Shown here: piece after piece, positions 1-64,000 of the stretch | Layout: the number at the start of each line of letters is the position of its first letter | How positions within the stretch are numbered: position 1 is the stretch's first letter | Origin: Candidatus Omnitrophota bacterium | Lineage (GTDB): Bacteria > Omnitrophota > Gorgyraeia > Duberdicusellales > 4484-171 | NCBI GenBank assembly: GCA_021735655.1 | Contig: JAIPGM010000004.1 | Location: 95,874 to 159,873 of the forward strand | Length of the DNA stretch: 64,000 nt | Direction of reading: 5' to 3' | The notes under the pieces: generated by a model | Database searches by the model: none | What the model was told of the DNA's origin: nothing | What the model saw: the letters and a program-made list of their open reading frames with translations, nothing else | Program-made: the position numbers and the translations under genes

Positions 1-273
1 TATGGCTGCTTATTATATCCGGCTTAAAAAACTTTATTGCCCGCCATACTGAAATTAAAGCCCTCAAATCGTGGTAAGGAGAAATAGGATAAATAAAATG
101 GGGCTCGGGGAAAACTTTGGCTCCAATAACTTTGGCCGCCTGCATTAAGCGCGGTTCGGGACCGGCAACTAAACCGACCCTACAACCCTTTGCGGCGAAA
201 TAACGCATTAAATGAACCACATGCTTAGTAGCCCCGCCAAAAGCAGCTGCTGTAGTAATATATAAAATCCTCA
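1..273 (-). CDS. Glycosyltransferase family 4, N-terminal part; the gene runs off the window start
   Basis: Reverse-strand ATG near 273 gives MRILYITTAAAFGGATKHVVHLMRYFAAKGCRVGLVAGPEP... This is a typical GT4 N-terminal Rossmann domain and resembles the start of the next GT. It is not in the ORF track because it is truncated. Confidence 0.5.
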
Positions 274-336
274 TCTGAAATCACCTTGCCGGCATTTTAC
301 TTGTTTTCGATTAATCTCTCTACGAAAAAATTACCC

Positions 337-1470
337 CTATGATGGCCCTAATCGTTCATACAATCTTTCATATTGCTCTAAGTTCCGACTCAAGGGAAAA
401 TTGTCCTTAATCCGCTGCCGGGCTGCTGTTCCCAGTTTTCGGCGGCCTTCCGAACCCAATTCTATAAGTTGCTGCCAAGCCTCGGTAAGCGCTTTTGGGT
501 TTTTTGGCGGAACAACCAGTCCGGTCTCGCCAACCACAAAGGCTGAATCTCCCACATCGGTTGTGACACAAGGAGTGCCACAAGCCATGGCTTCCCCTAA
601 TACATTAGGAAATCCTTCTCCGCAGGAAGACGATAAAGTTACAATATCTAAACCTGACAATATTTGTGGTAAATCATTTCTTTCCCCTAATAGGTAAACC
701 CGTTGCTGAAGACCCTTTTCAACAACCCATTGGAAAAGTTGTTTATTGCTTTCAGTGACCCTTGGCCCAATTAAAATGAAATAGACTGCCGGAACTTTTT
801 TACTTAAACCTTCGGCAGCCTCAATAAAACCTCGCTGGTCCTTTTGGGGATGAAACCGGGCAACTAAACCTATTAACAGCGCCTCCTTGGAAAGTTTAAG
901 TTCCTGAAGAAGCTTGGCTCGAGCCGATAGATCGGGTTTAAACTCAACTAAATCGTAACCGTTAAAAATTACAACCATTTTGTCGCTACGGTAGCGATAT
1001 TTAAGGTGTATTCGCCGGGTTTCTCGTGAGCAGCATACTATAACCTCAGGGACCCAACCTGACAGCAAAGCCCCGGCCTTTACTACCGATAAAGTGGTTT
1101 TTTTCACAAACCCTACACTGGTATCACTATGATGCAGCCCCCAAATAACCGGGATTCCGCCGGCAAGCTTAGCGGCGATGCCTCCGATTAAATTCGCATG
1201 ATACATCCAGGTTTGAACCAAGTCAAACCGGCTGCGCTTCAAATAAACTATTAACTGGATTAGAGCTTTAAGGTCAGAAACTCTATAGCGCATGTTTAGG
1301 GCTTTTACATTTATACCTAAATTTTGGATTTTTTCTCCGACCGGACCGAGCTCAGTTAAAGAAACAACTGAAACTTTATACTTTTCTTTATCCAAACCCA
1401 AAAGGAGCCGATACAATACCATCTCGGCACCACCAATATTTAGACCAGTTATAATATGACAGATTCTCAT
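337..1470 (-). CDS. Glycosyltransferase family 4
   Basis: 377 aa. N-terminal GxGG nucleotide-sugar fold. C-terminal EGFPNVLGEAMACGTPCVTTDVGD matches the GT4 E-x7-E region. Confidence 0.75.
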   Translation of the reverse strand: MRICHIITGLNIGGAEMVLYRLLLGLDKEKYKVSVVSLTELGPVGEKIQNLGINVKALNMRYRVSDLKALIQLIVYLKRSRFDLVQTWMYHANLIGGIAAKLAGGIPVIWGLHHSDTSVGFVKKTTLSVVKAGALLSGWVPEVIVCCSRETRRIHLKYRYRSDKMVVIFNGYDLVEFKPDLSARAKLLQELKLSKEALLIGLVARFHPQKDQRGFIEAAEGLSKKVPAVYFILIGPRVTESNKQLFQWVVEKGLQQRVYLLGERNDLPQILSGLDIVTLSSSCGEGFPNVLGEAMACGTPCVTTDVGDSAFVVGETGLVVPPKNPKALTEAWQQLIELGSEGRRKLGTAARQRIKDNFPLSRNLEQYERLYERLGPS

Positions 1471-1493
1471 TAAATTAACTGTCCCGTTTATTT

Positions 1494-2591
1494 TTAGCTC
1501 TTAAGCAGTTTAAAATATTCCCCAACAACTGCCTCTCTAGTAAATATTTTTAACTCTTCGGCCTCAATACCTTTACCGGGTCGATCGAGTGTAGCAATAA
1601 TCGCTGCGGCTAACCTCTCCCAATCACCTACCGGAACTAGCTTTCCCAGCCGTCCGCCTTGTAATATTTCCCTAGAACCCCCCGGACTATCAGTAGCCAC
1701 TACTGCTACCCCCAAAGCTAAGGCCTCAATCAAAACTGTGGGAAGCCCTTCCCAGGCTGAAGACAAAACAAATATTTTAGCTTTAGCCATCCAAGCATAA
1801 GGATTTTCAACAAACCCAGGCATCGCTACGTCTGCCTCCAAGTTTAATTCCTTAATTAACTTTTCAAGGCTGCCGCGTTCCTCCCCCTCGCCTAAAATTA
1901 TTAACCGAGCTGGGCGTTGCTCCAAAATCCGTCTAAACGCTCGAAGCAGCGTCCCAAAATCCTTTTGCGCTGTTAGCCGGCCTACCGAAAGTAAAACTGG
2001 TATATCTTTTTCAATAAACCACTTGTGTTTAGGGTTATCCCTGCCTTTAGCTATAAGCTCTGAGGTAATAACTGGGTTAGGGATAATCTTAATTTGGCTT
2101 AACTTAGCCATGCCCAATTTAGCTATTTCCGCGGCGACAGCTTGCGATACTGCTACCACCGTCTGGGCTCGAAAATAAATTAGCTTAGCTAAAAATAAAC
2201 CCACCCTATCCTTTAACCTGAATTGTTTTGACCGGCTGGCCAAAACCGTATTTTGAACTATAACGATAATTTTTGTATTCACTCTAGCAAACCAACCTGC
2301 CAAAATAGCTATGACATTAGCATGTCTCATAGCTGAAAGCAAACTCGCTGGCTGTTCTTTTTTAAGATATCCAACTAACCCTTTAAGGCTGGTTAAAACT
2401 CGTTGAGCCCCTAAATTTATTACTTTGACCTCGGGTGGGATTTGAGATAGATAAGGGCCTTGGGCTTTAGCCAACACTATTTCTACAGTCAAGCCGCGTT
2501 CCTGCAACCCAATAGCTAAGTTAAGCATCGCTCGTTCGGCTCCCCCACCACGCATTGAAGGCACAAAAATAGCTACCTTGTCTTTATTCAT
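1494..2591 (-). CDS. Glycosyltransferase family 4
   Basis: 365 aa. MRGGGAERAM N-terminus. AWEGLPTVLIEALALGVAVVATD GT4 C-terminal motif. Confidence 0.75.
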   Translation of the reverse strand: MNKDKVAIFVPSMRGGGAERAMLNLAIGLQERGLTVEIVLAKAQGPYLSQIPPEVKVINLGAQRVLTSLKGLVGYLKKEQPASLLSAMRHANVIAILAGWFARVNTKIIVIVQNTVLASRSKQFRLKDRVGLFLAKLIYFRAQTVVAVSQAVAAEIAKLGMAKLSQIKIIPNPVITSELIAKGRDNPKHKWFIEKDIPVLLSVGRLTAQKDFGTLLRAFRRILEQRPARLIILGEGEERGSLEKLIKELNLEADVAMPGFVENPYAWMAKAKIFVLSSAWEGLPTVLIEALALGVAVVATDSPGGSREILQGGRLGKLVPVGDWERLAAAIIATLDRPGKGIEAEELKIFTREAVVGEYFKLLKS

Positions 2592-3715
2592 GGTTTTTTC
2601 GAATTAGCTCCAGACTGATAAACTTCATCGACCACCCTTCGCCACATTTCTAAAATTCTTGAAGAGCCAAATCTTTCCAACACTTCTGGAGCACGCAAAG
2701 CCAATCGTTTCCTTTCATTCTCATCACGCATCAGCTTAGCAATGGTTGTAGCTAAAGCCGCCACATTTTCTGGCGGTACCAACACTCCGTCAATTTTATC
2801 TCTGATAATTTCACTTGGCCCGCAGGGGCAATCAAAACTTACCACCGCCACCCCTTGAGCCATTGCTTCAAGAATGACCATCGGAAAACCCTCAAACCGC
2901 GATGACATTGCAAAAATGTCAGCCTGTTTTAAAATAGCTAGCGGGTTAGGAACTAGCCCTAACAAAAATATGCGATTTTTCAAATTTAATGAGCCGATCA
3001 ACCTCTCTAGTTCCCCTTGCATCTGCCCTTGCCCTAAGATGACTAAGTTCCAATCAAGATTATTGGAAGAAACCTTGGCAAAACTCTCAATCAACAAATC
3101 AAACCCTTTTTGCCGAACCAGCCTCCCGATAGCAACTATTAATTTACCCTTGGGGAGCTTAACCTGATTAGAAATATTACTCCTTTCATCCTCAAGCCTG
3201 ATCGGATTAGGGATTATGACTACCTGTTCACTAGCCAACCAATTAGTGAAATATTTTTTCATGCTTTTAGTTAGCACCACAACCCGGCTAGCCCAACGAT
3301 AAGCAATTCTTCGCAATAAAATCAGCATTCGTCTTCCCTGTTTTGAATCCATATGTTCTGAAACAATTACTGGGATCTTTGAACCAAACAAAGAAAATAA
3401 AGTTAGCACATTGGTCTTATCCATAAAACTTACAACGACATCGGGGTTGCTTCTTTTTATTTCCCTGCGCAGCCGATAACTTCGACGCAGGCTCCTTATT
3501 ACGGTTTGGAAAATATTATTTGATACAGACAATAAGCCAAGTGAACGCTGAGTTATTGTTTCATCTATTTTAAAAAAAGGTTTCCTGCCCCAATCCAAGG
3601 TAAGTAAAGTAACTGAATAGCCTTGCTTTGCAAAATAATTAGCCACCGTACTCATCACTCTTTCTGCTCCGCCGGCTGAAAGAGATGGGATAACAAAAGT
3701 TATACGTATCGCCAT
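2588..3715 (-). CDS. Glycosyltransferase family 4
   Basis: 375 aa. SAGGAERV N-terminus. FEGFPMVILEAMAQGVAVVSFD motif. Overlaps the neighbouring genes by 4 nt, which suggests an operon. Confidence 0.75.
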   Translation of the reverse strand: MAIRITFVIPSLSAGGAERVMSTVANYFAKQGYSVTLLTLDWGRKPFFKIDETITQRSLGLLSVSNNIFQTVIRSLRRSYRLRREIKRSNPDVVVSFMDKTNVLTLFSLFGSKIPVIVSEHMDSKQGRRMLILLRRIAYRWASRVVVLTKSMKKYFTNWLASEQVVIIPNPIRLEDERSNISNQVKLPKGKLIVAIGRLVRQKGFDLLIESFAKVSSNNLDWNLVILGQGQMQGELERLIGSLNLKNRIFLLGLVPNPLAILKQADIFAMSSRFEGFPMVILEAMAQGVAVVSFDCPCGPSEIIRDKIDGVLVPPENVAALATTIAKLMRDENERKRLALRAPEVLERFGSSRILEMWRRVVDEVYQSGANSKKP

Positions 3716-3766
3716 TTTTTAATCTTTAATCCTTACCCGTCCCCGATATTATAACTGCGCCTCTAA

Positions 3767-5035
3767 TTAATCCCTTAAACAAGAAACAAGAAATGAAGTA
3801 ATCCGTCCATAAGTATCTTGGAAAGAAAACTTTTCTTCAATCTGTTTGCGGGCAAAAAGACTTTGTTTTTTGGCTTGTTCGGCCGAAGCTAAAAATTTGT
3901 TTACTGCTTCAGCTATCCCTTGATCATTATTCTGAATAATTAGGCCCCGCTCATTATCTAAATTCATTCCATAAATTGCCTCATCAGTAGCTATAACCGG
4001 AACCCCCAAAGCCATGGCCTCGATAACCCGGCTCCTAAAACCATAAGTTCCTTTTAAAGGACAGATCATAACCGTAGCTGAGGCTAGCGTCTCCTGAACT
4101 CGCTCAATAAATCCCGTTATCTTCACCCGGCTATCCCCGGCTAAAGCCTGCAGTTTATTTGAAGGCCTTGCCCCCACTAGCCATAGTTCGGCATCAGGAA
4201 CCTTAGGCCAAACCAAGGGCATAATTCTATTGGCGCAACGTAAGGCAGCTTGCTCATTCTGCTCACCGGAAAGCGAACCATAAAAAATAATTCGTTGCGG
4301 TTTAGCCGGTTTCCAACAATATGGCCACTCCGCCAAATCAACTCCCATGCCGGCAATTAGCGTAGAAATATTCTGAGGTATTTTTTGGCGAAGATACTCA
4401 TCTTCAACATGGTTTATCGATATGATCTGGCTAAATTGTCGCCAGATTTTCTCTTCTATTGTACGATATCGTTTAATCAAAAATTTTTGGTAAAGCCTGC
4501 CCGGCCCCTTTCTACTCTTTCCGGCATTATTAAAACTTCCTATCGCATCTATCTGAGCGGCCCGCCATTGCCAAAGAATATCATGCATATCCAAAACACA
4601 AGGGATACCCTTATTTTTAAAATAGCTTAATGATGCTGCGCTGTACCAATATTCGAAAAGAACAATAGCGAACTCATCGTTGTCAAGAGCCTTCTTCACT
4701 CTTTTCGGCGATAGATTAAGACTGCCTAGATAATAACTTTTTGGAATACCAAAAAGATAGCAGGCTAAACCAGATAAGGTACGATGTAGCGCCCGGGTAA
4801 TGAAGTTTTTTGTGTAACAACTAGGCAAAATTATTACCCGTGAACATAGCGATTGTAAAACTTTTTTATCGGTAAGAATATCTCGTTGGTTACTAGTAGA
4901 AAGAAAAGTTATTTCAAATTTTTCCCGCGCAGCCCGCAAAATGTTAAAAATCCGCACTCGGCAACCCATTTCTAAAAGAGATAGGTTGGCGATTGGCGAA
5001 ATCACTAAAAGTTTTGGCCGGCCGGTTTTTTTCAT
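3767..5035 (-). CDS. Glycosyltransferase, GT1/GT4-like
   Basis: 422 aa. C-terminal GFRSRVIEAMALGVPVIATDEA retaining-GT motif. Long N-terminal domain. Confidence 0.6.
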   Translation of the reverse strand: MKKTGRPKLLVISPIANLSLLEMGCRVRIFNILRAAREKFEITFLSTSNQRDILTDKKVLQSLCSRVIILPSCYTKNFITRALHRTLSGLACYLFGIPKSYYLGSLNLSPKRVKKALDNDEFAIVLFEYWYSAASLSYFKNKGIPCVLDMHDILWQWRAAQIDAIGSFNNAGKSRKGPGRLYQKFLIKRYRTIEEKIWRQFSQIISINHVEDEYLRQKIPQNISTLIAGMGVDLAEWPYCWKPAKPQRIIFYGSLSGEQNEQAALRCANRIMPLVWPKVPDAELWLVGARPSNKLQALAGDSRVKITGFIERVQETLASATVMICPLKGTYGFRSRVIEAMALGVPVIATDEAIYGMNLDNERGLIIQNNDQGIAEAVNKFLASAEQAKKQSLFARKQIEEKFSFQDTYGRITSFLVSCLRD

Positions 5036-5877
5036 TTTAGCTTTTTTAATTTTCGTCTAATTAAAGAAAATATCTTAAAAGGATTCCTAAAATAATAACT
5101 GATTCGCCGCACTTTAAATTTCCGAAAAAGGATATATTTAATCATTGTTAATACTCTTAAAGGGAAAGAAAGCTTTTGCCGGTGCCTTTCTAAAAGCTGA
5201 TTATAATAAATATCATGCAACCCTTTTTCTTTAAGGGTTGTGGTTTTGGCCCCTTTAATTAACCGCAAATTCCCCCAAATCTCATCAATATACTTAACCT
5301 TGGCAACCAGCACCGCCCTAATAATAAAATCTATATCCATCATGTACGGGCCATAAGGCTCATCGGTCAAATACAGCCCTATTTTTTGGTGCAGCGATTT
5401 ATGATAGAAGTATGCCGAAGGGTTCCAAGGAAAAGGCTCTTTTAAAGACAATAGGTCAGTTATCCCCATTTTTTTCGGTTTATTTATCTGTAAAATTTTA
5501 CCTTCATCCCCCCAAACATTGCAATTACCCACCAATAAACTAGGCTCGGGCAAATCTTTAAAAAGTTCTAATATCTGATTTAAAACACCGGGCTCATAAA
5601 AATCATCTACATTCAAAGAGCTGATTATTTCCCCTTTAGACATGGCCAAACCCTTATTCAAAGCCTGCGACTGCCCTTGGTCTTTTTCGGAAACCCACCT
5701 AATATGCCGATAGCGCTTGGCATATTTACTGATAATTGCTACGGTCTTATCGGTTGATCCGCCATCAATAAGCAGATGCTCTGCTTCCGGGCATTTCTGT
5801 TCGATCACATTTTCTAAACAGCCCTGGATAAACCGCTCACCATTATAAACTGGGGTAATGACGCTAATCATAGTCAA
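5032..5877 (-). CDS. Glycosyltransferase family 2
   Basis: 281 aa. N-terminal ISVITPVYNGERFI...LLIDGGSTD. This is the GT-A fold signature. Confidence 0.7.
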   Translation of the reverse strand: MTMISVITPVYNGERFIQGCLENVIEQKCPEAEHLLIDGGSTDKTVAIISKYAKRYRHIRWVSEKDQGQSQALNKGLAMSKGEIISSLNVDDFYEPGVLNQILELFKDLPEPSLLVGNCNVWGDEGKILQINKPKKMGITDLLSLKEPFPWNPSAYFYHKSLHQKIGLYLTDEPYGPYMMDIDFIIRAVLVAKVKYIDEIWGNLRLIKGAKTTTLKEKGLHDIYYNQLLERHRQKLSFPLRVLTMIKYILFRKFKVRRISYYFRNPFKIFSLIRRKLKKLK

Positions 5878-7151
5878 AAATTCTTTTCCGGTTTTCCTAT
5901 TATTTCTTGATATAGATTTATGTAGTGTGCTACCTGATTCTTAAGGGCGTATTTCTTCTCTACTCTTTCCCTAGCGTGATGTCCGAGCCTTTGACGCTCC
6001 TGAGGGTGATTTATCAGCCAAGCTATTTTTGCGGCTAGCTCTTGGCTATTTTTTACCTCAGCCCAAAGCCCAGTTTCGTTTGGTACCATTATTTCGTTAA
6101 TCCCCCCAATATTAAAGGCTACCGCTGGAATGCCGCAAGCCATTGATTCTAACAACAATAGACCAAAAGCCTCCTCTAAAGAGGGGATCACTACTACATC
6201 AGCGGCACTATAAACATTGGCTAGACTTTCTTCATCATAAAAATACCCCAATTGATAAATAGCTAAATCACTTCTTCTTAATTTATCCTCTATATCTTGT
6301 TTGGCGCCAAAAATAACTAAGGCTAGTTTGGAGGTATTAATTTTCTGCCCTAATATACTTAAAGCCTCCACTAAATATTGGAAGCCTTTGTTTTTACTCT
6401 TGTAATCTGCTCCGAATAAAATAATAGTTTTATCTTGAGGCAGCCCCAATAAATTCCTCGATTTAAACCGATCCTTCTTAATAAATACATTAATAGGGAC
6501 TCCGTGGGGAATAACTTTTATCGGGCAGTCTTTAAAAAGTTGGCTTTGCCTAGCTTGTTCGGCAAGCCAAAAGCTGGGAGCAACAATATTAATATTGGCC
6601 TTCTCTAAAACCTTTTTCTTTCTTTCCAATATTTTCCGGGAAAGGTCTCTGTTTTTCCTTGAACCCAGCTGAGGACAATATCCACAACCAATCTCATATT
6701 TGTTACACCCCTCAAGACAATGGCACCCGCCGGTAAAAGGATTGTGATCGTGCAGCGTCCAAACTATCGGTTTAGGCCCTAAATTTAGAAAAAAATCTTT
6801 ATAGTCGACCATTTTTACTACCCAATGCAAGTTAATAACCTCTGCCTCACGCACCACTGGCTGCCTTTTTAGCCGATAGATTGACCGCTCATTACTAAAG
6901 ATTAATTCCTCTTTTTGCTTTCGCTGTTGGCCCTTAATCTCTCTAAAAATCAGTTTTTTCTTGATTTTGTTTTTAAACCGAGTAACTAAACTATCGCTTT
7001 CAGTTAGTTCAACAACATCACAATCCTGCGATGAGCGGCGCAAAACTAACATTTTAGAATCTACCTTTGCCTGTTTTAAACCACAATGAATTCTATAGGC
7101 TGCTTTGCCGGCCCCGCCAGAATCATAAGTACTTAAATGAAGAGTTTTCAT
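5874..7151 (-). CDS. Glycosyltransferase family 4 with a Cys-rich insertion
   Basis: 425 aa. EAFGLLLLESMACGIPAVAF GT4 motif. Cys cluster GGCHCLEGCNKYEIGCGYCPQ. Confidence 0.65.
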   Translation of the reverse strand: MKTLHLSTYDSGGAGKAAYRIHCGLKQAKVDSKMLVLRRSSQDCDVVELTESDSLVTRFKNKIKKKLIFREIKGQQRKQKEELIFSNERSIYRLKRQPVVREAEVINLHWVVKMVDYKDFFLNLGPKPIVWTLHDHNPFTGGCHCLEGCNKYEIGCGYCPQLGSRKNRDLSRKILERKKKVLEKANINIVAPSFWLAEQARQSQLFKDCPIKVIPHGVPINVFIKKDRFKSRNLLGLPQDKTIILFGADYKSKNKGFQYLVEALSILGQKINTSKLALVIFGAKQDIEDKLRRSDLAIYQLGYFYDEESLANVYSAADVVVIPSLEEAFGLLLLESMACGIPAVAFNIGGINEIMVPNETGLWAEVKNSQELAAKIAWLINHPQERQRLGHHARERVEKKYALKNQVAHYINLYQEIIGKPEKNF

Positions 7152-8164
7152 ATCAGTTGTTTTTTGATTGTTCGCCTTATTGCCCTTTTTAGTCTATTAA
7201 TAAACCCCCATAATTTAAAAAACTTTTTTCCTAGCCAATACCTTGGCGAACCCAAAAGGTGCTCAATATCATCAACCTTTCGCCTCTCTACTTGGATTAT
7301 TCCTTCATTTACATCTTTTATCATTTTTTTAATTTCTGGCGGATGTTGGCCGGAAAATCGTTCCAGCCAAGCCGGATAGTTATAAACATTATGCACTCGA
7401 TAGCCGCTTTCTAAACCCAAAAATATTTTTTGGTACCACTCTTGGAATCCTTTAAGTTGCGCCCATTTAGCTTGGTCGTAATACCGGCTTTTATCCAAGA
7501 CTTGTTTGGGGAAAACTAGCGAATAATGGTACAAAAAAATACCTTTCTTAATTAAGCTGTCTCCGTTGACCCATTTCAAGTTACGTAAATCCACACCTTC
7601 TGGATTGCAAACCGTTGGCGGCCGATGGTCAATATATCTATAGCCCGGCCCCCATTTAAATAAGCGATGATACCTTTGGGCCCAATATTTAGCAGGCTTT
7701 TCACGAAACAACCATCCATCAACCACATAATCAAATCCACCAAAAAAAGTTATCTGTTTAAAAGAAACAGCGGTGATCTTCGAATCGCTGCGCAGCATTT
7801 CTAATATCGCCTGCATGTCTTGGGGTTTATAAAACTCATCTACATCAACCTGCCAAAGATAATTTCCCGTTGCCCGTTGCGCATAGGCTTGCGACATTTC
7901 CTCTTTTTCGCTCCAAAATCCTTTAGCTGTAATGATCTCGATTTTGTTATCGGGGTCTTCCTCCTGTTTAAACCGCTGGAGTACATCAAGTGTCCCATCA
8001 ACTGAATGTCCGTTAGCTGTGGCTAGATCTGCTGCCGCGCGAACCGCGCCCTCTACCACAATGATTTGATGAGCGAAAGGATATAAAGACCGTAAACAGT
8101 AGCGTGTAAACGGCTCTCCGTTAAACACGATCAGGCCAAAAGTGATTTTCGGATAATTACTCAT
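7148..8164 (-). CDS. Glycosyltransferase, GT-A fold (family 2-like)
   Basis: The ORF track starts at 8239. The likely true start is the internal MSNYPKITFGLIVFNGEPF at 8164, which avoids a long overlap with the upstream gene. VDVDEFY is a DxD-like motif. Confidence 0.5.
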   Translation of the reverse strand: MSNYPKITFGLIVFNGEPFTRYCLRSLYPFAHQIIVVEGAVRAAADLATANGHSVDGTLDVLQRFKQEEDPDNKIEIITAKGFWSEKEEMSQAYAQRATGNYLWQVDVDEFYKPQDMQAILEMLRSDSKITAVSFKQITFFGGFDYVVDGWLFREKPAKYWAQRYHRLFKWGPGYRYIDHRPPTVCNPEGVDLRNLKWVNGDSLIKKGIFLYHYSLVFPKQVLDKSRYYDQAKWAQLKGFQEWYQKIFLGLESGYRVHNVYNYPAWLERFSGQHPPEIKKMIKDVNEGIIQVERRKVDDIEHLLGSPRYWLGKKFFKLWGFINRLKRAIRRTIKKQLI

Positions 8165-9596
8165 TTTTCGCCAAGGTAACCGCAGCAAAAGTAATACCGA
8201 AAGGTGTCCAAAGCATGAATAACTGCCAGGGAGTAACAAAAAATGTAGAAGAGGTAATACTTACCAAAGACAAAGCAACCACACAAGCTATTCCGCTGAA
8301 AGCTAAGGTTTGACAACCAGCATCGCTAGAATGCAAAGCCCGAAGATAGGCCTTTGTGAACCGGACAAAAATCCAAATAAAACCAATAAATCCGATGATC
8401 CCAAAAGAAAGCCATAAATATAAATAGGTGTTATGGGCAAACCAAGTATAGACATAGCCATATTTTTGGAATCCCTCCAGGCCCACACCAAAAAAAGGAT
8501 GCTCCAAAGCTACCAAAGCCGACTCTTGCCACCGCCAAATGCGGTCAGCTAATCCGGGTGCTTGGCTGGGGTCGTTCAAAACTTCTAAGACGCGCTGTTG
8601 AGCCCGCGCCCCCAAAGAAAACTTAGCGTAATACCAAAAACCAAAAAATAAGGCAAATGCCGGTAAGCCTATCTTCCATAAAGTTCCGGCAAAGCTTGCC
8701 GGAGAGTGTTTCTTTACTTTCAAAGCCAATACAGCCAACACCACTGTAGAAATTCCGGTTGCAATTAACGCCATTCTTCCCTGGGACTTGATAATTATTA
8801 AAGCCGCTACCAACATAATTCCGGCAGCCGCTAGGCGCTTCCCAAAAGACCGGTCGTTTAACCAGAGATTGAATGCTAATATCGCTACAAAAGCATAGCT
8901 AATCGGGGTGACTTCAGCCCCCATAAATAAAGAGTCACACAAAGGTAGATTAATTATCTTCATCAAGCGCTCGCTGCCGATAACTGAGGCGCTCATAAGT
9001 TCCTGCTCATAACTAGCTAGCTGCGGCGCATAAAGAAAAACTAAACCCAGCAATCCAGCTGAAATTAAAAAACACCAAAGCAGGCGCTCGGCTTGTTTAA
9101 TATTTCTAATTAACCAAAAACATAAAAAACAAAACAACGGCGGCAGAAAGCACACCGTTCGAATCACGATAAGCGAATATTCGCCTTTGTACTCAGCTGA
9201 TATGTAAGCGAGTAAAGCACCGATAACAAATAGCGTAAAAGGTAAAAAAGGAAAACCGCCTCGGGTAGGGATAGATGGGACCTTCTTAGAAACACTGCCA
9301 AGAAGCAGTCCGAGAATAATTAGCCCCCAGATAACTAGTTCAGTTGGATAGACCCGGGTCAATGCCGGAGAGAAACTCTGTAACCTTGAGTCCAAAGGCA
9401 GCCAATAGACAAAGACCGCCACGCACAAAAAGGGAAACAAGCCGATCCTTTTAATCAAATAAAGACTACCGGCCAAGCCGCCAAGCCCCAAAATCAAATA
9501 TAAAAACCTTAGATTTTGAGAAACAATTGCCTGGCTGATTATGACTGCGGCACCTACCAAAGCAAAAAAGAATATTAGTTTTTTTATTCTCGCCAT
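8157..9596 (-). CDS. O-antigen ligase/polymerase-like (Wzy_C family) integral membrane protein
   Basis: 479 aa. About 10-12 hydrophobic helices. Periplasmic loop region typical of Wzy/WaaL-type proteins. It sits in a glycosyltransferase locus. Confidence 0.55.
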   Translation of the reverse strand: MARIKKLIFFFALVGAAVIISQAIVSQNLRFLYLILGLGGLAGSLYLIKRIGLFPFLCVAVFVYWLPLDSRLQSFSPALTRVYPTELVIWGLIILGLLLGSVSKKVPSIPTRGGFPFLPFTLFVIGALLAYISAEYKGEYSLIVIRTVCFLPPLFCFLCFWLIRNIKQAERLLWCFLISAGLLGLVFLYAPQLASYEQELMSASVIGSERLMKIINLPLCDSLFMGAEVTPISYAFVAILAFNLWLNDRSFGKRLAAAGIMLVAALIIIKSQGRMALIATGISTVVLAVLALKVKKHSPASFAGTLWKIGLPAFALFFGFWYYAKFSLGARAQQRVLEVLNDPSQAPGLADRIWRWQESALVALEHPFFGVGLEGFQKYGYVYTWFAHNTYLYLWLSFGIIGFIGFIWIFVRFTKAYLRALHSSDAGCQTLAFSGIACVVALSLVSITSSTFFVTPWQLFMLWTPFGITFAAVTLAKNE

Positions 9597-9612
9597 CTCT
9601 TAAGCCGCCCTT

Positions 9613-11427
9613 TCAATAAAACTTTTGCTCTTCCCAATATTGGTAAAACTTACCTTTCTTCTTAAGGAGCTCGGTTAAATCCCCCTCCTCTATGAATCGA
9701 CCATCCTCGATTACCACGATCTTATCGGCATTCTTTATCGTAGAAAGCCTATGAGCAATAGTTATCGCAGTTTTCCCTTTAACCATCTGCTCAACCGCCT
9801 CCTGTATAAGCCGTTCGGTATGTGTGTCAAGAGAGCTGGTAGCTTCGTCTAAAATTAAAATCTCAGACCTTCTAAGCACTGCTCGCGCGATAGAAACTCT
9901 CTGCTTTTCCCCGCCTGAAAGCTGGACCCCCCTATCTCCTACCAAGCTATCCAAGCCCTTCGATGCTTTCAAAATAACTTCGTGCAATCTTGCCTTTTTG
10001 GCAACAACCATTATTTCTTCTTCCGAGCATTCTCTATCTAAGCCATAGGTAATGTTATTTCTAAGGGTATCATTAAAAAGTGCTGAGTCTTGACTTACCA
10101 GGGCTATTTGCCCTCTCAACGATTCCACTGTAAACTCTCTTATATCGGTGCCGTCGATAAAAATTGTTGAAGGTGGGCAATCGTAAAAACGTAAAATCAA
10201 ACTGATAAGCGTGGTTTTCCCGGCTCCGGTCGAACCAACTATCGCAGTCATTTTTCCCTTTTCGACCGAAAAACTAACATCTTTTAATGTTTGTATTCCT
10301 TTTTTATAAAAAAAGTTTAGATGCCTAAAATCTATGCTTTCGTTTAATTGTTTAAACTCTTTTCGGCCGCCGTTTACAAAAAATTTATTTTTATCGTCAA
10401 AAACCTTTAATATGCTCCTCATCGGGCCTTCTATATTAGCTAAAGAAACTCTAAACAAACCTAGCCCTTTTGAGTAGGTAAAAATCCTCTTGATAATAAC
10501 GATGTACACCGCAAAGATTGCTACATCCCCTGACTGTTTTTTTACGATCAAAAAGGCGGTGGCAGCGATAAATAATAAGAGCATTACTAAGGCAATAATT
10601 TCATGAACCAAAGGCACTAAATAACGCTTTCTATCAACATTAAATTCCAGCTCTTCTATGGCATCGCTGGCCTTACTGAAACGATGTTCCTCCTTCTTCT
10701 CTGCAACACAGGCTTTAACTAAAAGCATATTAGATAATATATTGAAAATACTTTGGCCCAAAACCGTATGGGCACCGGCCCAAACAACTGAACTTTTTTT
10801 GATCTTATCAATAAGCCATTGCGAAGAATAAAATACCAGGGGAAAAACAAGCATTGCGAAAATTGTCAACTTCCAAGAAATCATCACCATTATAATAATG
10901 TATACAACAAGCATAAGTATCAAAATGCATGAATTTTCTAAAATCATGAGCTGACTCGAAATTTTGTTGGTAAAACCGATGAGCACCTGGTTAAGACTCC
11001 CTGTGCTGTTAAGGTCGAAATGCTTTTTCCCAAAACCAAGGTAGCGCTTGAAGATATTTTTTCTTAATTGATTGGAAAACTTCCTTACCTGACGAGCTAT
11101 GCCAACGGCGGATAGATATTGAAAAATGTTTTTTGCGACTGCTGTCGTCGCAATCATGACCAAAAGCAAGATAAATAATGAAGTATTTGTTGCGCTAAGC
11201 GAATCTGGAATTTGTTCAATAATATTTTTTAGAATGGGGACTTCTCTGACAAAGATAAAATCTGCTTTAATGATTCCCCTTACCGTGGGGATTAAAAGCG
11301 TTATACTAAGACCCTCAAACAGCGCTGCCCCTAAAGCTAAAACTACCGGAAAAATAAAATGCGACAACTTTACATCTATTCTGTGAAAGAATTTTATTAA
11401 CCGTACAAGATTCAAATACAGTTTCAT
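9613..11427 (-). CDS. ABC transporter permease/ATPase, MsbA-like exporter (probable glycolipid flippase)
   Basis: 604 aa. N-terminal 6-TM domain. Walker A GSTGAGKTT. Signature LSGGEKQRVSIARA. Walker B ILILDEATSSLD. Confidence 0.85.
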   Translation of the reverse strand: MKLYLNLVRLIKFFHRIDVKLSHFIFPVVLALGAALFEGLSITLLIPTVRGIIKADFIFVREVPILKNIIEQIPDSLSATNTSLFILLLVMIATTAVAKNIFQYLSAVGIARQVRKFSNQLRKNIFKRYLGFGKKHFDLNSTGSLNQVLIGFTNKISSQLMILENSCILILMLVVYIIIMVMISWKLTIFAMLVFPLVFYSSQWLIDKIKKSSVVWAGAHTVLGQSIFNILSNMLLVKACVAEKKEEHRFSKASDAIEELEFNVDRKRYLVPLVHEIIALVMLLLFIAATAFLIVKKQSGDVAIFAVYIVIIKRIFTYSKGLGLFRVSLANIEGPMRSILKVFDDKNKFFVNGGRKEFKQLNESIDFRHLNFFYKKGIQTLKDVSFSVEKGKMTAIVGSTGAGKTTLISLILRFYDCPPSTIFIDGTDIREFTVESLRGQIALVSQDSALFNDTLRNNITYGLDRECSEEEIMVVAKKARLHEVILKASKGLDSLVGDRGVQLSGGEKQRVSIARAVLRRSEILILDEATSSLDTHTERLIQEAVEQMVKGKTAITIAHRLSTIKNADKIVVIEDGRFIEEGDLTELLKKKGKFYQYWEEQKFY

Positions 11428-11454
11428 TTCCTTAGCTCCTTAAATTTCTACATC

Positions 11455-11694
11455 CTAAATGCGTGTGATTTTACCTTCCTGCTCGCTAGTTTTATTTATT
11501 TTGTTTGCTATCCAGGAATCAAGTAAATCTTTTTTAAAGCGCCATTGCCCACCAAGCTTGAAACCCGGTAGCTGACCTTTCTTTGTAAGACGATAAACCG
11601 TGATTGGATGTAACCCTAAATATTTAGCCGCCTCTTTAGGGTTCATAATTCCCGAATACTCGAACTGCTTTTGTTTTGGGTTTTTAGGTTTCAT
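11455..11694 (-). CDS. Excisionase-family (HTH_17) DNA-binding protein
   Basis: 79 aa. AAKYLGLHPITVYRLTKKGQLPGFKLGGQWRFKKDLLDSWI is the classic Xis/MerR-type HTH_17 motif. Flanked by AT-rich non-coding DNA. Confidence 0.6.
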   Translation of the reverse strand: MKPKNPKQKQFEYSGIMNPKEAAKYLGLHPITVYRLTKKGQLPGFKLGGQWRFKKDLLDSWIANKINKTSEQEGKITRI

Positions 11695-11879
11695 TTTCCT
11701 CCAACATTATACAAATAGCACATTTTTGCAAAGAAGTCAACGAATGATGACTTTTTTTATTAAAGATTAATAATAATCATCATTTGCTAGCTATTGCTAA
11801 TAATTGCTAAAAGAACTAAAAAAATACCCAAGGAGCATAGCTATTTGGCTAAAACTACTAGAAATTAAATTTCGGGGGG

Positions 11880-13007
11880 TTATTGGCTATTGCCTAGACT
11901 CGCCTTAAGTATCTTGAAAAGAATCGCGGTCAACTCTCCTGAACTTTTAGGATTTCGTAACAGCTCCCAAACTAGGGTTGCGTGGCGCTCAAAATCGCCT
12001 TCGCGCTCAATGGTGGTAATATTTTTTTTAGCGAAGGAAAATATTCGCTTAACATCTTGATCGCTTAGCTTTTGAAATATCTTTCGAGCTCTCAAGGGTA
12101 TTTTTAATTCTCGGCCAAATCTCTGCATCCAAAGCGAAGGATAGCTAGAATACCTCTTCTCAATAATACACTCGGCTAATGTTTCAGCACCACGCATACC
12201 CATATAAATTCCGCCATAAGTTAGTGGCTTAGTTTGAGAAGCGCTATCACCGACCAAAAATACTTTCTCCCGAGATATATCCTTATGCTGAGTTAATGGC
12301 ACAGCTCCAGCAAATTTTTCAATAACCTCCCCGTTCATTTTTTGCCTTTTAATGAAAGTCAATAAATCTTGATAAGGGTTTTTAGAGATAACCCCGACTC
12401 GGGCCACCCGCTCTGACTCTGGAATTACCCAATAAAAATAAGGCCGCTCTATATATACTTCTACTAAATCCTTTCTCTGGGATTTATGTGCCATGCGAAA
12501 CTGGACCCCCTTCAAGGTGCTCCCCTTATAATTATTAGTAACAAACCCTTTGGTTGCAGAGTTAGCTCCGTCAGCACCAACAACAATATCTGCCAAAATC
12601 TCTCCCTTGTCGGTTTCGATAATATAGCTGCCGTTTTCTTTTTCCAGACCAAGGAATTTAGTTTCAAAAAGTATATTAAGACCTTTGCTTAAGTTTTTAT
12701 CGAAAGTTTCTCGGTCAACCACATAAGCGACTTTCTTCTTTTTAAGCACAAACTTGTCTTTCCCCAAACGAATAACTGCTCCATTTATCGTATTTGAAAC
12801 GCAGCCCCGAGCAATCGACACCTTGGCTTCGCTAAAAACCTTTCCACCGACCAGCCCGGCGCAATGCACTGGTCGGCCTATTTCCTTATGATCTTCTATA
12901 AGTAAAGGGTTTAGCCCCGATCCCTTAAGAAGCTGTGCCAAATAACAACCTACTGGGCCCGCTCCTATAATAACTATTTTTTTTTGTTTCTTGGTTTCTC
13001 TCTTCAT
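11880..13007 (-). CDS. FAD-dependent oxidoreductase, geranylgeranyl-reductase family
   Basis: 375 aa. N-terminal IVIIGAGPVGCYLAQLL dinucleotide-binding motif. Confidence 0.6.
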   Translation of the reverse strand: MKRETKKQKKIVIIGAGPVGCYLAQLLKGSGLNPLLIEDHKEIGRPVHCAGLVGGKVFSEAKVSIARGCVSNTINGAVIRLGKDKFVLKKKKVAYVVDRETFDKNLSKGLNILFETKFLGLEKENGSYIIETDKGEILADIVVGADGANSATKGFVTNNYKGSTLKGVQFRMAHKSQRKDLVEVYIERPYFYWVIPESERVARVGVISKNPYQDLLTFIKRQKMNGEVIEKFAGAVPLTQHKDISREKVFLVGDSASQTKPLTYGGIYMGMRGAETLAECIIEKRYSSYPSLWMQRFGRELKIPLRARKIFQKLSDQDVKRIFSFAKKNITTIEREGDFERHATLVWELLRNPKSSGELTAILFKILKASLGNSQ

Positions 13008-13045
13008 AACCTCTACTCTTATTGATTGTTGTTTTTTTCCGATAT

Positions 13046-13486
13046 TTAAAGATTCAAATCAAATATTAATTTATCGCCAGCTCTTAGCCCCACATCTTCA
13101 ACTATACCAGCGCTTACTTCCAAAACATAAAGAGCTTTCTTATCCGGACTCAATACCGAACAATTATCTAAAGTGCATGGCTTAGCGTTTTCTTTAATAA
13201 AAACTGCTTCCTTATTTTTATTCAACCAAACTATGTCTAAAGGTATCTCAGTGTTTTTCATCCAAAAATTATGGATTTGTTCTTCGGTAAAAATAAACAG
13301 CATCCCTCTATCCCGATCAAGCCTCTTGCGAAACATTAATCCTTGCTCGCGCTGTTCCTGAGTTGCAGCAATCTCCACAACAAAGCAGTGCTGTTTAAAA
13401 CAAACTTTGCTCGGCTGGTCATAATGGCAACCAACCACAGCAAGGATTAAAACTGTTACGCCAATTAAAATAGACCGAAAATACAC
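13046..13486 (-). CDS. DUF192 domain protein
   Basis: 146 aa. Signal/TM N-terminus. EQREQGLMFRKRLDRDRGMLFIF...IPLDIVWL matches the DUF192 core. Confidence 0.5.
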   Translation of the reverse strand: MYFRSILIGVTVLILAVVGCHYDQPSKVCFKQHCFVVEIAATQEQREQGLMFRKRLDRDRGMLFIFTEEQIHNFWMKNTEIPLDIVWLNKNKEAVFIKENAKPCTLDNCSVLSPDKKALYVLEVSAGIVEDVGLRAGDKLIFDLNL

Positions 13487-13498
13487 CTTAACTCTGCC

Positions 13499-14377
13499 TT
13501 ACTTGAGCCAATTTGAAAGATCTCTTTGGATAAGTTTTTCTAGTTCTAAAATATCTTGTCTATACAAATTAACTATCCGCCTTCGTGCCTCGGGTGATAG
13601 AGATGGTTTAACCAGGCAGGCTTTCCAAAATCGATCACGAAGAGCCGAAAAAAAACGCAAAACTATTTTTGGCAAAAAACTTCTAAGGCGTTTAACCACC
13701 GCTGTAGCCTTGCGCCCAAGCACTAGCCACCCACGCATGACGATATTTTTTGGCAGGCCAGAAGGGTTATGTCTAATAGAGATATCTGGTAAAAAATTCT
13801 CATCTACATTCAAAAACCTAAAAATATCTCTTAATAAGTCAAAAGGGTTAGTTTGTAAATCTTCGTAAAGAAAAATTTTTATCTGCGAACGGTCAAAAAG
13901 TTTAAAATAATGCTTAAGGTGCCGATAATAAGAGTTGTTTTCTAGATGCTGTCTGCGGTATCCAGGCGACCCCGTATCTATTTGTCCAAGGAAATCACTA
14001 AAGCTGTCGGGCTTCTCTTTGCCTTCTCGACACCGATGCATAAAATTCGAATATAGTTTATCAGCCGGGTCACGAAAGATAACAATGAGTTTTACTTTTG
14101 GGATATAGCGCTTTATTTGCTCAGCGGCTTTTGGCTTAGACAAATAAATAATTGATGCTTCGCCAATAGCCCTTTCTCTTGAAACATTTTTGAATAACTC
14201 TTTGTAATTTTCTAAATTAGCTATTCTCCCGTTTTTTTTCTTTTCGCCTTCAAAGCCAAAAAAATTTGGCTCCTTAACCGGACTCATATAAATTTCGGGA
14301 TGCTGCCCCAGATAGTTATAAAGCGAGGTCGTACCAACCCTCCCAGTACCAATAATCAAAAAATTAGGCATTGCCAT
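13499..14377 (-). CDS. Sulfotransferase family protein
   Basis: 292 aa. N-terminal PNFLIIGTGRVGTTSLYNYL is the PAPS-binding 5'PSB motif. RDP region is 3'PB-like. Confidence 0.65.
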   Translation of the reverse strand: MAMPNFLIIGTGRVGTTSLYNYLGQHPEIYMSPVKEPNFFGFEGEKKKNGRIANLENYKELFKNVSRERAIGEASIIYLSKPKAAEQIKRYIPKVKLIVIFRDPADKLYSNFMHRCREGKEKPDSFSDFLGQIDTGSPGYRRQHLENNSYYRHLKHYFKLFDRSQIKIFLYEDLQTNPFDLLRDIFRFLNVDENFLPDISIRHNPSGLPKNIVMRGWLVLGRKATAVVKRLRSFLPKIVLRFFSALRDRFWKACLVKPSLSPEARRRIVNLYRQDILELEKLIQRDLSNWLK

Positions 14378-14578
14378 AGGTTTGTGTCGGTCCCCTCTGA
14401 GGCTGGAGTTTATCCCCGCGAAATCCCTTTAATTTCTTTTATAAACGGGGTCAACGGCATTGCCGCCCATTGATTTAAAAACCCCTTAAACTCATTGCGC
14501 ATTGTAGCCTTCGTTTATCTTTCTGTGTATAGTTTATAAACTTACTCAAGGCACCCTGTCGTACCTCAAATCGTTATA

Positions 14579-16969
14579 TTACTCAATCGTATAAAGATAA
14601 TCGCCTATCGCACGAGCAACCGTTTCCATGCTTTGTGCGCTGCATTTATCAACTGTATCACCTGTTGTATGGGAATACGGGTATTCAAAATCAATCAGCA
14701 AAAAGCTTGGAATTCCGGCTTGATTAAGCGGAATGTGATCGTCTCTAATATCTTGCCCAACTCTTTTTTGAAAAACATTACCGTTGATTTCCTGTGCGAT
14801 ACTCCAAAAAGATTCTACTTGGTTAGGAGAATTTTTAACCGATAATCCTTCTTTCAAGATTCTTAAATCTTTATCGCACACCATATCCAATACAATCCCA
14901 CCGATTGGCTTGGTATTGCTGTATATTTCGCTCAAATGCTCAGCAAAGTAAGTGGAGCCGAGCGGCTTCCAATAAGTATAATCTCCACCTTGATTTTCTT
15001 CACCTTCTTCTCCATCAAAGAAAACAACATCAATCCCTATGCTTGGCTCCGCCTGTGCGTTGGCGAATAAACGAGCTAATTCCACAAGAACTGCCACTCC
15101 CGAAGCAGAGTCATTTGCCCCCGGCACTGGGTGGTCGGGGTTCCTTTTGTCCTTGTCGGCAAATTTTTTGCTGTCGTAATGCGCTCCAAGTATAATCCGC
15201 CGCTCTTGGGCGGGAAACAATCGACCAATGATATTTGTCAATCTATGAACTTTCCCGTCTTGTCCAGCCTGCTCCCAGGTCTGAATTTTTACCTCCGGCG
15301 CAAGTTCTTTCATTTCGGCCAATATAAAATTTTGGGCTTTTTCGTGTCCACCTGCGCTTAGGTAACGTGGGCCATAGCGAAGTTGCTGAGCAACGAGAGC
15401 TAGCATTTCTTCACCCTTAAGGGATGACTTCTGATTAAAGCTATTGCGCAAAATTTGTCCGGTCAAATATTCAACTGGCGAAAAATTGTCGGTCAATACA
15501 GGATAAACCGAAAACTCAAATCGGTTCATATCGATAATCTTATTTTGTAGGGATCGAATAATTTCATTAGGATGTTCAACTACCGAAGCTGCGCCTAGAT
15601 CTATCCTTTTATCGCTATTGTGGCCAACTAAAACGATATTCTGTGATTCGATTATCCCCGGCGAATCAACCGCAAAAAAATAACTATTCGGAAAAACCGA
15701 TTGGAATGTCTTTATCTCGGACATAATAAGCGATGGTTGTTGACGAGACAAACTCCCAATCAGGCTTGCGATAAAAAGACCCTCGTCACTAAGTTTCTCT
15801 TTCGCGATTGTAAAAAATTCTTTGGTAGTAAAGTGTGCCGGAACAGAAAAAAACGAGTAGTATACATCGCTAAAAATTAAATCGTATTTTTTATTTGAGT
15901 CTCGCAACAGGCGACGTCCATCCTCTATATAGTTTCTCAGCCGCGGTGTGTTGGTTACCCGAAAATACTTTCTTGAAAGGTTAAACAAAGAAGGTTCTAT
16001 CTCAGAAACATCTACTGTCGCCTCTGGCAACTCCGCGAGCAATGCTCTGGGGAGAGAATACGCACCACCACCGATAACAAGAGCATTTTTTACGTCGGGC
16101 GTAAAAATCTTATAAAGAGCATAGTATTTTGCATAGCCCCCTACCAGATCGATCGGATCATCGGAATCGAGAAACATAGCCCCTGAGATGCTGCGGTCTT
16201 GCTGAAAAAACCTTGTTAGTCGCCCATCAAAAACACTATCATAGATAGTAATTCTTTCATAAACGCCATCTTTACTGTAAACAACACCTTCATTTTCTTG
16301 GTATTCAATAAACAGCGCCATGATGAAAAAAAGCATAAACACAAATAGAACACCATACAAATATTTCTTTTTCAAACCGAGCACAAAAAGAGGGACTAGC
16401 CCGAGAAGAAACAAAACTACTCCATTAGCAATAACAATTTGATTTATTCCAAAATTAGGTATGAGCACAAATCCTGCCAACAAGCTTCCGAATATACTTC
16501 CTAAAGTTGAACAAAAGAAAACTTTTCCGGCGATCGTTCCAACGCCTTGGTTTGGAGAGTGAACGCTTTGTAATTTAATTGTATAGGGAGACAATGTGCC
16601 GAGCAATAATGCTGGTAGCAGAAATAAAAATATTGAGGACACTAAAGGTCCGGCGGAAATTGAAAAGGCCAAGCTCAAAATCGGCAAAAGAATAACGCCG
16701 ACAAAATGAAACAAAAGTAGCGTAAGTCCGCTCAGAAGAATGATGCTAAAGAACCAACTCGAAGATGGATAACGATCAGCCAGCTTGCCGCCGGCATAGT
16801 ATCCAAAACTTAGCGCGGCAAGGATAACACTTATTACGCTCGATACGGTAAAAATCGTATTGCCGTAATAAGGAGACAAAATACGAACCGCAACCACTTC
16901 GATAACAAGTACCGAGGCGCCAGTGACAAAAACTACAAAAAGCAAAAAATATTTTTTAAGAAATTCCAT
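14579..16969 (-). CDS. Fusion protein: multi-TM N-terminus, spermidine-synthase-like aminopropyltransferase domain, C-terminal M28-family peptidase domain
   Basis: The ORF track begins at a TTG at 16993. The first ATG (MEFLKKYF) is at 16969. The TM region is followed by LVIGGGAYSLPRAL (spermidine synthase SAM fold). The C-terminal GAHYDS...PGANDSASGVAVLVELARLF...VVFFDGEE is the M28 metal-binding signature. Confidence 0.55.
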   Translation of the reverse strand: MEFLKKYFLLFVVFVTGASVLVIEVVAVRILSPYYGNTIFTVSSVISVILAALSFGYYAGGKLADRYPSSSWFFSIILLSGLTLLLFHFVGVILLPILSLAFSISAGPLVSSIFLFLLPALLLGTLSPYTIKLQSVHSPNQGVGTIAGKVFFCSTLGSIFGSLLAGFVLIPNFGINQIVIANGVVLFLLGLVPLFVLGLKKKYLYGVLFVFMLFFIMALFIEYQENEGVVYSKDGVYERITIYDSVFDGRLTRFFQQDRSISGAMFLDSDDPIDLVGGYAKYYALYKIFTPDVKNALVIGGGAYSLPRALLAELPEATVDVSEIEPSLFNLSRKYFRVTNTPRLRNYIEDGRRLLRDSNKKYDLIFSDVYYSFFSVPAHFTTKEFFTIAKEKLSDEGLFIASLIGSLSRQQPSLIMSEIKTFQSVFPNSYFFAVDSPGIIESQNIVLVGHNSDKRIDLGAASVVEHPNEIIRSLQNKIIDMNRFEFSVYPVLTDNFSPVEYLTGQILRNSFNQKSSLKGEEMLALVAQQLRYGPRYLSAGGHEKAQNFILAEMKELAPEVKIQTWEQAGQDGKVHRLTNIIGRLFPAQERRIILGAHYDSKKFADKDKRNPDHPVPGANDSASGVAVLVELARLFANAQAEPSIGIDVVFFDGEEGEENQGGDYTYWKPLGSTYFAEHLSEIYSNTKPIGGIVLDMVCDKDLRILKEGLSVKNSPNQVESFWSIAQEINGNVFQKRVGQDIRDDHIPLNQAGIPSFLLIDFEYPYSHTTGDTVDKCSAQSMETVARAIGDYLYTIE

Positions 16970-16986
16970 CGAAACGAAGTATAGCG

Positions 16987-17037
16987 AGGTCAATGGGATT
17001 CGACCCCACGATCACCTGCGTGATAGGCAATAGCCCC
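16987..17037 (-). repeat. Partial direct repeat of the tRNA-Asp 3' half (att-site remnant), left island boundary
   Basis: gaggtcaatgggattcgaccccacgatcacctgcgtgataggcaatagcccc aligns with 34678..34724 inside tRNA-Asp. There are identical blocks of 19 and 11 bp and about 5 mismatches over ~48 bp. No tRNA 5' half is adjacent. Confidence 0.7.
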
Positions 17038-17576
17038 TAAATAAAAACTCCTCTATTTTTAATGTCAACTACGTTTTAATTATAACATGTTGGTCAAATA
17101 GTGTCTATGCCCGGTTTAGATCTATATGGCCTAGGCTGGATTTGTGTCAATTAAGATAAAAAAATAAATTATCGATTTTTGATTGTTCATAAAATAAAAT
17201 TTATTTTGCTATCGCTAATATTATACTTCTTCCCGAAACTAAAGCAAACTTTATTAATCTTCACCCTTCTAATATCGAAATTAAAATATAAATTGCTTTA
17301 GTCTCTGTGAGCATGTTTTCGGGGATTTGATAGATAATGAAGACGGGCCGAATGTGACACTACTCAAACTACACAAGCCCAATCAATACAACTACTTGTG
17401 AAACTTTATAAAAAGCGTTCTATGGGCACTTTGATGTCCCTCGGCCAACCCATTAATAATTCAGCACCTTATCGAAAAGGTGTTTTATCACAACACCGGC
17501 AAAAAACCATGAAAATGGTCACTCAAAACTAAAATTCTCGATCCCTATACAAGCGCTAATCTTGGCGAGTGAAAAT

Positions 17577-18434
17577 CTACCTTTTACCGATAACCCGCCT
17601 ATACCTACCACGTTTTGGGTTTATCATAAGCTGACGAAAAGCCTCAGCTCGCTGATTTTCCCTCCACTTTTGTTCTTCAGCTTGTTGTTTCTCTTTTTCT
17701 CGTTGCTCATCCATGTGAGATAGAATATCTTGAGCTAAAAGCAAACGTGAATTATTTAAGGCACATTCTACAAAGTCTTTTCGACTAAGGCTGGCAACTA
17801 CAGCCCATCCGCCCATATCTCCCGGAAAAAGACACCAAAGAAAAGATCGCCTTTCATCTGCCTGATCGACAGGGGGAATACCTTGAAAATCAAAATAAAC
17901 TGGTACTGAGCTTTCAAGCCACCTTTTAGGAAAACATTCTTCTGGGAAATAGGTAAAATATATGCCTTTCCAAATTGAAGATCCAAAGTCTTTATGCCCT
18001 GACCCGGCATGGAAATCATTAGACCCTTTACAAAAACGTCGGTAGTCCATCGACAATCGTGTACCGTTAACAAGCCACACCATATTTTTATAAAAATTTT
18101 CACGACTCTTTATCTCATCAGAGTCGATTGCCGAATGCTGAAATTCTATTACAAGCCCACTGATCGTTTTTACATCTGCAATATGTTTTTCTTCATTCAT
18201 AGAATCAAAGTGCCCAAGCTCCTGCCATTCTTTCGGAAAATGTTTCTTCCATTCTCTGTGCCACTCCGCTTCATTCTCCCACCATGGATCACACAACGAT
18301 TTTCGCTTATGCTTCCAATGCCAAACTTTTTCTGCCCCACAATAAGCGATCATATCGCTTTGGCAATGCACACACGAACCTCGTAACCCCGGCTGAGCTT
18401 CCGTCTTATCTCCGCCAACCAGAGCAAATCTCAT
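17577..18434 (-). CDS. CoiA-like competence-family protein (putative nuclease-fold protein)
   Basis: 285 aa. N-terminal Cys-rich CVHCQSDMIAYCG...WHWKH. EKHIADVKT...VIEFQHSAIDSDEIKSRENFY resembles the CoiA core. Confidence 0.45.
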   Translation of the reverse strand: MRFALVGGDKTEAQPGLRGSCVHCQSDMIAYCGAEKVWHWKHKRKSLCDPWWENEAEWHREWKKHFPKEWQELGHFDSMNEEKHIADVKTISGLVIEFQHSAIDSDEIKSRENFYKNMVWLVNGTRLSMDYRRFCKGSNDFHAGSGHKDFGSSIWKGIYFTYFPEECFPKRWLESSVPVYFDFQGIPPVDQADERRSFLWCLFPGDMGGWAVVASLSRKDFVECALNNSRLLLAQDILSHMDEQREKEKQQAEEQKWRENQRAEAFRQLMINPKRGRYRRVIGKR

Positions 18435-18679
18435 ATTTTATTCCTTTTTTTTTCGGTGTTATTAGTGCAAGCCCATACTAAAGCGACAATCCACGCAATT
18501 CCCCCAGTAAAAACCATAAACAGGTTTAAGATAAATATGGCTAAAGCATTATTATGCTTCCTCTTTCTAGCAACAACAGTCGGCAAGAAATAAAAACCGA
18601 TGGCAACGATACCGCCAATAATTCCCAAAACAATCCATGCTACAGGGGCTTGATCCCACCAAGCAATAAAATCGCCCAT
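18431..18679 (-). CDS. Superinfection-immunity-like small membrane protein (Imm_superinfect-like)
   Basis: 82 aa, two TM helices. FLPTVVARKRKHNNALAIFILNLFMVFTGGIAWIVALVWA matches the Imm_superinfect pattern. Overlaps the CoiA-like gene by 4 nt. Confidence 0.5.
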   Translation of the reverse strand: MGDFIAWWDQAPVAWIVLGIIGGIVAIGFYFLPTVVARKRKHNNALAIFILNLFMVFTGGIAWIVALVWACTNNTEKKRNKI

Positions 18680-18710
18680 TCATTACTCCTAGAGAAAATC
18701 TCTTAAACTT

Positions 18711-18956
18711 TTACTTTTGTTCCTCATTTTCAAGAACATAACCTTGACCATAATCTATTATCTCTACCCATTGTTTACCTTTGTTTATGTTTAAATCCCA
18801 GACTCTGCCGGTTATGGTGTCACATTTCATCCACATCATTCCACCCAACTGACCACTTCCTTGATAAGTTGTGACTTGATATCTACCATTCAGTGCAAAC
18901 AAAAAGGCTGATACTGCCAAAGAAATACACAGAATCATTATTCCAAAATTCTTCAT
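18711..18956 (-). CDS. Small secreted/membrane-anchored hypothetical protein
   Basis: 81 aa with an N-terminal signal/TM segment. Confidence 0.35.
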   Translation of the reverse strand: MKNFGIMILCISLAVSAFLFALNGRYQVTTYQGSGQLGGMMWMKCDTITGRVWDLNINKGKQWVEIIDYGQGYVLENEEQK

Positions 18957-18997
18957 ATATCCTCCTGAGTCATTTAAACACTACCGTTTTGTAATCT

Positions 18998-19393
18998 CTA
19001 TTCTTCCTCATTTACAAAAATCGCCGTTCCTTTAACAACCTTGGCATTTACAGGCGCAACCCATATTGCACCACTCCCATAACCACCGGCCATAGTAGAT
19101 GTCTGAGTTCCCGTATTTGTTAATAACACACCGTTTGCGCCGATTTTTGCCGCTTGTTTTTTAAGCTCCGCAACTGCATAATCTTGTGAGTCTTGATCCG
19201 TCCATCCCGAATCACTTGATGCTTCAACAACCCCAAGCACATCATATTTCTTTGGTTCCTCTAAATAAAGCTTTACTGATTGTGGATCCGTAGATGGCCG
19301 GGCAGTTCCAGTAAGGATAACACTACCCGTTGCACAGCCTATGAGAAACGAAGCTACTAGGCAACAAACAATAATTTTGGAATATTGTTTCAT
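18998..19393 (-). CDS. Lipoprotein, hypothetical
   Basis: 131 aa. Signal peptide with lipobox LIGC. Confidence 0.45.
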   Translation of the reverse strand: MKQYSKIIVCCLVASFLIGCATGSVILTGTARPSTDPQSVKLYLEEPKKYDVLGVVEASSDSGWTDQDSQDYAVAELKKQAAKIGANGVLLTNTGTQTSTMAGGYGSGAIWVAPVNAKVVKGTAIFVNEEE

Positions 19394-20154
19394 CTTTTTG
19401 CCCCCTCTATTTTTTCTTTATCAGAAAATATGGAAATAACAGAAGCTTTGTTGTTGTCACCGCCAAACCATATCCAAAACACATTGTCATCTGAAGTCAT
19501 CATCGCACCGGTATATTTAGAGAACATATTTTTAGGGTTTGCTTCCTTAAAAGCATCCAAAAATTCGGGATAAAAAATCTCATCAAATTTTACCAAAAAT
19601 TCATCTCTATTTTTAATTTCGCCGAGATCTGTGTTTAATGGGTAATAAACCATGTTGGAGACTTTTTCTTTGTCTCGATTTAGGACTGATCTTTTGAAAT
19701 CTTGGGCAAAATTATCCACCATTTCATCATCGTCCATTCCGCCAATAGCATACATGGAATTCAAATCGCCTGCACTGCCATAATCCATTTTAAGCCTTAT
19801 ATGCCCAGTTGCTTCCGCAGAACTTATGTCTCCCGCAATAACTTCACGATTCAGCTTGGAATCTCCATAAGCGTCATCTTGATCTTGAAAAGACGCATTG
19901 ATCACTATGCCATCCTCATTTTTTAAAGTAATTTTTCTGCCATCAAGAGTTCCGGAAAGCGGAATGCTCATATAATCCGAATCAAAATATAACTCACCAA
20001 TTACATTCTCCTGATCATATACAAGAGTTAATCCACCAGTTTGACCTGCAATGTCGCCCCTGTATGTCCAGTGCCAATCTTTGGTGAATGAATCACAATG
20101 CCCCTCTGCGCCAGTGAACAACAGACAAAAAACAAATATAAGCAATGCCCGCAT
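19390..20154 (-). CDS. Secreted hypothetical protein
   Basis: 254 aa. N-terminal signal peptide. Acidic. No recognisable domain. Confidence 0.4.
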   Translation of the reverse strand: MRALLIFVFCLLFTGAEGHCDSFTKDWHWTYRGDIAGQTGGLTLVYDQENVIGELYFDSDYMSIPLSGTLDGRKITLKNEDGIVINASFQDQDDAYGDSKLNREVIAGDISSAEATGHIRLKMDYGSAGDLNSMYAIGGMDDDEMVDNFAQDFKRSVLNRDKEKVSNMVYYPLNTDLGEIKNRDEFLVKFDEIFYPEFLDAFKEANPKNMFSKYTGAMMTSDDNVFWIWFGGDNNKASVISIFSDKEKIEGAKR

Positions 20155-20156
20155 TC

Positions 20157-21467
20157 CTAGACCTCTTTTTCCTTTAAGAAATCAAGTACGGGCTTGAATT
20201 TCTTTATTGTACTGATGATTTCGCCCTCTAACTCTACTGATTCTGTAAGCACCTTAGTTCCTCTGTCAATAGAATACCTAAAGTGTATACCGGGAGCCCC
20301 CGGCTCTTTATCCGCTTTTTTCAAAACATCACAAATATATTGAACGTCTTTTTGCGTATTAATATCACTCAACTTCATTTCAAAGAATTTAACCCATTTT
20401 TCATTGCCGGGCATTATGCGTTTCCCTGTTCTCGGCAAACGTTTTGAAACTACCAGCCTCGATTCCTTTCTGGCACCGCTTATAACCTGAAGGAATTTAT
20501 TTGTATTTGTAGATATCCGATTAAAAAATATGCCGATAGGGGTCTTACTCTGAGATGTCCGACCGTTGCGGACAACAGTGTTGATATCCAAACAACTCTT
20601 TGAAACCTCAATAGTAAAATTACATTGGTTAAAAACGTCCTTGCCATCCTTTGGTCTTTTAATTGCGACCCAAGCAAACCTCTCATCCTTGCCACTTCTC
20701 GATATGTTCCCGGGCTTAATAAATGAATATTCAGAACCGATTTCTTTCGGCAGTTTTTCTTTTATGATATTTGCCAGAGCTTTAAGTTTTTTCCTGAGAA
20801 TAGGGACGTAATACGGATTGGGGTCAATCCAAAAATCAAAATCCGAGTCTTTGAATCCATTAAATTCGGTCATTACGACTACCTCCATGTAATCAATAAA
20901 CTGCTCAATTAATTGTGCAACCGCAGATAGCGATTTATTTCCTTTTATTTTCTCAACTGTGCGACGGCATATTTTATGAACCTTCGACCAGCTAAGGTAT
21001 CTAACACGGTTATCGCTAATGCTATTTAAACTGCTTTTGTCATCTAAATTGTTCGTTATAACAACAAGGACATCTTTAGCACCTATATCGCTCAAATGCC
21101 GTCTAATTTGATCAAGATCCAATCTTGCCCGAACTTTCGATTCAATATGGATATTGTAATCTGCCAAATCGATCAAAGCATCAGGTCTGCTACCGCTTAA
21201 TCCTTTCTGCAGTTTAAAAGAAACCACCGGGCGATTTGGTGCCTCGATTGCTTTTAAGAATCCAGACAAAAGGTCGACAAAACCTGCCTGACAGCAAAAT
21301 TCGAATATATTGACCAGCCCTTTGGTAGTGTTATCCTCAACTTGGAAATCATACAAGGATTCTTTATCTCGCTTAGAAGGCCCCCGGTAATAAAAAAATA
21401 TGTTCTGATGAGGATCTCTCACGCTTTTCTCCCATATTCGGTCTTTAAAAATTTGCCATAAGCCCAC
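20157..21467 (-). CDS. Hypothetical protein with an N-terminal PD-(D/E)xK-like nuclease motif
   Basis: 436 aa. RPDALIDLADYNIHIESK fits PD...(D/E)xK spacing. No other domain recognised. 49-nt overlap with the upstream 197-aa gene. Confidence 0.4.
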   Translation of the reverse strand: MGLWQIFKDRIWEKSVRDPHQNIFFYYRGPSKRDKESLYDFQVEDNTTKGLVNIFEFCCQAGFVDLLSGFLKAIEAPNRPVVSFKLQKGLSGSRPDALIDLADYNIHIESKVRARLDLDQIRRHLSDIGAKDVLVVITNNLDDKSSLNSISDNRVRYLSWSKVHKICRRTVEKIKGNKSLSAVAQLIEQFIDYMEVVVMTEFNGFKDSDFDFWIDPNPYYVPILRKKLKALANIIKEKLPKEIGSEYSFIKPGNISRSGKDERFAWVAIKRPKDGKDVFNQCNFTIEVSKSCLDINTVVRNGRTSQSKTPIGIFFNRISTNTNKFLQVISGARKESRLVVSKRLPRTGKRIMPGNEKWVKFFEMKLSDINTQKDVQYICDVLKKADKEPGAPGIHFRYSIDRGTKVLTESVELEGEIISTIKKFKPVLDFLKEKEV

Positions 21468-22012
21468 AGGGCTTCATCAAGCCGCTTCCATGCAACCCCT
21501 TTTTTGCATAGCTCATTAAAAAATGGGGCATACTCCGCAAAATATATTTGTTCTTTTTGCTTGTTGCTATTTGGAATTTCATTGCGTCGGTTTTGACTCA
21601 AAAAGATAAAAGCCCTATAAACATGCTGATCAAATATCGGGAAATCATTCGGCGTGATTATGTGTAAAAGATATATTTTCCAGATAGCTCCGTTTACAAA
21701 ACTGAAATCTTTTAAGAAAGAATCGAGGGAAAAAAAGTCCTTAAGGTTATTGATGACATTCAGCTTGGCTTTAATATTCGATAGCACTACTTCTTTTTTC
21801 TGGGATAGTTTACTCCCATTTTTCCAAATAAATAATTTATCAATATCATCGATGCTGAATTTTTTCTTTCCGATAATAGGGACGTAATAATCTTCCATAG
21901 GATAGTTATAAAAACTGCTCCAGAATTTAACAAACTCATCTATTGTGACATTTTTTGTGTTTAAAACCGGGAAATTCATTATTGCTCCGTTAAATTTTCC
22001 CCACTTGGACAA
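21419..22012 (-). CDS. Hypothetical protein, partner of the PD-(D/E)xK protein
   Basis: 197 aa. No recognisable motif. Overlaps and is likely co-transcribed with the downstream 436-aa gene. Confidence 0.35.
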   Translation of the reverse strand: MSKWGKFNGAIMNFPVLNTKNVTIDEFVKFWSSFYNYPMEDYYVPIIGKKKFSIDDIDKLFIWKNGSKLSQKKEVVLSNIKAKLNVINNLKDFFSLDSFLKDFSFVNGAIWKIYLLHIITPNDFPIFDQHVYRAFIFLSQNRRNEIPNSNKQKEQIYFAEYAPFFNELCKKGVAWKRLDEALWAYGKFLKTEYGRKA

Positions 22013-22059
22013 TAGGCTTCATCAGAAAAAACATTGTGCAAAATGTTATGATTTTACTT

Positions 22060-22557
22060 TTACTCATTCTTCTCCTTTTTTCCGTTCTTTATTACCTTTT
22101 CTAATGCGTGGATAACTTTATCGACTTGAATGTTTATATCACGCTTTATTAGATGCTCCCATAAACGGACCACAATCCACCCTTTTCTTTTTAAAAATAG
22201 AGTGGTTTTTTTGTCTCGCAATCGATTCTTTTCTATTTTTGTTTTCCAAAAATCATTCTTTAATAAATGCTTCCAGCGAGAATACTGCCAACCATGCCAA
22301 AAATCGCTATCTAAGAAAACACACAGTTTAGCTCTTTTAAAAACGATATCTGGCTTCCCTTTTATAAGTTGCACATTTCTCTCAAATGTTTTCCTTGTTC
22401 GTTTTTTTAATGCGCGAATGAAATCTTCCTCAAATTTTGTGTCTCGAGACCGTATTTTTGACATTACAACAGAACGGTGTTCTTTTGTGATTTTGTCTGA
22501 TTCTCGTTTTTTCTTAAAATTGCGACCTAAATAGTTTTTGATTCTTCTCTTTGTCAT
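22060..22557 (-). CDS. vsr: Very-short-patch-repair endonuclease
   Basis: 165 aa. SKIRSRDTKFEEDF...GKPDIVFKRAKLCVFLDSDFWHGW matches the Vsr catalytic core. Adjacent to an m5C methyltransferase. Confidence 0.75.
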   Translation of the reverse strand: MTKRRIKNYLGRNFKKKRESDKITKEHRSVVMSKIRSRDTKFEEDFIRALKKRTRKTFERNVQLIKGKPDIVFKRAKLCVFLDSDFWHGWQYSRWKHLLKNDFWKTKIEKNRLRDKKTTLFLKRKGWIVVRLWEHLIKRDINIQVDKVIHALEKVIKNGKKEKNE

Positions 22558-22560
22558 AGC

Positions 22561-23736
22561 CTAATAAGACAATCCATATTTCTTCATTGCTTCTTTTAGT
22601 AATGGCGGTGATTTCCGTTCACCAAAAGCGTCCCCTAAAAGATGTACTATAAATTTCTCAGTTTTAGGTAAAATAACACTTGAATGCTGAACGACTAAAC
22701 TCACCCATTTATCAACCAGTTCTTTTGTTCTTATATATTCCTTTAATTCCCAATAGTGCCTGACCTCGTCAACCGTGAGTTTTGAAACAATTTCAATAAT
22801 TTCTTTAGCGTTTCTTTGGAGGTAATAAAATATCTTTGGAATCTTATGGTACGCCACGTCATTAATAACAATTGTCTGTTGTCCTCCAGCGGTAAATCTA
22901 TCTCTAAGCGAAGAATCCACCACACCATGACGAGCCGCTAACCAAGTCGCGAAATTTTGATATTTTGTTTGACTCCTACCAAATATCTCAGGGAATCTTG
23001 CCATAGCTTCATTTCTAAAGCGATTCTGTTTATCTTCATGAAGATTGCCCCACAAAGTAACTGTGGGACTTAGCATGGCGTCAACTTCATCCCCGGGATC
23101 CATCCACCAAGGTTCTTCTCCTTTTTTAGAAATTTTGCGAAAATAACGAACAACTTCCTTAATCGGATTATCTTGTTTCCGCAAAATGTTATATTCCGTT
23201 CCCATCTTATCAAATATGGTTTTCCCAGAATCAAGCTCCATATCTATCAAATATCTCGGGGAATGGGTTACAGCGATGTCGTAAAGACATTCTTCATATC
23301 TTCGAAACTTAAACTTTGGTGGAGCGACCAGTCTTCCAAAAAATAGATATATTCTTTCAACGCCTTCAACTCTTGTTGTTTCAAGGACACTATTGCCAGT
23401 ACTACGCCAATGATCTTGTTTGGTAATTTTTACTTCCACTCCGTAATATCGTTTCGCCACTATATCTGGAAATTTATGCCCTGATATAAGTTGTATCGTT
23501 CCTTCAAATTCAGTTTTTTTCGATGAAATCAACATAGAACCGTAGACTTCTTTTTCAAAATCTGATGAAGATAATCCGCAATAGCGCTTTGGAGCTTTTG
23601 ACGCTTCATCTTGAATGGTTTTAATCCCACCGTTCAATAAAGTCTCAAAAGAATTCTCACTCGCTTCTGTCCTTTTAGATATAATCATTTTAATCCTTTC
23701 TTGAAAATCTTTGGCCATAGCTCCTGTAGACGCCAC
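22561..23736 (-). CDS. Putative type II restriction endonuclease
   Basis: 391 aa. HKFPDIV...YGVEVKITK is a PD-(D/E)xK-like motif. Overlaps the methyltransferase by 52 nt, the classic RM gene arrangement. Confidence 0.5.
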   Translation of the reverse strand: MASTGAMAKDFQERIKMIISKRTEASENSFETLLNGGIKTIQDEASKAPKRYCGLSSSDFEKEVYGSMLISSKKTEFEGTIQLISGHKFPDIVAKRYYGVEVKITKQDHWRSTGNSVLETTRVEGVERIYLFFGRLVAPPKFKFRRYEECLYDIAVTHSPRYLIDMELDSGKTIFDKMGTEYNILRKQDNPIKEVVRYFRKISKKGEEPWWMDPGDEVDAMLSPTVTLWGNLHEDKQNRFRNEAMARFPEIFGRSQTKYQNFATWLAARHGVVDSSLRDRFTAGGQQTIVINDVAYHKIPKIFYYLQRNAKEIIEIVSKLTVDEVRHYWELKEYIRTKELVDKWVSLVVQHSSVILPKTEKFIVHLLGDAFGERKSPPLLKEAMKKYGLSY

Positions 23737-24974
23737 GCCACATTAAAAGCTAATAATGGTGGCACAGCGTTGCCAATCACTCTGTAACCATCTGATGGGC
23801 TCAAAGCAAACTCCGATCCTAAAACCGAAGCGCTTCTCGTAAAAGCGAAATCATCGGGAAAGGTTTGAATTCTGGCGCATTCTCGAACTGTCAACCGTCG
23901 CTCTTTTAGCCCCATATCAATTTCTTTAAGATTTTTTCCGCCATGCTCTTTCGACAAACGTCTAAATTCTATATTCCCATGATGTTCAGCTCGAATCGTT
24001 GGCCCTAATCCCATCACATTAACTTCACTTTGTCCTTGGCAATGTTTTCCATACCACTTAGCTCTTGAATAAGCTTTTTGAGAGGGGTCATTCGAGAATT
24101 CCGGTTCTTTCAGTCCAACAAAAGCGTCTTTAACTTTTACAAAGGGCAATAAGTGTGAATCTTCACTAATTTCACCATGCGTTCTTGGGGGATATGGGTT
24201 AAAGCACGAATCATCACTCAATAAGGTTAATTGTTCAATAGCTTTTCTAGTCAGAGCATCCCTTCTAAAACCGATAAAAACTACCCTCTCTCTAGTCTGG
24301 GGGGCACCATAATCCTGCGCTCTTAATACTTTAGCGTTAACAACCAAATAACCATTATCTCCAATAGATCCAAAATCATTTTCGATAATCTTCTTAGCGT
24401 CGGATAAAGATACTAGCCCCTTGACATTTTCGGCAAGAAATACTTTTGGCCGGACAATTTCAATAACAGCTCTCATCCACATGTAAAGCTTCCCCCGATT
24501 TTCTTCTGATGGTTCCTTGCCGTTTAACAATCCTCCATGATGTGCCTTGTGAGAATTAAAACCTTTGCGTTTTCCCGCCACGCTAAAATCTTGACACGGG
24601 AAACCACCAGTAACCAAATCAACTCTCGGAAAGACTCTCGCCGCTCCTGAAGAATGCTTCCTAACTAAATCAACAATACTTTCAGAATGAAAAAGCGATC
24701 CATTTTTTCCTTCTTTATCAAAATAAGGAACCCAACCAGCTTTAGCCGATTGTAAAATATCATTGGCAAAAACTGTTTTAAACACTGTTTTTGGCAATCG
24801 AACCCAATGCTTATTTATAGGATTTTTTAACCAATCTGGATGAATTATTGGATTAATGGATTTTTTAAGAACGATGAAATCACCTTCAAAACCTAAATCC
24901 ATACCACCGCAACCAGAGAACAATGAAAGTACTTTCAACGTTTGTGTCTTTTTTTTCATTTTTAGTCCTATCAA
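23685..24974 (-). CDS. DNA (cytosine-5)-methyltransferase
   Basis: 429 aa. Motif I LSLFSGCGGMDLGF. Motif IV GFPCQDFSVAGKRKG. Motif VI ENVKGLV. Motif VIII QTRERVVFIGF. Motif X GNAVPPLLA. Confidence 0.9.
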   Translation of the reverse strand: MIGLKMKKKTQTLKVLSLFSGCGGMDLGFEGDFIVLKKSINPIIHPDWLKNPINKHWVRLPKTVFKTVFANDILQSAKAGWVPYFDKEGKNGSLFHSESIVDLVRKHSSGAARVFPRVDLVTGGFPCQDFSVAGKRKGFNSHKAHHGGLLNGKEPSEENRGKLYMWMRAVIEIVRPKVFLAENVKGLVSLSDAKKIIENDFGSIGDNGYLVVNAKVLRAQDYGAPQTRERVVFIGFRRDALTRKAIEQLTLLSDDSCFNPYPPRTHGEISEDSHLLPFVKVKDAFVGLKEPEFSNDPSQKAYSRAKWYGKHCQGQSEVNVMGLGPTIRAEHHGNIEFRRLSKEHGGKNLKEIDMGLKERRLTVRECARIQTFPDDFAFTRSASVLGSEFALSPSDGYRVIGNAVPPLLAFNVAWRLQELWPKIFKKGLK

Positions 24975-25693
24975 TTTTCCATAAACCCTTCATCAGCAAA
25001 GCTGAAGAAAGAATTATCACCAATTATTACATGATCCAAAAAGTCAATTTTTATAGACTTGCTCACATTTAGAATATCCTTTGTTAAATTTCGATCGTCA
25101 ATACTTGGATCACAATTCCCAGAAGGATGATTGTGAGCGCAAATAAATGAACTAGAGCAACACTCTAGAGCCTTATGAAATATTTCCCTAACAATAGGAT
25201 TAACTTCATCGACTGTTCCTTTTCCAAGCTCAACGATATTTATCAATCGACTCTTGGTGTCAAGATAAAGAACCTTAAATTCTTCTTTCTTTAAATCACG
25301 CATGCGAGGCGATAATAAGGTAAACACATCTTTGGCATTTTCAATCCTAATTTTTTTGGGAATGATTTTCCCTTCATGGAATCTTTTGCCAATTTCTATC
25401 GATGCTCGTATTTGAGCTATCTTAGCGACACCAAGACCTTTAAACTCTTTCCAATCCAAATCCCCAGCCTGACTTAATTCCCGGAAAGAACCAAACTTTT
25501 TAATTACAGAACGAGCTAAATCCAAAGCGCTCTGTCCTCGTATCCCAATACGAAGAATAATTGCTAATAATTCGGCATCGCTTAAAGATTCTTCTCCTTT
25601 TTTTAAAAGCTTCTCTCTCGGTCGGTCATCCACCGGCCAAGCGCTTATTCCTGATGGTTTTCTAGTCTTTGTTTTTCCCAATTTTATACCCAA
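24971..25693 (-). CDS. RadC-like JAB-domain protein
   Basis: 240 aa. N-terminal HhH region LSDAELLAIILRIG. HNHPSGNCDPSIDDRNLT is the JAMM motif. The ORF track uses a TTG start. The N-terminus contains in-frame 12-bp tandem repeats. Confidence 0.8.
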   Translation of the reverse strand: MGIKLGKTKTRKPSGISAWPVDDRPREKLLKKGEESLSDAELLAIILRIGIRGQSALDLARSVIKKFGSFRELSQAGDLDWKEFKGLGVAKIAQIRASIEIGKRFHEGKIIPKKIRIENAKDVFTLLSPRMRDLKKEEFKVLYLDTKSRLINIVELGKGTVDEVNPIVREIFHKALECCSSSFICAHNHPSGNCDPSIDDRNLTKDILNVSKSIKIDFLDHVIIGDNSFFSFADEGFMEN

Positions 25694-25746
25694 TTTAATC
25701 CCTCGTTTAATCCCTCATTTAATCCCTCACGCACGCCAAATCATAC

Positions 25747-25947
25747 CTATTCCAGTACATCCCAATGTCCGCTTTTTCTCGAGCCAATACGCTTCAAAAA
25801 ACCTTCTTCCTTTAGCTTGGCAATGGCATTTTCCACTGTTCGCTGTGATAGCTGTATCTGATCCGCAATTTCATACGTTTTTATAAAAGAATCTGCCTCA
25901 ATGGCGTTTAAAACTTTCTCCGCGTTTATTCCGCACTTCTTCCGCAT
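25747..25947 (-). CDS. Winged-helix DNA-binding protein
   Basis: 66 aa. YEIADQIQLSQRTVENAIAKLKEEGFLKR is a wHTH. The start lies within three 11-bp tandem repeats. Confidence 0.5.
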   Translation of the reverse strand: MRKKCGINAEKVLNAIEADSFIKTYEIADQIQLSQRTVENAIAKLKEEGFLKRIGSRKSGHWDVLE

Positions 25948-25983
25948 TTCTTCCGCATTTTCTACCGCAATTACACTCTCATT

Positions 25984-27084
25984 TTAAACTATCCTTTTCT
26001 TGCTTCTTTTTTTTGAAGGTTTTTTACTGATTTGCGATTCCACCAAAAAACGCTCACGTTTTAACTCTTTGACAAGCTCGTCTTCCGTTGGCAAATATAA
26101 CTTATACCTCGAGGCAAATATCTGTTTGTTATCTTTAGGCAACGTGTACCTGACAACAGCGTCTTTTTTATCTTCGCACAAAATAAGTCCAACTGTTGGA
26201 TTGTCATCTTTCTGTTTCATGGATCGGTCGTAATAGTTTACATACATCTGCATTTGTCCGATATCCTGATGAACTAGTTTCCCAATTTTTAAATCGATAA
26301 GGACAAAGCATTTCAAGATAGTATTGTAAAAAACCAGATCAACATAAAAATGATCGCCATCCAATGTAATGCGTTTCTGTCTGCCTACAAATGTAAATCC
26401 TTTTCCAAGCTCAAGCAAAAACCTGGAAAGGTTATCAATAAGCGCCTGTTCCAGCTTGCTCTCGTATAATTTTGAGTGAGGAGATAATCCGGTAAATTCT
26501 AAAACATAAGGATCTTTTATCATATCTTCATATGTTGCCAGCTCTTGTCCTTTGCGAGCCAGCCTCATAAGACCTTTTTTGTCTTTGCTTAAAGCAAGCC
26601 GCTCATAAAGAAGTGTTCCTTTTTGTCGTTCAAGTTCGCGAGCTGACCAATTATTAGCGACGCACTCCGCCTCATAAAAGGATCTTGCATCAGGCTTGTC
26701 GACTCGCATCAATATTCGATAATGCGTCCAGCTCAATTCTTGACGCACTGCGTCAAGAATTGGATATGCTAAATAAAACTTTCGCATATTCGTCAAATTC
26801 GTAAAATCAAAGCCCTTGCCAAATTCATCTGAAAGTCGATGGGACAAATCTTCTATTGTTTTCTTTCCATATCCTGCGCGCTTCTTGCCTTTCTGTTCTT
26901 CTTCGACAATTTCTTTTCCGATATGCCAATAGGCTAAAACCATCTCCGTATTAACAGCGCGGGCGATATTGTTTCTTGCGTTCTCAATAATTGCGCAGAT
27001 TCGTTCGTACGCATTTGTTTTATTATTAACTCTCTTTTTGGCGATACTTCGAGAGCTTTTTTGAATGGCTTTTTTTCGTGGCAT
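25984..27084 (-). CDS. YhcG/DUF1016-family PDDEXK nuclease
   Basis: 366 aa. LSWTHYRILMRV, GFTFVGRQKRITLDGDHFYVDLVFYNTILKCFVLIDLKIGK and VGLILCEDK match the YhcG conserved blocks. Confidence 0.75.
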   Translation of the reverse strand: MPRKKAIQKSSRSIAKKRVNNKTNAYERICAIIENARNNIARAVNTEMVLAYWHIGKEIVEEEQKGKKRAGYGKKTIEDLSHRLSDEFGKGFDFTNLTNMRKFYLAYPILDAVRQELSWTHYRILMRVDKPDARSFYEAECVANNWSARELERQKGTLLYERLALSKDKKGLMRLARKGQELATYEDMIKDPYVLEFTGLSPHSKLYESKLEQALIDNLSRFLLELGKGFTFVGRQKRITLDGDHFYVDLVFYNTILKCFVLIDLKIGKLVHQDIGQMQMYVNYYDRSMKQKDDNPTVGLILCEDKKDAVVRYTLPKDNKQIFASRYKLYLPTEDELVKELKRERFLVESQISKKPSKKRSKKRIV

Positions 27085-27085
27085 C

Positions 27086-27262
27086 TTAGCAATTCCTCCT
27101 GCTCTTAATAAATTCTTCTAAATCTTCCGGCTTGATCTTCCACTGACCGATCTTCACGGCTTTAATTTCTTTTTTGCGTATTAAGTCTCGAATCCATTCA
27201 TCGGTAAGTCCGAGTTTTTCGGCTACTTCAGGTACAGTGAGATACTCTTTTATGTTTTCCAT
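27086..27262 (-). CDS. Excisionase-family HTH_17 small protein (not in the ORF track; below its size cutoff)
   Basis: Reverse-strand ATG at 27262 gives MENIKEYLTVPEVAEKLGLTDEWIRDLIRKKEIKAVKIGQWKIKPEDLEEFIKSRRNC, 58 aa. Same HTH_17 pattern as 11455..11694. Confidence 0.55.
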   Translation of the reverse strand: MENIKEYLTVPEVAEKLGLTDEWIRDLIRKKEIKAVKIGQWKIKPEDLEEFIKSRRNC

Positions 27263-27752
27263 AATTTTACACCTCGTGGAGTTATTGACTATGTATTACC
27301 ATATTCAAAACAGCATTAGTCCCTATTTTAGTACTATTAAACCCAATGGTCAAGCAAAATGCTCATAAACACTGCAATTACGATAATGCCGGATTATGCC
27401 CCGGATTTATAATCCCGCACCTCTGATATATCATTTCCCACGGCTAAAGACTCAAAATAATCGACTTTTGCGGAAATCTAATCAATTTCGGCGTATCTTG
27501 AAGCTGAAATGACCCAAAATAACTCCTTATTATCATTTAAGCCAGTAAATGATAATATGGCATTTTCTTATTATCACTTCCTTATAAGATTTGTGATGAA
27601 AATGGGCTCCGGATCAATTATCCTCACATCCGTTGTAACAGCCAAAACACGACAACACGACATTTTTCATGTCGTATAATGTCGTGTTTTTCAGGCTATT
27701 TTCGCCTTAAAAATTAGCTCTAAATATCCATAACACACATAAATACAAGCAT

Positions 27753-28007
27753 TTACGCAATATTAGGCTTTTTGCCATCACCAGACAATAGGACATGACA
27801 TCGATTTTTTATTTTAAGGTCACTGACAGACTGCCCCTCGCCCGACCCTCGGCAAACCCCCATGGTAAGGACCCATCTTTTTATGGCTTCCGGAGTTATA
27901 TTCAGCTTAAGCTTCACCTCATACCCATCAGGTGATTTTATCGTCACATAGGTCCAGAAGCCCGGCTTCCATTTCTTCTTTTTACGCTTATATCTGTACC
28001 ATCCCAT
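27753..28007 (-). CDS. Hypothetical basic protein
   Basis: 84 aa. Lys/Arg-rich N-terminus. No recognisable domain. Confidence 0.3.
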   Translation of the reverse strand: MGWYRYKRKKKKWKPGFWTYVTIKSPDGYEVKLKLNITPEAIKRWVLTMGVCRGSGEGQSVSDLKIKNRCHVLLSGDGKKPNIA

Positions 28008-28151
28008 AGATCACGTCCTTTTAAAATGCGTGCGGAGAAGGGCGTCAAGGAGGTTTACCAAAACAACGCCCCTTATCAGTCGCATTTAACTGATAAAACC
28101 TCTGCGATGGAACAGTTAAGCATCGCATACAGTTTCCCCGCATTATTTGTT

Positions 28152-28826
28152 TTAATCAATAACCGCTTCCTTTTTTTCCACAGGTTGAGGTCGATATCTT
28201 TTCATGATCTGGCGAATTTCTTTCTCAAGATCAAAGTTTGAAACCCAGTTGCTTTTACTTCTGATTTCTTCCTCAACATCAGCCACAGTAGGACGGTTTA
28301 ACCCAGCGATAACCCTGTCTTTTTCAGCATGAAATACATCATACGCCTCAGTGCCTAAGCTCGGGCTAAATGCCGGATATGATTCCAGATCACGCTTTGT
28401 CACCGCAGGGTGTCCATGTAAAGCAAAAGCCAATCCAAAAAGTTTTCCTTTTGCTTTCCAGAGATCAAGTTTTGCCTTATCACGGTCACGATTAAGGCGT
28501 TTTCTGATCTCTATAACTTTCTGAGATTCATCATCTTTCAAAGTGGTGAAAGCATCCTCAAGTTTTTCTTTTAGCTTCTCAAGGCTTTCGGACACCACGT
28601 CGAGATTGATATTGCATTCCTCCAAAGCTGAATCCGCTTCTTTTACAGCATTTGGATTAGCTTTTTCACCGCACATAATCCTGCTTCTGATTTCTTTTGC
28701 TTTTTCTTTAGCGTCTTGTTTTTCTTTTTCACATTGCTTCTGCTTCTCCTCAAGAGCTACGATCTGCTCGGCGATCTCATCTGGCGTGCTTTTGTCTTTT
28801 AACACATTTAAAAAATTAAGCTTCAT
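28152..28826 (-). CDS. Hypothetical coiled-coil protein
   Basis: 224 aa. E/K-rich heptad-like N-terminal half. Confidence 0.4.
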   Translation of the reverse strand: MKLNFLNVLKDKSTPDEIAEQIVALEEKQKQCEKEKQDAKEKAKEIRSRIMCGEKANPNAVKEADSALEECNINLDVVSESLEKLKEKLEDAFTTLKDDESQKVIEIRKRLNRDRDKAKLDLWKAKGKLFGLAFALHGHPAVTKRDLESYPAFSPSLGTEAYDVFHAEKDRVIAGLNRPTVADVEEEIRSKSNWVSNFDLEKEIRQIMKRYRPQPVEKKEAVID

Positions 28827-28830
28827 TGTC

Positions 28831-29244
28831 TTATCTCCTTTTTTTAGGTGCGGTTATTGATAATGCTTCTTCAAACGGACAATCCGTTTCGTTCTGATAC
28901 TTTCGAGCACGCCAAACATGATCAAGCTGTTCTGCGATTACCACACTGCCTGAATCTGCTTCTTTTTCCGGTGCGGTCTTACTTAAAGCGTCAGTTAACG
29001 TGCATTCAAATTTCTCACGGTACTCATACGCTTTCTTTAAGTGGTCAAGACGGACATCGCCTTCACTCGCCATGCTATCGTTCTTCTTAGCAGTCGCCTG
29101 CAAGGCTTCTGTGAGTGAACAGTTGTGCCTCATCATATAAAGATTAGCGTCAATTAAATGAACGAGTTGTTTTTCTTCAGTTGACCCCGGAACATACCGG
29201 CTGTTCATCCCGCTTATTGTGTTTAATAAATGAGCTTGTTTCAT
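28831..29244 (-). CDS. Hypothetical protein with three internal repeats
   Basis: 137 aa. Repeats: CSLTEALQATAKK, CTLTDALSKTAPEK, CPFEEALSITAPKK. Confidence 0.4.
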   Translation of the reverse strand: MKQAHLLNTISGMNSRYVPGSTEEKQLVHLIDANLYMMRHNCSLTEALQATAKKNDSMASEGDVRLDHLKKAYEYREKFECTLTDALSKTAPEKEADSGSVVIAEQLDHVWRARKYQNETDCPFEEALSITAPKKRR

Positions 29245-29343
29245 TTTTTATTCCTCCTGTTTTTTTGTTTATCCACACTAAAAATATCCTTAATTTTCAA
29301 TCCATAATTACATCATTTTCACCCCCTTTTCTGATGATCGTGA

Positions 29344-29634
29344 GCGTTGTGAACGTCGATTCCACTACTTTCTAAATCCCTCTTTACGCCTCTTTTACAC
29401 CCCTTTTTTGTGACTTTCCTGACCCTTTCCCTTATATTTTTCTTTTTTTAGAACAGAGGGGTTTTTACGTTCACAATGTTCACAAACCACACAAATCCTT
29501 GTAGATTAAGAAGTTAACCACTGAGCGTAGGTGTGACCGTAGACTCTGGACGTTCACAACGTTCACACTTTTCAGTACGGTCTCGGGTCCTCACGGTCAC
29601 AACGCTCACCGACGTTCACACCGACGCTCACACC
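29344..29634. repeat. Cluster of at least 8 copies of ACG(T/C)TCACA in both orientations (iteron/operator-like)
   Basis: gcgttgtgaacgtcg; acgttcacaatgttcacaaaccacaca; gacgttcacaacgttcacac; cggtcacaacgctcaccgacgttcacaccgacgctcacacc. Lies between the primase 3' end and the 28831..29244 gene start. Confidence 0.6.
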
Positions 29635-31935
29635 ATTTTCAAAGAGCGAATTGCCCTTAGTTTTCCGTAAAATAAACAGCTTCCTGCCGGTACCGGCTTC
29701 ACGTTTATTACTACGTAAAATATCAATCCCCACACTCCTCATAACAGGTGCGATACGCATAAGTTCAGAAGCTAAAGCCCTAGCATTAGCGGGAATTGTT
29801 TTATCAAATCCTGTCTCAGGCTGAACACTTGAAAGAAGCGTAGTCGCAGAACCTGCCCATTCACCACCGTTAAATTCCACAAGATAAGTAAGCCTCTGTG
29901 CAAGCGTGCTTTCTTCGGCAGTATCTTCCCATTTATGATCAACCGACTCCTGATACTTCTGTAAAAACTCATCCTGTGAAAAGCCTAAATATCCCGACAA
30001 GCCTGAACCCCATTTAGCGAAATCCGACATCCTGAAACGTTCATGCCCTGATACTCCGTCAACAATAGCCATAGCTTTTGAAAGGGCGGTAAAGAATCCG
30101 CCGAGAATGCCCGGCAAAGAAGCCCTCCACTCATCAGCGATTTGTTTTTCAGGTCTTGTTTCTTTGAGAATAGGAATATCGAATATTATTGATCTATCTA
30201 AAAGGTCGGGTCGGCAGATGGAACTGCCTATGCCGTTTAAAACAAAACATCTGCGGTACGTCCTTATAAATTCTTCGTCATTAGTGTAGAGTGACCGTTT
30301 CATGTCGCCTTCACCGGTTACCGCACGACATAAAAAATCACTGAACCATTCAGATACACGAGAGAGATTGTCGAAGTTATTCACCCAATGCTTATCAGCG
30401 ATCATCTGAGCCTGTTCTAAGTCTTTGGGAGCCGAAATTGACATTACTTTTGACGGATCACATAAACTTTTTATTAATCGGGAATTATTTGACTTACCAG
30501 TGCCTTGCTCGCCGAGTTGGACAGGTATAACATGGGGAATATCAGGAATGAAAAACGTAGCTATAACCGTCATAAAAAGGCAGGCGTCATCTTTATTAAT
30601 ATTACAGAAGTCTAAAAGTTTTATCGGATCAAATCCTTTAACAGGCATGACCTGCTCAGACTGGTGAGGGTAACGCTTAAATATCGGCGGGAGAAAAACA
30701 ATTTCCCAGCCGTCTTTTGTAATCACAACTCCACGCCAGTCTTTAGTCGTAAGGTCGTAATAAATCGCTCCGTTATACCAGCCTACACGGTTATACAGCT
30801 CAATCTGCCGACCGCCTTCGCATTGTGCCTCAACCTGAATACGTGCCTGTTTTAACGCCTCATTGCCCGGAGGATGACCGAAATCCCTGCGGTACCGCAT
30901 TGCAAAACAGTTCCTGAAACGTGAACTGCTCGTCTGGCATACTTCAAAGTGTTTATCATAAGGAAGGACAACATAAGGATTGCCCTGCTGATCGGAAAAA
31001 TATTCCGTGATCATTTCTTCACAGTCCCGGGTTATTATCTCGCCTTGAGTAAGCTTCTTTTGCTTAGGAGTGTTTGAAGCAGTAAATTCGTCCTTAGTAT
31101 CCTGAATCGCTTTATCAATTGCCGATTCTCCGTATGTCTTGCCATCGCTAAAATGCTTCTCATCCCACTTTGATCGCATAAGACCAGAGTGACGGAACAA
31201 AGAATCCATCCCCACAGAATCTTTGCCAGTCCAAAAGGCGAGTTTATTGCATAAAGCAAGATCCGCTTCTGATTGGGAAGGATAATCATCCTGCCATCTG
31301 CCTTCATATAATTTAAAGAAACTATCTGCGTCTTTGCTTTTCCTGATCCTGTTAAGGAGAGATTTTACTTTCTTATTCTCCGCGTCCAGATTTTCAAGAT
31401 GTTCATACAAGGCTTTGAGCTTGTCGGAACATTCGACAATCTTGTCATTACAGCCCTTAACAATGTCTCCGGTCGTAATAAGAAATCTATTCCCTGAATA
31501 CATCTCCACATTAAACGAGCTGAACTTGCGGTCTCTGGGAAGCGTGCCTTTGCAGATAGTGTGAAGTCCTGTTCCGCTGACTGAATATTCTGTGTAACTG
31601 TTAAGCTCGGATATTATTTTTTGGACGAAAGGCGTAATAATTCCGTCTTTAATACAGTTATCAAAATCTATTCCCGCATGTGGCGATCTAAGGGCAAAAC
31701 CGATAGCATCAAATTTCAAGATTTCAGCTTTGGATAAAACCACATCCAACGCACACCATGTCTTTGGATTATTTGATTGGGCATGTCCGCCGGTAAGCGC
31801 ATTGATAGGTTCTTTCCGTGGCTTTTTACCTTTTTGAGGAACAAACCGGAAGCCCACCCATATAGGCAAGTCTTTCATTTCCTGCGGTATATTTTCCACA
31901 TACCATTTCTTCTCTTTTCTTCTCTCTTTCTTCAT
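29572..31935 (-). CDS. DNA primase-polymerase (prim-pol N-terminal domain) fused to a P-loop SF3-helicase-like domain (P4/D5-type primase-helicase)
   Basis: 787 aa. Prim-pol-like N-terminus. Walker A GEQGTGKSNNS mid-protein. The last ~20 codons read through the repeat cluster, so the real stop may be earlier. Confidence 0.6.
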   Translation of the reverse strand: MKKERRKEKKWYVENIPQEMKDLPIWVGFRFVPQKGKKPRKEPINALTGGHAQSNNPKTWCALDVVLSKAEILKFDAIGFALRSPHAGIDFDNCIKDGIITPFVQKIISELNSYTEYSVSGTGLHTICKGTLPRDRKFSSFNVEMYSGNRFLITTGDIVKGCNDKIVECSDKLKALYEHLENLDAENKKVKSLLNRIRKSKDADSFFKLYEGRWQDDYPSQSEADLALCNKLAFWTGKDSVGMDSLFRHSGLMRSKWDEKHFSDGKTYGESAIDKAIQDTKDEFTASNTPKQKKLTQGEIITRDCEEMITEYFSDQQGNPYVVLPYDKHFEVCQTSSSRFRNCFAMRYRRDFGHPPGNEALKQARIQVEAQCEGGRQIELYNRVGWYNGAIYYDLTTKDWRGVVITKDGWEIVFLPPIFKRYPHQSEQVMPVKGFDPIKLLDFCNINKDDACLFMTVIATFFIPDIPHVIPVQLGEQGTGKSNNSRLIKSLCDPSKVMSISAPKDLEQAQMIADKHWVNNFDNLSRVSEWFSDFLCRAVTGEGDMKRSLYTNDEEFIRTYRRCFVLNGIGSSICRPDLLDRSIIFDIPILKETRPEKQIADEWRASLPGILGGFFTALSKAMAIVDGVSGHERFRMSDFAKWGSGLSGYLGFSQDEFLQKYQESVDHKWEDTAEESTLAQRLTYLVEFNGGEWAGSATTLLSSVQPETGFDKTIPANARALASELMRIAPVMRSVGIDILRSNKREAGTGRKLFILRKTKGNSLFENGVSVGVNVGERCDREDPRPY

Positions 31936-31937
31936 TG

Positions 31938-32207
31938 TTATGCTCCGTTCTGAAATATGAAGTCTTTAACCTTCCTGTAACATTGAAATAACTGCTCCTC
32001 TTTGGAGTTATTGAAAAACTTATCCGCCAGCTTGCGTGTTTTCTCGGCATCATCGAAAAGGATTCGTTTCTGCCTGCCAACTCCCGATAAACCCTTCATG
32101 TCGCACCCCTTTGATACGAGGTACGTGGCTAAATAAATATTCCCCGCTTCAAAATAATTTTCTTCCATAATTCTTTCCTTTGCTTTTCCTGCACTAGGTA
32201 CATACAA
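31938..32207 (-). CDS. Small hypothetical protein (DUF5659-like), commonly next to mobile-element primases
   Basis: 89 aa. MEENYFEAGNIYLATYLVSKG. Directly upstream of the primase and probably co-transcribed. Confidence 0.35.
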   Translation of the reverse strand: MYVPSAGKAKERIMEENYFEAGNIYLATYLVSKGCDMKGLSGVGRQKRILFDDAEKTRKLADKFFNNSKEEQLFQCYRKVKDFIFQNGA

Positions 32208-32217
32208 CTTTTTTCCT

Positions 32218-32995
32218 TAAAATGTTGCACCCATTTTCAGATATACGACGTACCCCTGAAAACTGTCGGGATTTATTTCCCTATGGGGTATATACGACGA
32301 CTTTTCGCATTTTGTCCCACTGCAAGATGTTTTTACCCCTCACTACGTACATACAGATTTTTTTCAAAAAGTGTCCCCCCTTAGAGCGTATATACGTAAA
32401 AAAACTTTAAAATGTTGCAGGCTAAACTAAAATTTTTCATAATCAGCCATCCTCAAAGCGTATATACGGAAAAATTTCTCAAAGTGTCTCAGCTTTTTTA
32501 CATTTTTTTTAAAATCTGCCCTCCAGAGCATACATACGTATAAATTTCCCAAAATGTTGCATGCTAAATTAAAATTCTTGCCCCCACCGGGTACATACAA
32601 CTTTTTTTGCCAAAGTGTCTCACTAAAAATCAAAATATCTGTCCCATAGCGTATATTCCCCGCATTTCTCAAAAGTGTCAGAAATATTTTCTTCCCACAG
32701 CGTACATACCGGGTTTTTCCAAAAAGTGTCGGGCTTATTTTGCTTCTATTCATGTATTCAGGATTTTTTCGAAAAGTGTCGGATTTTTCTAACCCCCTAT
32801 TAGTACATTCCGGATTTTTCTACAAAGTGTCGGAACTTTTTTTATTTTTCCTGCAACACTTTCAAGGAAAACGTCGTATATACGTATTAGGGTGGGACAC
32901 TTTCGCCTAAAAAACTGTATATACGTAGTAGGGAGGTAATTTTCTTGAAGAAATTTCCGACACTTTCGGCATTTTTCCGGAATATACATATATGG
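32218..32995. repeat. Iteron-like array: about 11 direct and 3 inverted copies of a bipartite motif (C)GTATATAC(G) ... ~10-12 nt ... AAAGTGTC, period ~50-70 bp
   Basis: Direct units start near 32241, 32290, 32348, 32389, 32460, 32530, 32592, 32651, 32703, 32753 and 32803. Inverted units lie at 32853..32991. CGTATATACG is itself a palindrome. Confidence 0.8.
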
Positions 32996-33059
32996 AGGGT
33001 ATTAGCTTGACTTGTCCCGAAGGGTGTTATAGGGGTGTTGTATTAAGGAGGTTTTAAAA

Positions 33060-34715
33060 ATGAGCGCAGAGAAGAAAAGAAAAAAGTTCGTGATTTACAC
33101 ACGCTGTTCAACTGATGATCAGGCAAAGGGTGATTTCACCACGCTTGACGCTCAGGCTCACCACTGCCGGAATATGCTTGATGCATTCGGCTACGAAATG
33201 GCTGATTTTGGGGATAAAGGCATCATTAATGATGACGGCTATTCAGGCAAAGATCTGAACCGCCCCGGCATTCAAGCTATTCTTAAAGACATCCAATCCA
33301 AGAAGTCGTTTGACGGTATTATATTCTTCAGGCTTGATAGGCTGACGCGCAATCCTCGTGACCTTTACGGCATGATCGACACGTTTAAGGCTGAGGATAT
33401 CGACTTTTTATCAGTGAGAGAAAATCTGGACAGCTCAACAGCCATAGGCAGGGTTATGATCGGCATAATCGGCTTATTGTCGGCATTTGAGCGTGAACTT
33501 ACAGGTGAACGCGTCCGTGCTTCGGCTATCGCCAGAGCAAGGCAGGGCAAATGGGTCGGCGGCAAACCGCCTTTTGGTTATAGGTTGGTTAAAACCGGGG
33601 AACAATTATCGAATGGCCGTAGACCCAGCCGAATAGTTATCGATACAGCTATCGCGCCTTATATCCATATGATCTTTAAACTGGCCGCTGATAATAAAAC
33701 TCTCTCGGAAATCGGAAATGAACTCCTCAAAAGAAACGTTCCCACGTTCAAAAGTAAAGTATGGTGCAAACAAACAATATCGAAAATCATCAAAAACCCT
33801 TTTTATAAAGGAATGATTTCTTACGCGGGGGAAATAAGCAAAGGATTACATGAAGCGATCGTAAATGAAGCCCTTTGGAGAAAAGCGAATAAAATTATAT
33901 CCGCTAATATCCCCGGGCATAGATTTCTGAAAACCACGCATGATTATAAACACCTGCTAAAAGGTATTCTTCGCTGTGGATCATGCGGAAGCTATTATAT
34001 CTCCACACACGCTAAAGGAAATATGGGGAATAAATTCTATTATTACGAATGTAGCAAGACACGCCAAAAGCTCGGATGTAACGCGAAAAGAATATCATCG
34101 ACCGGATTTGATCAAGCTGTCATTAAATTCCTAAACAGAGCCTCAGAGGATCAGGATATCATTATCAACGCCATAGGAAACGCCATTAAAGATTCCTCCG
34201 CTAATCTGCATAAATACGATAAAGACATCCGTGAAATAAAAAAGAAAATTGACTCAGTAAAAGAGTCAACAGATAAACTGATCGATCTGGCTATGAATAG
34301 CGTTATCCCCAAGGGACGCACATATTCAGAAAAAATGGACGCTCTTGAGTTAGAGTTAACTTTGCTTGAGGATAAACTTTCGAAGAAGGAGGCTAATAAA
34401 AAAGCCGCTGAAATGTCGGTACACTCCAACGAATACCTGCACACAAACCTTAAGATCGCTATGCAATACCTCGAGCAAGCCCCGCCAGACGCCCAAATCG
34501 CCCTTTTAAAGGTGCTTATCAAAGAAATAAGGCTCTATGACGATCATGTTAAGCTGGAAATGTATATCGGCGAGCCTGACGGCGGGATTGTGCGGGATCT
34601 AATCCTGAAGGAACCCCAAAAACAGCAAACTCCGCCCCCTTTTGAGGGACAGAGTTCGACTGGTTGTCAACTATGGCGGGGTCGATGGGATTCGAACCCA
34701 CGATCACCTGCGTGA
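33060..34715 (+). CDS. Large serine recombinase (integrase)
   Basis: 551 aa. Resolvase catalytic N-terminus FVIYTRCSTDDQ. Recombinase domain. Zn-ribbon CGSCGSYY...YYECS...GCNAKR. Coiled coil. The 3' end overlaps tRNA-Asp by 39 nt. Confidence 0.85.
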   Translation: MSAEKKRKKFVIYTRCSTDDQAKGDFTTLDAQAHHCRNMLDAFGYEMADFGDKGIINDDGYSGKDLNRPGIQAILKDIQSKKSFDGIIFFRLDRLTRNPRDLYGMIDTFKAEDIDFLSVRENLDSSTAIGRVMIGIIGLLSAFERELTGERVRASAIARARQGKWVGGKPPFGYRLVKTGEQLSNGRRPSRIVIDTAIAPYIHMIFKLAADNKTLSEIGNELLKRNVPTFKSKVWCKQTISKIIKNPFYKGMISYAGEISKGLHEAIVNEALWRKANKIISANIPGHRFLKTTHDYKHLLKGILRCGSCGSYYISTHAKGNMGNKFYYYECSKTRQKLGCNAKRISSTGFDQAVIKFLNRASEDQDIIINAIGNAIKDSSANLHKYDKDIREIKKKIDSVKESTDKLIDLAMNSVIPKGRTYSEKMDALELELTLLEDKLSKKEANKKAAEMSVHSNEYLHTNLKIAMQYLEQAPPDAQIALLKVLIKEIRLYDDHVKLEMYIGEPDGGIVRDLILKEPQKQQTPPPFEGQSSTGCQLWRGRWDSNPRSPA

Positions 34716-34752
34716 CAGGCAGGGGACTTAAGCCAGGCTAATCGACGACCCC
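34677..34752 (-). tRNA. tRNA-Asp (GTC)
   Basis: Reverse strand GGGGTCGTCGATTAGCCTGGCTTAAGTCCCCTGCCTGTCACGCAGGTGATCGTGGGTTCGAATCCCATCGACCCCG. 7-bp acceptor stem. Anticodon loop CTGTCAC. TTCGAAT T-loop. G73 discriminator. Confidence 0.85.
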
Positions 34753-34823
34753 GAGTAGAAATAACTAAGTAAAATTAAGGCTGGAATCTAGATTCTACGT
34801 CTTAATTTAAAATTGTCAACTAT

Positions 34824-35018
34824 CTATTTTCGTTCGTAAACTTTCAGGAGAATTGCAATCACTAAAATCGTGTTTGCTACAGTAACCACGGCTGAAGCCC
34901 GCATAGTTGGCACAAGCTTAAAAAAACCTAAAGTGGCTGGTCCAGTAAATCTCCCAACAACTGCGTAGAAAAATAAACCAAGACCAAGAGCTATAAGAAC
35001 ATACGTAAACCCTTTCAT
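34824..35018 (-). CDS. Small two-TM membrane protein
   Basis: 64 aa. Strong SD AGGAGG 7 nt upstream of the ATG. Hydrophobic. Confidence 0.4.
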   Translation of the reverse strand: MKGFTYVLIALGLGLFFYAVVGRFTGPATLGFFKLVPTMRASAVVTVANTILVIAILLKVYERK

Positions 35019-35059
35019 TCTCTGCCTCCTTTTTTTAATTCTTCTTGGCTAAATCTAAA

Positions 35060-35133
35060 TGGGCGATACAGGACTTGAACCTGTGACCCCTTCCATGTCA
35101 AGGAAGTACTCTAGCCAACTGAGCTAATCGCCC
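35060..35133 (-). tRNA. tRNA-Val (GAC)
   Basis: Reverse strand GGGCGATTAGCTCAGTTGGCTAGAGTACTTCCTTGACATGGAAGGGGTCACAGGTTCAAGTCCTGTATCGCCCA. Anticodon loop TTGACAT. Confidence 0.85.
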
Positions 35134-35141
35134 AAAAAGTA

Positions 35142-35227
35142 TGGGCGGGGAGGGACTCGAACCCTCACGTCCCTCACGGGACATCGGATTTTAAGTCCGA
35201 GCTGTCTGCCAATTCCAACACCCGCCC
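35142..35227 (-). tRNA. tRNA-Leu (TAA), class II with a long variable arm
   Basis: Reverse strand GGGCGGGTGTTGGAATTGGCAGACAGCTCGGACTTAAAATCCGATGTCCCGTGAGGGACGTGAGGGTTCGAGTCCCTCCCCGCCCA. 86 nt. Confidence 0.85.
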
Positions 35228-35267
35228 ATACTTATTAGTAATAATTGTTGCTTATTTTATCAGCAAA

Positions 35268-35340
35268 AGGCGTGGGCCGGATTTGAACCGGCGCATAATG
35301 GTTTTGCAGACCACTGCCTTACCAACTTGGCTACCACGCC
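35268..35340 (-). tRNA. tRNA-Cys (GCA)
   Basis: Reverse strand GGCGTGGTAGCCAAGTTGGTAAGGCAGTGGTCTGCAAAACCATTATGCGCCGGTTCAAATCCGGCCCACGCCT. Anticodon loop CTGCAAA. U73 discriminator. Confidence 0.85.
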
Positions 35341-35366
35341 AGCTTTTAGAAAGAACCTATCCAAAC

Positions 35367-35561
35367 TTACTTTGCTTTTATCTTGCCGGCCCATATTTCT
35401 TTGAGCGCGATATCTAACACCTTTTCACTTGGCTTGCCAACCATTGGCTTTTCCCCATCGGCTAAAGCTATAGCTCTTTTGGCCGCTAGAATAGTAGCTT
35501 TATAAATTGAACCCTTTGTCGCCGCTAAAAGAGCTTTTAAAGGAACATTTGCTGCTTCCAC
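35367..35561 (-). CDS. rpoZ: DNA-directed RNA polymerase subunit omega
   Basis: 64 aa. SIYKATILAAKRAIAL RpoZ core. Classic position downstream of gmk. Confidence 0.7.
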   Translation of the reverse strand: MEAANVPLKALLAATKGSIYKATILAAKRAIALADGEKPMVGKPSEKVLDIALKEIWAGKIKAK

Positions 35562-35621
35562 TGTTTTTATTCTCCTCTTGTTTAAAGCTTTGTTTTTAAA
35601 ACTATCGAATTAATACCTTTG

Positions 35622-36257
35622 TCACTTAATCTTATCTTTAAGCAAGATAACTTCTAGTGTTTTTGAAGCACTTTTTATACTCTTATTAGTTACTAAATAA
35701 TCATACTGCTTAGAACTCTTCAATTCTTGTGTTGCCAGCTTCACTCTTTGATGCATAACCCCTTTGGTTTCTGAACGCTTCTTCATCCGCCGATAGAGTT
35801 CTTTCTTTGTCGGAGCAGCAATAAAAATGGTAATTATTTTACCAGCTTTATGTGTCTTTTTCAAATACAATCCACCCTTAACATCTAAGCAAAGAATTAA
35901 ATCTTTACCTTGAACTTTAGCTAAAGTATAAGAAATCTTCGGGGTGCCGTAATGATTATCTAAAACTTTTTGGCTCTCTAGAAAAAACTTCTCCTTCTCC
36001 AACCTTAAGAATTCATCCTTCTCGATAAAAAAATAATCTTTCCCCTCCTCCTCTTTCGGTCGCTTATTACGTGTGGTCACGGTAACTCCACGAACAAAAA
36101 GTTCCCGGATATCTTTTTGCTTGAATAAATGCTCAATCAGTGTAGTCTTGCCCGCTCCTCCGGGACCAGAAATAACAAAAATCCTCGGATTATTTTTTTT
36201 GGGTGCTTTTTTCTTTTTCTCTTTGCTGTTTTGTTTTTTTAATTTTTTAGTTTTCAT
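35622..36257 (-). CDS. gmk: Guanylate kinase
   Basis: 211 aa. P-loop ISGPGGAGKTT. Gmk-like nucleoside-monophosphate-binding region. Confidence 0.8.
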   Translation of the reverse strand: MKTKKLKKQNSKEKKKKAPKKNNPRIFVISGPGGAGKTTLIEHLFKQKDIRELFVRGVTVTTRNKRPKEEEGKDYFFIEKDEFLRLEKEKFFLESQKVLDNHYGTPKISYTLAKVQGKDLILCLDVKGGLYLKKTHKAGKIITIFIAAPTKKELYRRMKKRSETKGVMHQRVKLATQELKSSKQYDYLVTNKSIKSASKTLEVILLKDKIK

Positions 36258-37045
36258 TACTCTATGTTTTGAGCTTGCTCGCGTACCCTTTCTAAGTAAT
36301 TCTTGGCTTCAACAATTGAAATGGCAGCTGTCTTTTTCTTGGTTTTGCTTGAAGCCGCATTTAATTCACGAAGAATTTCTTGAGTTAAAAAATCTATAGC
36401 TTTGCCTTGTGGGGCCTGGCTTTTAGAGTTGATTTTATTCTCTAGTTTGGCAATATAAAATAGACTCAAAGATATTTCCTCGTCGATGTCCTCTTTCCCA
36501 TTTTCCATCGAAGCAATCCCCGGCTTATGTGTTTTAATTTTTACCATATTACTTTTAAGTTTTTTTAGGTTATCCAGCATTTCTTTTTTTATTATTTTGC
36601 CTTCTTTCTTTTTAAACTCTAATAGTTTAACCAAGGCTTGTTTTATGGCCGAAATAATTAAACTCCGTTCACCACCTGCTTTTTGCTCCCAAAATACTGC
36701 CTGCGGTAAACCAACAATATCGCTTATATTTATATCAGCCCGAATATTGTGTTTTTTAGCAAGGGCTTTCATTTGCGAAATATATTTTGCGACTACTTTT
36801 TCATCAACACTAACCTTCTTCGACTTAGCCCCAGTTAAAAAAACAAAAATTTCGACCTTCCCTCTAAATACATTCTTTTTGACTTGCCGCTTAATCTCTT
36901 CCTCCAACAAAATATCTTCAGCTGGCAAATTGCGGACCAATATATCCAAATACTTAAAGTTTAAAGCCCTTAGGGTTACTTGAACTGTATGGGAATCTTT
37001 ACGTTTGTACACAGATGCGTAAGCGGTCATTGATTTCATTTCCAA
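36257..37045 (-). CDS. yicC: YicC-family stress-induced protein
   Basis: 262 aa. MTAYASVYKRKDSHTVQVTLRALNFKYLDI N-terminus typical of YicC/TIGR00255. Conserved yicC-gmk-rpoZ synteny. Confidence 0.7.
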   Translation of the reverse strand: MEMKSMTAYASVYKRKDSHTVQVTLRALNFKYLDILVRNLPAEDILLEEEIKRQVKKNVFRGKVEIFVFLTGAKSKKVSVDEKVVAKYISQMKALAKKHNIRADINISDIVGLPQAVFWEQKAGGERSLIISAIKQALVKLLEFKKKEGKIIKKEMLDNLKKLKSNMVKIKTHKPGIASMENGKEDIDEEISLSLFYIAKLENKINSKSQAPQGKAIDFLTQEILRELNAASSKTKKKTAAISIVEAKNYLERVREQAQNIE

Positions 37046-37551
37046 ACTCTCCTTGTAGTGCTGTCGACTTTTTGCATTTCAGAGGCATAAAGCTCAACCA
37101 CTATTTCGTCTGGATTAAACCATAATTTGATTTCTCGTTCAGCCTCATCACTACTACTAGAAGCATGAATTACATTTTCGAATAAACCAACCGTCAATAT
37201 CCGGCCATAAGCTCCCCGGATGCTGACCGGATCAGCCTCTTCAGGATTAGTCGCTCCAGCAATATTCCTTACTTTAGCGATCGCGCCCTCCCCCCAGTAA
37301 ACCAAAGCCATAACTCTATTATCTCCATGGAGCTCTCCAGTAATATATTTGGTAAGCTCAGGATAAAAAGGTTCATTCTTTAAATGTTGATAATGTGCAT
37401 CAGCCAAATCTTTTTCTACACGTAAAACTTTTGCCCCGATAATTTTAAGTTTTGTTTCTGACAAGCGGCTTAAAATATTTCCGGTCAGCGATTTTTTTAG
37501 CCCATCGGGCTTAATGATTATTAAGGTTGATTCATTGGCCACCTTGGTCAC
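37036..37551 (-). CDS. ndk: Nucleoside diphosphate kinase
   Basis: 171 aa. TLIIIKPDG...ALVYWGEGAIAKVRNIAGATNP...IRGAYG matches the Ndk core. Confidence 0.85.
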   Translation of the reverse strand: MTKVANESTLIIIKPDGLKKSLTGNILSRLSETKLKIIGAKVLRVEKDLADAHYQHLKNEPFYPELTKYITGELHGDNRVMALVYWGEGAIAKVRNIAGATNPEEADPVSIRGAYGRILTVGLFENVIHASSSSDEAEREIKLWFNPDEIVVELYASEMQKVDSTTRRVWK

Positions 37552-37558
37552 CTCCTAC

Positions 37559-38386
37559 TTAACGTATCTTTTTTATGATTCTTTCTAGGTCTTTTAAATT
37601 ATAATACTCAATAACTACCCTACCACGATTATTGCGTCGATTAAATATTTTAACTTTTGTCCCTAATACTTTTTGCAGCCGCTCCTCCACTTCAAGGCTA
37701 AAGGGATCCTGCGAATGCTTGCGATGAGAAGTAACTCTTACTTTTTTTTCTATTTCCCGAACCGAAAGCCCACCTTCTAGAATTTGCTGAAAAAGCTTTT
37801 CCTGTTTTTTTGGATTTTCGACCCCCAAAATTGATCTAGCTTGAGTTCGACTAATTGCTCCTGTTTCTAACGCTCGCTTTATTTTTGATGGTAACTTTAA
37901 TAGACGTAAAGCATTCACAACCGTGGTTTTATTTTTACCAACAAACTTAGCAATATCTTCTAGAGAAAAACTATACTCATCCATTAAACGCTTGAAAGCG
38001 CTTGCCTCTTCAACCGGATTTAAATTTTTCCGTTGTAGGTTTTCCACAATTGCCAAAACAAAAGCCTCTTTGTCGTCTACATCTTTAATTATAGTTGGTA
38101 TCTCTTTGAGCCCCAATGAGTTAGCTGCTTGGTACCGTCGTTCACCGGCCACAACTTCATAGCTATCATCCCCTTTCTTTCTAACCACGATCGGCTGAAT
38201 AAATCCTTTTTCTTTTATTGACGCCGCGAGTTCTTCCAGTTCTTCAGGATCTATTAATTTTCTCGGCTGGAATAGCGACGGTTTAATTTTATCAATTGGT
38301 AAATGAGTAAACTCTCGAGATAAAACATAATTAGCTTTCTTAGGAATAAGGGCATCAAGACCTCTGCCTAAAACTTTTCTTTCCAT
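37559..38386 (-). CDS. parB: Chromosome partitioning protein ParB/Spo0J
   Basis: 275 aa. ParB N-terminal box IQPIVVRK...EVVAGERRYQAA. HTH region. Confidence 0.85.
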   Translation of the reverse strand: MERKVLGRGLDALIPKKANYVLSREFTHLPIDKIKPSLFQPRKLIDPEELEELAASIKEKGFIQPIVVRKKGDDSYEVVAGERRYQAANSLGLKEIPTIIKDVDDKEAFVLAIVENLQRKNLNPVEEASAFKRLMDEYSFSLEDIAKFVGKNKTTVVNALRLLKLPSKIKRALETGAISRTQARSILGVENPKKQEKLFQQILEGGLSVREIEKKVRVTSHRKHSQDPFSLEVEERLQKVLGTKVKIFNRRNNRGRVVIEYYNLKDLERIIKKIR

Positions 38387-38389
38387 CGA

Positions 38390-39181
38390 TTAACTCCTCT
38401 CTTTGGCTAATTGCCCAGACGTAATATTATTTTTTATAACCTCTTGGCTCACTTTAAGATATGACTGTGAGCCTACACAAGTTTTATCGTAAGACGAAAT
38501 TGGTTTACCAAAGCTAGGTGCTTCAGCAAGCTTTACATTGCGCGGGACAATAACAGCGAAAACTTTTTGTTGAAAATATCTTCTTACCTCCTCTATCACC
38601 TGCAAGGTAAGCCGAGTTCTGAAATCAGCCATGGTCAAGAGAATGCCTTCTATCTCTAGATTGGGATTCAGACGCTTTTGAACTAACTCCACCGTATTGA
38701 CCAATTTAGAAACTCCTTCTAAGGCATAATATTCACATTGTATAGGAACAATAATGCTATCAGAAGCAGTTAGAATGTTGACTGTGAGCAACCCCAACGA
38801 CGGCGGAGCATCGATAACAATAAAAGAAAAACTGTCTTTTATTGGCTCCAAAGCCTCGCGCAAGAGAAGTTCGCGCCCAGGGATATTAACTAACTCGATC
38901 TCTCCCCCGCTTAGCGAAATATTTGAAGGGATAATATCTAATTTATTATACTGAGTGGGGTAGATGCTTTCTTCTATTGGCACCTTCCCAGAAATAACAT
39001 CATAAATAGAATTTTTTCCCTCGGCTTCAACTCCAACCCCCGAAGTAGCATTACCCTGGGGGTCCATATCAATCAAAAGAGTCTTTTGATCTTCTAAACC
39101 AAGATAAGCACTAAGATTAATAGCGGTAGTGGTCTTAGCAGTTCCGCCCTTCTGATTACAAATTCCGATTATTTTACCCAT
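38390..39181 (-). CDS. parA: Chromosome partitioning ATPase ParA/Soj
   Basis: 263 aa. Deviant Walker A ICNQKGGTAKTTTAINLS. Confidence 0.9.
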   Translation of the reverse strand: MGKIIGICNQKGGTAKTTTAINLSAYLGLEDQKTLLIDMDPQGNATSGVGVEAEGKNSIYDVISGKVPIEESIYPTQYNKLDIIPSNISLSGGEIELVNIPGRELLLREALEPIKDSFSFIVIDAPPSLGLLTVNILTASDSIIVPIQCEYYALEGVSKLVNTVELVQKRLNPNLEIEGILLTMADFRTRLTLQVIEEVRRYFQQKVFAVIVPRNVKLAEAPSFGKPISSYDKTCVGSQSYLKVSQEVIKNNITSGQLAKERS

Positions 39182-39191
39182 ATCAAATTTT

Positions 39192-39493
39192 ACGTTTTCA
39201 CGTGGAAACGCTTGAGCTAACCCTATCTACGATAGTAAGATCGAGAAAATAAAATGATATTACTATTTTAAATAGCTGATCTCCTACTGTCAAGGCTTTT
39301 GTTATATTTTTGCTTTTTAGCTAATTGACTTTGCGTTTTCACGTGGAAACGAATTATCTATCTACCTGCTTTTTCAAACAAGCGTTTCCACGTGGAAACA
39401 ATAAAGGCTATTTTTATGTCATATTGGATTATGAATGCTGGTTCTTTAAAACCCTTTATTTTAAAGAGTTTTTTGCGTTTTCACGTGGAAACG
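39192..39493. promoter_or_regulatory. Four parS-like palindromic sites, GCGTTT(T/C)CACGTGGAAACG
   Basis: Copies at 39192..39210, 39333..39351, 39383..39400 (the perfect palindrome GTTTCCACGTGGAAAC) and 39475..39493. Resembles canonical parS tGTTTCACGTGAAACa. Immediately upstream of parA and ~2 kb from dnaA. Confidence 0.6.
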
Positions 39494-39509
39494 GCAAGAA
39501 AAATGGTGA

Positions 39510-40976
39510 TTAGCTAGCAAGAGAACATTTCAAGGGAGAGGTTTTAGAAATTCTCAATTGGTAAGCAAAGGTGAGTAAATTTTGTACAAACCAATACAGC
39601 ACTAATGCTGAAGGAAAATTATAAAAAATAACTCCCAAAAATACTGAAAAGAATAAACCCATTGATTTCTGTTCTGAGGAGCTAGACTTAGAAGTAGTAA
39701 CTTTCTGCTGTATCAACCCAACGATCATTATAAGAATCGGTAATATGTTAAGATAGTTTCCCAAAAATGGTATTTTAAAAGGTAAAGCGAAAGCTTTGTC
39801 CGGCAATGATAAGTCTTGAATCCAAAGGAAGGAAGCTCCTTTTAACTCAACAAAACGAAACAAAACCTGGTAAAGAGCAATAAAAATTGGAAACTGGAAA
39901 AATAACGGCAAGCATCCGCCAATAGGATTAACTTTGTGTTCTTTAAATAACGCTACTTGTTCTTTACTAAATTTTTGCGGATTATCTTTATACTTAACCT
40001 TCAAGGCTTCTAGCTCTGGTTGGATATCTTGCATTTTGCGCATGGCCTTTGTGCTTTTCATAGTAAAAGGGAATAAGCATCCATAGATAAACACAGCAAA
40101 GCCAATAATACTTAAACCCCAGTTTTTAGTCACCGAATAAAAAAAGTAGAGGAGTTTAATCATCATCATCCCGATAGCATGGAAGAACCCATAGTAAATA
40201 ATTCCTTGCAAGTCATACTCCTGCAACGACTTACTTGTCTGTGGCCCAACGTACATTGAAATTTGAGATTCTGGTGAAAGAAGTTGCAACTGGCCTTGCC
40301 CTGATTGGCCAACAGCCCACTCTATATCATAAGAACCCCTAAACAAAGAAAAACAATAATACCGCTCTCGACTGCCGGCAAAGGAGACATTGCGATAGGC
40401 TGCTGCCTTTAATTTTTTAGGATTAGTTCGCTTGATGCTCTGATCATGACTGTAAAAAATCTCCTGGTACCTTTGGTCTAACATACTGTCCTGCAGTATA
40501 TTATAAAATAAAACTATTGAAGATGGAGGAGTTGGCCCCAGCTTAATATCGAGCCTGTAGCGATCAAAAACAAATTCTTTTTCTGCCCCGTCCTGAGTTC
40601 TAAAAACAAGTGATCTTGGGCCGACCCAGGCTTCATATTTTTTGTCCTCATCACCAGGGGCAAAGCCAATCTTTCGAAAAGGTAAAACATTACTAGGATT
40701 ATCTATTGATATAGCCTCTATGTAACCTCCTGTGGTAGAATATGTTATGAATAAATTCTCAAACTGAGCCTGGGGCAATTCTTCAAGGGACGTTTGAACT
40801 TCAAGGTCAGTTTTTGGGTTTCTTTTATCTATTGGTATGTTTTCCGGCTCTTCGGTGGAGGCGATCTTTTGTTCCTGAGTTTCTGATAAAGGAGCTGGTG
40901 GAGGAGTCATAAAGCGACCCCAAACAAGAAGAAAAATTAAAGTTAAAAAAAATGCTAAAAAAAGCCGTTTTTCCAT
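39510..40976 (-). CDS. yidC: Membrane protein insertase YidC
   Basis: 488 aa. N-terminal TM, periplasmic domain, C-terminal 5-TM insertase core. Conserved synteny with yidD/rpmH. Confidence 0.85.
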   Translation of the reverse strand: MEKRLFLAFFLTLIFLLVWGRFMTPPPAPLSETQEQKIASTEEPENIPIDKRNPKTDLEVQTSLEELPQAQFENLFITYSTTGGYIEAISIDNPSNVLPFRKIGFAPGDEDKKYEAWVGPRSLVFRTQDGAEKEFVFDRYRLDIKLGPTPPSSIVLFYNILQDSMLDQRYQEIFYSHDQSIKRTNPKKLKAAAYRNVSFAGSRERYYCFSLFRGSYDIEWAVGQSGQGQLQLLSPESQISMYVGPQTSKSLQEYDLQGIIYYGFFHAIGMMMIKLLYFFYSVTKNWGLSIIGFAVFIYGCLFPFTMKSTKAMRKMQDIQPELEALKVKYKDNPQKFSKEQVALFKEHKVNPIGGCLPLFFQFPIFIALYQVLFRFVELKGASFLWIQDLSLPDKAFALPFKIPFLGNYLNILPILIMIVGLIQQKVTTSKSSSSEQKSMGLFFSVFLGVIFYNFPSALVLYWFVQNLLTFAYQLRISKTSPLKCSLAS

Positions 40977-40979
40977 TTT

Positions 40980-41186
40980 TTACCTTAAGGGATCATGCCC
41001 TCCCCTCACAAAAGGGTTGCAGCGTAAAATCCGTAAAAAAGTAAGTCTAAGCGCCTCTAAAAAAGAGTATTTCAAGAAAGCCTTCCGGGCATATTCCGAG
41101 CAAGTGGGGCTATATAAACAACTGTGCGGCAAGAGATAAGAGATCCGACGATAAAACGATATCAACCAAAGTGCAAGGGACCTCAT
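40980..41186 (-). CDS. yidD: Membrane protein insertion efficiency factor YidD
   Basis: 68 aa. LLPHSCLYSPTCSEYARKAF matches YidD PxCRFxPTCSxY. Confidence 0.8.
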   Translation of the reverse strand: MRSLALWLISFYRRISYLLPHSCLYSPTCSEYARKAFLKYSFLEALRLTFLRILRCNPFVRGGHDPLR

Positions 41187-41320
41187 TTAGTCAATCTTTT
41201 CCGGCCCTTTTGCCTTCGTCGTTTAATAATTTTCTTGCCACCAGCACTAGCCGTTCTAGCTCTAAAGCCGTGCTTTCGTTTTCCTTTCAACTTTGTTGGT
41301 GTCTTTAAATTTTTCTTCAT
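41183..41320 (-). CDS. rpmH: 50S ribosomal protein L34 (not in the ORF track; below its size cutoff)
   Basis: Reverse-strand translation MKKNLKTPTKLKGKRKHGFRARTASAGGKKIIKRRRQKGRKRLTK, 45 aa. Near-consensus L34. The stop TGA overlaps the yidD ATG (ATGA). Confidence 0.85.
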   Translation of the reverse strand: MKKNLKTPTKLKGKRKHGFRARTASAGGKKIIKRRRQKGRKRLTK

Positions 41321-41444
41321 GCGTTCCTTGAGTCTCTCAAGAGTTAAGGTGATGATTTTAGCATATATCTTACTGGTGTCAACTACAAAAATGTTGCAAA
41401 GCTGATTTATTGCGGTATAATTATTTTCACTCCTAAAGACCCAT

Positions 41445-41475
41445 GTGGATAAGTTGTGGATTTTGTGGAATGGTG
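41445..41475 (-). promoter_or_regulatory. DnaA-box cluster upstream of dnaA
   Basis: tgtggataa at 41445..41453 is a perfect TTATCCACA on the reverse strand. Two degenerate same-orientation boxes follow: tgtggattt and tgtggaatg. Confidence 0.55.
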
Positions 41476-41509
41476 CGCTCTAACATAAAGCGGGAGAAGG
41501 ATTTTTGTC

Positions 41510-42844
41510 ATGGCCGATACGGTTTGGAAAACTTGTAAAGAACATCTAAAAAACACTCTTGGCGATACTTCTTTCAATACTTGGATTGCTCCTTTAGGTG
41601 TAAAAAAAATAACCCACCAATCGTTAATTTTGGAAGCCCCGGATGCTTTTTTTAAAAATTGGCTCGAGACAAATTATCTTAATCAAATACAACAAGCTTT
41701 AAAAGATACTGGCCAGGAAAATCTCGAAGTTATTTTTGAAGTGAACCCAAATCTTTTACAAAACAAAACTACTAAAATTTTTAAGACCATCCAAAAAAAT
41801 TTCCGCGAAGAACCGCAAGACTCTTTGCGCTTGAACCCGCGTTTTACTTTTGATAGTTTTATTATCGGGTCTTCAAACCGCATGGCCCATGCAGCTTCAT
41901 TGGCGGTCGCCAATGCCCCTGGGAAATCCTACAACCCTCTTTTTATTTACGGAGGAGTCGGTTTAGGAAAAACCCACACAATGCAAGCTATCGCCCAGCA
42001 CATTCTTTTATCGAAACAGGGGAAAAAGGTTAAATACACTTCTTCGGAAAAATTCACCAATGAACTTATTTTTTCTATTCGTAGTAGAGCCACAGAAAAA
42101 TTCCGCCATAAGTATCGAGAGATCGATGTCTTACTAATTGACGATATTCAATTCTTGGCCGGGAAAGAAGCCGCCCAAGAAGAGTTTTTCCACACCTTTA
42201 ATGTTTTATACGACTACCACAAACAAATCATCGTTTCCTCAGATAAACCACCCAAAGAAATACCCCGCCTGGAAGAGCGTTTAGTTTCTCGGTTTAATTG
42301 GGGGTTGGTGGTGGATATCCAACCACCAGACTTTGAGACTAGGGTGGCGATTTTAGAAAAAAAACTAGAAAAAGACCCAATAAAAATCGACCCTGATGTT
42401 ATTCACTTCATCGCTCAAAATATTACCTCAAATATAAGAGAATTGGAAGGGGCTTTGGTAAGAATTATTGCCTACTCTTTAATTGAAAATAAACCGATAA
42501 ATCTTGAGCTAGCAAAAGAAATCTTAAAAGATATGGTAAAAGAAATCTACAAACAAATAACCCCAAAAACAATTATCCTTGCGGTTAGTGAATATTTTGA
42601 CGCCTCACCGGAAGATTTGAAACGAGGCAAACGGAACAAAACTATCGTTAGGCCTCGACAGATCGCCATGTATTTAATTAGAGAATTAACCGAACTATCA
42701 TTGCCGGAAATTGGAAGTGTTTTTGGGTCGAAGCACCACACTACTGTCCTTTATGCTTGCAGGAAAGTAAAAGAAGATATTAAAAAAGATAAAAAACTTA
42801 AACTTACTATTAACACCCTTACACAGGAAATCAAAAGCATATAA
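41510..42844 (+). CDS. dnaA: Chromosomal replication initiator DnaA
   Basis: 444 aa. AAA+ Walker A GGVGLGKTH. Sensor and box motifs. C-terminal DnaA DNA-binding signature. Confidence 0.95.
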   Translation: MADTVWKTCKEHLKNTLGDTSFNTWIAPLGVKKITHQSLILEAPDAFFKNWLETNYLNQIQQALKDTGQENLEVIFEVNPNLLQNKTTKIFKTIQKNFREEPQDSLRLNPRFTFDSFIIGSSNRMAHAASLAVANAPGKSYNPLFIYGGVGLGKTHTMQAIAQHILLSKQGKKVKYTSSEKFTNELIFSIRSRATEKFRHKYREIDVLLIDDIQFLAGKEAAQEEFFHTFNVLYDYHKQIIVSSDKPPKEIPRLEERLVSRFNWGLVVDIQPPDFETRVAILEKKLEKDPIKIDPDVIHFIAQNITSNIRELEGALVRIIAYSLIENKPINLELAKEILKDMVKEIYKQITPKTIILAVSEYFDASPEDLKRGKRNKTIVRPRQIAMYLIRELTELSLPEIGSVFGSKHHTTVLYACRKVKEDIKKDKKLKLTINTLTQEIKSI

Positions 42845-42939
42845 AAAAATCGTGTGAACAATTTGTTTGTTTTTAGTTAGTAATTTGATACAATATCTAC
42901 TCGTTAACACTTTACACAAGGTATACTAATACTACTACT

Positions 42940-44037
42940 ATGAAGTTTAATATTAACAAAGAGGATTTAGTTGATAAACTACAAACGGTTCTTGGGCCAA
43001 CAACTACAAAACAAAATCTCCCTGTTCTTAGTAGTGTTTTGATAGTTGCTACCGAAGATAGTGTAACATTTACTACCACTGACCTAGATACAACAATAAT
43101 ATCCTCACAAAAAGTAAACGTTTCAGCTTCTGGGCGAATAGCTATACCAATGAAGCGATTTACCACCATTATTAGAGAATTACCGCCCCAAGAAATCACT
43201 ATTGAAGTTGTTAAAAATAACCTTTCAATAAGGTGTGGAAAAATTGAGTTTAAAATAAACACCTTAAACGCCGAAGAATTCCCTCAACCACCAGAAAACA
43301 AAAATACATCTTTAATAAAAATATTACCTCAAGAGTTAGAGGAAATGGTGAAACTAACTTCTTTTTCTGTTGGGTATGAAGATGTTAGTTATGTGTTGGG
43401 GGGTATTTTATTTGAAATCGAGAAAAACAAAATAAATTTAGTGGCAACCGACGGAAAAAGATTAGCCTTTTTTCAGAAATCACTACCAATTAATCAACCA
43501 GAACTAAAAACAAAAATTTCTTTTATTTTACCAATAAAAGCGGTTAATGAGTTATATAAACTCCTTAAAGAACAAAACGAAGAGATATATCTTTCAGTTG
43601 GGGGTAGTGGAGTTAGTTTTGATTTCAGAAACACTCAATTCATGGCTCGCTCTCTGGAAGGTGAATTTCCTGACTATTCACAATATATCCCTGCAAAAGG
43701 AAAAGATAATCTTGTTGTTGATCGGAAAAAACTTCTTTTTGCTTTACGAAGAGCAAATGTTCTTTCAACTCAAGACCACCAAGGGGTGAATTTAACCTTA
43801 AAGAAAGATAATTTAGTTATTTCAAAAACCACTCCTCAATTAGGCGAAGTAAAAGAAGAGTTAGAGGTTGAGTATGGTGGAGGTAGCCTTAATATCGGGT
43901 TCAACCCAACATATTTAATAGATGTTTTAAAAAATCTAGAAGACGAAACTATCTGCGTGAATTTTTCCGGGGACGATAAACCAGCGGTGTTAAGAAGGGA
44001 AGGATATGTTTATCTTCTCTTACCGATTAAGATTTAA
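42940..44037 (+). CDS. dnaN: DNA polymerase III beta sliding clamp
   Basis: 365 aa. Three-domain beta-clamp length. Immediately downstream of dnaA. Confidence 0.9.
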   Translation: MKFNINKEDLVDKLQTVLGPTTTKQNLPVLSSVLIVATEDSVTFTTTDLDTTIISSQKVNVSASGRIAIPMKRFTTIIRELPPQEITIEVVKNNLSIRCGKIEFKINTLNAEEFPQPPENKNTSLIKILPQELEEMVKLTSFSVGYEDVSYVLGGILFEIEKNKINLVATDGKRLAFFQKSLPINQPELKTKISFILPIKAVNELYKLLKEQNEEIYLSVGGSGVSFDFRNTQFMARSLEGEFPDYSQYIPAKGKDNLVVDRKKLLFALRRANVLSTQDHQGVNLTLKKDNLVISKTTPQLGEVKEELEVEYGGGSLNIGFNPTYLIDVLKNLEDETICVNFSGDDKPAVLRREGYVYLLLPIKI

Positions 44038-44039
44038 TT

Positions 44040-46669
<2,630 letters not shown>

Positions 46670-46684
46670 GGGGAATAAATTTTT

Positions 46685-49126
46685 ATGACCGAAAAGACAG
46701 GAAAAAGAATTATTACGAAATATCTCGAAGAGGAGATGCAGGAGTCTTACCTGTCTTATGCCATGAGCGTAATCGTCGGTCGGGCCCTCCCGGACATAAG
46801 GGATGGATTGAAACCGGTACAGCGGAGAATTCTTTATGCTATGCATGATTTGCATATTCGTCACAACACACCTCATAAAAAATGCGCTCGCATAGTTGGT
46901 GAATGTTTAGGTAAATATCATCCGCATGGCGACCTTTCGGTCTATGATGCTTTAGTGAGGATGGCTCAAAGTTTTTCTTTGCGCTATCCGCTAATCGACG
47001 GCCAAGGTAATTTCGGTTCAATCGACGGAGACCCGCCGGCAGCAATGCGCTATTCAGAAGCTAGGATGTCTCGGATCGCCGATACGATCCTTCAAGATAT
47101 AGACAAGAAGACAGTTAACTTTTTTCCTAACTTTGATAATTCGCTTAGCGAGCCAGAAGTTTTACCTTCGGTTTTACCGAATATGTTATTAAACGGGGCA
47201 AGCGGAATTGCCGTGGGCATGGCCACGAATATGCCACCACATAATCTAGGGGAAGTTTGTAACGCTCTTGAATATTTAATTGACCACCCTAGCGCATCAA
47301 TTAAAGAACTACATAAGTACATTAAGGGCCCGGATTTTCCCACCGGAGGAATTATTTGCGGCAGAACAGATATCCTTAATATGTACAAAGAAGGCCGTGG
47401 TAAGCTTACTGTGAGAGCTAAAACGACAGTTGAAATTCAGAAAAACCGAAGCCAAATAATAATTAGCGAGATTCCTTACCAACTGAACAAAACCACCTTG
47501 TTAGAGCAGATAGCCAATCTTATTAATACCAAAAGAGTGGAGGGTGTTTCTGATTTGCGCGATGAGTCGGACAAAGAGGGGATCAGAGTGGTAGTTGAGC
47601 TTAATCGCAATGGACAAGCCGATATAGTTTTAAACCGTCTTTATAAACATACCAGCATGGAAACAACCTACGGGGCAATTTTTTTATGTTTAGTGAATCG
47701 CCGGCCCCAAACTTTGAATCTTAAGGAAATGCTTTATCATCATATTCATTTTCGCAAGGAAGTGATTGTCCGAAGAACTAAGTTTGAACTCCAGCGGGCC
47801 GAGAGAAGGGCTCATATTTTAGAAGGGCTAAAGATTGCGCTTAAATTTCTTGATAAAGTGATTGAGATAATTAAAAAATCAAAAAATCCCCAAGAGGCGA
47901 AAGAATCTTTGATGAAAAGGTTTAAGCTTTCCGAAGTCCAAACTCAGGCGATCTTAGAAATGCAGCTACAACGACTTTGCGCTTTAGAGAGAAAGAAAAT
48001 TGATCAGGAATACTTAGAACTTTTGGAAAAAATAGAATATTTAAAATCAATACTTTCTTCGGAAAAAAAACAAGAGGACTTAATAAAAGAGGAATTAAAA
48101 GAGCTCAAGGAGAAATTCTCTGACCCTCGACGCACTGATATTGTTGCCCAAAAAGAGGAAATAGAGGTAGAGGATTTAATCGTCGAAGAAGAGATGGTGG
48201 TTACTATCAGCAAGGCTGGCTACATTAAGCGTATTCCTTTAAGTAATTATCGTCAGCAGCGACGCGGCGGCCGAGGGGTGACTGCTATGGCCATTTCCGA
48301 AGAGGATTTTGTGGAGCAACTTTTTGTTGCTTCCAGCAAAGATACGCTTTTGATTTTTACCGATGAAGGTAAGGCCTATCCTTTAAAAACTTATGAGGTG
48401 CCGCAGGGTTCAAGAACCTCTAAGGGCAGGGCTATCGTGAATGTTTTAAATTTAAATAGCAAAGAAAAAACTACAAACGTTTTGTCGATAAAAGACTTTG
48501 ATTCGAAGTCTTTTATTCTTATGGCTACTCAGAAGGGGATGGTCAAGAGAACTTCGCTAGAGCTTTTTGCCAATGCGCGTAGAAGTGGGATCATCGCCAT
48601 CAACATTGAGAAGGGAGACCGTCTTATCGGGGCCAATATCTCGCAGGAAAAAGATGAAGCAATTTTGGCAACCAAAAAAGGATTTTCAATACGCTTTGAG
48701 GTGAGCCAGGTGCGGCCGACTGGAAGACAGTCGCAAGGGGTTAGAGGCATAAAATTAACGAAGGACGATGAAGTTTTGGGAATGGTTTTGTTAGAAGCCT
48801 CCCTTAATAAGGAAGAGTTCTATCTACTTACTGCTACTGAAAATGGGTTTGCTAAGAGAACCCGTGTCCAGGAATATCGAGTCCAATCGCGCGGAGGTAA
48901 GGGCGTAACCAATATAAAACTGTCTTCTAAAATTGGGAAGGTAGAAGGATTGCTTTTGGTTAGGACCGATGACGAAGTCATGTGCATTACCCAGAAAGGA
49001 ATTCTTATTAGGTCTAAGGTCGGCGACATCAGGGCGTCTGGCCGCTCGACCCAGGGAGTTAAGATTATAAATCTTGAAAAGGGCGATAAGCTAGCGACTA
49101 CGGCCCGGATTATTCCTGAAAGCTAA
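46685..49126 (+). CDS. gyrA: DNA gyrase subunit A
   Basis: 813 aa. Active-site region [11 protein letters not shown] (Tyr). GyrA-box QRRGGRG. C-terminal beta-pinwheel repeats. Confidence 0.95.
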
Positions 49127-49207
49127 AACTTGTTTACAGGGAGCCGTCTAGACGGCCTTGACAAAATAAATTAAAGAATTACAATAGGGACACTTTTTCA
49201 TTTAAAC

Positions 49208-49282
49208 GACCCCATCGTCTAGCCCGGCCCAGGACATCGCCCTTTCACGGCGACGACGCCGGTTCAAATCCGGCTGGGGTCG
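49208..49282 (+). tRNA. tRNA-Glu (TTC)
   Basis: GACCCCATCGTCTAGCCCGGCCCAGGACATCGCCCTTTCACGGCGACGACGCCGGTTCAAATCCGGCTGGGGTCG. Anticodon loop CTTTCAC. Followed by a T-run. Confidence 0.85.
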
Positions 49283-49301
49283 TTTTTTTATCAATTAGCA
49301 T

Positions 49302-49769
49302 ATGCAAAAAGAAACTCGGCCTCTCGGGGTATCAGTGTTAGGAGGAATTAACTTTTTTATTTTTGGGCTAGGGTCTTTGCTGGTGTTTAGTTATGTTTAT
49401 CTAAATAGCGGTTCAGAGAGCTTCAAAGATCTTTTAGCTGAAATGGGGAAATACCTTCCGGAAGCAAGCCTAAAAGAAGAGATGATAAAAAAAGCAATTT
49501 TAACACAAGTAGTCATAGCTTTAATTTTTACGCTTAGTGGTTGGGGGCTTTTGCAGCGTAAGGAAATTGCCAGGAAGGGCACTCTCTGGTTTGCTTTTTT
49601 GGCGGTCGCCATTACCTTCACGGCTTGTTTATTCAACCCGGCTATTATCGCTCAAGGATTTTTACAAATAATTTATCCGGGGGCTTTAATCGTTTATTTA
49701 ACCAACAAAAAGGTCGAAGAATATTTCAATAATTCTAAAAATATAGCTAACCAGGAGGCCCAGGACTAA
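49302..49769 (+). CDS. Hypothetical integral membrane protein
   Basis: 155 aa. 3-4 TM helices. No recognisable motif. Confidence 0.4.
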   Translation: MQKETRPLGVSVLGGINFFIFGLGSLLVFSYVYLNSGSESFKDLLAEMGKYLPEASLKEEMIKKAILTQVVIALIFTLSGWGLLQRKEIARKGTLWFAFLAVAITFTACLFNPAIIAQGFLQIIYPGALIVYLTNKKVEEYFNNSKNIANQEAQD

Positions 49770-51613
49770 TGTGCGGAATTTTTGGCTATGTCGGGGGAGG
49801 GTTAAAATTCTCTTCGTTAATTAACGGCTTATCTAGGCTGGAATACCGTGGCTATGATTCTTGCGGAATCGCTAGTTTAAGCGGCAATAAACTTTTTTTA
49901 AAAAAACGAGCTGGCAAGATCCAACAGTTAAAAGATGATTTAAAAAACTGTCAAAAAGCCAAAAGTTCCTTAGCTCTTCTTCATACTCGCTGGGCAACCC
50001 ATGGCGAGCCTAATAAATCCAATGCTCATCCTCATGCTGATTGCCACCGAGAAATAGTTGTGGCCCATAACGGAATAATCGAAAATTTCCTAGAATTAAA
50101 ACAAAGTCTTTTAAGGAAAGGACATAAGTTTACCAGCCAGACCGACAGCGAAGTTATTGCCCATCTTATCGAGGAATTTTACAAAGATTCTTTGTTTAAG
50201 GCTACTCAAAAGGCAGTGAAAGAATTAAGAGGTTCATTCGCACTCGGGGTTATATCAACTAAAGAGCCAGATAAAATTGTAGCCGTGAGGTTTCAGAGTC
50301 CGTTAATTATTGGTTCAGGGGCCAAGGGGAATTTTTTAGCTTCGGACATACCGGCACTTTTAGCCTTTGCTAAGGAAGCAGCCCACCTTAAAGATCAGCA
50401 AATGGCAGTTATCGATTCTCAGAAAGCAACAGTTTTTAGTTCTAAAATTAGGCCAGCTACTTTTAGCTTAGGTCAGCCAGCTGCCCTCAGCAAGATTACT
50501 ATTAAAACCCAAGAGGCTGAGAAAAATGGCTATGAACATTTTATGCTTAAGGAGATTAATGAACAGCCAGCAGTTTTAAGAAAAATAATTTCTTCATATA
50601 TCAAAAAAGATACAATCTGCTTTCCGGATCTCGGAATTAGCAAAGAATATTTACGAAAAACAAGGAAGGTTTATGTAGCCGCCTGCGGTACGGCCTATCA
50701 TGCTGGTTATGTAGCTAAGTATTTTATAGAAAAACACTGTCGCATCCCGGTCGAGATAGATACTTCTTCAGAATTTCGTTATCGCTCTCTCACTTCAGGC
50801 AAGGGGGATTTGCTTATAGCGGTTTCTCAATCCGGCGAAACAGCAGATACCTTGGCGGCGACAAGAGAGGCAAAAAAAAGAGGGGCTAAGGTATTAACTA
50901 TTTGTAATGTTTTAGGGTCAAGTCTTTCTAAGGAGGGAGATGCTACAATCGCAACTTTGGCTGGTCCGGAAATCGGCGTTGCCTCAACCAAAGCCTATAC
51001 CGCCCAAATTTTTTGTTTATATTTATTCGGTCTTTATTTAGGCAAGCAAAAGACCAGCTTAAGGCCGGGTGATTTCCGACGTCTGTTGAAAGAGTTAGCC
51101 AAAGTTCCTGCTTGTCAGAAAAGGATTTTAGCTAACAGTTCAAGGGTTAAAAAAATAGCCAAGAAGTTTTCTAAGTTCGGCTCATTTTTATTCTTGGGAC
51201 GTGGGGTGAATTTTCCTTCAGCCTTAGAAGGCGCCCTAAAACTAAAAGAAATTTCCTATATTCCGGCCGAAGGATATCCGGCTGGGGAAATGAAGCACGG
51301 ACCAATTGCCTTGATTGATGAGTACCGAGCAGTTGTTTGCATTGCTACACAAGATGAGCTTTATGAGAAGATGTTTTCCAATGTTCAGGAGATAAAGGCC
51401 CGCAAGGGGAAAGTCTTAGCAATCCTTAACCCCAAAGATAAAGAGGTGTCTACTTTGAGTGATGCGGTTATTTATGTTCCCAACATCAGCCAAGAAGCAA
51501 GCCCACTTTTGGTGGCTGTTGCCTTGCAGCTTTTTGCTTATTTTGTTGCTAAAAACTTAAACTGCGAAATAGATCAGCCGCGCAATTTAGCTAAGTCAGT
51601 CACAGTAGAATAG
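49769..51613 (+). CDS. glmS: Glutamine--fructose-6-phosphate aminotransferase
   Basis: 614 aa. N-terminal MCGIFGY class-II amidotransferase Cys. Two SIS domains. C-terminal ...VE. Confidence 0.95.
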   Translation: MCGIFGYVGGGLKFSSLINGLSRLEYRGYDSCGIASLSGNKLFLKKRAGKIQQLKDDLKNCQKAKSSLALLHTRWATHGEPNKSNAHPHADCHREIVVAHNGIIENFLELKQSLLRKGHKFTSQTDSEVIAHLIEEFYKDSLFKATQKAVKELRGSFALGVISTKEPDKIVAVRFQSPLIIGSGAKGNFLASDIPALLAFAKEAAHLKDQQMAVIDSQKATVFSSKIRPATFSLGQPAALSKITIKTQEAEKNGYEHFMLKEINEQPAVLRKIISSYIKKDTICFPDLGISKEYLRKTRKVYVAACGTAYHAGYVAKYFIEKHCRIPVEIDTSSEFRYRSLTSGKGDLLIAVSQSGETADTLAATREAKKRGAKVLTICNVLGSSLSKEGDATIATLAGPEIGVASTKAYTAQIFCLYLFGLYLGKQKTSLRPGDFRRLLKELAKVPACQKRILANSSRVKKIAKKFSKFGSFLFLGRGVNFPSALEGALKLKEISYIPAEGYPAGEMKHGPIALIDEYRAVVCIATQDELYEKMFSNVQEIKARKGKVLAILNPKDKEVSTLSDAVIYVPNISQEASPLLVAVALQLFAYFVAKNLNCEIDQPRNLAKSVTVE

Positions 51614-51619
51614 TTAAAA

Positions 51620-52282
51620 ATGCTATACTTAGTTGCAACCCCGATAGGGAACCTAGAGGATATTACTTTAAGAGCTATACGTATTTTAAGGGAAGTGGAC
51701 TTAGTGCTCTGCGAGGACACCCGAAAGACTGGGTTTTTGCTTAAACATTTAGGATTAAAGAAAAAGCTGGTTAGTTTTTTTGAACACAGCGAAGTAAAAA
51801 AAATGCCCTGGGTTATCGATGAATTAAGCCAGGGTAAAAATATAGCTCTTGTGTCTTCAGCTGGCACGCCGACTATTTCTGATCCGGGATATAAATTGGT
51901 GAGAGAGTGCCGAAGACTTTCTTTAGCGGTCAGTTCAGCGCCGGGGGCATCAAGTGTTATTAATGCGCTTAGTTTAACTTCGATACCTCATGAAAAGTTT
52001 ATTTTTTTAGGCTATATCCCTAAGAAAAAGAATCAATGTAAACAATTGTTTGATAGCGTGAAAGATTGGGGCTTGGCTGTTGTTTTTCTTGAGTCGCCCT
52101 ACCGATTAATTAAATCTCTAGAGATAGTTAAAGAGGTCTTTGGGGATAGAAAAGTTGCTGTTGCTCGCGAGATGACCAAGAAATTTGAGGAAGTTAAAGA
52201 AGCAGAAGCAAAAGAGCTTTTAGTCTACTTTTCTAATAAGAAGCCGAAGGGCGAGATGGTTTTAATTGTCGCGGCGGCTTAA
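51620..52282 (+). CDS. rsmI: 16S rRNA (cytidine1402-2'-O)-methyltransferase RsmI
   Basis: 220 aa. MLYLVATPIGNLEDITLRAIRILREVDLVLCEDTR matches the tetrapyrrole-methylase-fold RsmI N-terminus. Confidence 0.8.
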   Translation: MLYLVATPIGNLEDITLRAIRILREVDLVLCEDTRKTGFLLKHLGLKKKLVSFFEHSEVKKMPWVIDELSQGKNIALVSSAGTPTISDPGYKLVRECRRLSLAVSSAPGASSVINALSLTSIPHEKFIFLGYIPKKKNQCKQLFDSVKDWGLAVVFLESPYRLIKSLEIVKEVFGDRKVAVAREMTKKFEEVKEAEAKELLVYFSNKKPKGEMVLIVAAA

Positions 52283-52292
52283 AAATCCACCC

Positions 52293-52433
52293 TTGACACA
52301 GACGCCTAAATAGTATATAAATGTATAGCCTTTAAGCGGGTCCGGCGAGGCCTAAAAGGAGTAAAATGTACAAAAATAGTCAAAAACAAGGTCCCGTTTC
52401 GACTTATTCGGTTGGAACGGGTTTTTTATTTTT
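52293..52433 (+). promoter_or_regulatory. Sigma70-type promoter plus PyrR-binding attenuator leader (PyrR box and intrinsic terminator) upstream of pyrR
   Basis: TTGACA at 52293..52298, a 17-nt spacer, then TATAAA. PyrR-box-like GGUCCGGCGAGGCCUAAAAGGAG at 52338..52361. Terminator hairpin cccgtttcgacttattcggttggaacggg plus ttttttattttt ends at the pyrR ATG. Confidence 0.6.
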
Positions 52434-52982
52434 ATGAGTAATTCGAAAGAAAACAAGAAAATCCTTTCCAGTGATGATGTCCGAAGGGTTATCCAGCGGC
52501 TTACTCACCAGATTTTAGAGAAAAACGACCAAGCACATGATTTGGTGCTTATCGGCATCCAGACCCGAGGGGTTCATTTAGCTAAAAGAGTCCAAACTGC
52601 GATCAAAGATATAAATGGCAGAGAAATCCCCCTAGGCGCTTTGGGGATTACTTTTTATCGCGATGATTTAACTACCATTGGACCAAGTCCGGTGGTCAAA
52701 GGAACGAAGATAAATTTTGATTTAAAGAATAAACGGATAATTTTGATTGATGACGTTTTGTTCACCGGGAGAACAATTCGGGCAGCCTTGAATGAAATTA
52801 TGGATTTCGGCCGGCCCAAGAGCGTTGAGCTTTTAGTTTTAGTTGATCGCGGTCACCGGGAGTTACCGATCCGGGCAGATTTCGTTGGGAAAAATATACC
52901 GACCTCCATGCAAGAGTCGGTAGAGGTGAGGATGGTTGAGATCGACGGCGTTGATGAGGTAATTATAAAAAATAAAAACTAA
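52434..52982 (+). CDS. pyrR: Bifunctional pyrimidine operon regulator / uracil phosphoribosyltransferase PyrR
   Basis: 182 aa. PRTase motif ILIDDVLFTGRT. PyrR length and N-terminus. Confidence 0.9.
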   Translation: MSNSKENKKILSSDDVRRVIQRLTHQILEKNDQAHDLVLIGIQTRGVHLAKRVQTAIKDINGREIPLGALGITFYRDDLTTIGPSPVVKGTKINFDLKNKRIILIDDVLFTGRTIRAALNEIMDFGRPKSVELLVLVDRGHRELPIRADFVGKNIPTSMQESVEVRMVEIDGVDEVIIKNKN

Positions 52983-53911
52983 TGCGTTGGCAAAGAAAAG
53001 ATTTGTTAGGTTTGGAAGAATTAAGCAAAGAAGAGATTGAGCAGATTTTAATTACCGCCGAATCATTCAAGGAAGTTACCACTCGAGAGATTAAAAAAGT
53101 TCCGGCCCTCCGCGGCAAAACCGTGGTTAACTTATTTTATGAGCCTTCAACTAGGACTAGGGTGTCTTTTGAAGTTGCTGCGAAGCGACTTTCTGCTGAC
53201 GTAATTAATATTTCGACTGAATCCTCAAGCGTTAAAAAGGGCGAAACCCTAATTGATACCGGTAGAAACATTGAAGCCTTAAAGGCTGATATAATTATTG
53301 TAAGGCATGATTCGTCAGGGGCTGCAGCGATGCTGGCCCGTCATGTTAATGCGAATATAGTTAACGCCGGTGATGGCTGGCATGAACATCCCACCCAAGC
53401 CTTATTAGATCTATTTACCTTGAAAGAGAAACGAGGAAAAATTGAAGGTTTAAAGGTGAGTATTATCGGCGACATAGCTCATTCTCGGGTAGCACGTTCA
53501 AATATTTGGGGCTTAACTAAACTTGGAGCTAAAGTTACTTTATGTGCGCCAGAGTTGTTGATTCCACCGGGGGTGGAAGAAACCGGAGTTAAAGTTACCC
53601 ACGACATCGAAGAAGCTTTATTTGGTGCTGATGCAATTAATGTTTTGCGGATGCAGTTTGAGCGTGACAAAAAGGGAGCTTTCCCTAAGGCTTTGGAGTA
53701 CTTTAAAACTTTTGGTATAACTGAGGAAAGATTAAAGAAGGCCAAGAAGGATATTGTAGTAATGCACCCAGGGCCAATTAATCGAGGCATTGAGATATCC
53801 AGCGAGGTTGCTGATGGGCCGAATTCAGTCATTTTAGACCAAGTGACTAATGGTATAGCTGTAAGAATGGCGGTTTTATTTTTAATATCTCAGGTAAAAG
53901 ATGGGAAGTAA
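52982..53911 (+). CDS. pyrB: Aspartate carbamoyltransferase catalytic subunit
   Basis: 309 aa. STRTR carbamoyl-phosphate motif. HPTQ and HPGP motifs. Confidence 0.95.
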   Translation: MRWQRKDLLGLEELSKEEIEQILITAESFKEVTTREIKKVPALRGKTVVNLFYEPSTRTRVSFEVAAKRLSADVINISTESSSVKKGETLIDTGRNIEALKADIIIVRHDSSGAAAMLARHVNANIVNAGDGWHEHPTQALLDLFTLKEKRGKIEGLKVSIIGDIAHSRVARSNIWGLTKLGAKVTLCAPELLIPPGVEETGVKVTHDIEEALFGADAINVLRMQFERDKKGAFPKALEYFKTFGITEERLKKAKKDIVVMHPGPINRGIEISSEVADGPNSVILDQVTNGIAVRMAVLFLISQVKDGK

Positions 53912-55184
53912 AAGTATTTTAATCAAAGGCGGACAGGTTATTGATCCTTCGAGGGATTCTAGCCAGGTGAAGGATATTTTAATTGAAGACGGGGTTGTTA
54001 AAGAGGTTTCAAACTCAATATCAAGTTCCGCTGAAATCGTGATTGAAGCCAAAGGTAAAATCGTTATGCCGGGCTTGGTAGACATGCATGTGCATTTGCG
54101 TGAGCCCGGACGCGAAGATAAAGAAACTGTGCTTTCAGGAACACAAGCTGCGCTAAGCGGCGGAGTAACTTCAGTTTTGGCTATGGCCAATACGGATCCG
54201 GCGACAGATTCAGTTGAGCATTTAGCAGTGCTTAATAAAATTATTAGACAAACCGCAGTAGCAGATGTTTTTGTCGCTGCAGCGATGACCAAAGCAAGAG
54301 AAGGCTGGGAAATTACTGATTTTTCGGCCCTGAGAAAAAGAGGAGCGATTGCGGTTAGCGATGATGGTTCTTCGGTTGACGATCCGGTTGTGATGAAGAA
54401 AATACTCAAGGCGGCAAAGAAAGAAAATCTTTTAGTAATCTGTCACTGTGAGGACATATCGCTTTCAAGGGGTGGGTCAGTAAATTTAGGCTTTACTTCA
54501 ACCCGTCTGGGCTTACGAGGAATTTCTCGAGAATCAGAATACCAGAGAGTCGCCAGGGATATTGAATTGGCTAAAGAAATCGGAGCGAGAATCCATATTG
54601 CCCATGTGAGTTGTCGCGAGTCAGTAGAAATTATTGCTAAGGCCAAGAAGGAGGGGGTGGCGGTCACCGCTGAAACTGCGCCGCACTATTTTGTTTTAAC
54701 CGACCAAGCAACCCGTTCTTTCGATACAAACATGAAGATGAATCCACCATTACGCAGCGCAGAAGATGTGGAAAGTATTAGGCTAGGTCTAAGCGACGGG
54801 ACAATAGATGTTATTGCTTCTGATCATGCTCCGCACACGGCCAATGAAAAGGATATTGAGTTTGATCGTGCCGCTTTCGGGGTGATCGGGCTTGAAACCG
54901 AATTGGCAGTGGCCATTACTGAATTAGTGCATAGCGGTGCATTAAGTTGGCTTGATTTAGCTAAAAAATTATCTTATAATCCGGCTAAAATTATTGGTAT
55001 TGATAAAGGCACTTTGAGGGTTGGGGCATCTGCTGATATAATTGTGGTTTCTCCGGATCAACAGTGGTTAGTGGCTAAAGAAAATTTTAGGTCTAAGTCT
55101 AAAAATTCCTGTTTTCTTAACAAGAAGCTAAAAGGAGCTGTTGAATATACGATTTATCGTGGACAGCTGGTTTATCAAAGATGA
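53901..55184 (+). CDS. pyrC: Dihydroorotase
   Basis: 427 aa. DMHVHLREPG metal-binding start. Amidohydrolase HxH...D pattern. Confidence 0.9.
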   Translation: MGSKSILIKGGQVIDPSRDSSQVKDILIEDGVVKEVSNSISSSAEIVIEAKGKIVMPGLVDMHVHLREPGREDKETVLSGTQAALSGGVTSVLAMANTDPATDSVEHLAVLNKIIRQTAVADVFVAAAMTKAREGWEITDFSALRKRGAIAVSDDGSSVDDPVVMKKILKAAKKENLLVICHCEDISLSRGGSVNLGFTSTRLGLRGISRESEYQRVARDIELAKEIGARIHIAHVSCRESVEIIAKAKKEGVAVTAETAPHYFVLTDQATRSFDTNMKMNPPLRSAEDVESIRLGLSDGTIDVIASDHAPHTANEKDIEFDRAAFGVIGLETELAVAITELVHSGALSWLDLAKKLSYNPAKIIGIDKGTLRVGASADIIVVSPDQQWLVAKENFRSKSKNSCFLNKKLKGAVEYTIYRGQLVYQR

Positions 55185-56422
55185 AATTCGTAGCCGATTT
55201 TCATATTCATTCCAAATATTCTCGGGCCACATCTCGAGATATGGAGATACCACAATTAGCAAAATGGGCTAAGCTAAAAGGGGTCGATCTTTTAGGGACC
55301 GGAGATTTTACTCATCATCTTTGGCTTCAAGAGGTAAAAAAACACCTAAAGCCAGAAGGTAAGACTGGTTTGTATAGCTATGAAGGGATTCATTTTATTC
55401 TTTCGGCCGAGATATCAAGTATTTTTTCTCAAGCTGGGAAAACTTACCGAGTGCACAATGTGCTTTTGGCTCCTTCCTTTGAAATAGTTGAAGAGATAAA
55501 TCGTATGTTTGCCTCTTTCGGTAACATTGCTTCTGACGGCCGGCCGATTTTAGGAATGAGTTGTAAAAAAATAGCCGAGGAAGTATTTAAAATTTCCCAA
55601 GAGGTGATGCTGATTCCGGCCCATATCTGGACGCCTTGGTTTTCGGTTTTTGGCTCAAGTTCTGGGTTTGACAATATAGAAGATGCCTATGGTGAGTATA
55701 CCGATAAAATTACGGCTTTGGAAACCGGTTTATCTAGTGATCCGGCGATGAACTGGATGATTTCAAAGCTTGATAAGTTTTCTTTGATTTCTAATTCCGA
55801 CTCACATTCTCCTTCGCGGATTGGTCGTGAAGCCAATATTTTTGACTGCGAGCTTAGTTACTGGGAAATAAAAAAAGTCTTAGAAGAAAAAGATAAAAGT
55901 AAATTTCTCTATACGGTTGAATTTTTTCCAGAAGAGGGTAAGTATCATTATGACGGCCATCGCAACTGTAAAGTTAGATGGCATCCTAGCCAAACAAAAA
56001 GCCATGATGGTAAATGCAGTGTCTGTGGGCGAGCAGTCACCAAGGGCGTTTTAGGTAGGGTAAATGAACTAGCTGATCGAGAAGAAGGGTTTGTTCCTGA
56101 CAATGCTATTGGTTATAAAAGTTTAGTTCCCCTAGATGAGATTATTGCTGAAACTAAAGGGGTTAAGCGCGGGGCAAAACGAGTAGTAGAGGAATACATG
56201 AGGTTGGTTAATAGCTTTGGTTCGGAGTTTAATATTTTAGTAAATATCGATCAAAAAGAATTAGATTCTCACTTTCCGGAAAAAATAGCCGAAGGGATTC
56301 GAAAGGTAAGAGCTAAGGAGCTTAATGTGCTTGCCGGCTATGACGGTGAGTATGGCGTGATTAAAATATTTGGCTCTGAGGAAGAAGAAAAAAAGGAAGA
56401 CCAGCAGCTAACTTTGTTTTAG
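55181..56422 (+). CDS. PHP-domain protein of the endonuclease Q (EndoQ / TIGR00375) family
   Basis: 413 aa. MKFVADFHIHSKYSRATS PHP N-terminus like EndoQ. C-terminal Zn-finger CKVRWH...CSVCG. Confidence 0.5.
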   Translation: MKFVADFHIHSKYSRATSRDMEIPQLAKWAKLKGVDLLGTGDFTHHLWLQEVKKHLKPEGKTGLYSYEGIHFILSAEISSIFSQAGKTYRVHNVLLAPSFEIVEEINRMFASFGNIASDGRPILGMSCKKIAEEVFKISQEVMLIPAHIWTPWFSVFGSSSGFDNIEDAYGEYTDKITALETGLSSDPAMNWMISKLDKFSLISNSDSHSPSRIGREANIFDCELSYWEIKKVLEEKDKSKFLYTVEFFPEEGKYHYDGHRNCKVRWHPSQTKSHDGKCSVCGRAVTKGVLGRVNELADREEGFVPDNAIGYKSLVPLDEIIAETKGVKRGAKRVVEEYMRLVNSFGSEFNILVNIDQKELDSHFPEKIAEGIRKVRAKELNVLAGYDGEYGVIKIFGSEEEEKKEDQQLTLF

Positions 56423-56427
56423 TTAAC

Positions 56428-56502
56428 GTCCCTGTGGCCTAACGGATAAGGCGTTGGCCTCCGGAGCCAAAAATGCAGGTTCAATTCCTGCCAGGGACAC
56501 CA
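56428..56502 (+). tRNA. tRNA-Arg (CCG), CCA encoded
   Basis: GTCCCTGTGGCCTAACGGATAAGGCGTTGGCCTCCGGAGCCAAAAATGCAGGTTCAATTCCTGCCAGGGACACCA. Anticodon loop CTCCGGA. Confidence 0.85.
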
Positions 56503-56530
56503 TAAAAAAAGTAAACTCTCGGTAGGAAAA

Positions 56531-56980
56531 ATGAACATAACAGTAATTGGCGGACACAGTTGTTCAAAGGAAAACTATAACTTTGCTTATGAACTAGGAA
56601 AACTCATAGCCAAGGAGGGTTGGATTTTAATCTCCGGAGGCAAGGAAGGGGTGATGGAGGCAGTCTGTCGAGGCGCAAAAGAGCAAGGTGGCTTAACTGT
56701 AGGCATTTTACCTGGTTATGATCAAAAAGAGGCTAATGATTATGTAGATATTAAATTGCCTACCGGCTTAGGCTATGCCAGAAATGTTTTGGTGGTGAGA
56801 GCTTCTGATGTGGTAATAGCAGTTTCCGGAGAGTATGGAACACTTTCAGAGGTCGGGTTTGCGCTTAGTGAAAAAAAGATAGTTATTGGCATAGACAGCT
56901 GGGATATAAAAGGAGTAATTAAGGTGAAAACACCCCAGGCGGCGATAGCCCAGGTAAAAAAGGAGCTAGATGTTAAATAA
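56531..56980 (+). CDS. LOG-family / TIGR00725 Rossmann-fold nucleotide-binding protein
   Basis: 149 aa. ITVIGGHSCS...ISGGKEGVMEAVCRGA...GILP matches TIGR00725/LOG motifs. Confidence 0.55.
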   Translation: MNITVIGGHSCSKENYNFAYELGKLIAKEGWILISGGKEGVMEAVCRGAKEQGGLTVGILPGYDQKEANDYVDIKLPTGLGYARNVLVVRASDVVIAVSGEYGTLSEVGFALSEKKIVIGIDSWDIKGVIKVKTPQAAIAQVKKELDVK

Positions 56981-57482
56981 AAAAGAGATAGCACAACTTA
57001 TCGAGAAGGAAAAATTAATTGAAGAATATATCGATCTTGATAAGCAGTTAACCCCTAATGGATTTGACTTGTCAGTCAGTAAAATTTTTGAGTTTAGCTC
57101 CCCCGGGGCGTTAGATTTTTCTAATAAAGAGCGCTTGATTCCGAAAACAAAAGAGAGGGCGCCTAAGAAGCTGAATTCTGAAGATAAGTTCGGTTGGTGG
57201 AATTTGGAAAAAGGCGCATACAAAGTAAGAACCAATGAGGTAGTTAATTTGCCGAATGATTTAACTGCTCTTGCTTTTAGCCGGACATCAGTTTTACGCT
57301 TAGGAGCATTTACTCAACATGGAGTTTGGGATGCTGGATTCAAGGGCAAGGGGGAATTTATCTTGGTGGTTGAAAATTCTCAAGGGATAAAAATAAAACA
57401 AAATGCACGTCTAGCCCAACTGGTATTTTTTAAAGTAGATGAAACCGAAAGTTACGAAGGGATTTATAAACATTTAAAATGA
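56970..57482 (+). CDS. dCTP deaminase / dUTPase-superfamily protein
   Basis: 170 aa. Overall dCTP-deaminase-like pattern with GVWDAGFKG and RLAQLVFF. Tentative. Confidence 0.45.
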   Translation: MLNKKEIAQLIEKEKLIEEYIDLDKQLTPNGFDLSVSKIFEFSSPGALDFSNKERLIPKTKERAPKKLNSEDKFGWWNLEKGAYKVRTNEVVNLPNDLTALAFSRTSVLRLGAFTQHGVWDAGFKGKGEFILVVENSQGIKIKQNARLAQLVFFKVDETESYEGIYKHLK

Positions 57483-57715
57483 GCCCAGAAGGACATTTTG
57501 ATTTTGAGTCAGTAAGCGATCAAGAAGATAGGCTGGATTATGATAATTTAAAACCCTGCCCTAAATGCCAAAAGCTGATAGCTTGCGATGCAACTATCTG
57601 TTATTTTTGCGGTCAAGATGTTAGCTATCAAGAGAAAACTTCCTGGGTTGGTTGGGTTGTGGCTTTCCTGGTTATTGTTTTTGTTTTAAGCATTCTTTTC
57701 AGTGTAATAAGCTAA
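57479..57715 (+). CDS. Zinc-ribbon protein with a C-terminal TM anchor
   Basis: 78 aa. CPKCQ...CYFCGQ. Hydrophobic tail. Confidence 0.45.
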   Translation: MSPEGHFDFESVSDQEDRLDYDNLKPCPKCQKLIACDATICYFCGQDVSYQEKTSWVGWVVAFLVIVFVLSILFSVIS

Positions 57716-57744
57716 AATACTCTAGCATAAAAATCACCTGCCTG

Positions 57745-57810
57745 ACGAACCGCCTTAGCGGAGAGGAAGTCCTATTGGATTGCTTTGCTATTTGTTTTCT
57801 ATTGAGTCTT
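57745..57810. terminator. Bidirectional intrinsic terminator between convergent genes
   Basis: Hairpin cacctgcctgacgaaccgccttagcggagaggaagtcctattgg. T-rich on plus after it (ttgctttgctatttgtttt). A-rich before it, giving AUUUUUAUG on the minus strand. Confidence 0.45.
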
Positions 57811-57926
57811 TAAGTTACCCTTTTACTTTTGGGACGGTTGGATAGGTATTCGATATAAAGTATTTTCCATTTCCCGGTAACTTTTCCAATCGGGATTTTT
57901 GTTCCAAGGGTGCCTTTAAAAAATTA

Positions 57927-58289
57927 TTAAACCCCATACAGAATGTTTTCAATAAATTTCCTAGGATGTTTAACTAATACAAAATAGGCTGCTATTGGAG
58001 GAAAGATAAATATACAACCTATAATAGCAAAAAGAGTTATCCATATTTTTAAGAATTTATTGATTTCTATTTCATAATTAATTTTAGTTTTGTTCAGGTC
58101 CGCTTCCAATTTTAGCACACCAACCTTAGGAAACATGAAACTTGTTTGCGTGAAAAAGGTGCCATGCTTGAATTTTATTGTATTTTTATTTTGTTCGGTT
58201 ATTTCGCAATTTGCGCTGGCCAACATAGTTTTTAGCTTTTCAATGGTTTCACTTAATGATTTATTTACTGTTTTTGTTCCTGAAATCAT
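57927..58289 (-). CDS. Hypothetical membrane protein
   Basis: 120 aa. C-terminal TM region. Confidence 0.4.
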   Translation of the reverse strand: MISGTKTVNKSLSETIEKLKTMLASANCEITEQNKNTIKFKHGTFFTQTSFMFPKVGVLKLEADLNKTKINYEIEINKFLKIWITLFAIIGCIFIFPPIAAYFVLVKHPRKFIENILYGV

Positions 58290-58369
58290 TTTTCCTCCTT
58301 TTCAAATATAATACAAAAACCACCGGGCCATACTCGTCTGCCCAGTGGTTTATCTTGTTATGAGAGTCT

Positions 58370-59233
58370 TTATTGAGCTTTTTTCTTAATAGGCATTACT
58401 CCAGCAAGTTCACCTATTACATTAACCAATTCAGTGCCTGTTGGAATTACTACTTTTGCGTTATTTTCCAAAGCATTTTCAACCGTTTGAAGTTTTCTTA
58501 AAATTTGAGCGTTCCCTATGAAGTATTTTTCTGCAGCTTCGTTGACTAATTTTATAGCTTCAGCTTCTCCTTGCGCCTGCAGAATTCTTGCTTGCCTGAT
58601 TCCTTCAGCCTTTTTTATTTGTGATCTTTTTTCGCCGTCTGCAGCAGTTTCTTGAGCGGTGGCATAATCAACAGCGGCTATTTTTTCATTTTCTGCCTTT
58701 ACTACTTTGTTCATTGTATCTTGTACGTCTTTAGGCGGGTCTATTTGCTTTAATTCTGTTCTGACAATTTCAATTCCCCAGCTCGTTGTTTCTTCGCGAA
58801 GAGTTTTGTGTAATTCTGAATTAATTTTCCCTCTTTCGCTATTGGCAGATTTTAAAGTGAGAGTGCCGATAATATTTCTTAAAGTGGTTCTTGCTAAATT
58901 TACAATTTGATGTTGATAAAGATTAACGTTATATTGTGAACTCTTTACGCTTTCTTCGTTAGATTTTACTTTGAAATAAACCTGGGCATCTACAGTAGCA
59001 TTTAAATTATCATTGGTAATTATTTCCTGTGGTTCCGCGTCAACCATTTGCTCGGTGGTATTTACTATGTACATCTTTTCAATAATCGGGATAATCCAAT
59101 TAAATCCAAACTTAGCGAAACGACGGTATTTACCCAATCTTTCAATCAAGCCTCGATGCGTTGGTCTTACAATTCTAATTCCCAGAAAGAATATCACAAC
59201 GGTTACGACAATGACCAATTTCCATATTCCCAT
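58370..59233 (-). CDS. SPFH/band-7 (stomatin/prohibitin-like) protein
   Basis: 287 aa. N-terminal TM, SPFH core, Ala/Glu-rich coiled coil. Confidence 0.8.
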   Translation of the reverse strand: MGIWKLVIVVTVVIFFLGIRIVRPTHRGLIERLGKYRRFAKFGFNWIIPIIEKMYIVNTTEQMVDAEPQEIITNDNLNATVDAQVYFKVKSNEESVKSSQYNVNLYQHQIVNLARTTLRNIIGTLTLKSANSERGKINSELHKTLREETTSWGIEIVRTELKQIDPPKDVQDTMNKVVKAENEKIAAVDYATAQETAADGEKRSQIKKAEGIRQARILQAQGEAEAIKLVNEAAEKYFIGNAQILRKLQTVENALENNAKVVIPTGTELVNVIGELAGVMPIKKKAQ

Positions 59234-59373
59234 AACAACCTCCTTTTTGGTTTCAATTTATTATTTTATCACATCTAACGCAAAAATCATTCCTTTCGAT
59301 AACGCTTCGCAGCCTGTCTGATGAGCCTGTGACTCTAGGTAGAGGCGAGGAAGGTCGACGGTTGATTGATTTG

Positions 59374-60459
59374 TTATGATTTATATTTTTTCATTTGTTT
59401 TTTTGCCGTTTTAATAAAGTGTCCAAATTTGCGATCCTTTTCTCTTTTTTCTAGCGCAGTCATAGTATTGTGCTCGTTTTCTTTTACTAGCTTGATATAG
59501 TTGTCATATTTACTTTTATCCAAGCTACCGGAAGATACAGCTTTCAGGACGGCACATTCCGGTTCATTAATGTGGCAGCAATCTGAAAATTTACACTTCT
59601 TTGATAGTTGATATATTTCAGAGAAAACACTTTTTATTCCTGTTTTTGAATCCAATATCCCAATTTCACGCATTCCGGGGTTATCAATTAAGACACCACC
59701 ATCTTCTAATATGAATAATTCTCTATGTGTAGTAATATGTTTGCCTCTATTTGAATAGGAGCTTATCTTAGCAGTTTTAATCAAATTTTTACCTAAAATG
59801 ATATTTATAATAGATGATTTCCCTACACCAGAAGAGCCTAGAAAACAGTAGGTTAATCCTTTTTTTATGCTGTTTTTTAGATCAATGATACCTTCTTTTG
59901 TGATAGTGCTCGTTGTATAAATATCAATGTTTTTGAATCGTTTTTTTATCTCAATTATTTTTGTATCTAATTCATCTTTCGATAATAAATCAACTTTATT
60001 TAGGGTTATTATTGGTTTTATGTTTTCTGATTCTGCAAGCGCAGCGTATCTTTCAAATCGATTTAAACTGTAATCTCTATCCGGCGATTGAATAATCAAG
60101 GCAACATCAATATTTGAAGCAATTAGGTGTTTGCCCGAACCATTGGCAGATTTTCTCATTAGGGCTGTTTTTCTAGGGAGTATTTCGTGGATAAGGGCTC
60201 GTTCTTTATCAAGAATTGTTATGAGAACCCAGTCTCCAACTGTTGGGTAATCCTCCCGTGTCGAAGCTGTAAAGATCATTTTGCCGGTTATTTTTGCTGA
60301 TAATTCGGATATTTCATTTTTTAAAATATACAACTCTTTATGTTCTGCGATAATTCGGGCAGGAGTGAAGCTATTGTTTTTTTTGCTTTTTCGATTATTT
60401 TCAAAAAATTCACCATAACCGATATCTTCTAAGTTAATCTTTTTAATGTTTTTTTTCAT
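59374..60459 (-). CDS. rsgA: Ribosome small-subunit-dependent GTPase A
   Basis: 361 aa. Circularly permuted GTPase (NKVD before GSSGVGKSS). C-terminal Zn-finger CKFSDCCHINEPEC. Confidence 0.85.
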   Translation of the reverse strand: MKKNIKKINLEDIGYGEFFENNRKSKKNNSFTPARIIAEHKELYILKNEISELSAKITGKMIFTASTREDYPTVGDWVLITILDKERALIHEILPRKTALMRKSANGSGKHLIASNIDVALIIQSPDRDYSLNRFERYAALAESENIKPIITLNKVDLLSKDELDTKIIEIKKRFKNIDIYTTSTITKEGIIDLKNSIKKGLTYCFLGSSGVGKSSIINIILGKNLIKTAKISSYSNRGKHITTHRELFILEDGGVLIDNPGMREIGILDSKTGIKSVFSEIYQLSKKCKFSDCCHINEPECAVLKAVSSGSLDKSKYDNYIKLVKENEHNTMTALEKREKDRKFGHFIKTAKKQMKKYKS

Positions 60460-60540
60460 GATTATTTACTTATAACATTCGAAACTGTCGGCCTGAACCC
60501 GAGCAAGGGGTAAGGTTCGCTGAATTAAGTTGCTAGATGT

Positions 60541-60810
60541 TTATTTTTTATTATTTGGTTTCTTTTTGCGAAATAAATCTATTATTCCTAATATGATCCC
60601 AACAGACCCAGCCATTTTTATAGATCCCCCAATCATCATTAGTTCTCGTGCTTGTTGAGAGCCAATCACATTCCCGATAACCCATACAATAATGGCTAAA
60701 CCGACAACAACGCCCTTGGGGGTTTTTTTAGAAATTAACCAAAAACATGCTACAGAGAGCAATATTGCGATAATTGGTGAAAATAAAAATATTGGTGATG
60801 GTGCATTCAT
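60541..60810 (-). CDS. Small membrane protein
   Basis: 89 aa, three TM segments. Confidence 0.4.
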   Translation of the reverse strand: MNAPSPIFLFSPIIAILLSVACFWLISKKTPKGVVVGLAIIVWVIGNVIGSQQARELMMIGGSIKMAGSVGIILGIIDLFRKKKPNNKK

Positions 60811-60830
60811 AATTATCGTCTACTTTTTAG

Positions 60831-61574
60831 TTAGCATTTTTTAGCTAGTGCGATGATGTCCATGCTGAAAAAGAAGGAAACTTTGCTTTTAGAAAAAGTC
60901 TTATTCAAAAATTTATTAATTTTAGCCTGGCTGCTTATCAAAGGTATTTTAATATAACCAAAAAGATTGACAATGGTATCTTTGGATAATTTTTCTGTTA
61001 TTTGTTTGTACGTAAACGGATAAAAAGGGATAAAGAGTAAAAACTTAAAAAGAAACATTTTAAAAAAGATTGATTGAATAGCATATAAATTTTTCACAGC
61101 AATAATATAATAGCCCCCCTTTTTACATACGCGCCTTAGTTCTTTAAAGGCTAGTTTTTGCTCCGAATCTTTAAAATAGTGTAAACATTGAGTGTTTATT
61201 ATGATATCAAACATTTCATCGGCAAAGGGCAGCGAAAGCGCTGTCCCTTGTACAAATTCACAGTAAGAATTAATCGGGATACAGCCGTTTTTAGTACCTT
61301 TTTTTAGGGTATTTAATGCAATTTGAGAAATATCAAAATTGACAATTGTGGAATCTGAATCATTAAAGTAAGATTTACAATTATTGTGCGCACCACATCC
61401 AATATCTAAAATATTAAGTTTATTCGGAGCCGGGAAATGCTTATTAAATAGATATAGTAAATATGGTTTTTCGACCGCGGCAAATCTATTTTGGCACCAT
61501 AGATTTTCCCAAAAGTCAGATTTTTTTGAGTCTCGGGTATTTAATTCATCCGATTTTTGTTTTTTATGAAGCAC
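60831..61574 (-). CDS. Class I SAM-dependent methyltransferase
   Basis: 247 aa. Motif I ILDIGCGAHNN. Confidence 0.6.
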   Translation of the reverse strand: MLHKKQKSDELNTRDSKKSDFWENLWCQNRFAAVEKPYLLYLFNKHFPAPNKLNILDIGCGAHNNCKSYFNDSDSTIVNFDISQIALNTLKKGTKNGCIPINSYCEFVQGTALSLPFADEMFDIIINTQCLHYFKDSEQKLAFKELRRVCKKGGYYIIAVKNLYAIQSIFFKMFLFKFLLFIPFYPFTYKQITEKLSKDTIVNLFGYIKIPLISSQAKINKFLNKTFSKSKVSFFFSMDIIALAKKC

Positions 61575-61720
61575 TTTCTACCTTTATTAGGAAAGCGGAC
61601 AAAATCTGTCAGTTACCACTTGTCTAAAGATTAAATTATTTTTATTAGTAAAGCTATTCAAAATCAATAGGCAGATAAATGTAATAATAAAATAATCTTT
61701 TTATATCTGTTCGCTTACAA

Positions 61721-61763
61721 AACAAAAATCAGCGGCCGAAAAGGGCAGCCTTACGGTCCGCTG
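61721..61763 (-). terminator. Intrinsic terminator after the TPR gene
   Basis: Minus-strand CAGCGGACCGUAAGGCUGCCCUUUUCGGCCGCUG followed by AUUUUUGUUUUG. Confidence 0.65.
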
Positions 61764-61799
61764 GATTGCTTTATTAGAAGTAATTTTTACAATAACGAA

Positions 61800-63158
61800 C
61801 TATCTTAGGCCATCTAAATTTTTTAATTCTTCGTAAGCAGCTTCGTTATTTTGTTCCCGAGATATCTTTAAACCTTTAGTTAATGTATATTCAAAATCTC
61901 TACCTTTTCCTAAATAATGATAGCACAAAGCTAAGCTAGGGTAAATATTAGCGTTATCTTTATTTATTTTGAGTGCTTTTTTAAAATTTATTATACTTTT
62001 TTCATATCGCTGCAGGCGATAATAGATAAGTCCTAATTTTGTGTATGCTTTTTCTTTTATGTTTTCGTAACCAAATTGAGGAATTTCAGCAACACCTTCT
62101 TCAAAGTATTTTATGGCAGTATCTTGATTTCCTAAATCAGAATAGATTCGGCCCATCGCAGTTTTCGTTATCCCTTTATGGTAAGGCAGTGCTTCTAGAG
62201 TTGTTCGTAGATAGAAAATAGCTTTTTCCTTTTGGTCAAACATTTCTAATAGGTAGCCAATATTTCCGTATAAAGTAGCCAAGGAACTTGCATCATCAAG
62301 AATCACTATATTTTTGAATAGATCCGACCGCTTGCTTGATATCAAGTGGAAAGTTTTTTCTTTTATGTTTCTGTAGTCAGTATTTAAGGTAAATAAATCG
62401 CTTACAAAGCTATGCAATGGATCATAAGATATATATTGATCATTTATTCGTATTAGACAAAAAATGTGAGTCATGCCAATTGATTGGTTGATCGGTTTAG
62501 AGATAGGATCGATAGCATCAGTCTCTACCATCGTAACATCTAAACCATGCGCTTTTAGGATTATTGTGGCCAGCAGGGAGTGAAATGTACAAGCATACAA
62601 ACTGTAAAAAGTTGTTTCTTGTGTTTTTGTAAAAGTTGAGCTAGGTGACAAGTTGTTAATTAAATCATTGAAAGCGTCTGGCCCAACAAGAAGTTTATAT
62701 ATTTCTACTGTGCTATCTATTGACTCAGGAGGGTTTTTTAGGATTCCGATAAATTCAAACACGCTATCAGCTTTAGCCTCTAGTTCTTTTTTAACTTTGG
62801 TGGGGGTATTTATATCTTCGAAATAAAACTTTCTATACAAAGGAGTTAATTTTTCAGCTATATACAAGGCGATATCTGGCGGATAACCCAAATTTTCAAT
62901 AACTAAGGGAAGGTTTCCGGTGCTTTTACTGGATAGGGCTTTGATGTTTTCTGAGGTTAGAGGTTTACCATTAATACTGATAATTTCATCGAAATAATAA
63001 TGTATAGGTATTCCGTTAATGTCAATTTTAATAGAATCGTTACCTTTCCCAACGATAGAAGCTTCGATGGTTTTGCCTGATTTTAGGATAATAGTTTCTG
63101 CAGACAGAGGATAGGAATGAATTAGGAGGATAAGTGATAAAAATGCTATTTTTTTCAA
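61800..63158 (-). CDS. TPR-repeat protein with a signal peptide
   Basis: 452 aa. N-terminal signal peptide. C-terminal TPR units. Confidence 0.6.
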   Translation of the reverse strand: MKKIAFLSLILLIHSYPLSAETIILKSGKTIEASIVGKGNDSIKIDINGIPIHYYFDEIISINGKPLTSENIKALSSKSTGNLPLVIENLGYPPDIALYIAEKLTPLYRKFYFEDINTPTKVKKELEAKADSVFEFIGILKNPPESIDSTVEIYKLLVGPDAFNDLINNLSPSSTFTKTQETTFYSLYACTFHSLLATIILKAHGLDVTMVETDAIDPISKPINQSIGMTHIFCLIRINDQYISYDPLHSFVSDLFTLNTDYRNIKEKTFHLISSKRSDLFKNIVILDDASSLATLYGNIGYLLEMFDQKEKAIFYLRTTLEALPYHKGITKTAMGRIYSDLGNQDTAIKYFEEGVAEIPQFGYENIKEKAYTKLGLIYYRLQRYEKSIINFKKALKINKDNANIYPSLALCYHYLGKGRDFEYTLTKGLKISREQNNEAAYEELKNLDGLR

Positions 63159-63185
63159 GATTCTTTAATATTTCTTACTTCTAAT

Positions 63186-63247
63186 ACAAAAATTAGCGAC
63201 CTGATGAGCTTCCCCGATTCTATTAAGATGGCGAATCATGCCCGCTG
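63186..63247 (-). terminator. Intrinsic terminator after the pilin-like gene
   Basis: GC-rich imperfect hairpin (agcgggcatgattcgcc ... gggaagctcatcaggtcgct) followed by AAUUUUUGU on the minus strand. Confidence 0.5.
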
Positions 63248-63300
63248 GATTGCCTTGTTAGATTATTCTATAATTATTTTTTTGAATAATCTTAATAAAG

Positions 63301-63864
63301 TTAATTTACGATAGCTATCGAATATTCTGTTGAATCTATATAGCCAGCAGGCAAAGGGACAAAATGATCTTTCTGATTAAGAGTTTCTAGAACCCCAGTA
63401 GGTAGACCTCTTAAGCCAATGAATAAAGACCCGCTTAAAGGATGGGTAAATGCTGTAGAATCAGGCCAATAATCATAATCGTAATTACCACCCCAAGGAT
63501 TGCTGCTAGGATATTTTTCTAGATAAGGTCCATCCCATCTAGCATTTACAGCATCTTTCCAATTAGTCGGATGAGTAATTACTATAGTTACGGCACTCGG
63601 TTCTACGGAAGTTCCATCGCTGATATTGTAAGGTAGTGTTTTCATGAGTCCAGGATCAACGCTTGCTGGGATATCGGGGGGGAAGAAGCCTATATCTGTG
63701 TAGTAAGCAAGAGCCGCATTGCCCATGGCCTCCATATCGCTTATCACCTTTGCTATCTTCGCCTTCTCAATAGCCTTGAAGGCATTGGGGGCTATGATTG
63801 CGGCCAAAATAGCGATGATGGCGATCACCACAATTAATTCAATTAGGGTGAATCCTTTTTCCAT
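63301..63864 (-). CDS. Prepilin-type N-terminal cleavage/methylation domain protein (type IV pilin or pseudopilin-like)
   Basis: 187 aa. MEKGFTLIELIVVIAIIAILAAIIAP class III signal peptide. Confidence 0.85.
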   Translation of the reverse strand: MEKGFTLIELIVVIAIIAILAAIIAPNAFKAIEKAKIAKVISDMEAMGNAALAYYTDIGFFPPDIPASVDPGLMKTLPYNISDGTSVEPSAVTIVITHPTNWKDAVNARWDGPYLEKYPSSNPWGGNYDYDYWPDSTAFTHPLSGSLFIGLRGLPTGVLETLNQKDHFVPLPAGYIDSTEYSIAIVN

Positions 63865-64000
63865 TTTTTTCTCCTATGTTAATTGTCCAGTATATTCTAC
63901 TCTCAAAATATCAAGCCATTTATCGCAAGCCCTACATTAGGCTGGAGATAAATGGTAAACTTTTTTATCAGATTGTAATTTAAAATTACTAAAATCTTCA

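Follow-up and report, generated by a model that had tools for sequence, protein, structure and literature searches.

One-way genome insertion relies mainly on serine integrases, whose natural targets are, to our knowledge, almost always protein-coding genes. Large serine recombinases (LSRs) recombine short att sites (about 40-50 bp) through a 2-bp crossover, and attP and attB lack long homology; integration is unidirectional, and excision requires a directionality factor. Elements that integrate into tRNA genes usually carry an identity block running from the anticodon stem to the tRNA 3' end. Serine recombinases at tRNA genes have been described for phiRSM (tRNA-Ser, 3' 13 bp), for a Mycobacterium AICE (tRNA-Leu) and for 14/297 S-Int in the TIGER survey (PMC4471427; PMC3218068; PMC7192596), and Mageeney et al. 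remarked that the use of t(m)RNA genes by S-Int had not been reported before and that proof was needed. Gene-disrupting recombinases have been reviewed as exclusively archaeal (PMC8371274).

Here we analyzed a 64,000-nucleotide stretch (the window) from Candidatus Omnitrophota bacterium (GCA_021735655.1, contig JAIPGM010000004.1, positions 95,874 to 159,873), together with a comparison set of about 160 related loci. We put at roughly 0.8 the probability that the window holds an integrative self-replicating element that its own LSR inserted at the very 3' terminus of tRNA-Asp(GTC), with an attP lying inside the LSR reading frame.

Organization of the element and its recombinase

The element occupies positions 17344-34676 (about 17,333 bp) with a 4-bp CGGG core at each end. 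An initial annotation had placed a ~17.6 kb island at this tRNA-Asp; its description of an accessory element with an LSR abutting the tRNA holds, as does its list of accessory genes, while the size is revised to 17.3 kb and the ends are moved to the CGGG cores. GC content, put forward there as a check, does not set the island apart (0.35-0.44 inside vs 0.36-0.45 outside). The features of the region are as follows.

16977-17029, minus strand: orphan tRNA-Asp 3' fragment, 8 nt upstream of a peptidase start codon (16969)
17030-17343, no strand: AT-rich non-coding spacer; left of CGGG no homology to L163 or L005
17344-17347, plus strand: attL core CGGG, identical to the attR core
17344-17532, plus strand: detached LSR gene 3' end, 62 codons and stop; BLASTP match to the L005 LSR C-terminus
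17577-27084, minus strand: variable cargo, whole block; not common to related elements L003 and L006
17577-18434, minus strand: CoiA-like nuclease (variable cargo)
18431-22012, minus strand: six ORFs of 81-436 aa, no family match at threshold
22060-22557, minus strand: Vsr (variable cargo)
22561-23736, minus strand: type II restriction enzyme (variable cargo)
23685-24974, minus strand: C5-cytosine methylase (variable cargo)
24971-25693, minus strand: RadC (variable cargo)
25747-25947, minus strand: wHTH protein (variable cargo)
25984-27084, minus strand: YhcG/PDC-S02 nuclease (variable cargo)
27086-27262, minus strand: HTH_17 excisionase-family protein, 58 aa (PF12728, E 7e-16; phrog_66 excisionase)
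27753-29244, minus strand: three conserved core genes of unknown function (84, 224 and 137 aa), 85% nt identity to L003
29572-31935, minus strand: NrS-1-type primase-polymerase, 787 aa, the element's replication protein
31938-32207, minus strand: DUF5659 small protein, adjoining the primase in related elements too
32185-32990, no strand: iteron array of direct and inverted ~45-55-nt repeats, core GTAyATAC...AAAGTGTC
33060-34715, plus strand: LSR, integrated truncated form, 551 aa (Resolvase, Recombinase, Zn_ribbon_recom)
34647-34676, plus strand: P arm of the att site, inside the LSR ORF, GAGTTCGACTGGTTGTCAACTA followed by TGG
34677-34680, plus strand: attR core CGGG, equal to discriminator G73 and C72-C70 of tRNA-Asp
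34674-34752, minus strand: tRNA-Asp(GTC), target gene (ARAGORN, CCA included)

The defense cargo comprises type II restriction-modification with Vsr, the YhcG/PDC-S02 nuclease and RadC. The iteron array is the presumed replication origin, and the 58-aa HTH_17 protein, placed at the edge of the conserved core module, is a candidate recombination directionality factor.

The LSR is the sole recombinase in the element, and no Phage_integrase match indicative of a tyrosine integrase was found in the scanned island ORFs of at least 58 aa. Its catalytic domain (PF00239, E 1.3e-30, residues 11-165) is followed C-terminally by a Recombinase domain (PF07508, E 5e-16) and a zinc ribbon (PF13408, E 2e-11). 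Among 33 homologues the motif Y13-T-R-C-S17, which supplies the Ser nucleophile, is nearly invariant and Trp539 is invariant, and most homologue tails read W-x-x-G-x-DSN, which is the T loop in antisense. Against solved structures, the LSR scores best with the catalytic domain of the TP901-1 integrase (E 5e-24) and with SPbeta SprA (E 2e-10); no integrase from deposited phage genomes exceeds 32% identity.

Boundaries of the element

At the right end, the intact tRNA-Asp that had been annotated at 34677-34752 is recovered by ARAGORN with the slightly wider limits listed above, and the reported overlap with the recombinase is borne out: the 551-aa ORF ends antisense within the tRNA, its final 12-13 residues and stop being the antisense strand of tRNA-Asp. 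The TGG of the P arm is both the codon of the invariant Trp539 and the antisense of CCA, and the split after residue 539 falls past all Pfam domains. The acceptor 3' strand and T arm of tRNA-Asp would serve as the B' half-site, with the encoded CCA of the tRNA coming from the element. An encoded CCA is present in 41/41 target tRNAs vs 37/58 non-target tRNAs, and four of the five other tRNA genes of the host are without one. The window, L001, L003, L091 and L002 are alignable through ...GTCAACnATGGCGG and diverge immediately beyond. The LSR of L091 (84% identical) lies at tRNA-Asp in a different host; that of L001 (98% identical) adjoins tRNA-Ser(GGA), and there the sequences part directly after TGGCGG, which places the crossover at the CCA/discriminator end and not within the tRNA body.

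At the left end, joining position 34676 to 17344 yields an open, uninterrupted LSR ORF of 601 aa. The 62-aa tail matches residues 549-599 of the 600-aa LSR of L005 (61% identity, BLASTP E 2e-18), and the intact LSRs P0005 and P0110 end in the same tail. The motif CAACTACTTGTGAAAC lies in the detached LSR 3' end exactly 45 nt past the TGG-equivalent position, and CAAyTAsTTGTGArA at exactly this distance after TGG is common to L005, L035, L039, L146 and the window. Homology between the window and contig L163 begins exactly at CGGG and continues rightwards at ~80%, their left flanks being unrelated. Public data hold 21 short ORFs that end with the tail behind varied N-termini; of 14 tail ORFs read, 8 have W-R before the tail and nothing LSR-like upstream, the pattern that attL junctions should give. 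In the window itself the TGG position reads AGA, the last letters of the spacer, preceded by an in-frame stop (TGA, 17338-17340). The right end of this spacer is the B arm of attL, and the spacer as a whole may be a remnant of an older element.

Both element ends and the reconstitution of the LSR ORF are established at the level of sequence, and from the left-end homology and the restored 601-aa frame it follows that attP lies inside the LSR gene and that integration splits the gene. The P' arm corresponds to the first ~25 nt of the detached 3' end. The only sequence common to attL and attR is CGGG, inside which the crossover dinucleotide presumably lies. These boundaries were derived by comparing different elements, the window being the only locus with both ends on one contig because the other elements exceed the 10-kb flank; a search for an empty attB or an excised circle of this element found neither.

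The initial annotation had drawn the boundaries from a ~50-bp direct repeat of the tRNA 3' half, given as 16987-17037. The repeat is real and is refined here to 53 nt (16977-17029 vs 34669-34721, same orientation, 89% identity), with a local-alignment score of 82 vs 25.8 +/- 2.8 (maximum 36) for shuffled sequence. One of its edges lies 5 nt beyond the CCA position and the other within the anticodon stem, 3 nt into its 5' strand, and, as had been stated, no tRNA 5' half accompanies the left copy (no ARAGORN call; Rfam tRNA 14.3 bits vs a gathering score of 29). That the two copies are an attL/attR pair would mean a classical tRNA island, with an attP carrying the tRNA-Asp 3' half, a crossover inside the repeat, and 16977-17029 as the true attL. 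Such an island would account for a highly significant repeat spanning the anticodon stem to the tRNA 3' end, and for an orphan copy at the place expected of the original tRNA, 8 nt upstream of the peptidase; in peptidase relatives a tRNA gene lies 28-100 nt upstream of the peptidase. We nevertheless regard it as very improbable, and the pairing is rejected, given the crossover at the CCA/discriminator end seen with the 98%-identical LSR at tRNA-Ser and the left end at 17344. In its circle, TGG and the tail would be separated by ~311 nt and the orphan copy, interrupting an ORF that is contiguous in L005, P0005 and P0110, and L163 is homologous to the element from CGGG onwards only. Moreover, the orphan copy has the tRNA-type (attB-type) motif spacing and not the attP-type, a far-end tRNA repeat is absent from the other loci over the 10 kb available, and a long repeat is not required, since LSRs need only 2-bp identity between att sites.

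The fragment was also considered as a displaced tRNA piece marking the far end of the element and was rejected: it stops at 17029, ~315 nt outside the left end, and both ORF reconstitution and homology to L163, L005 and L146 put the start of the element at 17344. The fragment has TAG replacing CCA, the T-loop GTCGAAT and the anticodon ATC. It is probably a displaced tRNA half from an older insertion, separate from this element. For an origin within this LSR system, as a secondary or decoy attB or as the junction of an earlier family member, speak the attB-type spacing of its T-arm motif and the likeness of the 8 nt ahead of its acceptor strand (AAGTATAG) to the P arm end (AACTATGG); in L110, L111, L120 and L132, moreover, a family LSR adjoins the 3' half of a tRNA-Asn that is cut at the anticodon loop. 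We hold this origin improbable, since an LSR crossover at the tRNA end duplicates no tRNA sequence, the ~311-nt spacer bears no trace of an LSR 3' end, and the fragment core is CGAG, not CGGG.

Target use across the recombinase family

The LSR family is large and mostly from Omnitrophota. A complete antisense tRNA begins at TGG in 79/110 distinct junctions, covering 7 amino-acid types and 11 anticodons, so that in the sequences compared the association between LSR and tRNA is family-wide. This association identifies the LSR as the agent of insertion, which it presumably catalyzes. Close relatives are found at tRNA-Ser(GGA) or tRNA-Asp, whereas members of other clades use the tRNAs for Gln, Asn, His, Glu and Arg; this range is explained by the B' half-site, as acceptor 3' strand and T arm are common to all tRNAs. 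L110 and L113 are 99.98% identical until 13-16 nt past TGG and different beyond. CGAAC-like motifs lie at +22..26 after TGG in P' arms and at +17..21 in tRNAs. The dyad axis of the attP form peaks between the two G of TGGC-G|G, a weak signal of 111 summed matches vs ~85 by chance.

Loci in which the LSR runs into the tail have an apparent attP form, yet some of them, L035 and L005, lie in chromosomal contigs and may be tandem arrays and not free forms. Taken further, with the same element ends, all LSR-into-tail loci could be head-to-tail arrays that join a P arm to the P' arm of a second element at the same tRNA, and a functional long LSR may then never be made. In keeping with arrays, the 67-kb contig that carries L005 has a second family LSR at tRNA-Ser(GCT) ~40 kb downstream, L035 is in a complete chromosome and has no tRNA in the surrounding 10 kb, and no contig has the terminal overlap that would indicate a circle. 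This extended version appears unlikely to us, because in many independent sequences, orphan copies among them, the tail frame is open, conserved at the protein level and always continuous with the frame of Trp-Arg. In addition, the long tails of L035, L039 and L024 are mutually homologous (E 1e-12 to 1e-16) and that of L078 contains an HTH_ParB domain, which points to a translated C-terminal extension.

Proposed mechanism and implications

Under the favored reading, of an element with attP in its LSR frame, the P arm would be the last ~25 nt before TGG, the crossover would take place in CGG(G), corresponding to the discriminator and first acceptor-stem pairs of the tRNA, and the P' arm would be the following ~25 nt of the ORF. 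The predicted attP of the free form is ...GTCAACTATGG-CGGG-CCGAATGTGAC... and the predicted attB is ...GATAATGAAGA-CGGG-GTCGATGGGATTCG... In the free form the gene would encode a 601-aa protein. Integration would join the P arm to the tRNA, so that the LSR ends 12 residues into the tRNA antisense strand, TGG gives the tRNA its encoded CCA, and the far end of the element retains the last 62 LSR codons. Excision, presumably carried out by the truncated LSR together with a directionality factor (candidate: the 58-aa HTH_17 protein), would rebuild the long form, in which the tail may have a function.

A broader reading, which we offer tentatively and at somewhat less than even odds, is that a widespread bacterial LSR family (Omnitrophota and neighboring phyla) carries attP in its own ORF, with a Trp codon doubling as CCA. 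Recognition of the generic acceptor and T arm would let near-identical enzymes use Ser-GGA or Asp, and a change from a long episomal isoform (conserved tail, HTH domain in some) to a short prophage isoform would help to set the direction of recombination. If true, bacteria would have, among their serine recombinases, a counterpart of the archaeal "suicidal" integrases. A family targeting the conserved tRNA 3' end would offer attB sites in almost any genome, with an insertion that keeps the tRNA intact and adds its CCA end, and an attP in the integrase ORF, a placement that the literature assigns to archaeal tyrosine integrases alone, would tie two isoforms to the integration state, making directionality control directly testable. 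For many elements of Omnitrophota and of related metagenome-assembled genomes, the analysis also gives exact boundaries (TGG + CGG/CTG/GGT...), and it illustrates how a tRNA-fragment repeat can mislead boundary calls where elements pile up at one tRNA.

Comparison with known systems

The window LSR shares its resolvase, recombinase and zinc-ribbon domains with LSRs of phages and integrative elements (TP901-1, A118, SPbeta SprA, phiC31, Bxb1); as in those systems its att cores appear to be short and without long homology, and half-site motifs of attP and attB type are offset by an apparent 5 bp, which fits established site geometry. Like classical tRNA islands, the element has an intact tRNA at one end, an adjoining integrase gene, accessory cargo and a tRNA 3' fragment nearby, but it has no tyrosine integrase and the fragment is not its boundary. 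With phiRSM and the AICE and TIGER cases the element shares a serine recombinase that has a tRNA target, and phiRSM too uses a tRNA 3' end, that of tRNA-Ser; however, phiRSM Int is of the small resolvase/invertase type, whereas the LSR here has 551/601 aa with Recombinase and zinc-ribbon domains. The AICE and TIGER cases differ in being computational with a single target each, and none of the phiRSM, AICE or TIGER cases has been described with an attP inside the recombinase gene, with a Trp codon that doubles as CCA, or as a family covering seven tRNA identities. With SSV-type ("suicidal") integrases the element has in common a site within the integrase gene, tRNA targets and a gene partitioned on integration (PMC8371274). 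Those are tyrosine recombinases of archaeal viruses and plasmids whose split is thought to be inactivating, while here a bacterial serine recombinase loses only a 62-aa tail (up to ~150 aa in relatives) and keeps its catalytic and DNA-binding domains intact.

Target tRNA, flanks and direct repeat

The initial annotation described a tRNA-Asp abutted by a large serine recombinase (LSR), with a distant repeat of the tRNA 3' half, and this observation is confirmed by ARAGORN, by protein domains and by a repeat alignment score of 82. The features concerned are as follows.

16977-17029, orphan copy of the direct repeat
17344-34676, element as delimited by comparison with relatives
33060-34715 (+), LSR ORF, 551 aa
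34669-34721, repeat copy in the tRNA-Asp
34674-34752 (-), tRNA-Asp(GTC), ARAGORN

The LSR contains all three large-serine-recombinase domains and ends inside the tRNA-Asp, on the opposite strand; a tRNA-Val/Leu/Cys cluster comes next. The repeat copies are 53 nt long and 89% identical (shuffled sequence scores 25.8 +/- 2.8); they begin 5 nt outside the CCA position and take in the first three nucleotides of the anticodon-stem 5' strand. The left copy, described as lacking a tRNA 5' half, is indeed not a tRNA: ARAGORN makes no call there and the Rfam score, 14.3 bits, falls below the threshold of 29. It is degenerate, with TAG for CCA, a T-loop of GTCGAAT and an ATC anticodon. Gene content between the repeats is accessory. 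Both flanks hold housekeeping genes: to the left an M28 peptidase/spermidine-synthase fusion, to the right gmk, yicC, ndk, parAB and yidC. GC content, proposed as a means of telling inside from outside, shows no contrast between island and flanks.

A recombinase family at tRNA 3' ends

Hundreds of LSR homologues exist at 50-98% identity, with names mostly from Omnitrophota. The closest (locus L001, 98%) lies beside the same primase/DUF5659 module and abuts tRNA-Ser(GGA) in another genomic context, and in a third host an LSR of 84% identity (L091) is found next to tRNA-Asp. Alignment of the window with L001 and a 75% relative holds up to ...GTCAACnATGGCGG, and the sequences diverge immediately beyond. 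Family loci from species genomes (80) and IMG/VR (52) gave 110 distinct junctions. At 79 of these the LSR meets a complete tRNA, always antisense and starting exactly at TGG; nine others reach a contig end within 75 nt of TGG, and 22 have no complete tRNA. The 79 tRNAs comprise Gln (27), Ser (22), Asn (17), His (7), Glu (3), Asp (2) and Arg (1).

Aligning 33 homologues shows that the Trp specified by TGG never varies, and most C-termini follow the pattern W-x-x-G-x-D-S-N, an antisense translation of the acceptor strand and T loop. CCA is encoded by 41/41 target tRNAs, in a set examined before the full junction count, versus 37/58 non-target tRNAs. Since all target tRNAs encode CCA and many non-targets do not, the TGG is part of the element, with the crossover to its right. 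CCA is absent from four of the five other tRNA genes of the window's host (Val, Leu, Cys, Glu; 35059-35340, 49207-49283). The targeted tRNA-Asp does encode CCA, supplied by the Trp codon of the element. About 25 nt before TGG (ggttcgNctgNNcgtcaacaa) are conserved at the nucleotide level across the family, as expected for an att half-site.

Left end of the element and the detached recombinase tail

Homology between the window element and loci L003 and L006 covers 27097-34676, a core module of an HTH_17 protein, three small genes, the primase, DUF5659, iterons and the LSR; variable cargo lies to its left. Position 27097, at the start of the HTH_17 gene, was rejected as the element's left end and marks only the core-module edge. 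The decisive match came from L005, where no tRNA is present and the DNA directly after the LSR TGG is homologous to window 17372-17509. The motif CAAyTAsTTGTGArA stands exactly 45 nt after TGG in L005, L035, L039, L146 and the window, where the TGG-equivalent position (17341-17343) reads AGA. When 33060-34676 is fused to the sequence that starts at 17344, the reading frame stays open for 601 aa. The extra 62 residues match positions 549-599 of the L005 LSR (600 aa) at 61% identity (E 2e-18); the intact LSRs P0005 and P0110 carry the same C-terminal tail. In the window, an in-frame TGA (17338-17340) stands just ahead of the tail fragment.

An exhaustive protein search with the 62-aa tail returned 22 matches, 21 of them real; the other, P0245, was discarded as a spurious repetitive protein. 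Most of the 21 are short ORFs with the tail at their end, behind varied N-termini. Among 14 that were read, eight have W-R before the tail and nothing LSR-like upstream, two resemble C-terminal LSR fragments and three are without the Trp. One match, contig L163, is ~80% identical to the window rightwards from CGGG and unrelated to the left of it. This break at CGGG, the open 601-aa ORF and the shared tail together place the left end of the element at 17344. The initial annotation had taken the 53-nt repeat copies for attL and attR, and its interpretation is thus partly supported: element, target and enzyme stand, and the att sites do not, as the left end is placed at 17344 and not at the repeat.

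The stretch 17030-17372 is not a decayed LSR 3' end (score 24 versus a shuffle mean of 25.8). In IMG/VR, a 23-nt and a degenerate left-end pattern recovered only the L005 contig, already known, and a metagenome search with a 20-nt pattern yielded L005 and 14 chance matches. A weight matrix of the P arm (LSR-gene DNA before TGG) found no P' arm (tail-side DNA after the core) on the opposite strand, its top match being a conserved stretch in the LSR N-terminal coding region. In this stretch the P-arm core recurs in inverted orientation (33136-33168, minus-strand reading; motif TTLDAQAHHC), and it does so at the same place in L002-L007; in relatives the P-arm GCCTGAGCGTCAA matches TTGACGCTCAGGC at this site. 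It is the top opposite-strand match in every locus tested, scoring 10-13 versus at most 6 elsewhere in the window, and may be a coding coincidence or an additional site, beside the gene, at which the LSR binds. A second short conserved tail type, W-R-C-x-C/L-x-x-I/V-R-x-F/Y-Y/F after the Trp (L006, L098, P0033), is common to elements with LSRs only ~65-77% identical to the window's, so that the P' arms fall into more than one conserved family.

Predicted att sites and integration mechanism

In the window, attL reads aga-CGGG-ccgaatg and attR reads tgg-CGGG-gtcgatg. The reconstructed attB is ...gatagataatgaaga-CGGG-gtcgatgggattcgaaccc and the reconstructed attP is ...gttcgactggttgtcaactaTGG-CGGG-ccgaatgtgacactactcaaac, with predicted junctions GTTGTCAACTATGG-CGGG-CCGAATGTGACACTAC for attP and TTGATAGATAATGAAGA-CGGG-GTCGATGGGATTCGAACC for attB. 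The latter represents a tRNA-Asp without encoded CCA, like most tRNAs of the host. Comparison with relatives establishes both element ends, places attP inside the LSR ORF, and shows that integration swaps the last 62 LSR codons for 12 tRNA-antisense codons (RGRWDSNPRSPA), with the LSR tail left behind at the element's opposite end.

The crossover probably falls within CGG(G), corresponding to G73/C72/C71 of the tRNA. Beyond TGG, relatives whose P' arms are of other types have only CGG in common, and the window's B arm, on the target side, differs from TGG at 2/3 positions. Loci L110 and L113 are 99.98% identical until 13-16 nt past TGG and then different, which again places the crossover at the tRNA end. 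A CGAAC-like motif of the P' arms is found at +22..26 after TGG in L002, L006, L146 and L163, and reads CGAAA in L005 and CAAAC in the window; the tRNA CGAAC of the T loop is at +17..21, and the P arm has the mirror motif GTTCG at the far spacing. Serine integrase sites are known to have half-sites of attP type and attB type that are offset by 5 bp, and the motif spacing appears to fit this geometry. A symmetry scan places the dyad axis of the attP forms between the two G of TGGC-G/G, with a weak signal (111 matches versus ~85 expected). The B' half-site would consist of the tRNA acceptor strand and T arm, where tRNA-Asp and tRNA-Ser(GGA) match at 18/25 positions, which fits the use of both by 98%-identical enzymes.

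A 58-aa HTH_17 excisionase-family protein at the core-module edge is a candidate directionality factor. Among relatives, the longer LSR tails share homology with each other, and that of L078 has an HTH_ParB domain; a regulatory or DNA-binding role for the tail, tied to the free state, is plausible.

Origin of the 53-nt repeat

The orphan copy lies ~315 nt left of the element's end and 8 nt upstream of the peptidase start. It cannot belong to the circular form, because there it would separate TGG from the tail and interrupt the ORF. The possibility that it is a P' arm that mimics a tRNA was dropped when tail homology put P' at 17344. Its T-arm motif is at the tRNA (attB-type) spacing, and two relatives of the flanking peptidase have a tRNA gene 28-100 nt upstream. 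No tRNA-like direct repeats or orphan T-arm hairpins were found in the 10 kb upstream of other LSR loci, a flank that most elements exceed. In the simplest reading, the original place of the tRNA-Asp would have been immediately before the peptidase gene; an earlier element, of which 311 nt are left, would have displaced the original 3' half by crossover in the anticodon stem-loop; and the LSR element would have inserted later, at the CCA end of the rebuilt tRNA.

The mirror situation is seen in L110, L111, L120 and L132, where the LSR of the family is directly followed by the 3' half of a tRNA-Asn, broken at the anticodon loop, which suggests that a second, anticodon-loop-specific element later entered the same tRNA and gave composite arrays. 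These 3' halves stop at the same point (ggtta/c) and are followed by unrelated DNA.

Empty site, element type and genomic surroundings

Exact matches to the proteins of the flanking gmk and peptidase genes came from the same organism only (Logan SRR12088349), with the same left junction as the window and contigs (L083, L084) that break at ~27,675 and ~35,058. In this independent assembly the breaks fall around the conserved core module, as if the sample contained more than one copy or variant of it. Peptidase homologues, at most 69% identical and not syntenic, provided no empty site; scanning JGI metagenomes for the exact pattern of the predicted attB gave no match; and small contigs with long-form LSRs had no terminal overlaps. 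Across these searches, neither an empty site nor a circle of this very element was found. Upstream of the peptidase homologue in two JGI groundwater contigs (L087, L088) are small resolvase-domain and GIY-YIG genes. Contig JBAYES010000003.1 (L005/L064; IMGVR_UViG_3300014206_004182) has two family LSRs, the first in long form (4.8-6.6 kb) and followed by HNH, HATPase_c_3, Dcm and Z1-domain genes, the second abutting tRNA-Ser(GCT) at ~48.6 kb; two elements may be arrayed here head to tail at a single tRNA.

Besides the LSR, the window element has a primase-polymerase of NrS-1 type and an array of iterons, without capsid, terminase or conjugation genes, and is an integrative element, presumably self-replicating, of plasmid-like or satellite-like character. 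Its defence cargo comprises a type II methylase, a restriction enzyme, Vsr, a YhcG/PDC-S02 nuclease and RadC. Many relatives are listed as viral in IMG/VR, some with other replication modules. Further features of the element and its surroundings are as follows.

~11455-11694 (-), 79-aa HTH_17 (excisionase-family) gene among host genes, between an ABC transporter and a FAD oxidoreductase, as listed in the L084 gene table
25682-25728, tandem 12-nt units (TTTAATCCCTC-like), 3-4 copies, between the RadC gene start and a small wHTH gene
39500-46700, chromosomal origin region, with yidC
41510-42844, dnaA
42940-44037, dnaN
44318-46669, gyrB

GC skew changes sign at ~40-44 kb, and the element is only ~7 kb from the dnaA-dnaN-gyrB region. 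The 79-aa HTH_17 gene may be a relic of another mobile element.

Comparison with known systems

By its domains the window enzyme is a bona fide LSR, at most 32% identical to integrases of deposited phages, with TP901-1 and SprA as its best solved relatives. No description of this LSR family was found in the searchable literature. Serine recombinases at tRNA genes are rare but already reported: the small integrase of phiRSM targets the 3' 13 bp of a tRNA-Ser (PMC4471427), eight Mycobacterium AICEs with serine recombinases are located at tRNA-Leu (PMC3218068), and the TIGER survey placed 14/297 S-Int elements at tRNA genes, its authors stating that such use was unreported before and that proof was needed (PMC7192596). 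In SSV-type archaeal tyrosine integrases the att site lies in the integrase gene, which is partitioned on tRNA insertion, an arrangement that a 2021 review describes as confined to archaea (PMC8371274). The window system resembles these in its att site within the integrase gene, its tRNA target and its split gene, and differs in its serine chemistry, its bacterial host and the removal of the C-terminal tail alone.

What the first reader, a model, noticed from the sequence alone, without database searches (positions are those of the whole stretch)
20157..22012. Overlapping two-gene module of unknown function next to the RM/Vsr genes, a candidate new defence or toxin module
A 197-aa protein with no recognisable motifs overlaps by 49 nt a 436-aa protein. 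The second protein's N-terminal region carries a PD-(D/E)xK-like constellation (RPDALIDL ... IHIESK), followed by ~280 aa with no match I recognise. The pair is co-oriented and tightly packed with Vsr, the restriction enzyme and the methyltransferase inside a mobile island. In that context uncharacterised nuclease-containing pairs are often anti-phage or toxin-antitoxin systems. I cannot assign either protein to a described family from sequence alone.
Basis: inference. Interest (0 to 1): 0.65.

Follow-up and report, generated by a model that had tools for sequence, protein, structure and literature searches.

The report
Glycosylase-like gene paired with orphan nuclease
Two tightly packed genes in a mobile island of an uncultivated Omnitrophota bacterium encode a small protein with the fold of a DNA base-excision enzyme and an uncharacterised DNA-cutting enzyme; together they are most likely an undescribed anti-virus defence pair, though this is untested.

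Summary
Both genes are real and conserved, but the stated boundaries are longest-ORF artefacts. Gene A is 186 aa (21419-21979, minus strand) and gene B is 421 aa (20157-21422). They overlap by 4 nt (GTGA), not 49.

A has recognisable features. Its model (pLDDT 95) matches only helix-hairpin-helix (HhH-GPD) DNA glycosylases, closest to Ogg2-type, and it has invariant Asp117, His119, Arg122 and Asp168. It resembles the recently described defence glycosylases (Dag1-17).

Neither protein hits Pfam, NCBIfam, PADLOC or PHROGs.

The pair keeps its order and its overlap across 55-90% identity while the flanking genes change. It is not obligate, though. Most A relatives lack B; they sit inside type I restriction-modification operons or next to other PD-(D/E)xK nucleases. 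Some close B relatives carry other upstream genes instead.

Best reading (about 0.45): A excises bases from foreign, probably modified, DNA and B cuts it.

This is a new variant of a known kind and of moderate interest. A toxin-antitoxin reading is poorly supported.

The parts
21419..21979 (-). Gene A: a 186-aa protein with a helix-hairpin-helix (HhH-GPD-like) DNA-glycosylase fold.
21605..21725 (-). Candidate HhH-GPD core of A: helix 85-91, hairpin 92-97, helix 98-108, Pro-rich loop 109-116, and invariant Asp117 at the start of helix 118-129 (FVNGAIWKIYLLHIITPNDFPIFDQHVYRA).
   Evidence: Secondary structure of the model. D117 is present in 168/168 sequences, with P114, I115, Q118, H119 and R122 nearly invariant. 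The equivalence to the catalytic Asp of endonuclease III/Ogg2 rests on my own knowledge of those motifs. It was not tested by residue-level superposition.
21419..21422 (-). GTGA junction: the GTG start of B overlaps the TGA stop of A by 4 nt.
   Evidence: Sequence. The junction in the other A-B loci is also a start/stop overlap: 4 nt in L001-L003 by the collection's gene calls, and abutting/overlapping by my own ORF calls in L016 and L044-L046. Such overlaps are also common between unrelated neighbours in this window.
20157..21422 (-). Gene B: a 421-aa two-domain protein, identical to the NCBI hypothetical protein K9L86_04770 from a Candidatus Omnitrophica MAG.
   Evidence: P0001 is 100% identical and 421 aa. 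GGGAG at 21433-21429 precedes the GTG. The model has pLDDT 88.1.
21320..21422 (-). N-terminal signature of the B superfamily: MRDPHQNIFFYYRGPS ... QVEDNTTK (residues 1-34). Function unknown.
   Evidence: N7, F9, Y12, Q27, E29, N31, T33 and K34 are the most invariant residues in 97 distant representatives. Residues 12-24 have low pLDDT.
20868..21365 (-). PD-(D/E)xK nuclease domain of B (residues about 20-185), with E29, D81, E94, K96 and Q105.
20169..20825 (-). C-terminal YktB/DUF1054-like alpha/beta domain of B (residues about 200-418). Function unknown.

Best explanation
A and B form a small defence cassette carried on an integrated mobile element.

A is a sequence-orphan member of the helix-hairpin-helix DNA-glycosylase fold class. 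It is of the same general kind as the Dag defence glycosylases. It probably flips out and excises a non-canonical base from invading DNA, most plausibly a phage hypermodified base, leaving abasic sites.

B is a PD-(D/E)xK endonuclease of the PDDEXK_4 type fused to a YktB/DUF1054-like domain. It cuts DNA and may turn the glycosylase's lesions into strand breaks. Its C-terminal domain may serve as the DNA-, lesion- or partner-binding part.

A site next to a restriction-modification system makes sense. Restriction attacks unmodified DNA, and a modification-directed glycosylase attacks phages that escape restriction by modifying their bases.

Shown here: the gene structures, the folds, the conserved residues and the genomic associations.

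Inferred: glycosylase activity, the substrate, nuclease activity, any cooperation between A and B, and the anti-phage phenotype.
For: Fold of A:
- The only credible Foldseek hits are Ogg2-type enzymes, with probability 0.84 and 0.72.
- The model shows helix-hairpin-helix, a Pro-rich loop and an invariant Asp at a helix N-terminus.
- Two invariant Asp residues and a W/F four residues after the second have spacing close to the Dag1 residues K118, D132, D184 and W188 reported in 10.1101/2025.10.29.685425.
- One family member hits Pfam AGOG at E 0.0056.

Precedent:
- Small orphan HhH glycosylases defend against phages with 7-deazaguanine-modified DNA, and about 45% lie near defence or mobile-element genes.
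- Brig3 works in a two-gene operon with BapA.

B: nuclease fold with an invariant D81/E94/K96 triad.

Linkage of A and B:
- The order A then B with the start/stop overlap is kept in the window, L001-3/13/14, L016, L044, L045 and L046.
- The flanks of these loci differ, and the identities of A and B co-vary: A 55-81%, B 59-85%.
- Additional A-B pairs are inferred from shared contig lengths.
- A relatives also lie next to other PDDEXK_4-type nucleases in either order (L071, L074, L086).
- In L112 an A relative lies near a distant B relative.

Defence context:
- A relatives are embedded between hsdM and hsdS in 8 type I operons, and restriction-modification domains are the commonest neighbours among 136 neighbour proteins.
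- The Neobacillus A relative lies between dynamin-like GTPases and McrBC-like plus SIR2 genes.
- B relatives lie next to type I restriction-modification, HepT/MNT, PIN, HEPN, Abi_C and GIY-YIG genes.
- The window's island carries a recombinase, a primase-polymerase, YhcG (PADLOC PDC-S02), RadC, M-R-Vsr and a superinfection-immunity gene.
Against: - The Lys at the canonical HhH position (K101) is present in only 58% of the family.
- No Dag sequences were available, so homology to a Dag family is untested.
- The pair is not obligate. Only 3 of 80 metagenomic A loci have B.
- L015 has a B that is sister to an A-linked B, yet has no A within 21 kb. Partner types are interleaved on the B tree.
- The archaeal B (L009) has no partner.
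- Four-nucleotide overlaps occur between unrelated neighbours in this compact genome.
- PADLOC has no model for either protein.
- There are no experimental data.
Confidence: 0.45

Rival explanations
1. A and B are two independent single-gene defence or restriction-accessory genes that happen to be neighbours in this lineage. A acts alone as a Dag-like glycosylase. B acts alone as a restriction-like, perhaps modification-dependent, nuclease whose YktB-like domain recognises the target. There is no physical or mechanistic coupling.
For: - Most A relatives lack B, and many are solo or sit inside type I operons.
- B occurs with many different upstream genes or none.
- On the B tree, L015 is sister to an A-linked B but has no A.
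- The described Dag proteins work as single genes.
- Four-nucleotide overlaps are common here between unrelated genes.
- The nuclease domain resembles those of two-domain restriction enzymes: FokI, MspJI, AspBHI, N.BspD6I.
Against: - The A-B order and overlap persist down to about 55-60% identity while both flanks change.
- A relatives are independently found next to other PDDEXK_4-type nucleases in both orders, and near a distant B relative. This is hard to explain without a functional link.
Confidence: 0.3
2. The pair is a toxin-antitoxin-like or abortive-infection pair. B is a toxic nuclease, and A is its neutraliser or trigger-sensing partner rather than an enzyme.
For: - A small upstream gene is translationally coupled to a larger nuclease gene.
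- The pair lies in a mobile island.
- B's upstream partner is repeatedly swapped for other small proteins, as with modular sensors or antitoxins.
Against: - A has an enzyme-like invariant residue set and a glycosylase fold.
- A is mostly found without B, and B is found without any small partner. An obligate toxin-antitoxin pair would not show this.
- A has no DNA-binding antitoxin domain.
Confidence: 0.08
3. A is a repair glycosylase that serves the neighbouring restriction-modification system. Like Vsr or the Mig.MthI thymine glycosylase, it would correct damage associated with methylated bases. B would be a repair nuclease. The module would then be genome maintenance for the island's methyltransferase, not immunity.
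For: - The pair sits directly after M-R-Vsr.
- A relatives recur inside restriction-modification operons.
- NucS, a repair nuclease, is among B's structural neighbours.
Against: - No other A-B locus has the M-R-Vsr genes.
- The type I systems that embed A use N6-adenine methylases, for which no deamination-repair need is known (my own knowledge).
- Vsr already covers T:G repair in this window.
- Distribution is patchy and island-bound rather than core.
Confidence: 0.1

Closest known systems
Dag1-Dag17 defence-associated HhH glycosylases (Getz et al., bioRxiv 10.1101/2025.10.29.685425)
   Same: Both are small single-domain proteins with no sequence link to canonical glycosylases. Both have an HhH-superfamily fold closest to Ogg/AGOG-type enzymes and are encoded in mobile or defence regions. 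The spacing of K101, D117, D168 and W172 in A resembles that of the Dag1 residues K118, D132, D184 and W188.
   Different: Homology to any of the 17 Dag families could not be tested because no sequences were available. Dags act as single genes in Vibrio integron cassettes, whereas A is coupled to a nuclease here and to type I operons elsewhere. The Lys at the Dag1-K118-like position is not conserved in the A family. Substrate and activity are unknown.
Brig1, and Brig3 with BapA (PMC11078745, PMC13160076)
   Same: These are defence by excision of modified phage bases to give abasic sites. Brig3 acts in a two-gene operon with a helper enzyme.
   Different: The Brig proteins have the uracil-DNA-glycosylase fold, not HhH. 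BapA is a deglucosylating hydrolase, not a nuclease.
Restriction glycosylases of the R.PabI family (PMC10273834)
   Same: These are base excision used as restriction within restriction-modification loci. Strand breaks follow at the abasic sites (abstract).
   Different: They have a different fold, they are paired with a cognate methyltransferase, and they are specific for unmethylated sequence.
Pfam PF14281 PDDEXK_4 nucleases
   Same: B shares the helix-1 motif E-x-N-x-(S/T)...L and the core R-x-D ... I-E-x-K. B scores below threshold, some distant B relatives reach or approach the threshold, and bona fide PDDEXK_4 proteins also sit next to A relatives.
   Different: The window protein does not reach the Pfam threshold (13.7 against 22.3 bits). 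B has its own N-terminal NxFxYYRG signature and a YktB-like C-terminal domain. PDDEXK_4 itself has no known function.
YktB / DUF1054 (PDB 2a8e, 3mqz) and PF0168 (1yb3)
   Different: There is no detectable sequence similarity. YktB is a stand-alone protein of unknown function (one search found no functional study), whereas here the fold is fused to a nuclease.

Membership tests
HhH-GPD DNA glycosylase superfamily (protein A) | All-helical two-lobe fold superposable on EndoIII, MutY, AlkA or Ogg2 | tested here: met
HhH-GPD DNA glycosylase superfamily (protein A) | Helix-hairpin-helix followed by a Gly/Pro-rich loop and a conserved catalytic Asp | tested here: inconclusive
   The model has H85-91, a hairpin, H98-108, loop TPNDFPIF and D117 at the start of H118. 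D117 is present in 168/168 sequences, and P114 in 163/168. Residue-level superposition on a solved enzyme was not possible.
HhH-GPD DNA glycosylase superfamily (protein A) | Match to a sequence profile of the superfamily (Pfam HhH-GPD, AGOG, Ogg families; PDB sequences) | tested here: not met
   The window protein has no Pfam, NCBIfam or PDB-sequence hit. One of 57 relatives hits AGOG at E 0.0056, below threshold.
HhH-GPD DNA glycosylase superfamily (protein A) | N-glycosidic bond cleavage | not testable with these tools
   Needs enzyme assays.
Dag defence glycosylases (protein A) | Sequence or structural homology to one of Dag1-Dag17 | not testable with these tools
   The paper's tables give only locus tags. 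Accessions of A relatives were not found in the stored (truncated) Table S4.
Dag defence glycosylases (protein A) | Encoded near defence or mobile-element genes | tested here: met
   Window island. Type I operons, PD-(D/E)xK, HEPN and AAA_21 neighbours. Neobacillus island. Conjugative plasmid pXWY.
Dag defence glycosylases (protein A) | Protection against phages with modified guanines | not testable with these tools
   Needs plaque assays.
PD-(D/E)xK nuclease superfamily (protein B, N-terminal domain) | Alpha-beta-beta-beta-alpha-beta core fold | tested here: met
PD-(D/E)xK nuclease superfamily (protein B, N-terminal domain) | Conserved D ... (D/E)-x-K catalytic residues | tested here: met
   D81, E94 and K96 are invariant in 54 homologues. 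They are kept in about 70-75% of 97 distant representatives, where insertions make the alignment uncertain.
Pfam PDDEXK_4 (PF14281) (protein B) | Score at or above the gathering threshold (22.3 bits) | tested here: not met
   13.7 bits, E 0.059. Distant relatives score 22.8 (L112), 18.3, 14.7 and 13.4 bits.
YktB/DUF1054 fold (protein B, C-terminal domain) | Structural superposition on 2a8e or 3mqz | tested here: met
YktB/DUF1054 fold (protein B, C-terminal domain) | Match to Pfam DUF1054 or DUF2461 by sequence | tested here: not met
   No hit.
Type II toxin-antitoxin pair | The two genes co-occur obligately | tested here: not met
   3 of 80 A loci have B. B occurs with other partners or none.
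Type II toxin-antitoxin pair | The small partner has an antitoxin-type DNA-binding or neutralising domain | tested here: not met
   A has a glycosylase-like fold and no HTH, RHH or AbrB hit.
Known defence systems in PADLOC-DB v2 | Match to any PADLOC protein model | tested here: not met
   Zero families for A and for B at E up to 0.1.

The most novel reading that the evidence does not exclude
The B superfamily (about 900 sequence clusters, mostly in uncultivated bacteria and DPANN-type archaea) is a modular effector nuclease. Its YktB-like domain and invariant N-terminal NxFxYYRG peptide would receive a signal from an interchangeable upstream sensor gene. Candidate signals are an abasic-site complex, an excised base, or direct protein contact. 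A, the unrelated A' family and the DUF6308-like proteins would then be alternative base-flipping sensors. This would be a new two-component immune architecture, and it would give the first function for the YktB/DUF1054 fold.
Probability: 0.15. Interest if true: 0.8.

Novelty: new variant of a known kind. Interest (0 to 1): 0.55.

Why it matters
Defence by DNA glycosylases was recognised only in 2024-2026, and so far only as single genes from cultivable Proteobacteria or soil libraries.

If A is such an enzyme, the principle would extend to Omnitrophota, Planctomycetota and other uncultivated lineages. It would also show glycosylase genes repeatedly wired into restriction-modification operons and next to PD-(D/E)xK nucleases. 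That would fit the idea that restriction and modification-directed excision are complementary layers.

B would define a sizeable uncharacterised nuclease family. It would also offer a first functional handle on the YktB/DUF1054 fold, which has had solved structures since 2005 but no known role.

If the two genes are merely neighbours, the finding reduces to two new candidate single-gene defences. That is useful but ordinary.

Tried and rejected
- **Family libraries for A and B.** Pfam, NCBIfam, PADLOC, PHROGs and PDB-sequence searches gave nothing significant.
- **Other upstream partners of B as A homologues.** I tested the L004/L024 type (A') and the L018/L019 type.
  - hhalign of A against A' gave probability 0.2%, even with a 41-sequence A' alignment.
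  - A against the L018 type aligned only the LLHxxxPxxxPxxD motif, at probability 0.6%.
  - A' against the L018 type gave probability 50%.
  - I therefore do not claim that B is always paired with a glycosylase-like protein. The shared 'K..LHF..P...P.D' look is only a lead.
  - PDB profile searches with A' and the L018 type found nothing.
- **Assignment of A to a named Dag family.** Accession look-up in the paper's supplement was negative, but that table is truncated.
- **A conserved third gene.** The 254-aa signal-peptide protein downstream of B recurs only in L044. Other A-B loci have a lipoprotein or an HNH gene there, so it is not part of the core.
- **P0080, an SNF2 N-terminus joined to the C-terminal half of B.** It sits on a 1.9-kb contig and keeps only about 75 aa of SNF2, so I treated it as a probable assembly chimera or pseudogene.
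- **Phage origin.** There are no relatives of A or B in IMG/VR, and none of A in INPHARED phage records. B is absent from PLSDB plasmids.
- **Promoter and terminator scan.** Counts were no higher than in shuffled sequence, so operon boundaries remain unknown.
- **AlphaFold-database fold search.** The library was unavailable.
Full report
**1. What is in the sequence**

The minus strand between 20157 and 22012 carries two ORFs of 197 and 436 codons that overlap by 49 nt when taken at full length. Homologues show that both are too long at the 5' end.

- *Large protein (B).* All 85 relatives begin M(R/K)DPHQN. The database copy identical to the window protein (P0001, a hypothetical protein of a Candidatus Omnitrophica MAG) is 421 aa. 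Its start is therefore GTG at 21422, six bases after GGGAG.
- *Small protein (A).* Relatives are 185-190 aa. This fits ATG at 21979, five bases after GGAG.
- *Junction.* It reads GCGTGAGA. The GTG start of B overlaps the TGA stop of A by 4 nt.

I call the genes A (21419-21979, 186 aa) and B (20157-21422, 421 aa). The window is an Omnitrophota genome fragment.

**2. Surroundings**

From upstream to downstream, the co-directional array is:

- a YhcG/DUF1016 nuclease (PADLOC candidate PDC-S02)
- a small HTH protein
- RadC
- a C5 cytosine methyltransferase
- a type II restriction enzyme (PADLOC REase_II, E 1.6e-36; no Pfam hit)
- Vsr
- A, then B
- a 254-aa signal-peptide protein
- a lipoprotein
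- two small proteins, one of them a superinfection-immunity family member
- a weak CoiA-like nuclease

Further upstream lie an NrS-1-like primase-polymerase (29572-31935) and a large serine recombinase (33060-34715). The recombinase abuts a cluster of four tRNA genes. The 'mobile island' setting is therefore confirmed.

Promoter and terminator scans gave no signal above shuffled sequence.

**3. Protein A**

A has no significant hit in Pfam, NCBIfam, PADLOC, PHROGs or PDB sequences, either as a single sequence or as a 57-sequence profile.

The AlphaFold model built on that alignment is confident (pLDDT 95.4) and all-helical.

- Foldseek gives the Ogg2-type enzymes 3n0u and 3fhg as the only hits with real probability (0.84, 0.72; TM about 0.45). 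Their E-values are not significant.

The fold assignment is therefore consistent but moderate.

Within the model, helix 85-91, a hairpin and helix 98-108 are followed by the loop TPNDFPIF and then Asp117 at the start of the next helix. From my knowledge of endonuclease III and Ogg2, this is the layout of the HhH-GPD motif.

Over 168 family members the following are invariant or nearly so: W20, W52, K53, N54, K62, W100, H106, P114, I115, D117, Q118, H119, R122, D168 and G175. Position 172 is W or F. Position 101, where a bifunctional enzyme would carry its Lys, is K in only 58%.

Such a residue set argues for an enzyme or a specific ligand binder, not a structural protein or an antitoxin.

**4. 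Protein B**

The model (pLDDT 88.1) has two domains.

An exhaustive profile search finds 926 clusters at E up to 1e-3, 309 at 1e-10 and 92 at 1e-30. Of the 150 best that are listed, most are 390-460 aa and match along the whole profile, so they probably share the two-domain architecture.

Across 97 distant representatives, the most invariant residues are an N-terminal peptide (N7-x-F-x-Y-Y-R-G) and the helix-1 motif Q27-x-E29-(D/N)-N-x-T-K, plus W145. The role of the peptide is unexplained.

Genomes carrying B are mainly Omnitrophota and Planctomycetota MAGs and DPANN-type or methanogenic archaea. More distant relatives occur in Chloroflexota, Atribacterota, Thermoplasmata and others.

No relatives were found in IMG/VR or in PLSDB plasmids.

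**5. Is it a pair?**

*For a functional pair:*

- A directly precedes B with a start/stop overlap in the window, in L001-3/13/14, and in L016, L044, L045 and L046. More pairs are implied by shared contig lengths.
- Across these loci the flanking genes differ. Upstream of A they are Vsr (window), an 883-aa protein (L001), a 242-255-aa secreted protein (L016, L044) and a 265-aa unannotated ORF (L045). Downstream of B they are a signal-peptide protein, a lipoprotein or an HNH nuclease.
- The pairwise identities of A and B rise and fall together: A 55-81%, B 59-85%.
- A relatives are also found overlapping bona fide PDDEXK_4 proteins in both orders (L071, L074, L086). In L112 the order is a distant B relative, an ERCC4 nuclease, then A.

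*Against an obligate pair:*

- Of 80 metagenomic loci with A relatives, only the three closest have B.
- Eight loci have A between hsdM and hsdS of a type I system. Restriction-modification domains top the census of 136 neighbour proteins.
- Among close B relatives, the upstream gene is sometimes something else: an unrelated 220-aa family (A'; L004, L024), a DUF6308-like protein (L018, L019), a GIY-YIG, PIN, Abi_C or HEPN protein, a putative metallo-beta-lactamase-fold protein (L015; judged from an HxHxDH-like motif in its sequence, not searched against a family library), or a regulator.
- These partner types are interleaved on a neighbour-joining tree of B. L015 is sister to an A-linked B but has no A in 21 kb.
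- Four-nucleotide overlaps also join unrelated genes in this window, such as RadC and the methyltransferase.

I conclude that A and B are separately mobile defence-island genes. In one clade they have been kept together long enough to suggest cooperation, but they are not a fixed two-component system.

**6. Comparison with what is known**

Getz et al. (10.1101/2025.10.29.685425) describe Dag1-Dag17.

- These are small proteins with no sequence similarity to known glycosylases.
- Their HhH-superfamily fold clusters near AGOG/Ogg-type enzymes.
- They are encoded in integron cassettes, and about 45% lie within 20 kb of defence or mobile-element genes.
- They protect against phages with 7-deazaguanine-type bases.
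- In Dag1, K118, D184 and W188 are essential and D132 contributes.

In A, the residues K101, D117, D168 and W172 have nearly the same spacing (16/51/4 against 14/52/4). This is suggestive only. I could not obtain any Dag sequence, and accession look-ups in the stored, truncated supplement were negative.

The same paper shows that escaping Dag1 by losing the modification makes the phage sensitive to restriction again. This gives a rationale for A-type genes sitting in or beside restriction-modification operons.

Brig1 and Brig3/BapA are precedents for glycosylase defence, and Brig3/BapA for a two-gene operon, but they have a different fold. R.PabI-type restriction glycosylases are a further precedent for base excision followed by strand breakage.

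I found no described system that combines an HhH glycosylase-like protein with a PD-(D/E)xK-YktB nuclease. PADLOC has no model for either protein.

**7. Mechanism and rivals**

- *Most likely, about 0.45.* A recognises and excises a non-canonical base in invading DNA. B cuts the DNA, possibly at or near the lesions, with the YktB-like domain binding DNA, the lesion or A.
- *Next, about 0.3.* The two act independently.
- *Less likely.* A repair role for the neighbouring methyltransferase (about 0.1) and a toxin-antitoxin arrangement (about 0.08) both fit the distribution data poorly.

No enzymatic activity, substrate or phenotype has been shown.

**8. Verdict**

- The interpretation 'candidate defence module with a PD-(D/E)xK nuclease' is supported. 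The toxin alternative and the idea of a featureless first protein are not.
- This is a new variant of a known kind: glycosylase-based defence, here linked to an uncharacterised nuclease family.
- Interest is moderate (0.55). The mechanism is plausible and testable, both families are uncharacterised, and one fold has no known function. However, the coupling is uncertain and the general principle has already been published.

Noticed in passing
window 17577-18434 (-); L004-L006 9271-10062: A weak CoiA-like nuclease gene (Pfam CoiA_nuc E 0.0019, CoiA_N E 0.0027) lies about 1.7 kb downstream of B in the window. In the unrelated B locus L004 a CoiA_N protein lies directly downstream of B. This may be a recurrent neighbour.
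   Followed up: no
window 29572-35340: The end of an integrated element. A large serine recombinase (33060-34715) abuts tRNA-Asp, within a cluster of four tRNA genes (34674-35340). An NrS-1-like primase-polymerase lies at 29572-31935. The other boundary of the island was not located.
   Followed up: partly
window 22561-23736 (-): The 391-aa restriction enzyme between the C5 methyltransferase and Vsr has no Pfam or NCBIfam hit. It matches only the PADLOC REase_II model PDLC03508 (E 1.6e-36). Its longest ORF overlaps the methyltransferase ORF by 52 nt, so its start is probably also further downstream.
   Followed up: no
window 24971-27084 (-): RadC (JAB domain) overlaps the start of the methyltransferase gene by 4 nt. 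It is preceded by a 66-aa HTH protein and a YhcG/DUF1016 PD-(D/E)xK protein that matches the PADLOC candidate PDC-S02 (E 7e-151). The island therefore carries several stacked defence candidates.
   Followed up: no
window 18431-18679 (-): An 82-aa membrane protein of the superinfection-immunity family (Imm_superinfect, E 2.9e-14). It fits a phage- or satellite-derived island.
   Followed up: no
L004 7342-8001; L024 2149-2847; P0173-P0292: An orphan family of about 216-220-aa proteins (A'; 295 hits, no Pfam domain) replaces A directly upstream of B in two lineages. Elsewhere it is mostly solo near integrases and an Eco57I-like restriction-modification gene. It has an invariant motif SK.LHF..P...P.D that looks like an Ogg2-type HhH-GPD motif, but no profile link to A was found.
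   Followed up: partly
L069, L078, L082, L083, L094, L098, L108, L119: Relatives of A are inserted between hsdM and hsdS of type I restriction-modification operons, with the stop of A overlapping the start of hsdS.
   Followed up: partly
P0302, P0308, P0353, P0355, P0356, P0387, P0398: Proteins of about 226-241 aa match only the C-terminal (YktB-like) half of the B profile, starting at profile position 184. They are either split genes or contig-edge fragments.
   Followed up: no
P0080 (1883-bp Logan contig): A 293-aa protein joins about 75 aa of an SNF2 helicase N-terminus to the C-terminal half of B. It is probably an assembly chimera or a rearranged pseudogene. An SNF2 gene also lies about 3 kb from B in L001.
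   Followed up: no
L045 2826-3299; L046 7750-8241: In two A-B loci a 158-164-aa HNH endonuclease follows B with no intergenic gap. This gives a three-gene arrangement that is absent from the window.
   Followed up: no

Follow-up and report, generated by a model that had tools for sequence, protein, structure and literature searches.

A cluster of short repeats at the 3′ end of a primase-helicase gene (rep) in a Candidatus Omnitrophica genome is, with a probability of roughly 80%, the cognate replication origin of the encoded protein, a fused primase-helicase of the 'PriRep' initiator type. This reading is built from the sequence of the locus: the pattern of the sites, their conservation across a family, their linkage to rep, constraint at the DNA level within the ORF, and the domain architecture of Rep. 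All coordinates are positions in the window, which is the whole 64 kb stretch of DNA that was analysed, and the gene strand is the minus strand. The rep ORF (29572–31935, minus strand) encodes 787 aa and the next gene is at 28831–29244. The gene and its putative origin are located on an island of ~15 kb, integrated by a serine recombinase.

A pattern search finds six exact copies of ACGYTCACA in the 64 kb window, all of them within 29348–29632; 0.38 occurrences are expected by chance and none of 100 shuffles gives six. A relaxed search with the 8-mer core ACGYTCAC, allowing up to one mismatch, identifies 12 sites (ACGNTCAC, ≤1 mismatch) in the 292 bp at 29340–29631, and 44 further sites are scattered across the other 63.7 kb (~41 per kb in the cluster vs 0.7 per kb). 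A sequence-only reading of the same DNA had reported at least eight copies of ACG(T/C)TCACA, and it is borne out as to the cluster (12 relaxed sites) but not as to the count (six exact copies). It had also noticed tandem doublets and inverted copies, and these are present as four doublets with a 9-bp period (29550/29559, 29467/29476, 29593/29602 and 29340/29349) and four inverted sites (at 29340, 29349, 29521 and 29533), with eight sites forward and four reverse on the gene strand. The same reading had placed the cluster between the primase stop and the 28831–29244 gene, which holds for the eight noncoding sites, all no more than 232 nt after the stop, but not for the remaining four (29593–29631), which are coding and lie in the last 63 nt of the rep ORF.

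Read along the gene strand, the cluster begins with the four forward iterons within the gene (GTGAGCGT at 29624–29631, GTGAACGT at 29612–29619, a second GTGAGCGT at 29602–29609, and GTGACCGT at 29593–29600). These are followed by the rep stop codon (29572–29574), a forward doublet immediately after it (TGTGAACGTTGTGAACGT; 29550–29567, minus strand, with sites at 29559 and 29550), and a reverse pair (ACGGTCACACCTACGCTCAG on the gene strand; 29521–29540, minus strand, with sites at 29533 and 29521). An iteron-free block at 29484–29520 (minus strand) is semi-conserved in alignments (GGTTAA..AATCTACAAG..) and could be a site for a host factor. A second forward doublet (TGTGAACATTGTGAACGT on the gene strand; 29467–29483, minus strand, with sites at 29476 and 29467) borders a 110-bp spacer (29357–29466), which diverges in sequence between aligned relatives and is presumed to be the unwinding region. 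The array closes with a reverse doublet (ACGTTCACAACGCTCAC on the gene strand; 29340–29356, minus strand, with sites at 29349 and 29340) that is the most conserved block of the region. Two sets of inverted arms span these elements, one at 29340–29356 and 29593–29609 (94% complementary) and the other at 29331–29357 and 29549–29575 (81% complementary).

The A+T content of the spacer is 63%, against an average of 61% across the window, and 37% of stretches of its size match it in richness, so a classical A+T-rich unwinding element is weak in the window. Its strand bias is pronounced, with 74.5% pyrimidine on the plus strand (and hence purine-rich on the gene strand), in the top 0.14% of the window. 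Across the family the spacer averages 64% A+T vs 55% for the locus, and the purine-richness on the gene strand is kept. The highest A+T stretch (29260–29320, about 80%) is outside the iterons. An exact DnaA-box consensus (TTATCCACA) is present at 29269–29277 on the plus strand, 25 nt upstream of the start of the 28831–29244 gene, and is kept in close relatives. It was set aside, being outside the rep-origin cassette described below and expected about 0.5 times per window by chance. In the clade containing loci L005 and L007 the site-free block, at +50 to +85 after the stop, reads TTATCCGCA..TAATCCACA, which is near to two DnaA boxes.

The window Rep hits Pfam PF22763 and the PHROG DNA primase families, and its sequence is the same as that of MCF7908178.1, which is annotated 'hypothetical protein' in a Candidatus Omnitrophica MAG. 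An archaeo-eukaryotic-type primase-polymerase (residues ~13–297) is followed by a middle domain and a P-loop ATPase of helicase-like type; a winged-helix domain and a disordered tail make up the C-terminal part. PDB profile searches match residues 13–297 to SaPI5 PriRep5 (7OLA, E = 7e-48) and to the primase of phage NrS-1, and no Pfam or NCBIfam family is matched by residues ~300–787 (29572–31038). The Walker A motif GEQGTGKS at residues 475–482 is invariant in the family, as are other motifs. A full-length model of Rep has fold matches to NrS-1, AsfvPrimPol, poxvirus D5/E5, 7ola_C, Cch (5dgk), and the pRN1 primase; those of the helicase half to D5/E5, 7ola_C, and Cch are weak (E ~0.006–0.03) because the ATPase core is poorly modelled (pLDDT <50 at residues 493–593).

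The predicted winged-helix domain (residues ~677–758; 29662–29907, minus strand; topology H-beta-H-H-beta-beta) is presumed to be the reader of the iterons. The residue at 720, which falls in the first turn of what is predicted to be the recognition helix, is Ala in loci with GTGA[A/C] iterons and Trp in those with GTGAG, and residue 752, in the wing, switches between Lys and Arg along with it (Ala and Lys in the window). This correspondence holds in 69 of 71 loci, but these are not independent and perhaps represent two or three clades, and because clade structure confounds the correlation it is a lead only. The disordered C-terminal tail (residues 762–787; 29575–29652, minus strand) has a pLDDT of about 30–40 in two structure models; its linker (GVSVGVNVGERCDRE) is encoded by iterons, and its DPRPY tip is acidic and conserved. 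An acidic stretch with RPF or RPY closes the proteins of the Rep family after the disordered linker (29575–29592 in the window). Acidic-aromatic C-terminal tips are also found in bacterial SSB (DDDIPF) and in T7 gp4 and gp2.5, and the Rep tip, because it resembles these, may be a partner-docking peptide.

A protein search yields 1235 relatives, and among the matches listed about 70 are full-length homologues. Nearly all of these are 760–810 aa long, and almost all end with an acidic stretch and RPF or RPY. The end of the rep ORF as called is by this comparison correct. The earlier doubt about the primase stop is thereby not supported, and an earlier stop or an alternative primase frame was rejected, since the homologues have the same length and share the terminal RPF/RPY. 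A search of phage records returned only short matches of ~71–74%, to Lactobacillus phage primase genes and to one unannotated human-gut phage contig.

Related loci were collected from MAGs, metagenomes, and IMG/VR; 95 of the 96 are real relatives and one is marginal. IMG/VR contributed one of the real relatives (L095) and the marginal locus (L096; a 52-residue match at 44% identity). The source MAGs are mostly of Candidatus Omnitrophota and include the complete Velamenicoccus archaeovorus genome, and some are labelled Planctomycetia, Thermodesulfovibrionia, or Victivallaceae. The layout was analysed in 75 non-redundant loci with Reps 55–92% identical, which are not independent samples. The commonest 7-mers near the rep stop are in these loci always of the form TGTGAnn, and the arrangement seen in the window recurs, running from forward sites in the tail and a forward doublet at the stop through a reverse pair to a forward doublet and a reverse doublet that enclose a purine-rich spacer of ~110 bp. 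Sites reach into the rep ORF in nearly all loci, with the in-gene forward sites at about −83/−71/−60/−41 or −72/−60/−50/−29 relative to the stop. A forward site is situated at +4 (there is one no more than 10 nt after the stop in 55/75 loci), reverse sites are at +12 to +44, and a forward doublet is at +88/+97 in about 50 of the 75. In most of the 75 loci this doublet is faced by a reverse doublet, whose position across the family is about +197/+206; the distal doublet (GTTCACAACG.TCA) is invariant in 9/9 aligned loci. Departures from the layout include two loci (L009 and L088) with a short tail (RKRPDELSEPRPF) and no in-gene sites that keep the downstream sites, and two (L080 and L081) with no tail and a minimal form composed of one or two forward sites at the stop, ~70 nt of A-rich sequence, and a reverse doublet.

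The genes downstream of the cluster vary by locus (orf137 with orf224, orf224 alone, a serine recombinase gene, or unrelated DNA), and the cluster is present throughout. It also accompanies proteins that have the helicase and C-terminal half only, as well as versions with other primases (PF09250 and PF01807). As the cluster persists with changed primases and changed flanks, its constant partner is the helicase plus winged-helix half of Rep. The equivalents of residues ~300–787 occur elsewhere joined to a PF09250 Prim-Pol or a PF01807 zf-CHC2 domain, or alone as proteins of about 530 aa, and to judge from these sequences the helicase half and the putative origin together behave as a mobile helicase-origin module. 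In three of the helicase-only variants (L010, L011, and L013) a conserved G+C-rich stretch (..GGGTCCTTCCAGGGG..GGGCGAGGCGCA..TTTGTGAGTGATTTCAG) at +230 to +330 replaces the usual downstream gene.

One relative, locus L022, separates rep and the cluster from the remainder of the island. Its DNA is 85–100% identical to the window from inside the recombinase gene to the rep ATG, and again from 244 nt past the rep stop (90% there, and 85–98% leftwards from the boundary), and its orf137, orf224, and DUF5659 proteins are 99%, 94%, and 94% identical to those of the window. Between the rep ATG and a point shortly beyond the last doublet, identity falls to 55–70%, and the L022 iterons are GTGAGC/GTGAGG vs GTGAAC in the window. 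The distal breakpoint is at about window position 29329; in the BLAST comparison with L022 the second segment starts at query position 5608, which puts the distal edge of the swapped cassette at 29329–29330, 244 nt after the stop. Because the divergent segment spans the rep ATG to past the last repeat, rep and the cluster were exchanged as one unit, which speaks against two alternatives, an operator read by some other island-encoded regulator and a target of the recombinase.

An operator array is an alternative, but a very unlikely one. By this account a regulator encoded elsewhere in the island (an HTH, Xis-like, or DUF5659 protein) would control the 28831–29244 gene and those beyond it, and the position of the cluster between rep and the next genes, with HTH-type proteins encoded nearby, is in its favour. 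No intrinsic terminator and no promoter-like site are predicted on the gene strand within the cluster; the first of these means that read-through transcription would cross it, but the second counts against an operator, as do the sites inside the rep ORF in nearly all loci. The cluster is also kept where the downstream genes are unrelated or are replaced by the recombinase gene, and in L022 the regulator candidates and downstream genes are 94–99% identical to those of the window, yet the repeats differ and the divergence stops just past the last one. Iteron origins often autoregulate too, and a regulatory side-role for the cluster is conceivable. Of the two functions that the sequence-only reading had offered for the repeats, the operator is thus disfavoured by the persistence of the cluster with differing downstream genes and its change beside near-identical ones, and the origin gains from an iteron-origin anatomy that travels with the primase-helicase gene in 75 loci and is swapped with it as one cassette.

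Nothing points to the cluster being a 'second' origin, as had been proposed. The array that lies upstream at 32210–33000, between the recombinase gene and the DUF5659/rep operon, is of a different repeat kind, composed of about 12 degenerate units of 50–70 bp (GACACTTT .. GTATATAC .. GGG). It is present in the closest relatives of the window and a few others and is missing from many loci that keep the cluster at the rep 3′ end. Being absent there and located outside the swapped cassette, it is disfavoured as an origin, and it could be a regulatory or partition-like site. A 108-aa ORF within it (32427–32753) is probably not a gene. Two GTGAAC sites in the recombinase gene (33493 and 33505) were likewise rejected as a second Rep-binding region; they encode the conserved peptide FERELTGER and are still GTGAAC in L022, where the iterons are GTGAGC/GTGAGG.

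The island extends leftwards from about 34700, and the similarity to L022 begins at ~34697. A tRNA-Asp predicted at 34674–34752 overlaps the 3′ end of the serine recombinase ORF (33060–34715), and a cluster of Val, Leu, and Cys tRNAs at 35059–35340 adjoins it; the tRNA-Asp region is probably the right end of the island and its integration site. The gene order is large serine recombinase, repeat array, DUF5659, rep and origin, two or three small genes, an excisionase-like HTH, a YhcG nuclease, RadC, and a Dcm/Vsr module. The cargo at 22060–27262 encodes a YhcG/DUF1016 nuclease, RadC, a Dcm methylase, a 391-aa protein, Vsr, and a 58-aa excisionase/MADS1-like HTH. It looks defence-related, and the Dcm methylase, 391-aa protein, and Vsr likely constitute a restriction-modification module. 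No circular contigs that would represent an excised form are present among the related loci collected.

These surroundings invite a recombination or packaging function, in which the repeats would serve the serine recombinase for attachment or resolution, or would be a pac/cos-like site for a helper phage. The cluster contains several inverted repeats, and a serine recombinase gene is found in the collected flanks of 59/96 loci, in some directly downstream of the cluster. This function is nonetheless very unlikely. The island is integrated with the cluster intact and internal, so it cannot be attP, and the repeat type tracks the clade of Rep: the L022 recombinase is 77% identical to that of the window but the repeats differ, and loci with recombinases only ~25% identical to the window's keep the layout. 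PHROGs and Pfam scans of the island ORFs at 19390–28826 reveal no packaging genes (terminase or capsid), with matches to the nuclease, RadC, methylase, and Vsr only.

The inverted copies could alternatively be the stems of an RNA structure in the 3′-terminal part of the rep transcript, acting in stability, attenuation, or termination, and the concerted changes of forward and reverse copies across clades would then be compensatory. The RNA fold of 29330–29640 is slightly more stable than that of shuffles (z = −2.46), but any inverted repeat yields such a score; forward sites outnumber reverse ones eight to four, and the direct doublets co-change too, which pairing does not require. The cluster has no T-run terminator and no Rfam match, and we regard this explanation as highly improbable.

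The in-gene repeats are, by comparison of the coding and noncoding copies, DNA signals and not a peptide repeat, because they are read in two codon phases and synonymous variation across them is suppressed. The variable linker between the conserved ...GTGRKLFILRK and the tip is rich in GVN, GVS, CEQ, CED, and CER tripeptides, which are TGTGAAC-like DNA translated in two different phases. In the window the two phases give V-S/V-N and G-E-R/C-D-R, and in-gene sites are in two phases in 54/75 loci. A motif learned from the noncoding part of each locus has a density of 27.9 per kb over the final 100 nt of rep, compared with 0.76 per kb elsewhere in the gene. The GTGA core is constant and the two bases that follow it differ by clade (AAC, ACC, AGC, AGG, AAG, or AAT), and coding and noncoding copies co-vary, with a match within the same locus of 0.289 vs 0.159±0.016 (maximum 0.21) in 2000 locus shuffles. 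In a comparison of five close relatives, 3/21 codons of the tail vary at the third position, vs 250/440 of the body (Fisher p = 1.5e-4), and the amino-acid variability of the tail is not lower (3/21 vs 33/440). The doublets that flank the spacer have 0/40 variable positions, vs 48/204 in the spacer together with the sequence downstream of the distal doublet; the forward one (29467–29483) is free of variable positions in four close relatives.

That the repeats arose incidentally, from a repetitive low-complexity peptide in the primase tail and chance similarity downstream, is hardly credible: the homologues do keep a repeat-like, repeat-encoded tail (GVN, CEQ, and CED tripeptides), which the sequence-only reading would have taken as a mark of coding sequence with incidental repetition, but one DNA motif gives different tripeptides in two phases and co-varies with its noncoding copies, synonymous change is restricted even as amino acids vary, two thirds of the sites (eight of 12) are noncoding, and L009 and L088 keep the downstream sites without any in the gene.

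The origin reading is strengthened by comparison with known systems, among them the Staphylococcus aureus pathogenicity island (SaPI) origins. In these, six to twelve iterons immediately follow rep; they surround an A+T-rich centre, with two or more on either side in opposite directions, and are read by the C-terminal winged helix of Rep, a self-loading helicase (PMC9371898). The locus described here similarly has a putative initiator primase-helicase (fused in SaPI5 also), short iterons immediately 3′ of rep (12 sites, eight after the stop and four in the ORF), opposed doublets on either side of the spacer (29467–29483 and 29340–29356), and a predicted C-terminal winged helix in Rep. The rep/origin pair is matched and clade-specific, and the primase domain is homologous by sequence (7OLA). 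However, the helicase half of Rep is without detectable sequence similarity and has a weak fold match only, and the iterons are 8–9 bp long rather than 5–6 bp, with four of them inside the ORF. The island differs further in its large serine recombinase and its Omnitrophota host, and it shows no sign of a helper phage, packaging genes, or induction. By analogy the cluster would work like a SaPI origin, and the island is not filed as a phage-inducible chromosomal island (PICI) because no packaging genes were found in it.

SCCmec, which serine recombinases mobilise, carries a self-loading helicase, Cch2, whose C-terminal domain binds direct repeats at a putative origin immediately 3′ of cch2 (PMC7581432). 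Both are integrative elements with a large serine recombinase and a helicase with repeats 3′ of its gene, and in many of the relatives here the recombinase gene follows the putative origin, as ccrC follows cch2. The SCCmec iterons number three and are 5 nt long, and its polymerase-type primase (CCPol-MP) is separate from the helicase, whereas the present locus has 12 sites, a fused primase, and the coding overlap.

The ORF904 protein of pRN1 contains a primase, a superfamily-3 helicase, and a winged helix, and the pRN1 origin, built around a long inverted repeat whose interior measures ~60–100 nt, is found in the ~170 bp that follow the gene (PMC4234260). Rep has the same predicted domain order, and its proposed origin lies just 3′ of the gene with inverted arms (the 94% and 81% complementary pairs). 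The pRN1 origin is a stem-loop of unconserved sequence, with no iterons defined, in an archaeal host, and the repeats here are sequence-specific and conserved.

Iterons within the coding sequence of an initiator are known from phage lambda, where those in the O gene encode a segment dispensable for DNA binding and their number alters the length of O (PMC7466680). The whole lambda origin, including its A+T-rich part, lies in the middle of the gene, whereas only the first four of the 12 sites are coding here, at the extreme 3′ end, and the spacer and its flanking doublets are downstream of the stop. O also has neither helicase nor primase and relies on the host DnaB.

The alpha protein of satellite phage P4 likewise joins a primase to a helicase, and its C-terminal winged-helix domain binds the origin by recognising octamer repeats, in ori and crr. 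The P4 repeat TGTTCACC resembles CGTTCACA of the cluster, a resemblance that is a lead only; a literature search for the P4 octamer found nothing relevant. P4 is unlike the present locus in having a DnaG/Toprim-type primase and two separated repeat regions. The Dehalococcoides IME1 element, described in a preprint, belongs to a different family.

As the anatomy of the locus fits that of self-loading helicase origins, we propose that the winged-helix C-terminal domain of Rep would bind the 8–9 bp iterons (TGTGAACGT and variants), and that the facing doublets would orient two helicase rings oppositely across the 110-bp purine-rich spacer. The spacer would then melt, the helicase would load itself, and the N-terminal primase-polymerase domain would lay the first primers. 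The extra sites (the doublet at the stop, the reverse pair, and the four in the gene) may raise local Rep occupancy or tune copy number, those in the gene being tolerated as coding because they are located in the disordered linker of Rep, and the acidic ...RPY/F tip beyond this linker may contact a partner protein. Binding by Rep, melting, double-hexamer loading, and replication itself are steps that we infer by analogy with the systems above.

The principle of iterons adjoining the gene for a self-loading helicase is already known, and what sets this locus apart is the little-studied host, the lambda-like overlap with coding sequence, and the exchange of cassettes. The origin reading gives a function to a conserved coding/noncoding overlap in mobile islands of Omnitrophota and other anaerobe metagenomes, and it delimits a small cassette, about 2.9 kb of rep plus origin, in which specificity positions can be predicted. 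The locus would also be a natural case of two overlapping codes, a protein tail and predicted initiator sites, and of modular exchange between initiators and origins. A broader and decidedly tentative possibility, which we think rather doubtful as a whole, is that the islands are a widespread and undescribed family of self-replicating integrative elements in Omnitrophota and neighbouring anaerobe lineages, in which the Rep tail is written by the origin, the SSB-like tip recruits the host replisome, and rep-origin cassettes are swapped to escape incompatibility or competition. If that were true, the cassette would be a ready minimal replicon for a phylum without genetic tools.

Follow-up and report, generated by a model that had tools for sequence, protein, structure and literature searches.

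A putative replication cassette with two distinct repeat arrays on a tRNA-Asp integrative island of an Omnitrophota bacterium

Analysis of a 64,000-nt stretch of DNA from an Omnitrophota bacterium (the window; GCA_021735655.1, JAIPGM010000004.1:95,874-159,873, forward strand; all coordinates are positions in it) indicated that a gene coding for a 787-aa Rep protein, together with its small upstream partner and the repeat arrays on both sides, is probably the replication cassette of an integrative island of ~17.7 kb that is inserted in a tRNA-Asp gene and mobilised by a large serine recombinase. Sequence, predicted fold, catalytic and HBD residues and synteny support a module composed of a prim-pol, an SF3-type helicase and a small partner. 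Elements of this kind are known, while the version found in the Omnitrophota island is undescribed.

Boundaries, recombinase and gene content of the island

The mobile island extends from 16988 to 34721. Its left boundary, attL (16988..17029), is a 42-nt direct repeat of the 3' half of the integration target, tRNA-Asp(GTC) (34674..34752, minus strand; ARAGORN; Rfam tRNA 52.7 bits), and the attR core (34680-34721) lies within the tRNA gene. attL and attR differ by three mismatches (92.9% identity over 42 nt, E 8e-12, blastn-short). The 551-aa recombinase (33060..34715, plus strand) has the architecture of the large serine recombinases, with Resolvase, Recombinase and Zn_ribbon_recom domains all above the Pfam cut-offs, and the last ~14 codons of its gene extend into the 3' half of the tRNA-Asp gene. 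Relatives adjoin tRNA-Ser, tRNA-Asn or tRNA-Met, and a large serine recombinase was present within 6 kb in 42 of the 94 related loci.

The best NCBIfam match of the recombinase was CcrC, with 149.7 bits against a cut-off of 900 (CcrB, 127.7 against 900), and the protein is therefore not a Ccr orthologue. SCC elements integrate in rlmH (orfX) and not in a tRNA gene. SCCmec and SCC elements combine Ccr large serine recombinases with a Cch helicase and primase-type genes (PDB 5DGK; PMC7581432), but the Cch helicase is MCM-like, unlike the Rep of the island. Similar in organisation are the tycheposons and other tRNA-targeting replicative islands (bioRxiv 10.1101/2020.12.28.424599) and PrimPol-PV1 elements (PMC5862659), which are likewise 10-20-kb elements integrated in tRNA genes with an inward-facing recombinase at one end, an adjacent small replication module and variable cargo; tycheposons, however, carry a lineage-specific tyrosine recombinase and hallmark genes and belong to marine cyanobacteria, whereas the present island has a serine recombinase.

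Annotation of the cargo region (17030..27084, minus strand) with Pfam, PADLOC and PHROGs revealed genes coding for Vsr (22060-22557), a type II restriction enzyme (22561-23736; PADLOC REase_II 1.6e-36), an m5C methyltransferase (23685-24974), RadC (24971-25693), a 66-aa wHTH protein (25747-25947) and YhcG/DUF1016 (25984-27084), together with five ORFs of 285, 131, 254, 436 and 197 aa to which no function was assigned, all on the minus strand. The adjacent backbone, also on the minus strand, starts with a 58-aa HTH_17 (excisionase/AlpA-like) protein (27086..27262; PF12728, 58.6 bits; PHROG excisionase families), by its sequence a candidate recombination directionality factor or regulator, whose gene is kept in four related loci (L003, L004, L014 and L095). 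Three conserved ORFs of unknown function follow 3' of the origin (27753..29244), coding for proteins of 84 aa (27753-28007), 224 aa with a coiled coil (28152-28826) and 137 aa (28831-29244). They are syntenic in L001-L004, L014, L027, L028 and L095 and had no significant family match in Pfam, PHROG, NCBIfam or PADLOC.

The Rep protein and its small partner

The 787-aa ORF (29572..31935, minus strand), the 89-aa ORF upstream of it (31938..32207, minus strand) and the GEQGTGKS motif are all present as the preliminary description had listed them, and its proposal of a prim-pol-like N-terminus is well borne out by Pfam, PDB and PHROG searches. The N-terminal half of Rep is predicted from its sequence to be a primase-polymerase, with an AEP PrimPol domain (aa ~15-200; nt 31336-31893) followed by an HBD (aa 221-284; nt 31084-31275) for which the Pfam model of the NrS-1 polymerase HBD, PF22763, gave 96.3 bits (cut-off 27.9). 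PDB sequence matches over aa 15-287 were to the SaPI5 primase-helicase (7OLA, 4.6e-28) and the NrS-1 primase (~5e-27), and the best PHROG was DNA primase (5.6e-75). Alignment to 7RR3 and 7OLA showed the motifs IDFDN (DxD), SVSGTGLH (SxSGxGLH) and LMRSKWD...KTYG. Rep thus keeps the HBD residues equivalent to R249, K251 and Y261 of NrS-1 (LMRxKWD...TYG), which matter for priming, as does the S108 loop (PMC8718748). NrS-1 polymerase is the replicase of a lytic-type phage with no known 3'-end iteron origin, while Rep belongs to an integrated island.

The helicase half was identified by predicted fold only, and here the helicase-like domain first noticed from the Walker A motif gained its support. 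The AF2 model of the C-terminal half (pLDDT 86, pTM 0.82) shows a helicase region of D5-type fold, arranged as a D5_N-like N-tier (aa ~297-460; nt 30556-31047), an SF3 ATPase tier (aa ~470-586; nt 30178-30528) with Walker A GEQGTGKS (aa 475-482; nt 30490-30513) and a helical and winged-helix C-terminal domain (aa ~596-758; nt 29662-30150). A disordered acidic tail ending in RPY (aa 762-787; nt 29575-29652), encoded by the iterons inside the ORF, completes the protein. Walker A, an hhhhDN strand, TGEGD..R (B'), LNG (motif C) and DLLDR (Arg finger) were invariant in 33 homologues; the DN at the Walker B position, where DD or DE is usual, counts against the reading as a replication cassette. The helicase half had no significant match in Pfam, where the best was VapE-like (E 0.075), or among PDB sequences, where sequence and profile searches returned generic P-loop matches only. 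The families by which the module had been expected to be recognised, PF09250, D5_N and Primase_C, gave no match to Rep at E<=0.01, nor did DUF5906 and Pox_D5, and NCBIfam and PADLOC returned nothing for the protein. Being invisible to Pfam, this half is currently annotated as 'hypothetical'. In relatives sharing the same N-terminus, the Rep-type helicase module is swapped for a D5_N/DUF5906/Pox_D5 helicase, as in P0099.

In the alpha protein of phage P4, too, a single polypeptide carries primase and D5-type SF3 helicase domains and, at its C-terminus, a winged helix that binds octamer iterons of the origin, but its primase is not an AEP PrimPol and the P4 integrase is of the tyrosine type. The N-tier, ATPase tier and C-terminal winged helix of Rep are also those of the self-loading SF3 initiator-helicases of SaPI-type replicons. 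Sequence homology to the SaPI Reps did not extend to the helicase domain, as phmmer and profile PDB alignments cover Rep aa 15-307 only. No Rep_3-type (WH1-WH2) initiator, which in iteron-type theta plasmids lies next to 17-22-bp iterons, was found in the island with Pfam, and the initiator candidate is the SF3 helicase.

The small protein upstream of Rep exists, but the TTG at 32207, on which its listed length of 89 aa depends, probably extends it too far. Most homologues have 76 aa, with only a few annotations of 89, and begin at the position of the ATG at 32168, the probable start (31938..32168, minus strand). The 89-aa ORF scored 23.2 bits against the DUF5659 model (PF18903), just under the cut-off of 23.6, while most of the 76-aa homologues have a precomputed PF18903 match. 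No fold match was found in the PDB. The gene is probably co-transcribed with rep because its stop codon is 2 nt before the rep start codon. A similar arrangement occurs in plasmid pRN1 of Sulfolobus, in which ORF56 (CopG) lies upstream of, and is co-transcribed with, the ORF904 PrimPol-HBD-SF3 replicase, and in which the small protein represses the operon and so offers a model for the role proposed for DUF5659 (in part PMC2965215); DUF5659, however, is not a ribbon-helix-helix protein and pRN1 has no comparable array of 15-16 units.

The two repeat arrays and the putative origin

Both repeat arrays noted on either side of the module are real and far above chance, and they are different in kind. 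Their labels in the preliminary description were probably reversed: the upstream array, there called iterons, was absent from related elements without DUF5659.

The putative origin (29339..29632, minus strand) consists of ~10 TGTGAnCG iterons, the TGTGAACG cluster, and straddles the 3' end of rep from -60 to +233 relative to the stop. In gene orientation, three forward iterons (29594-29632) fall within the final 60 nt of the ORF, and two more (29551-29567) come just past the stop, followed by a single reverse iteron at 29532-29539. Beyond these, a purine-rich spacer of 111 nt (29357-29467) is bordered by two forward iterons at 29468-29483 and two reverse ones at 29339-29355. The window has nine copies of TGTGAVCG where 1.82 are expected, and eight of the nine fall within 285 nt (29348-29632). 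The A+T content of the spacer (63%) is near the island average (60.5%), so it offers a short A/T tract of ~25 nt (~29430-29455, roughly 80% A+T) but no clear unwinding element. Tandem Repeats Finder recovered 9- and 12-nt iteron pairs only, and Rfam had no family in either array.

Positions and orientations of the TGTGA core recur in 24 of 25 related loci (59-98% identity), with forward copies at ~-83 to -29, +4/+14 and +88/+97 and reverse copies at +35/+47 and +200 to +220. The 3' triplet of the iteron varies by lineage (ACG, GCA, GGA or AGA), and distant relatives (26-45% identity) have other iteron words in the same position. The TGTGAnnn cluster changes together with the helicase; locus L095 has a 97% identical recombinase, a 92% identical DUF5659 protein and the same upstream array, but a 64% identical helicase, TGTGAGCA iterons and a different winged-helix signature. 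The co-variation of winged-helix residues with iteron type is suggestive and, being confounded by physical linkage and phylogeny, is no proof. Presence in 24 of 25 close relatives and joint change with the helicase make the TGTGAnnn cluster the better origin candidate. Its layout resembles that of the SaPI Pri-Rep-ori, in which 6-12 short iterons, at least two per side and opposed around an AT-rich centre, lie directly 3' of rep (PMC9371898); the island likewise has ~10 iterons directly 3' of rep, with opposed pairs around the spacer.

The upstream array (32198..32987) comprises 15-16 degenerate repeats of ~41-72 nt, 12 of them strict units. Twelve to 13 units run in the same direction (32198-32831) and three inverted units adjoin the recombinase gene (32855-32987). 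Each unit has GTAYATAC-N13(A/T tract)-AAAGTGTC (or AAAATGTTGCA) and a C-rich box on the plus strand. GTAYATWC-N13-AAARTGT with at most one mismatch was found 12 times, all in 32198-32987, against 0.07 expected. A promoter scan lent no support to the units as sigma-70 promoters (six sites against 9.1 expected, none on the rep-operon strand within the array).

The array is kept in L001-4, 7, 13, 14, 16, 17, 28, 31, 33, 35 and 95. DUF5659 accompanies it in 12 of 13 array-positive loci, another DUF5659 subgroup goes with another array word, GGTGTCT, and the array is absent where the small partner is HTH_17-like or SpoVG-like. It is independent of iteron type and of the position and identity of the recombinase. 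Since it tracks DUF5659 and not the helicase or recombinase, the upstream array is more likely a control region than an origin.

The opposite assignment, with the upstream array as true origin and the TGTGAACG cluster as operator or terminator of the downstream operon, we consider quite improbable. The array is the larger of the two, lies directly upstream of the rep operon like the iterons of many theta plasmids and has an A/T tract in every unit, and phage P4 requires two separated iteron regions, ori and crr. The two separated repeat regions of the island recall P4, whose iteron, TGTTCACC, would have GTTCAC in common with TGTGAACG when the latter is read as its reverse complement; ori and crr of P4, however, have the same iteron, whereas the two arrays of the island have unrelated words. 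Against an origin in the upstream array, six loci (L005, L006, L027, L019, L020 and L032) keep Rep and the TGTGA cluster with another partner and no array, the array word is unchanged where helicase and winged helix change (L014, L033 and L095), and it is the cluster 3' of rep whose geometry is fixed.

Replication after excision and distribution of the cassette

For DNA binding, unwinding, priming and episomal replication, and for the role of DUF5659, we infer the following scheme. After excision the 787-aa Rep would act as a self-loading initiator-helicase-primase, like PriRep5 of SaPI5 and alpha of phage P4. Its C-terminal winged helix would bind the TGTGAnCG iterons in the last 60 nt of rep and in the ~220 nt downstream, the D5-type SF3 ATPase would assemble into hexamers on the opposed pairs of iterons and melt the 111-nt spacer, and the NrS-1-type PrimPol/HBD would lay primers, which the host replisome, perhaps recruited by the conserved acidic ...RP[FY] C-terminal tip, would extend. 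The 15-16 units that separate the DUF5659-rep operon from the recombinase gene may be bound by the 76-aa DUF5659 protein, and the array would thereby control expression or copy number of rep and recombinase. GTGA, the part of the iterons that does not vary, corresponds to the motif (5'-GTGA/GTGG) that NrS-1 polymerase is reported to recognise as a primase.

The excised island can thus probably copy itself, as the preliminary description had suggested; we infer this strongly from an intact rep and, directly 3' of it, a SaPI-like iteron origin of conserved geometry. Excision and episomal copies found no direct support: exact-junction searches of metagenome contigs gave no match for the excised circle (attP) or the empty site (attB), and none of 100 fetched loci was a circular contig or had terminal overlaps. 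Contigs of ~16-17 kb, taken as possible episomes, proved to be integrated copies or fragments. The chromosomal dnaA/oriC region, with dnaA at 41.5 kb, is ~6 kb from the island, which confounds coverage elevation as a test. Genes for partition or copy control, such as stable plasmids typically have, were not found in the island, and stable plasmid-like maintenance and a transient replicative burst are indistinguishable here.

These searches, the defence cargo of the island and the occurrence of primase-polymerases in repair and defence would fit a Rep that is not the island replicase but a relic, or serves defence or damage-tolerant DNA synthesis, on a simple integrative element. We regard this as very improbable, as the ORF is full-length with catalytic motifs unchanged among the 33 homologues, the cognate iteron array keeps its geometry across large divergence, and the cassette is located in the conserved backbone beside the recombinase, outside the variable cargo.

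At least 500 matches to the cassette were found in one-genome-per-species contigs, with hosts among the Omnitrophota, Chloroflexota, Acidobacteriota, CPR and Clostridia and one archaeal MAG. The viral contigs of IMG/VR contain 15 relatives, one of them, in L080, a 97% match. These viral contigs, the SaPI-like layout of the ori, the SaPI5 PriRep5 as closest solved relative of both Rep halves and the five cargo ORFs without an assigned function agree with a phage satellite of PICI/SaPI type, in which a helper phage would trigger Rep-ori and amplification would serve packaging and not plasmid maintenance. Such a satellite appears unlikely. Pfam, PHROGs and PADLOC revealed no terS, capsid, cpm/ppi, capsid-remodelling or interference genes in 17030-29244, and PHROGs gave no match to structural or packaging genes in the cargo region; no Stl-like or other helper-responsive repressor was identified. 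The cargo of the island, and that of related elements too, is restriction-modification or defence, the integrase is a serine recombinase while SaPIs have the tyrosine type, and the 15 viral relatives come from 2.9 million viral contigs, against the at least 500 family matches in one-genome-per-species contigs.

Beyond replication of the excised island, a rather unlikely joint reading combines three proposals. DUF5659 and the phased tripartite array could form an undescribed nucleoprotein device that acts in copy control, in handcuffing or in partition of a centromere-like kind; the acidic ...RP[FY] tip of Rep might mimic the SSB C-terminus and capture the host replisome; and rep-ori would be a specificity module that can be freely exchanged among the Omnitrophota and many other phyla. 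If true, the DUF5659-array device might enable an island with a serine recombinase to be maintained as a plasmid of low copy number and to alternate between integration and the episomal state.

Hardly any Omnitrophota have been cultured, and descriptions of their mobile elements are scarce; the text of one recent Omnitrophota genome survey mentions neither primases nor serine recombinases. The practical gain is modest, since the mechanism is that of the SaPI and P4 replicons. The cassette would define a widespread replicon type, in which a conserved origin geometry with lineage-specific iteron tails provides ready-made cognate Rep-ori pairs that may be used as vectors for intractable phyla and in studies of initiator specificity. 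It would also mean that the restriction-modification and defence cargo of such bacteria rides on potentially self-replicating islands.

The primase-polymerase and helicase halves of Rep

Both open reading frames of the replication module put forward in the preliminary description are present, at 29572..31935(-) (787 aa, Rep) and 31938..32207(-) (89 aa, DUF5659), and the Walker A motif GEQGTGKS is encoded at 30490-30513. Sequence comparisons indicated that the N-terminal half of Rep is a primase-polymerase of the NrS-1/SaPI5 type. Rep scored 96.3 bits against PF22763 (NrS-1 polymerase HBD, Pfam cut-off 27.9), and phmmer searches of the PDB aligned residues 15-287 to the SaPI5 primase-helicase 7OLA (4.6e-28) and to NrS-1 primase structures (about 5e-27), matches which rose to about 1e-49 with a family profile, while PHROGs assigned the protein as DNA primase (5.6e-75). 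In the PDB alignment, Rep retains the counterparts of NrS-1 R249, K251 and Y261 in the HBD, as well as the DxD motif (IDFDN) and the SxSGxGLH loop; mutagenesis has shown these residues to be important for priming (PMC8718748).

The domains previously named for checking, PF09250, D5_N and Primase_C, did not match Rep, and residues ~290-787 gave no significant sequence match in Pfam, NCBIfam or the PDB, the strongest match being VapE-like with a non-significant E of 0.075. An AlphaFold2 model of the C-terminal half made with 33 homologues (pLDDT 86.2, pTM 0.82) gave a clear predicted helicase fold, for which Foldseek returned ASFV PrimPol, the NrS-1 CTR, MPXV E5/D5 and SaPI5 at 1e-7 to 1e-10. 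The model consists of an N-tier, an ATPase tier, a helical region, a winged helix (beta-alpha-alpha-alpha-beta-beta, model residues 403-469) and a disordered tail, and the 33 sequences show no variation in Walker A, the hhhhDN strand, TGEGD..R, LNG or DLLDR. Elsewhere the C-terminal module stands alone or is fused to PF09250 or to zf-CHC2+PF09250, and the Rep-type N-terminus is joined to a canonical D5_N/DUF5906/Pox_D5 helicase; this domain shuffling among relatives supports the helicase assignment. In the related loci L001-L004 and L080, identity to the window is 94-98% for the helicase half and DUF5659 but only 69-85% for the PrimPol half and 76% for the recombinase, and such mosaic rep genes point to recombination at the domain boundary.

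Residues 780-787 of Rep read DREDPRPY (29575-29598). Of the 120 homologues listed, 86, including relatives with a canonical D5-type helicase, have a C-terminus in which RPF or RPY comes after an acidic stretch. Since this tip is similar to the DDDIPF peptide at the SSB C-terminus and to the acidic tail of T7 gp4, it may serve as a docking peptide for host replisome proteins.

Repeat arrays on both sides of rep

Both repeat arrays described earlier occur far above chance in the 64-kb window. The roles implied for them are probably the reverse: the TGTGA cluster downstream is the origin candidate and the upstream array tracks DUF5659. Across the whole window TGTGAVCG has nine occurrences where 1.82 would be expected, and eight of these copies lie within 29348-29632. 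In gene orientation and relative to the rep stop, three forward cores inside the ORF are located at -60, -48 and -29. Beyond the stop there are forward cores at +5 and +14, a reverse core at +36, forward cores at +88 and +97 and, on the far side of a 111-nt spacer, a reverse core at +220 with a degenerate neighbour. The pattern is repeated in 24 of 25 related loci (helicases 59-98% identical), with forward cores at about -83 to -29, +4/+14 and +88/+97 and reverse cores at +35/+47 and +200 to +220; the exception, locus L013, has scattered cores only. The triplet 3' of the core varies by lineage (ACG, GCA, GGA or AGA). Distant relatives carry different iteron words at the rep 3' end, arranged as 9-nt-spaced pairs and inverted groups (for example, ATGACGC in L036 and L057, eleven CTACACC in L054, twelve CGTCAGC in L093).

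SaPI origins contain six to twelve iterons immediately downstream of rep; two or more of them lie on either side of a central region, in opposite directions, and Rep, which is self-loading, binds them through its C-terminal winged helix (PMC9371898). The layout of the cluster in the window is that described for SaPI origins, and the cluster is the best origin candidate. The weak point of the assignment is a spacer without clear AT-richness (63% A+T vs 60.5% for the island, with only a short A/T tract). The homologous NrS-1 enzyme has 5'-GTGA/GTGG as its efficient primase recognition motif (PMC8718748); the invariant GTGA core equals this motif, so the iterons may also act as sites of priming.

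Locus L095 shares with the window the recombinase (97%), HTH_17 (95%), DUF5659 (92%) and the upstream array, while its helicase is only 64% identical to Rep, its iterons are TGTGAGCA and its winged-helix signature is AKWLST..MRN..GRR instead of ARALAS..MRS..GRK. This natural module swap fits a cognate Rep-iteron pair, as support and not proof, because linkage and phylogeny confound the comparison.

The small-gene slot directly upstream of rep holds unrelated proteins by lineage: DUF5659, a 79-aa HTH_17-like protein (L005, L006 and L027, at ~6925-7170), a 107-aa SpoVG-like protein (L019, L020 and L032, at ~6779-7168) or a 95-aa XRE-like protein (L023).

For the upstream motif GTAYATWC-N13-AAARTGT, with at most one mismatch, 12 occurrences were counted where 0.07 would be expected, all of them within 32198-32987. 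Counting degenerate copies, 12-13 units lie in one orientation and three inverted units adjoin the recombinase gene. In every unit an A- or T-tract separates two boxes whose register is fixed at 21 nt, and there is a third box that is G-rich in gene orientation. The array is kept in many relatives whatever the position or divergence (23-97%) of the recombinase and irrespective of the origin iteron type, and inverted units were seen only with a divergent recombinase gene upstream. DUF5659 is present in 12 of 13 array-positive loci, and L013 has the array without a DUF5659 ORF. The loci with HTH_17-like and SpoVG-like partners are without the array, and a distinct DUF5659 subgroup (L008, L022 and L026) is paired with a different word, GGTGTCT. 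As presence of the array tracks the DUF5659 partner, we propose that DUF5659 would bind it as the control region of the divergent rep and recombinase promoters, by analogy with pRN1, where a gene for a small repressor lies upstream of the replicase; we put this forward tentatively, as a possibility rather than the probable outcome. A promoter scan gave no support for the units as sigma-70 promoters, and none was found for the array as a known RNA.

The island, its target and its relatives

A tRNA-Asp gene at 34674-34752(-) and a 42-nt copy of its 3' half at 16988-17029 (three mismatches) define the island limits, ~17.7 kb apart. The 551-aa large serine recombinase (Resolvase, Recombinase and Zn_ribbon_recom domains; top NCBIfam match CcrC, far below cut-off) reads outward into the tRNA. 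The tRNA-Asp 3' half (34674-34752) encodes the final ~14 codons of the recombinase ORF (33060-34715), ...WRGRWDSNPRSPA. The overlap is also found in L003, L013 and L095, and the C-terminus may thus differ between the integrated and excised states. Related elements adjoin tRNA-Ser, tRNA-Asn or tRNA-Met, often with the same overlap. In L095 (1-1718, compared with 33060-34752 of the window) a recombinase 97% identical to that of the window lies beside tRNA-Ser(GGA), not tRNA-Asp. Apart from the GGTTCGAATCC T-loop segment and the element end, the two junctions have nothing in common, so the recombinase may be directed to the conserved T-arm and accept several tRNA genes. An exact attP and attB junction search of metagenome contigs gave no matches, and no circular contigs occurred among the 100 fetched loci.

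The genes parB, parA and yidC (minus strand) followed by dnaA, dnaN, gyrB and gyrA (plus strand) occupy 37559-49126, and the cumulative GC-skew minimum, at about 41-43 kb, falls at the gap upstream of dnaA (40977-41509). These features place the island close to the chromosomal origin region, with attR about 6.3 kb away, and any elevated coverage of the island must be read with care given an origin ~6 kb distant.

The backbone order (recombinase, ~0.7-0.9 kb non-coding, DUF5659, Rep, ORFs of 137, 224 and 84 aa, HTH_17) is repeated in L001-L004, L014, L028 and L095. The 137-aa protein (28831-29244) and the 224-aa coiled-coil protein (28152-28826, weak Rad50/JetC-like matches) are encoded directly downstream of the putative origin, and both ORFs are syntenic in many relatives. 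The cargo comprises an m5C methyltransferase, a type II restriction enzyme, Vsr, RadC, YhcG and five ORFs without assignment, and searches of Pfam, PHROGs and PADLOC found no phage structural or packaging genes in the island. Related elements carry type I or type II restriction-modification. One backbone was observed with differing restriction-modification or defence cargo: m5C MTase, type II REase and Vsr in the window (22060-24974), type I R-M with SLFN/AlbA_2 in L095 (7593-14978), and MvaI/BcnI with N4/N6 MTases and a LexA-like repressor in L098 (3316-5953). In the segment 18431-19393, a predicted 131-aa lipoprotein (weak DUF4156, PHROG 27267) is accompanied by two small ORFs for membrane or secreted proteins.

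When one genome per species was scanned, at least 500 relatives were confirmed by tblastn. Among the matches listed, the nearest belong to Omnitrophota, including the complete genome of Ca. Velamenicoccus archaeovorus, and those of 32-38% identity to Chloroflexota, Acidobacteriota, CPR groups, Clostridia and a Woesearchaeota MAG. From 2.9 million viral contigs only 15 relatives were recovered. Of 94 loci, 42 have a large serine recombinase no more than 6 kb from the helicase.

The Rep domains, predicted fold and conserved backbone uphold the original proposal of a replication module on a mobile island. Taken together, the analysis supports a putative SaPI- or P4-like Rep-ori replicon carried on a serine-recombinase tRNA island, comparable to SCCmec, which is moved by Ccr recombinases, and to some tycheposon-like elements. 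The helicase half, judged by its sequence, is not a member of those families. The most interesting part is the DUF5659 protein with its large phased array.
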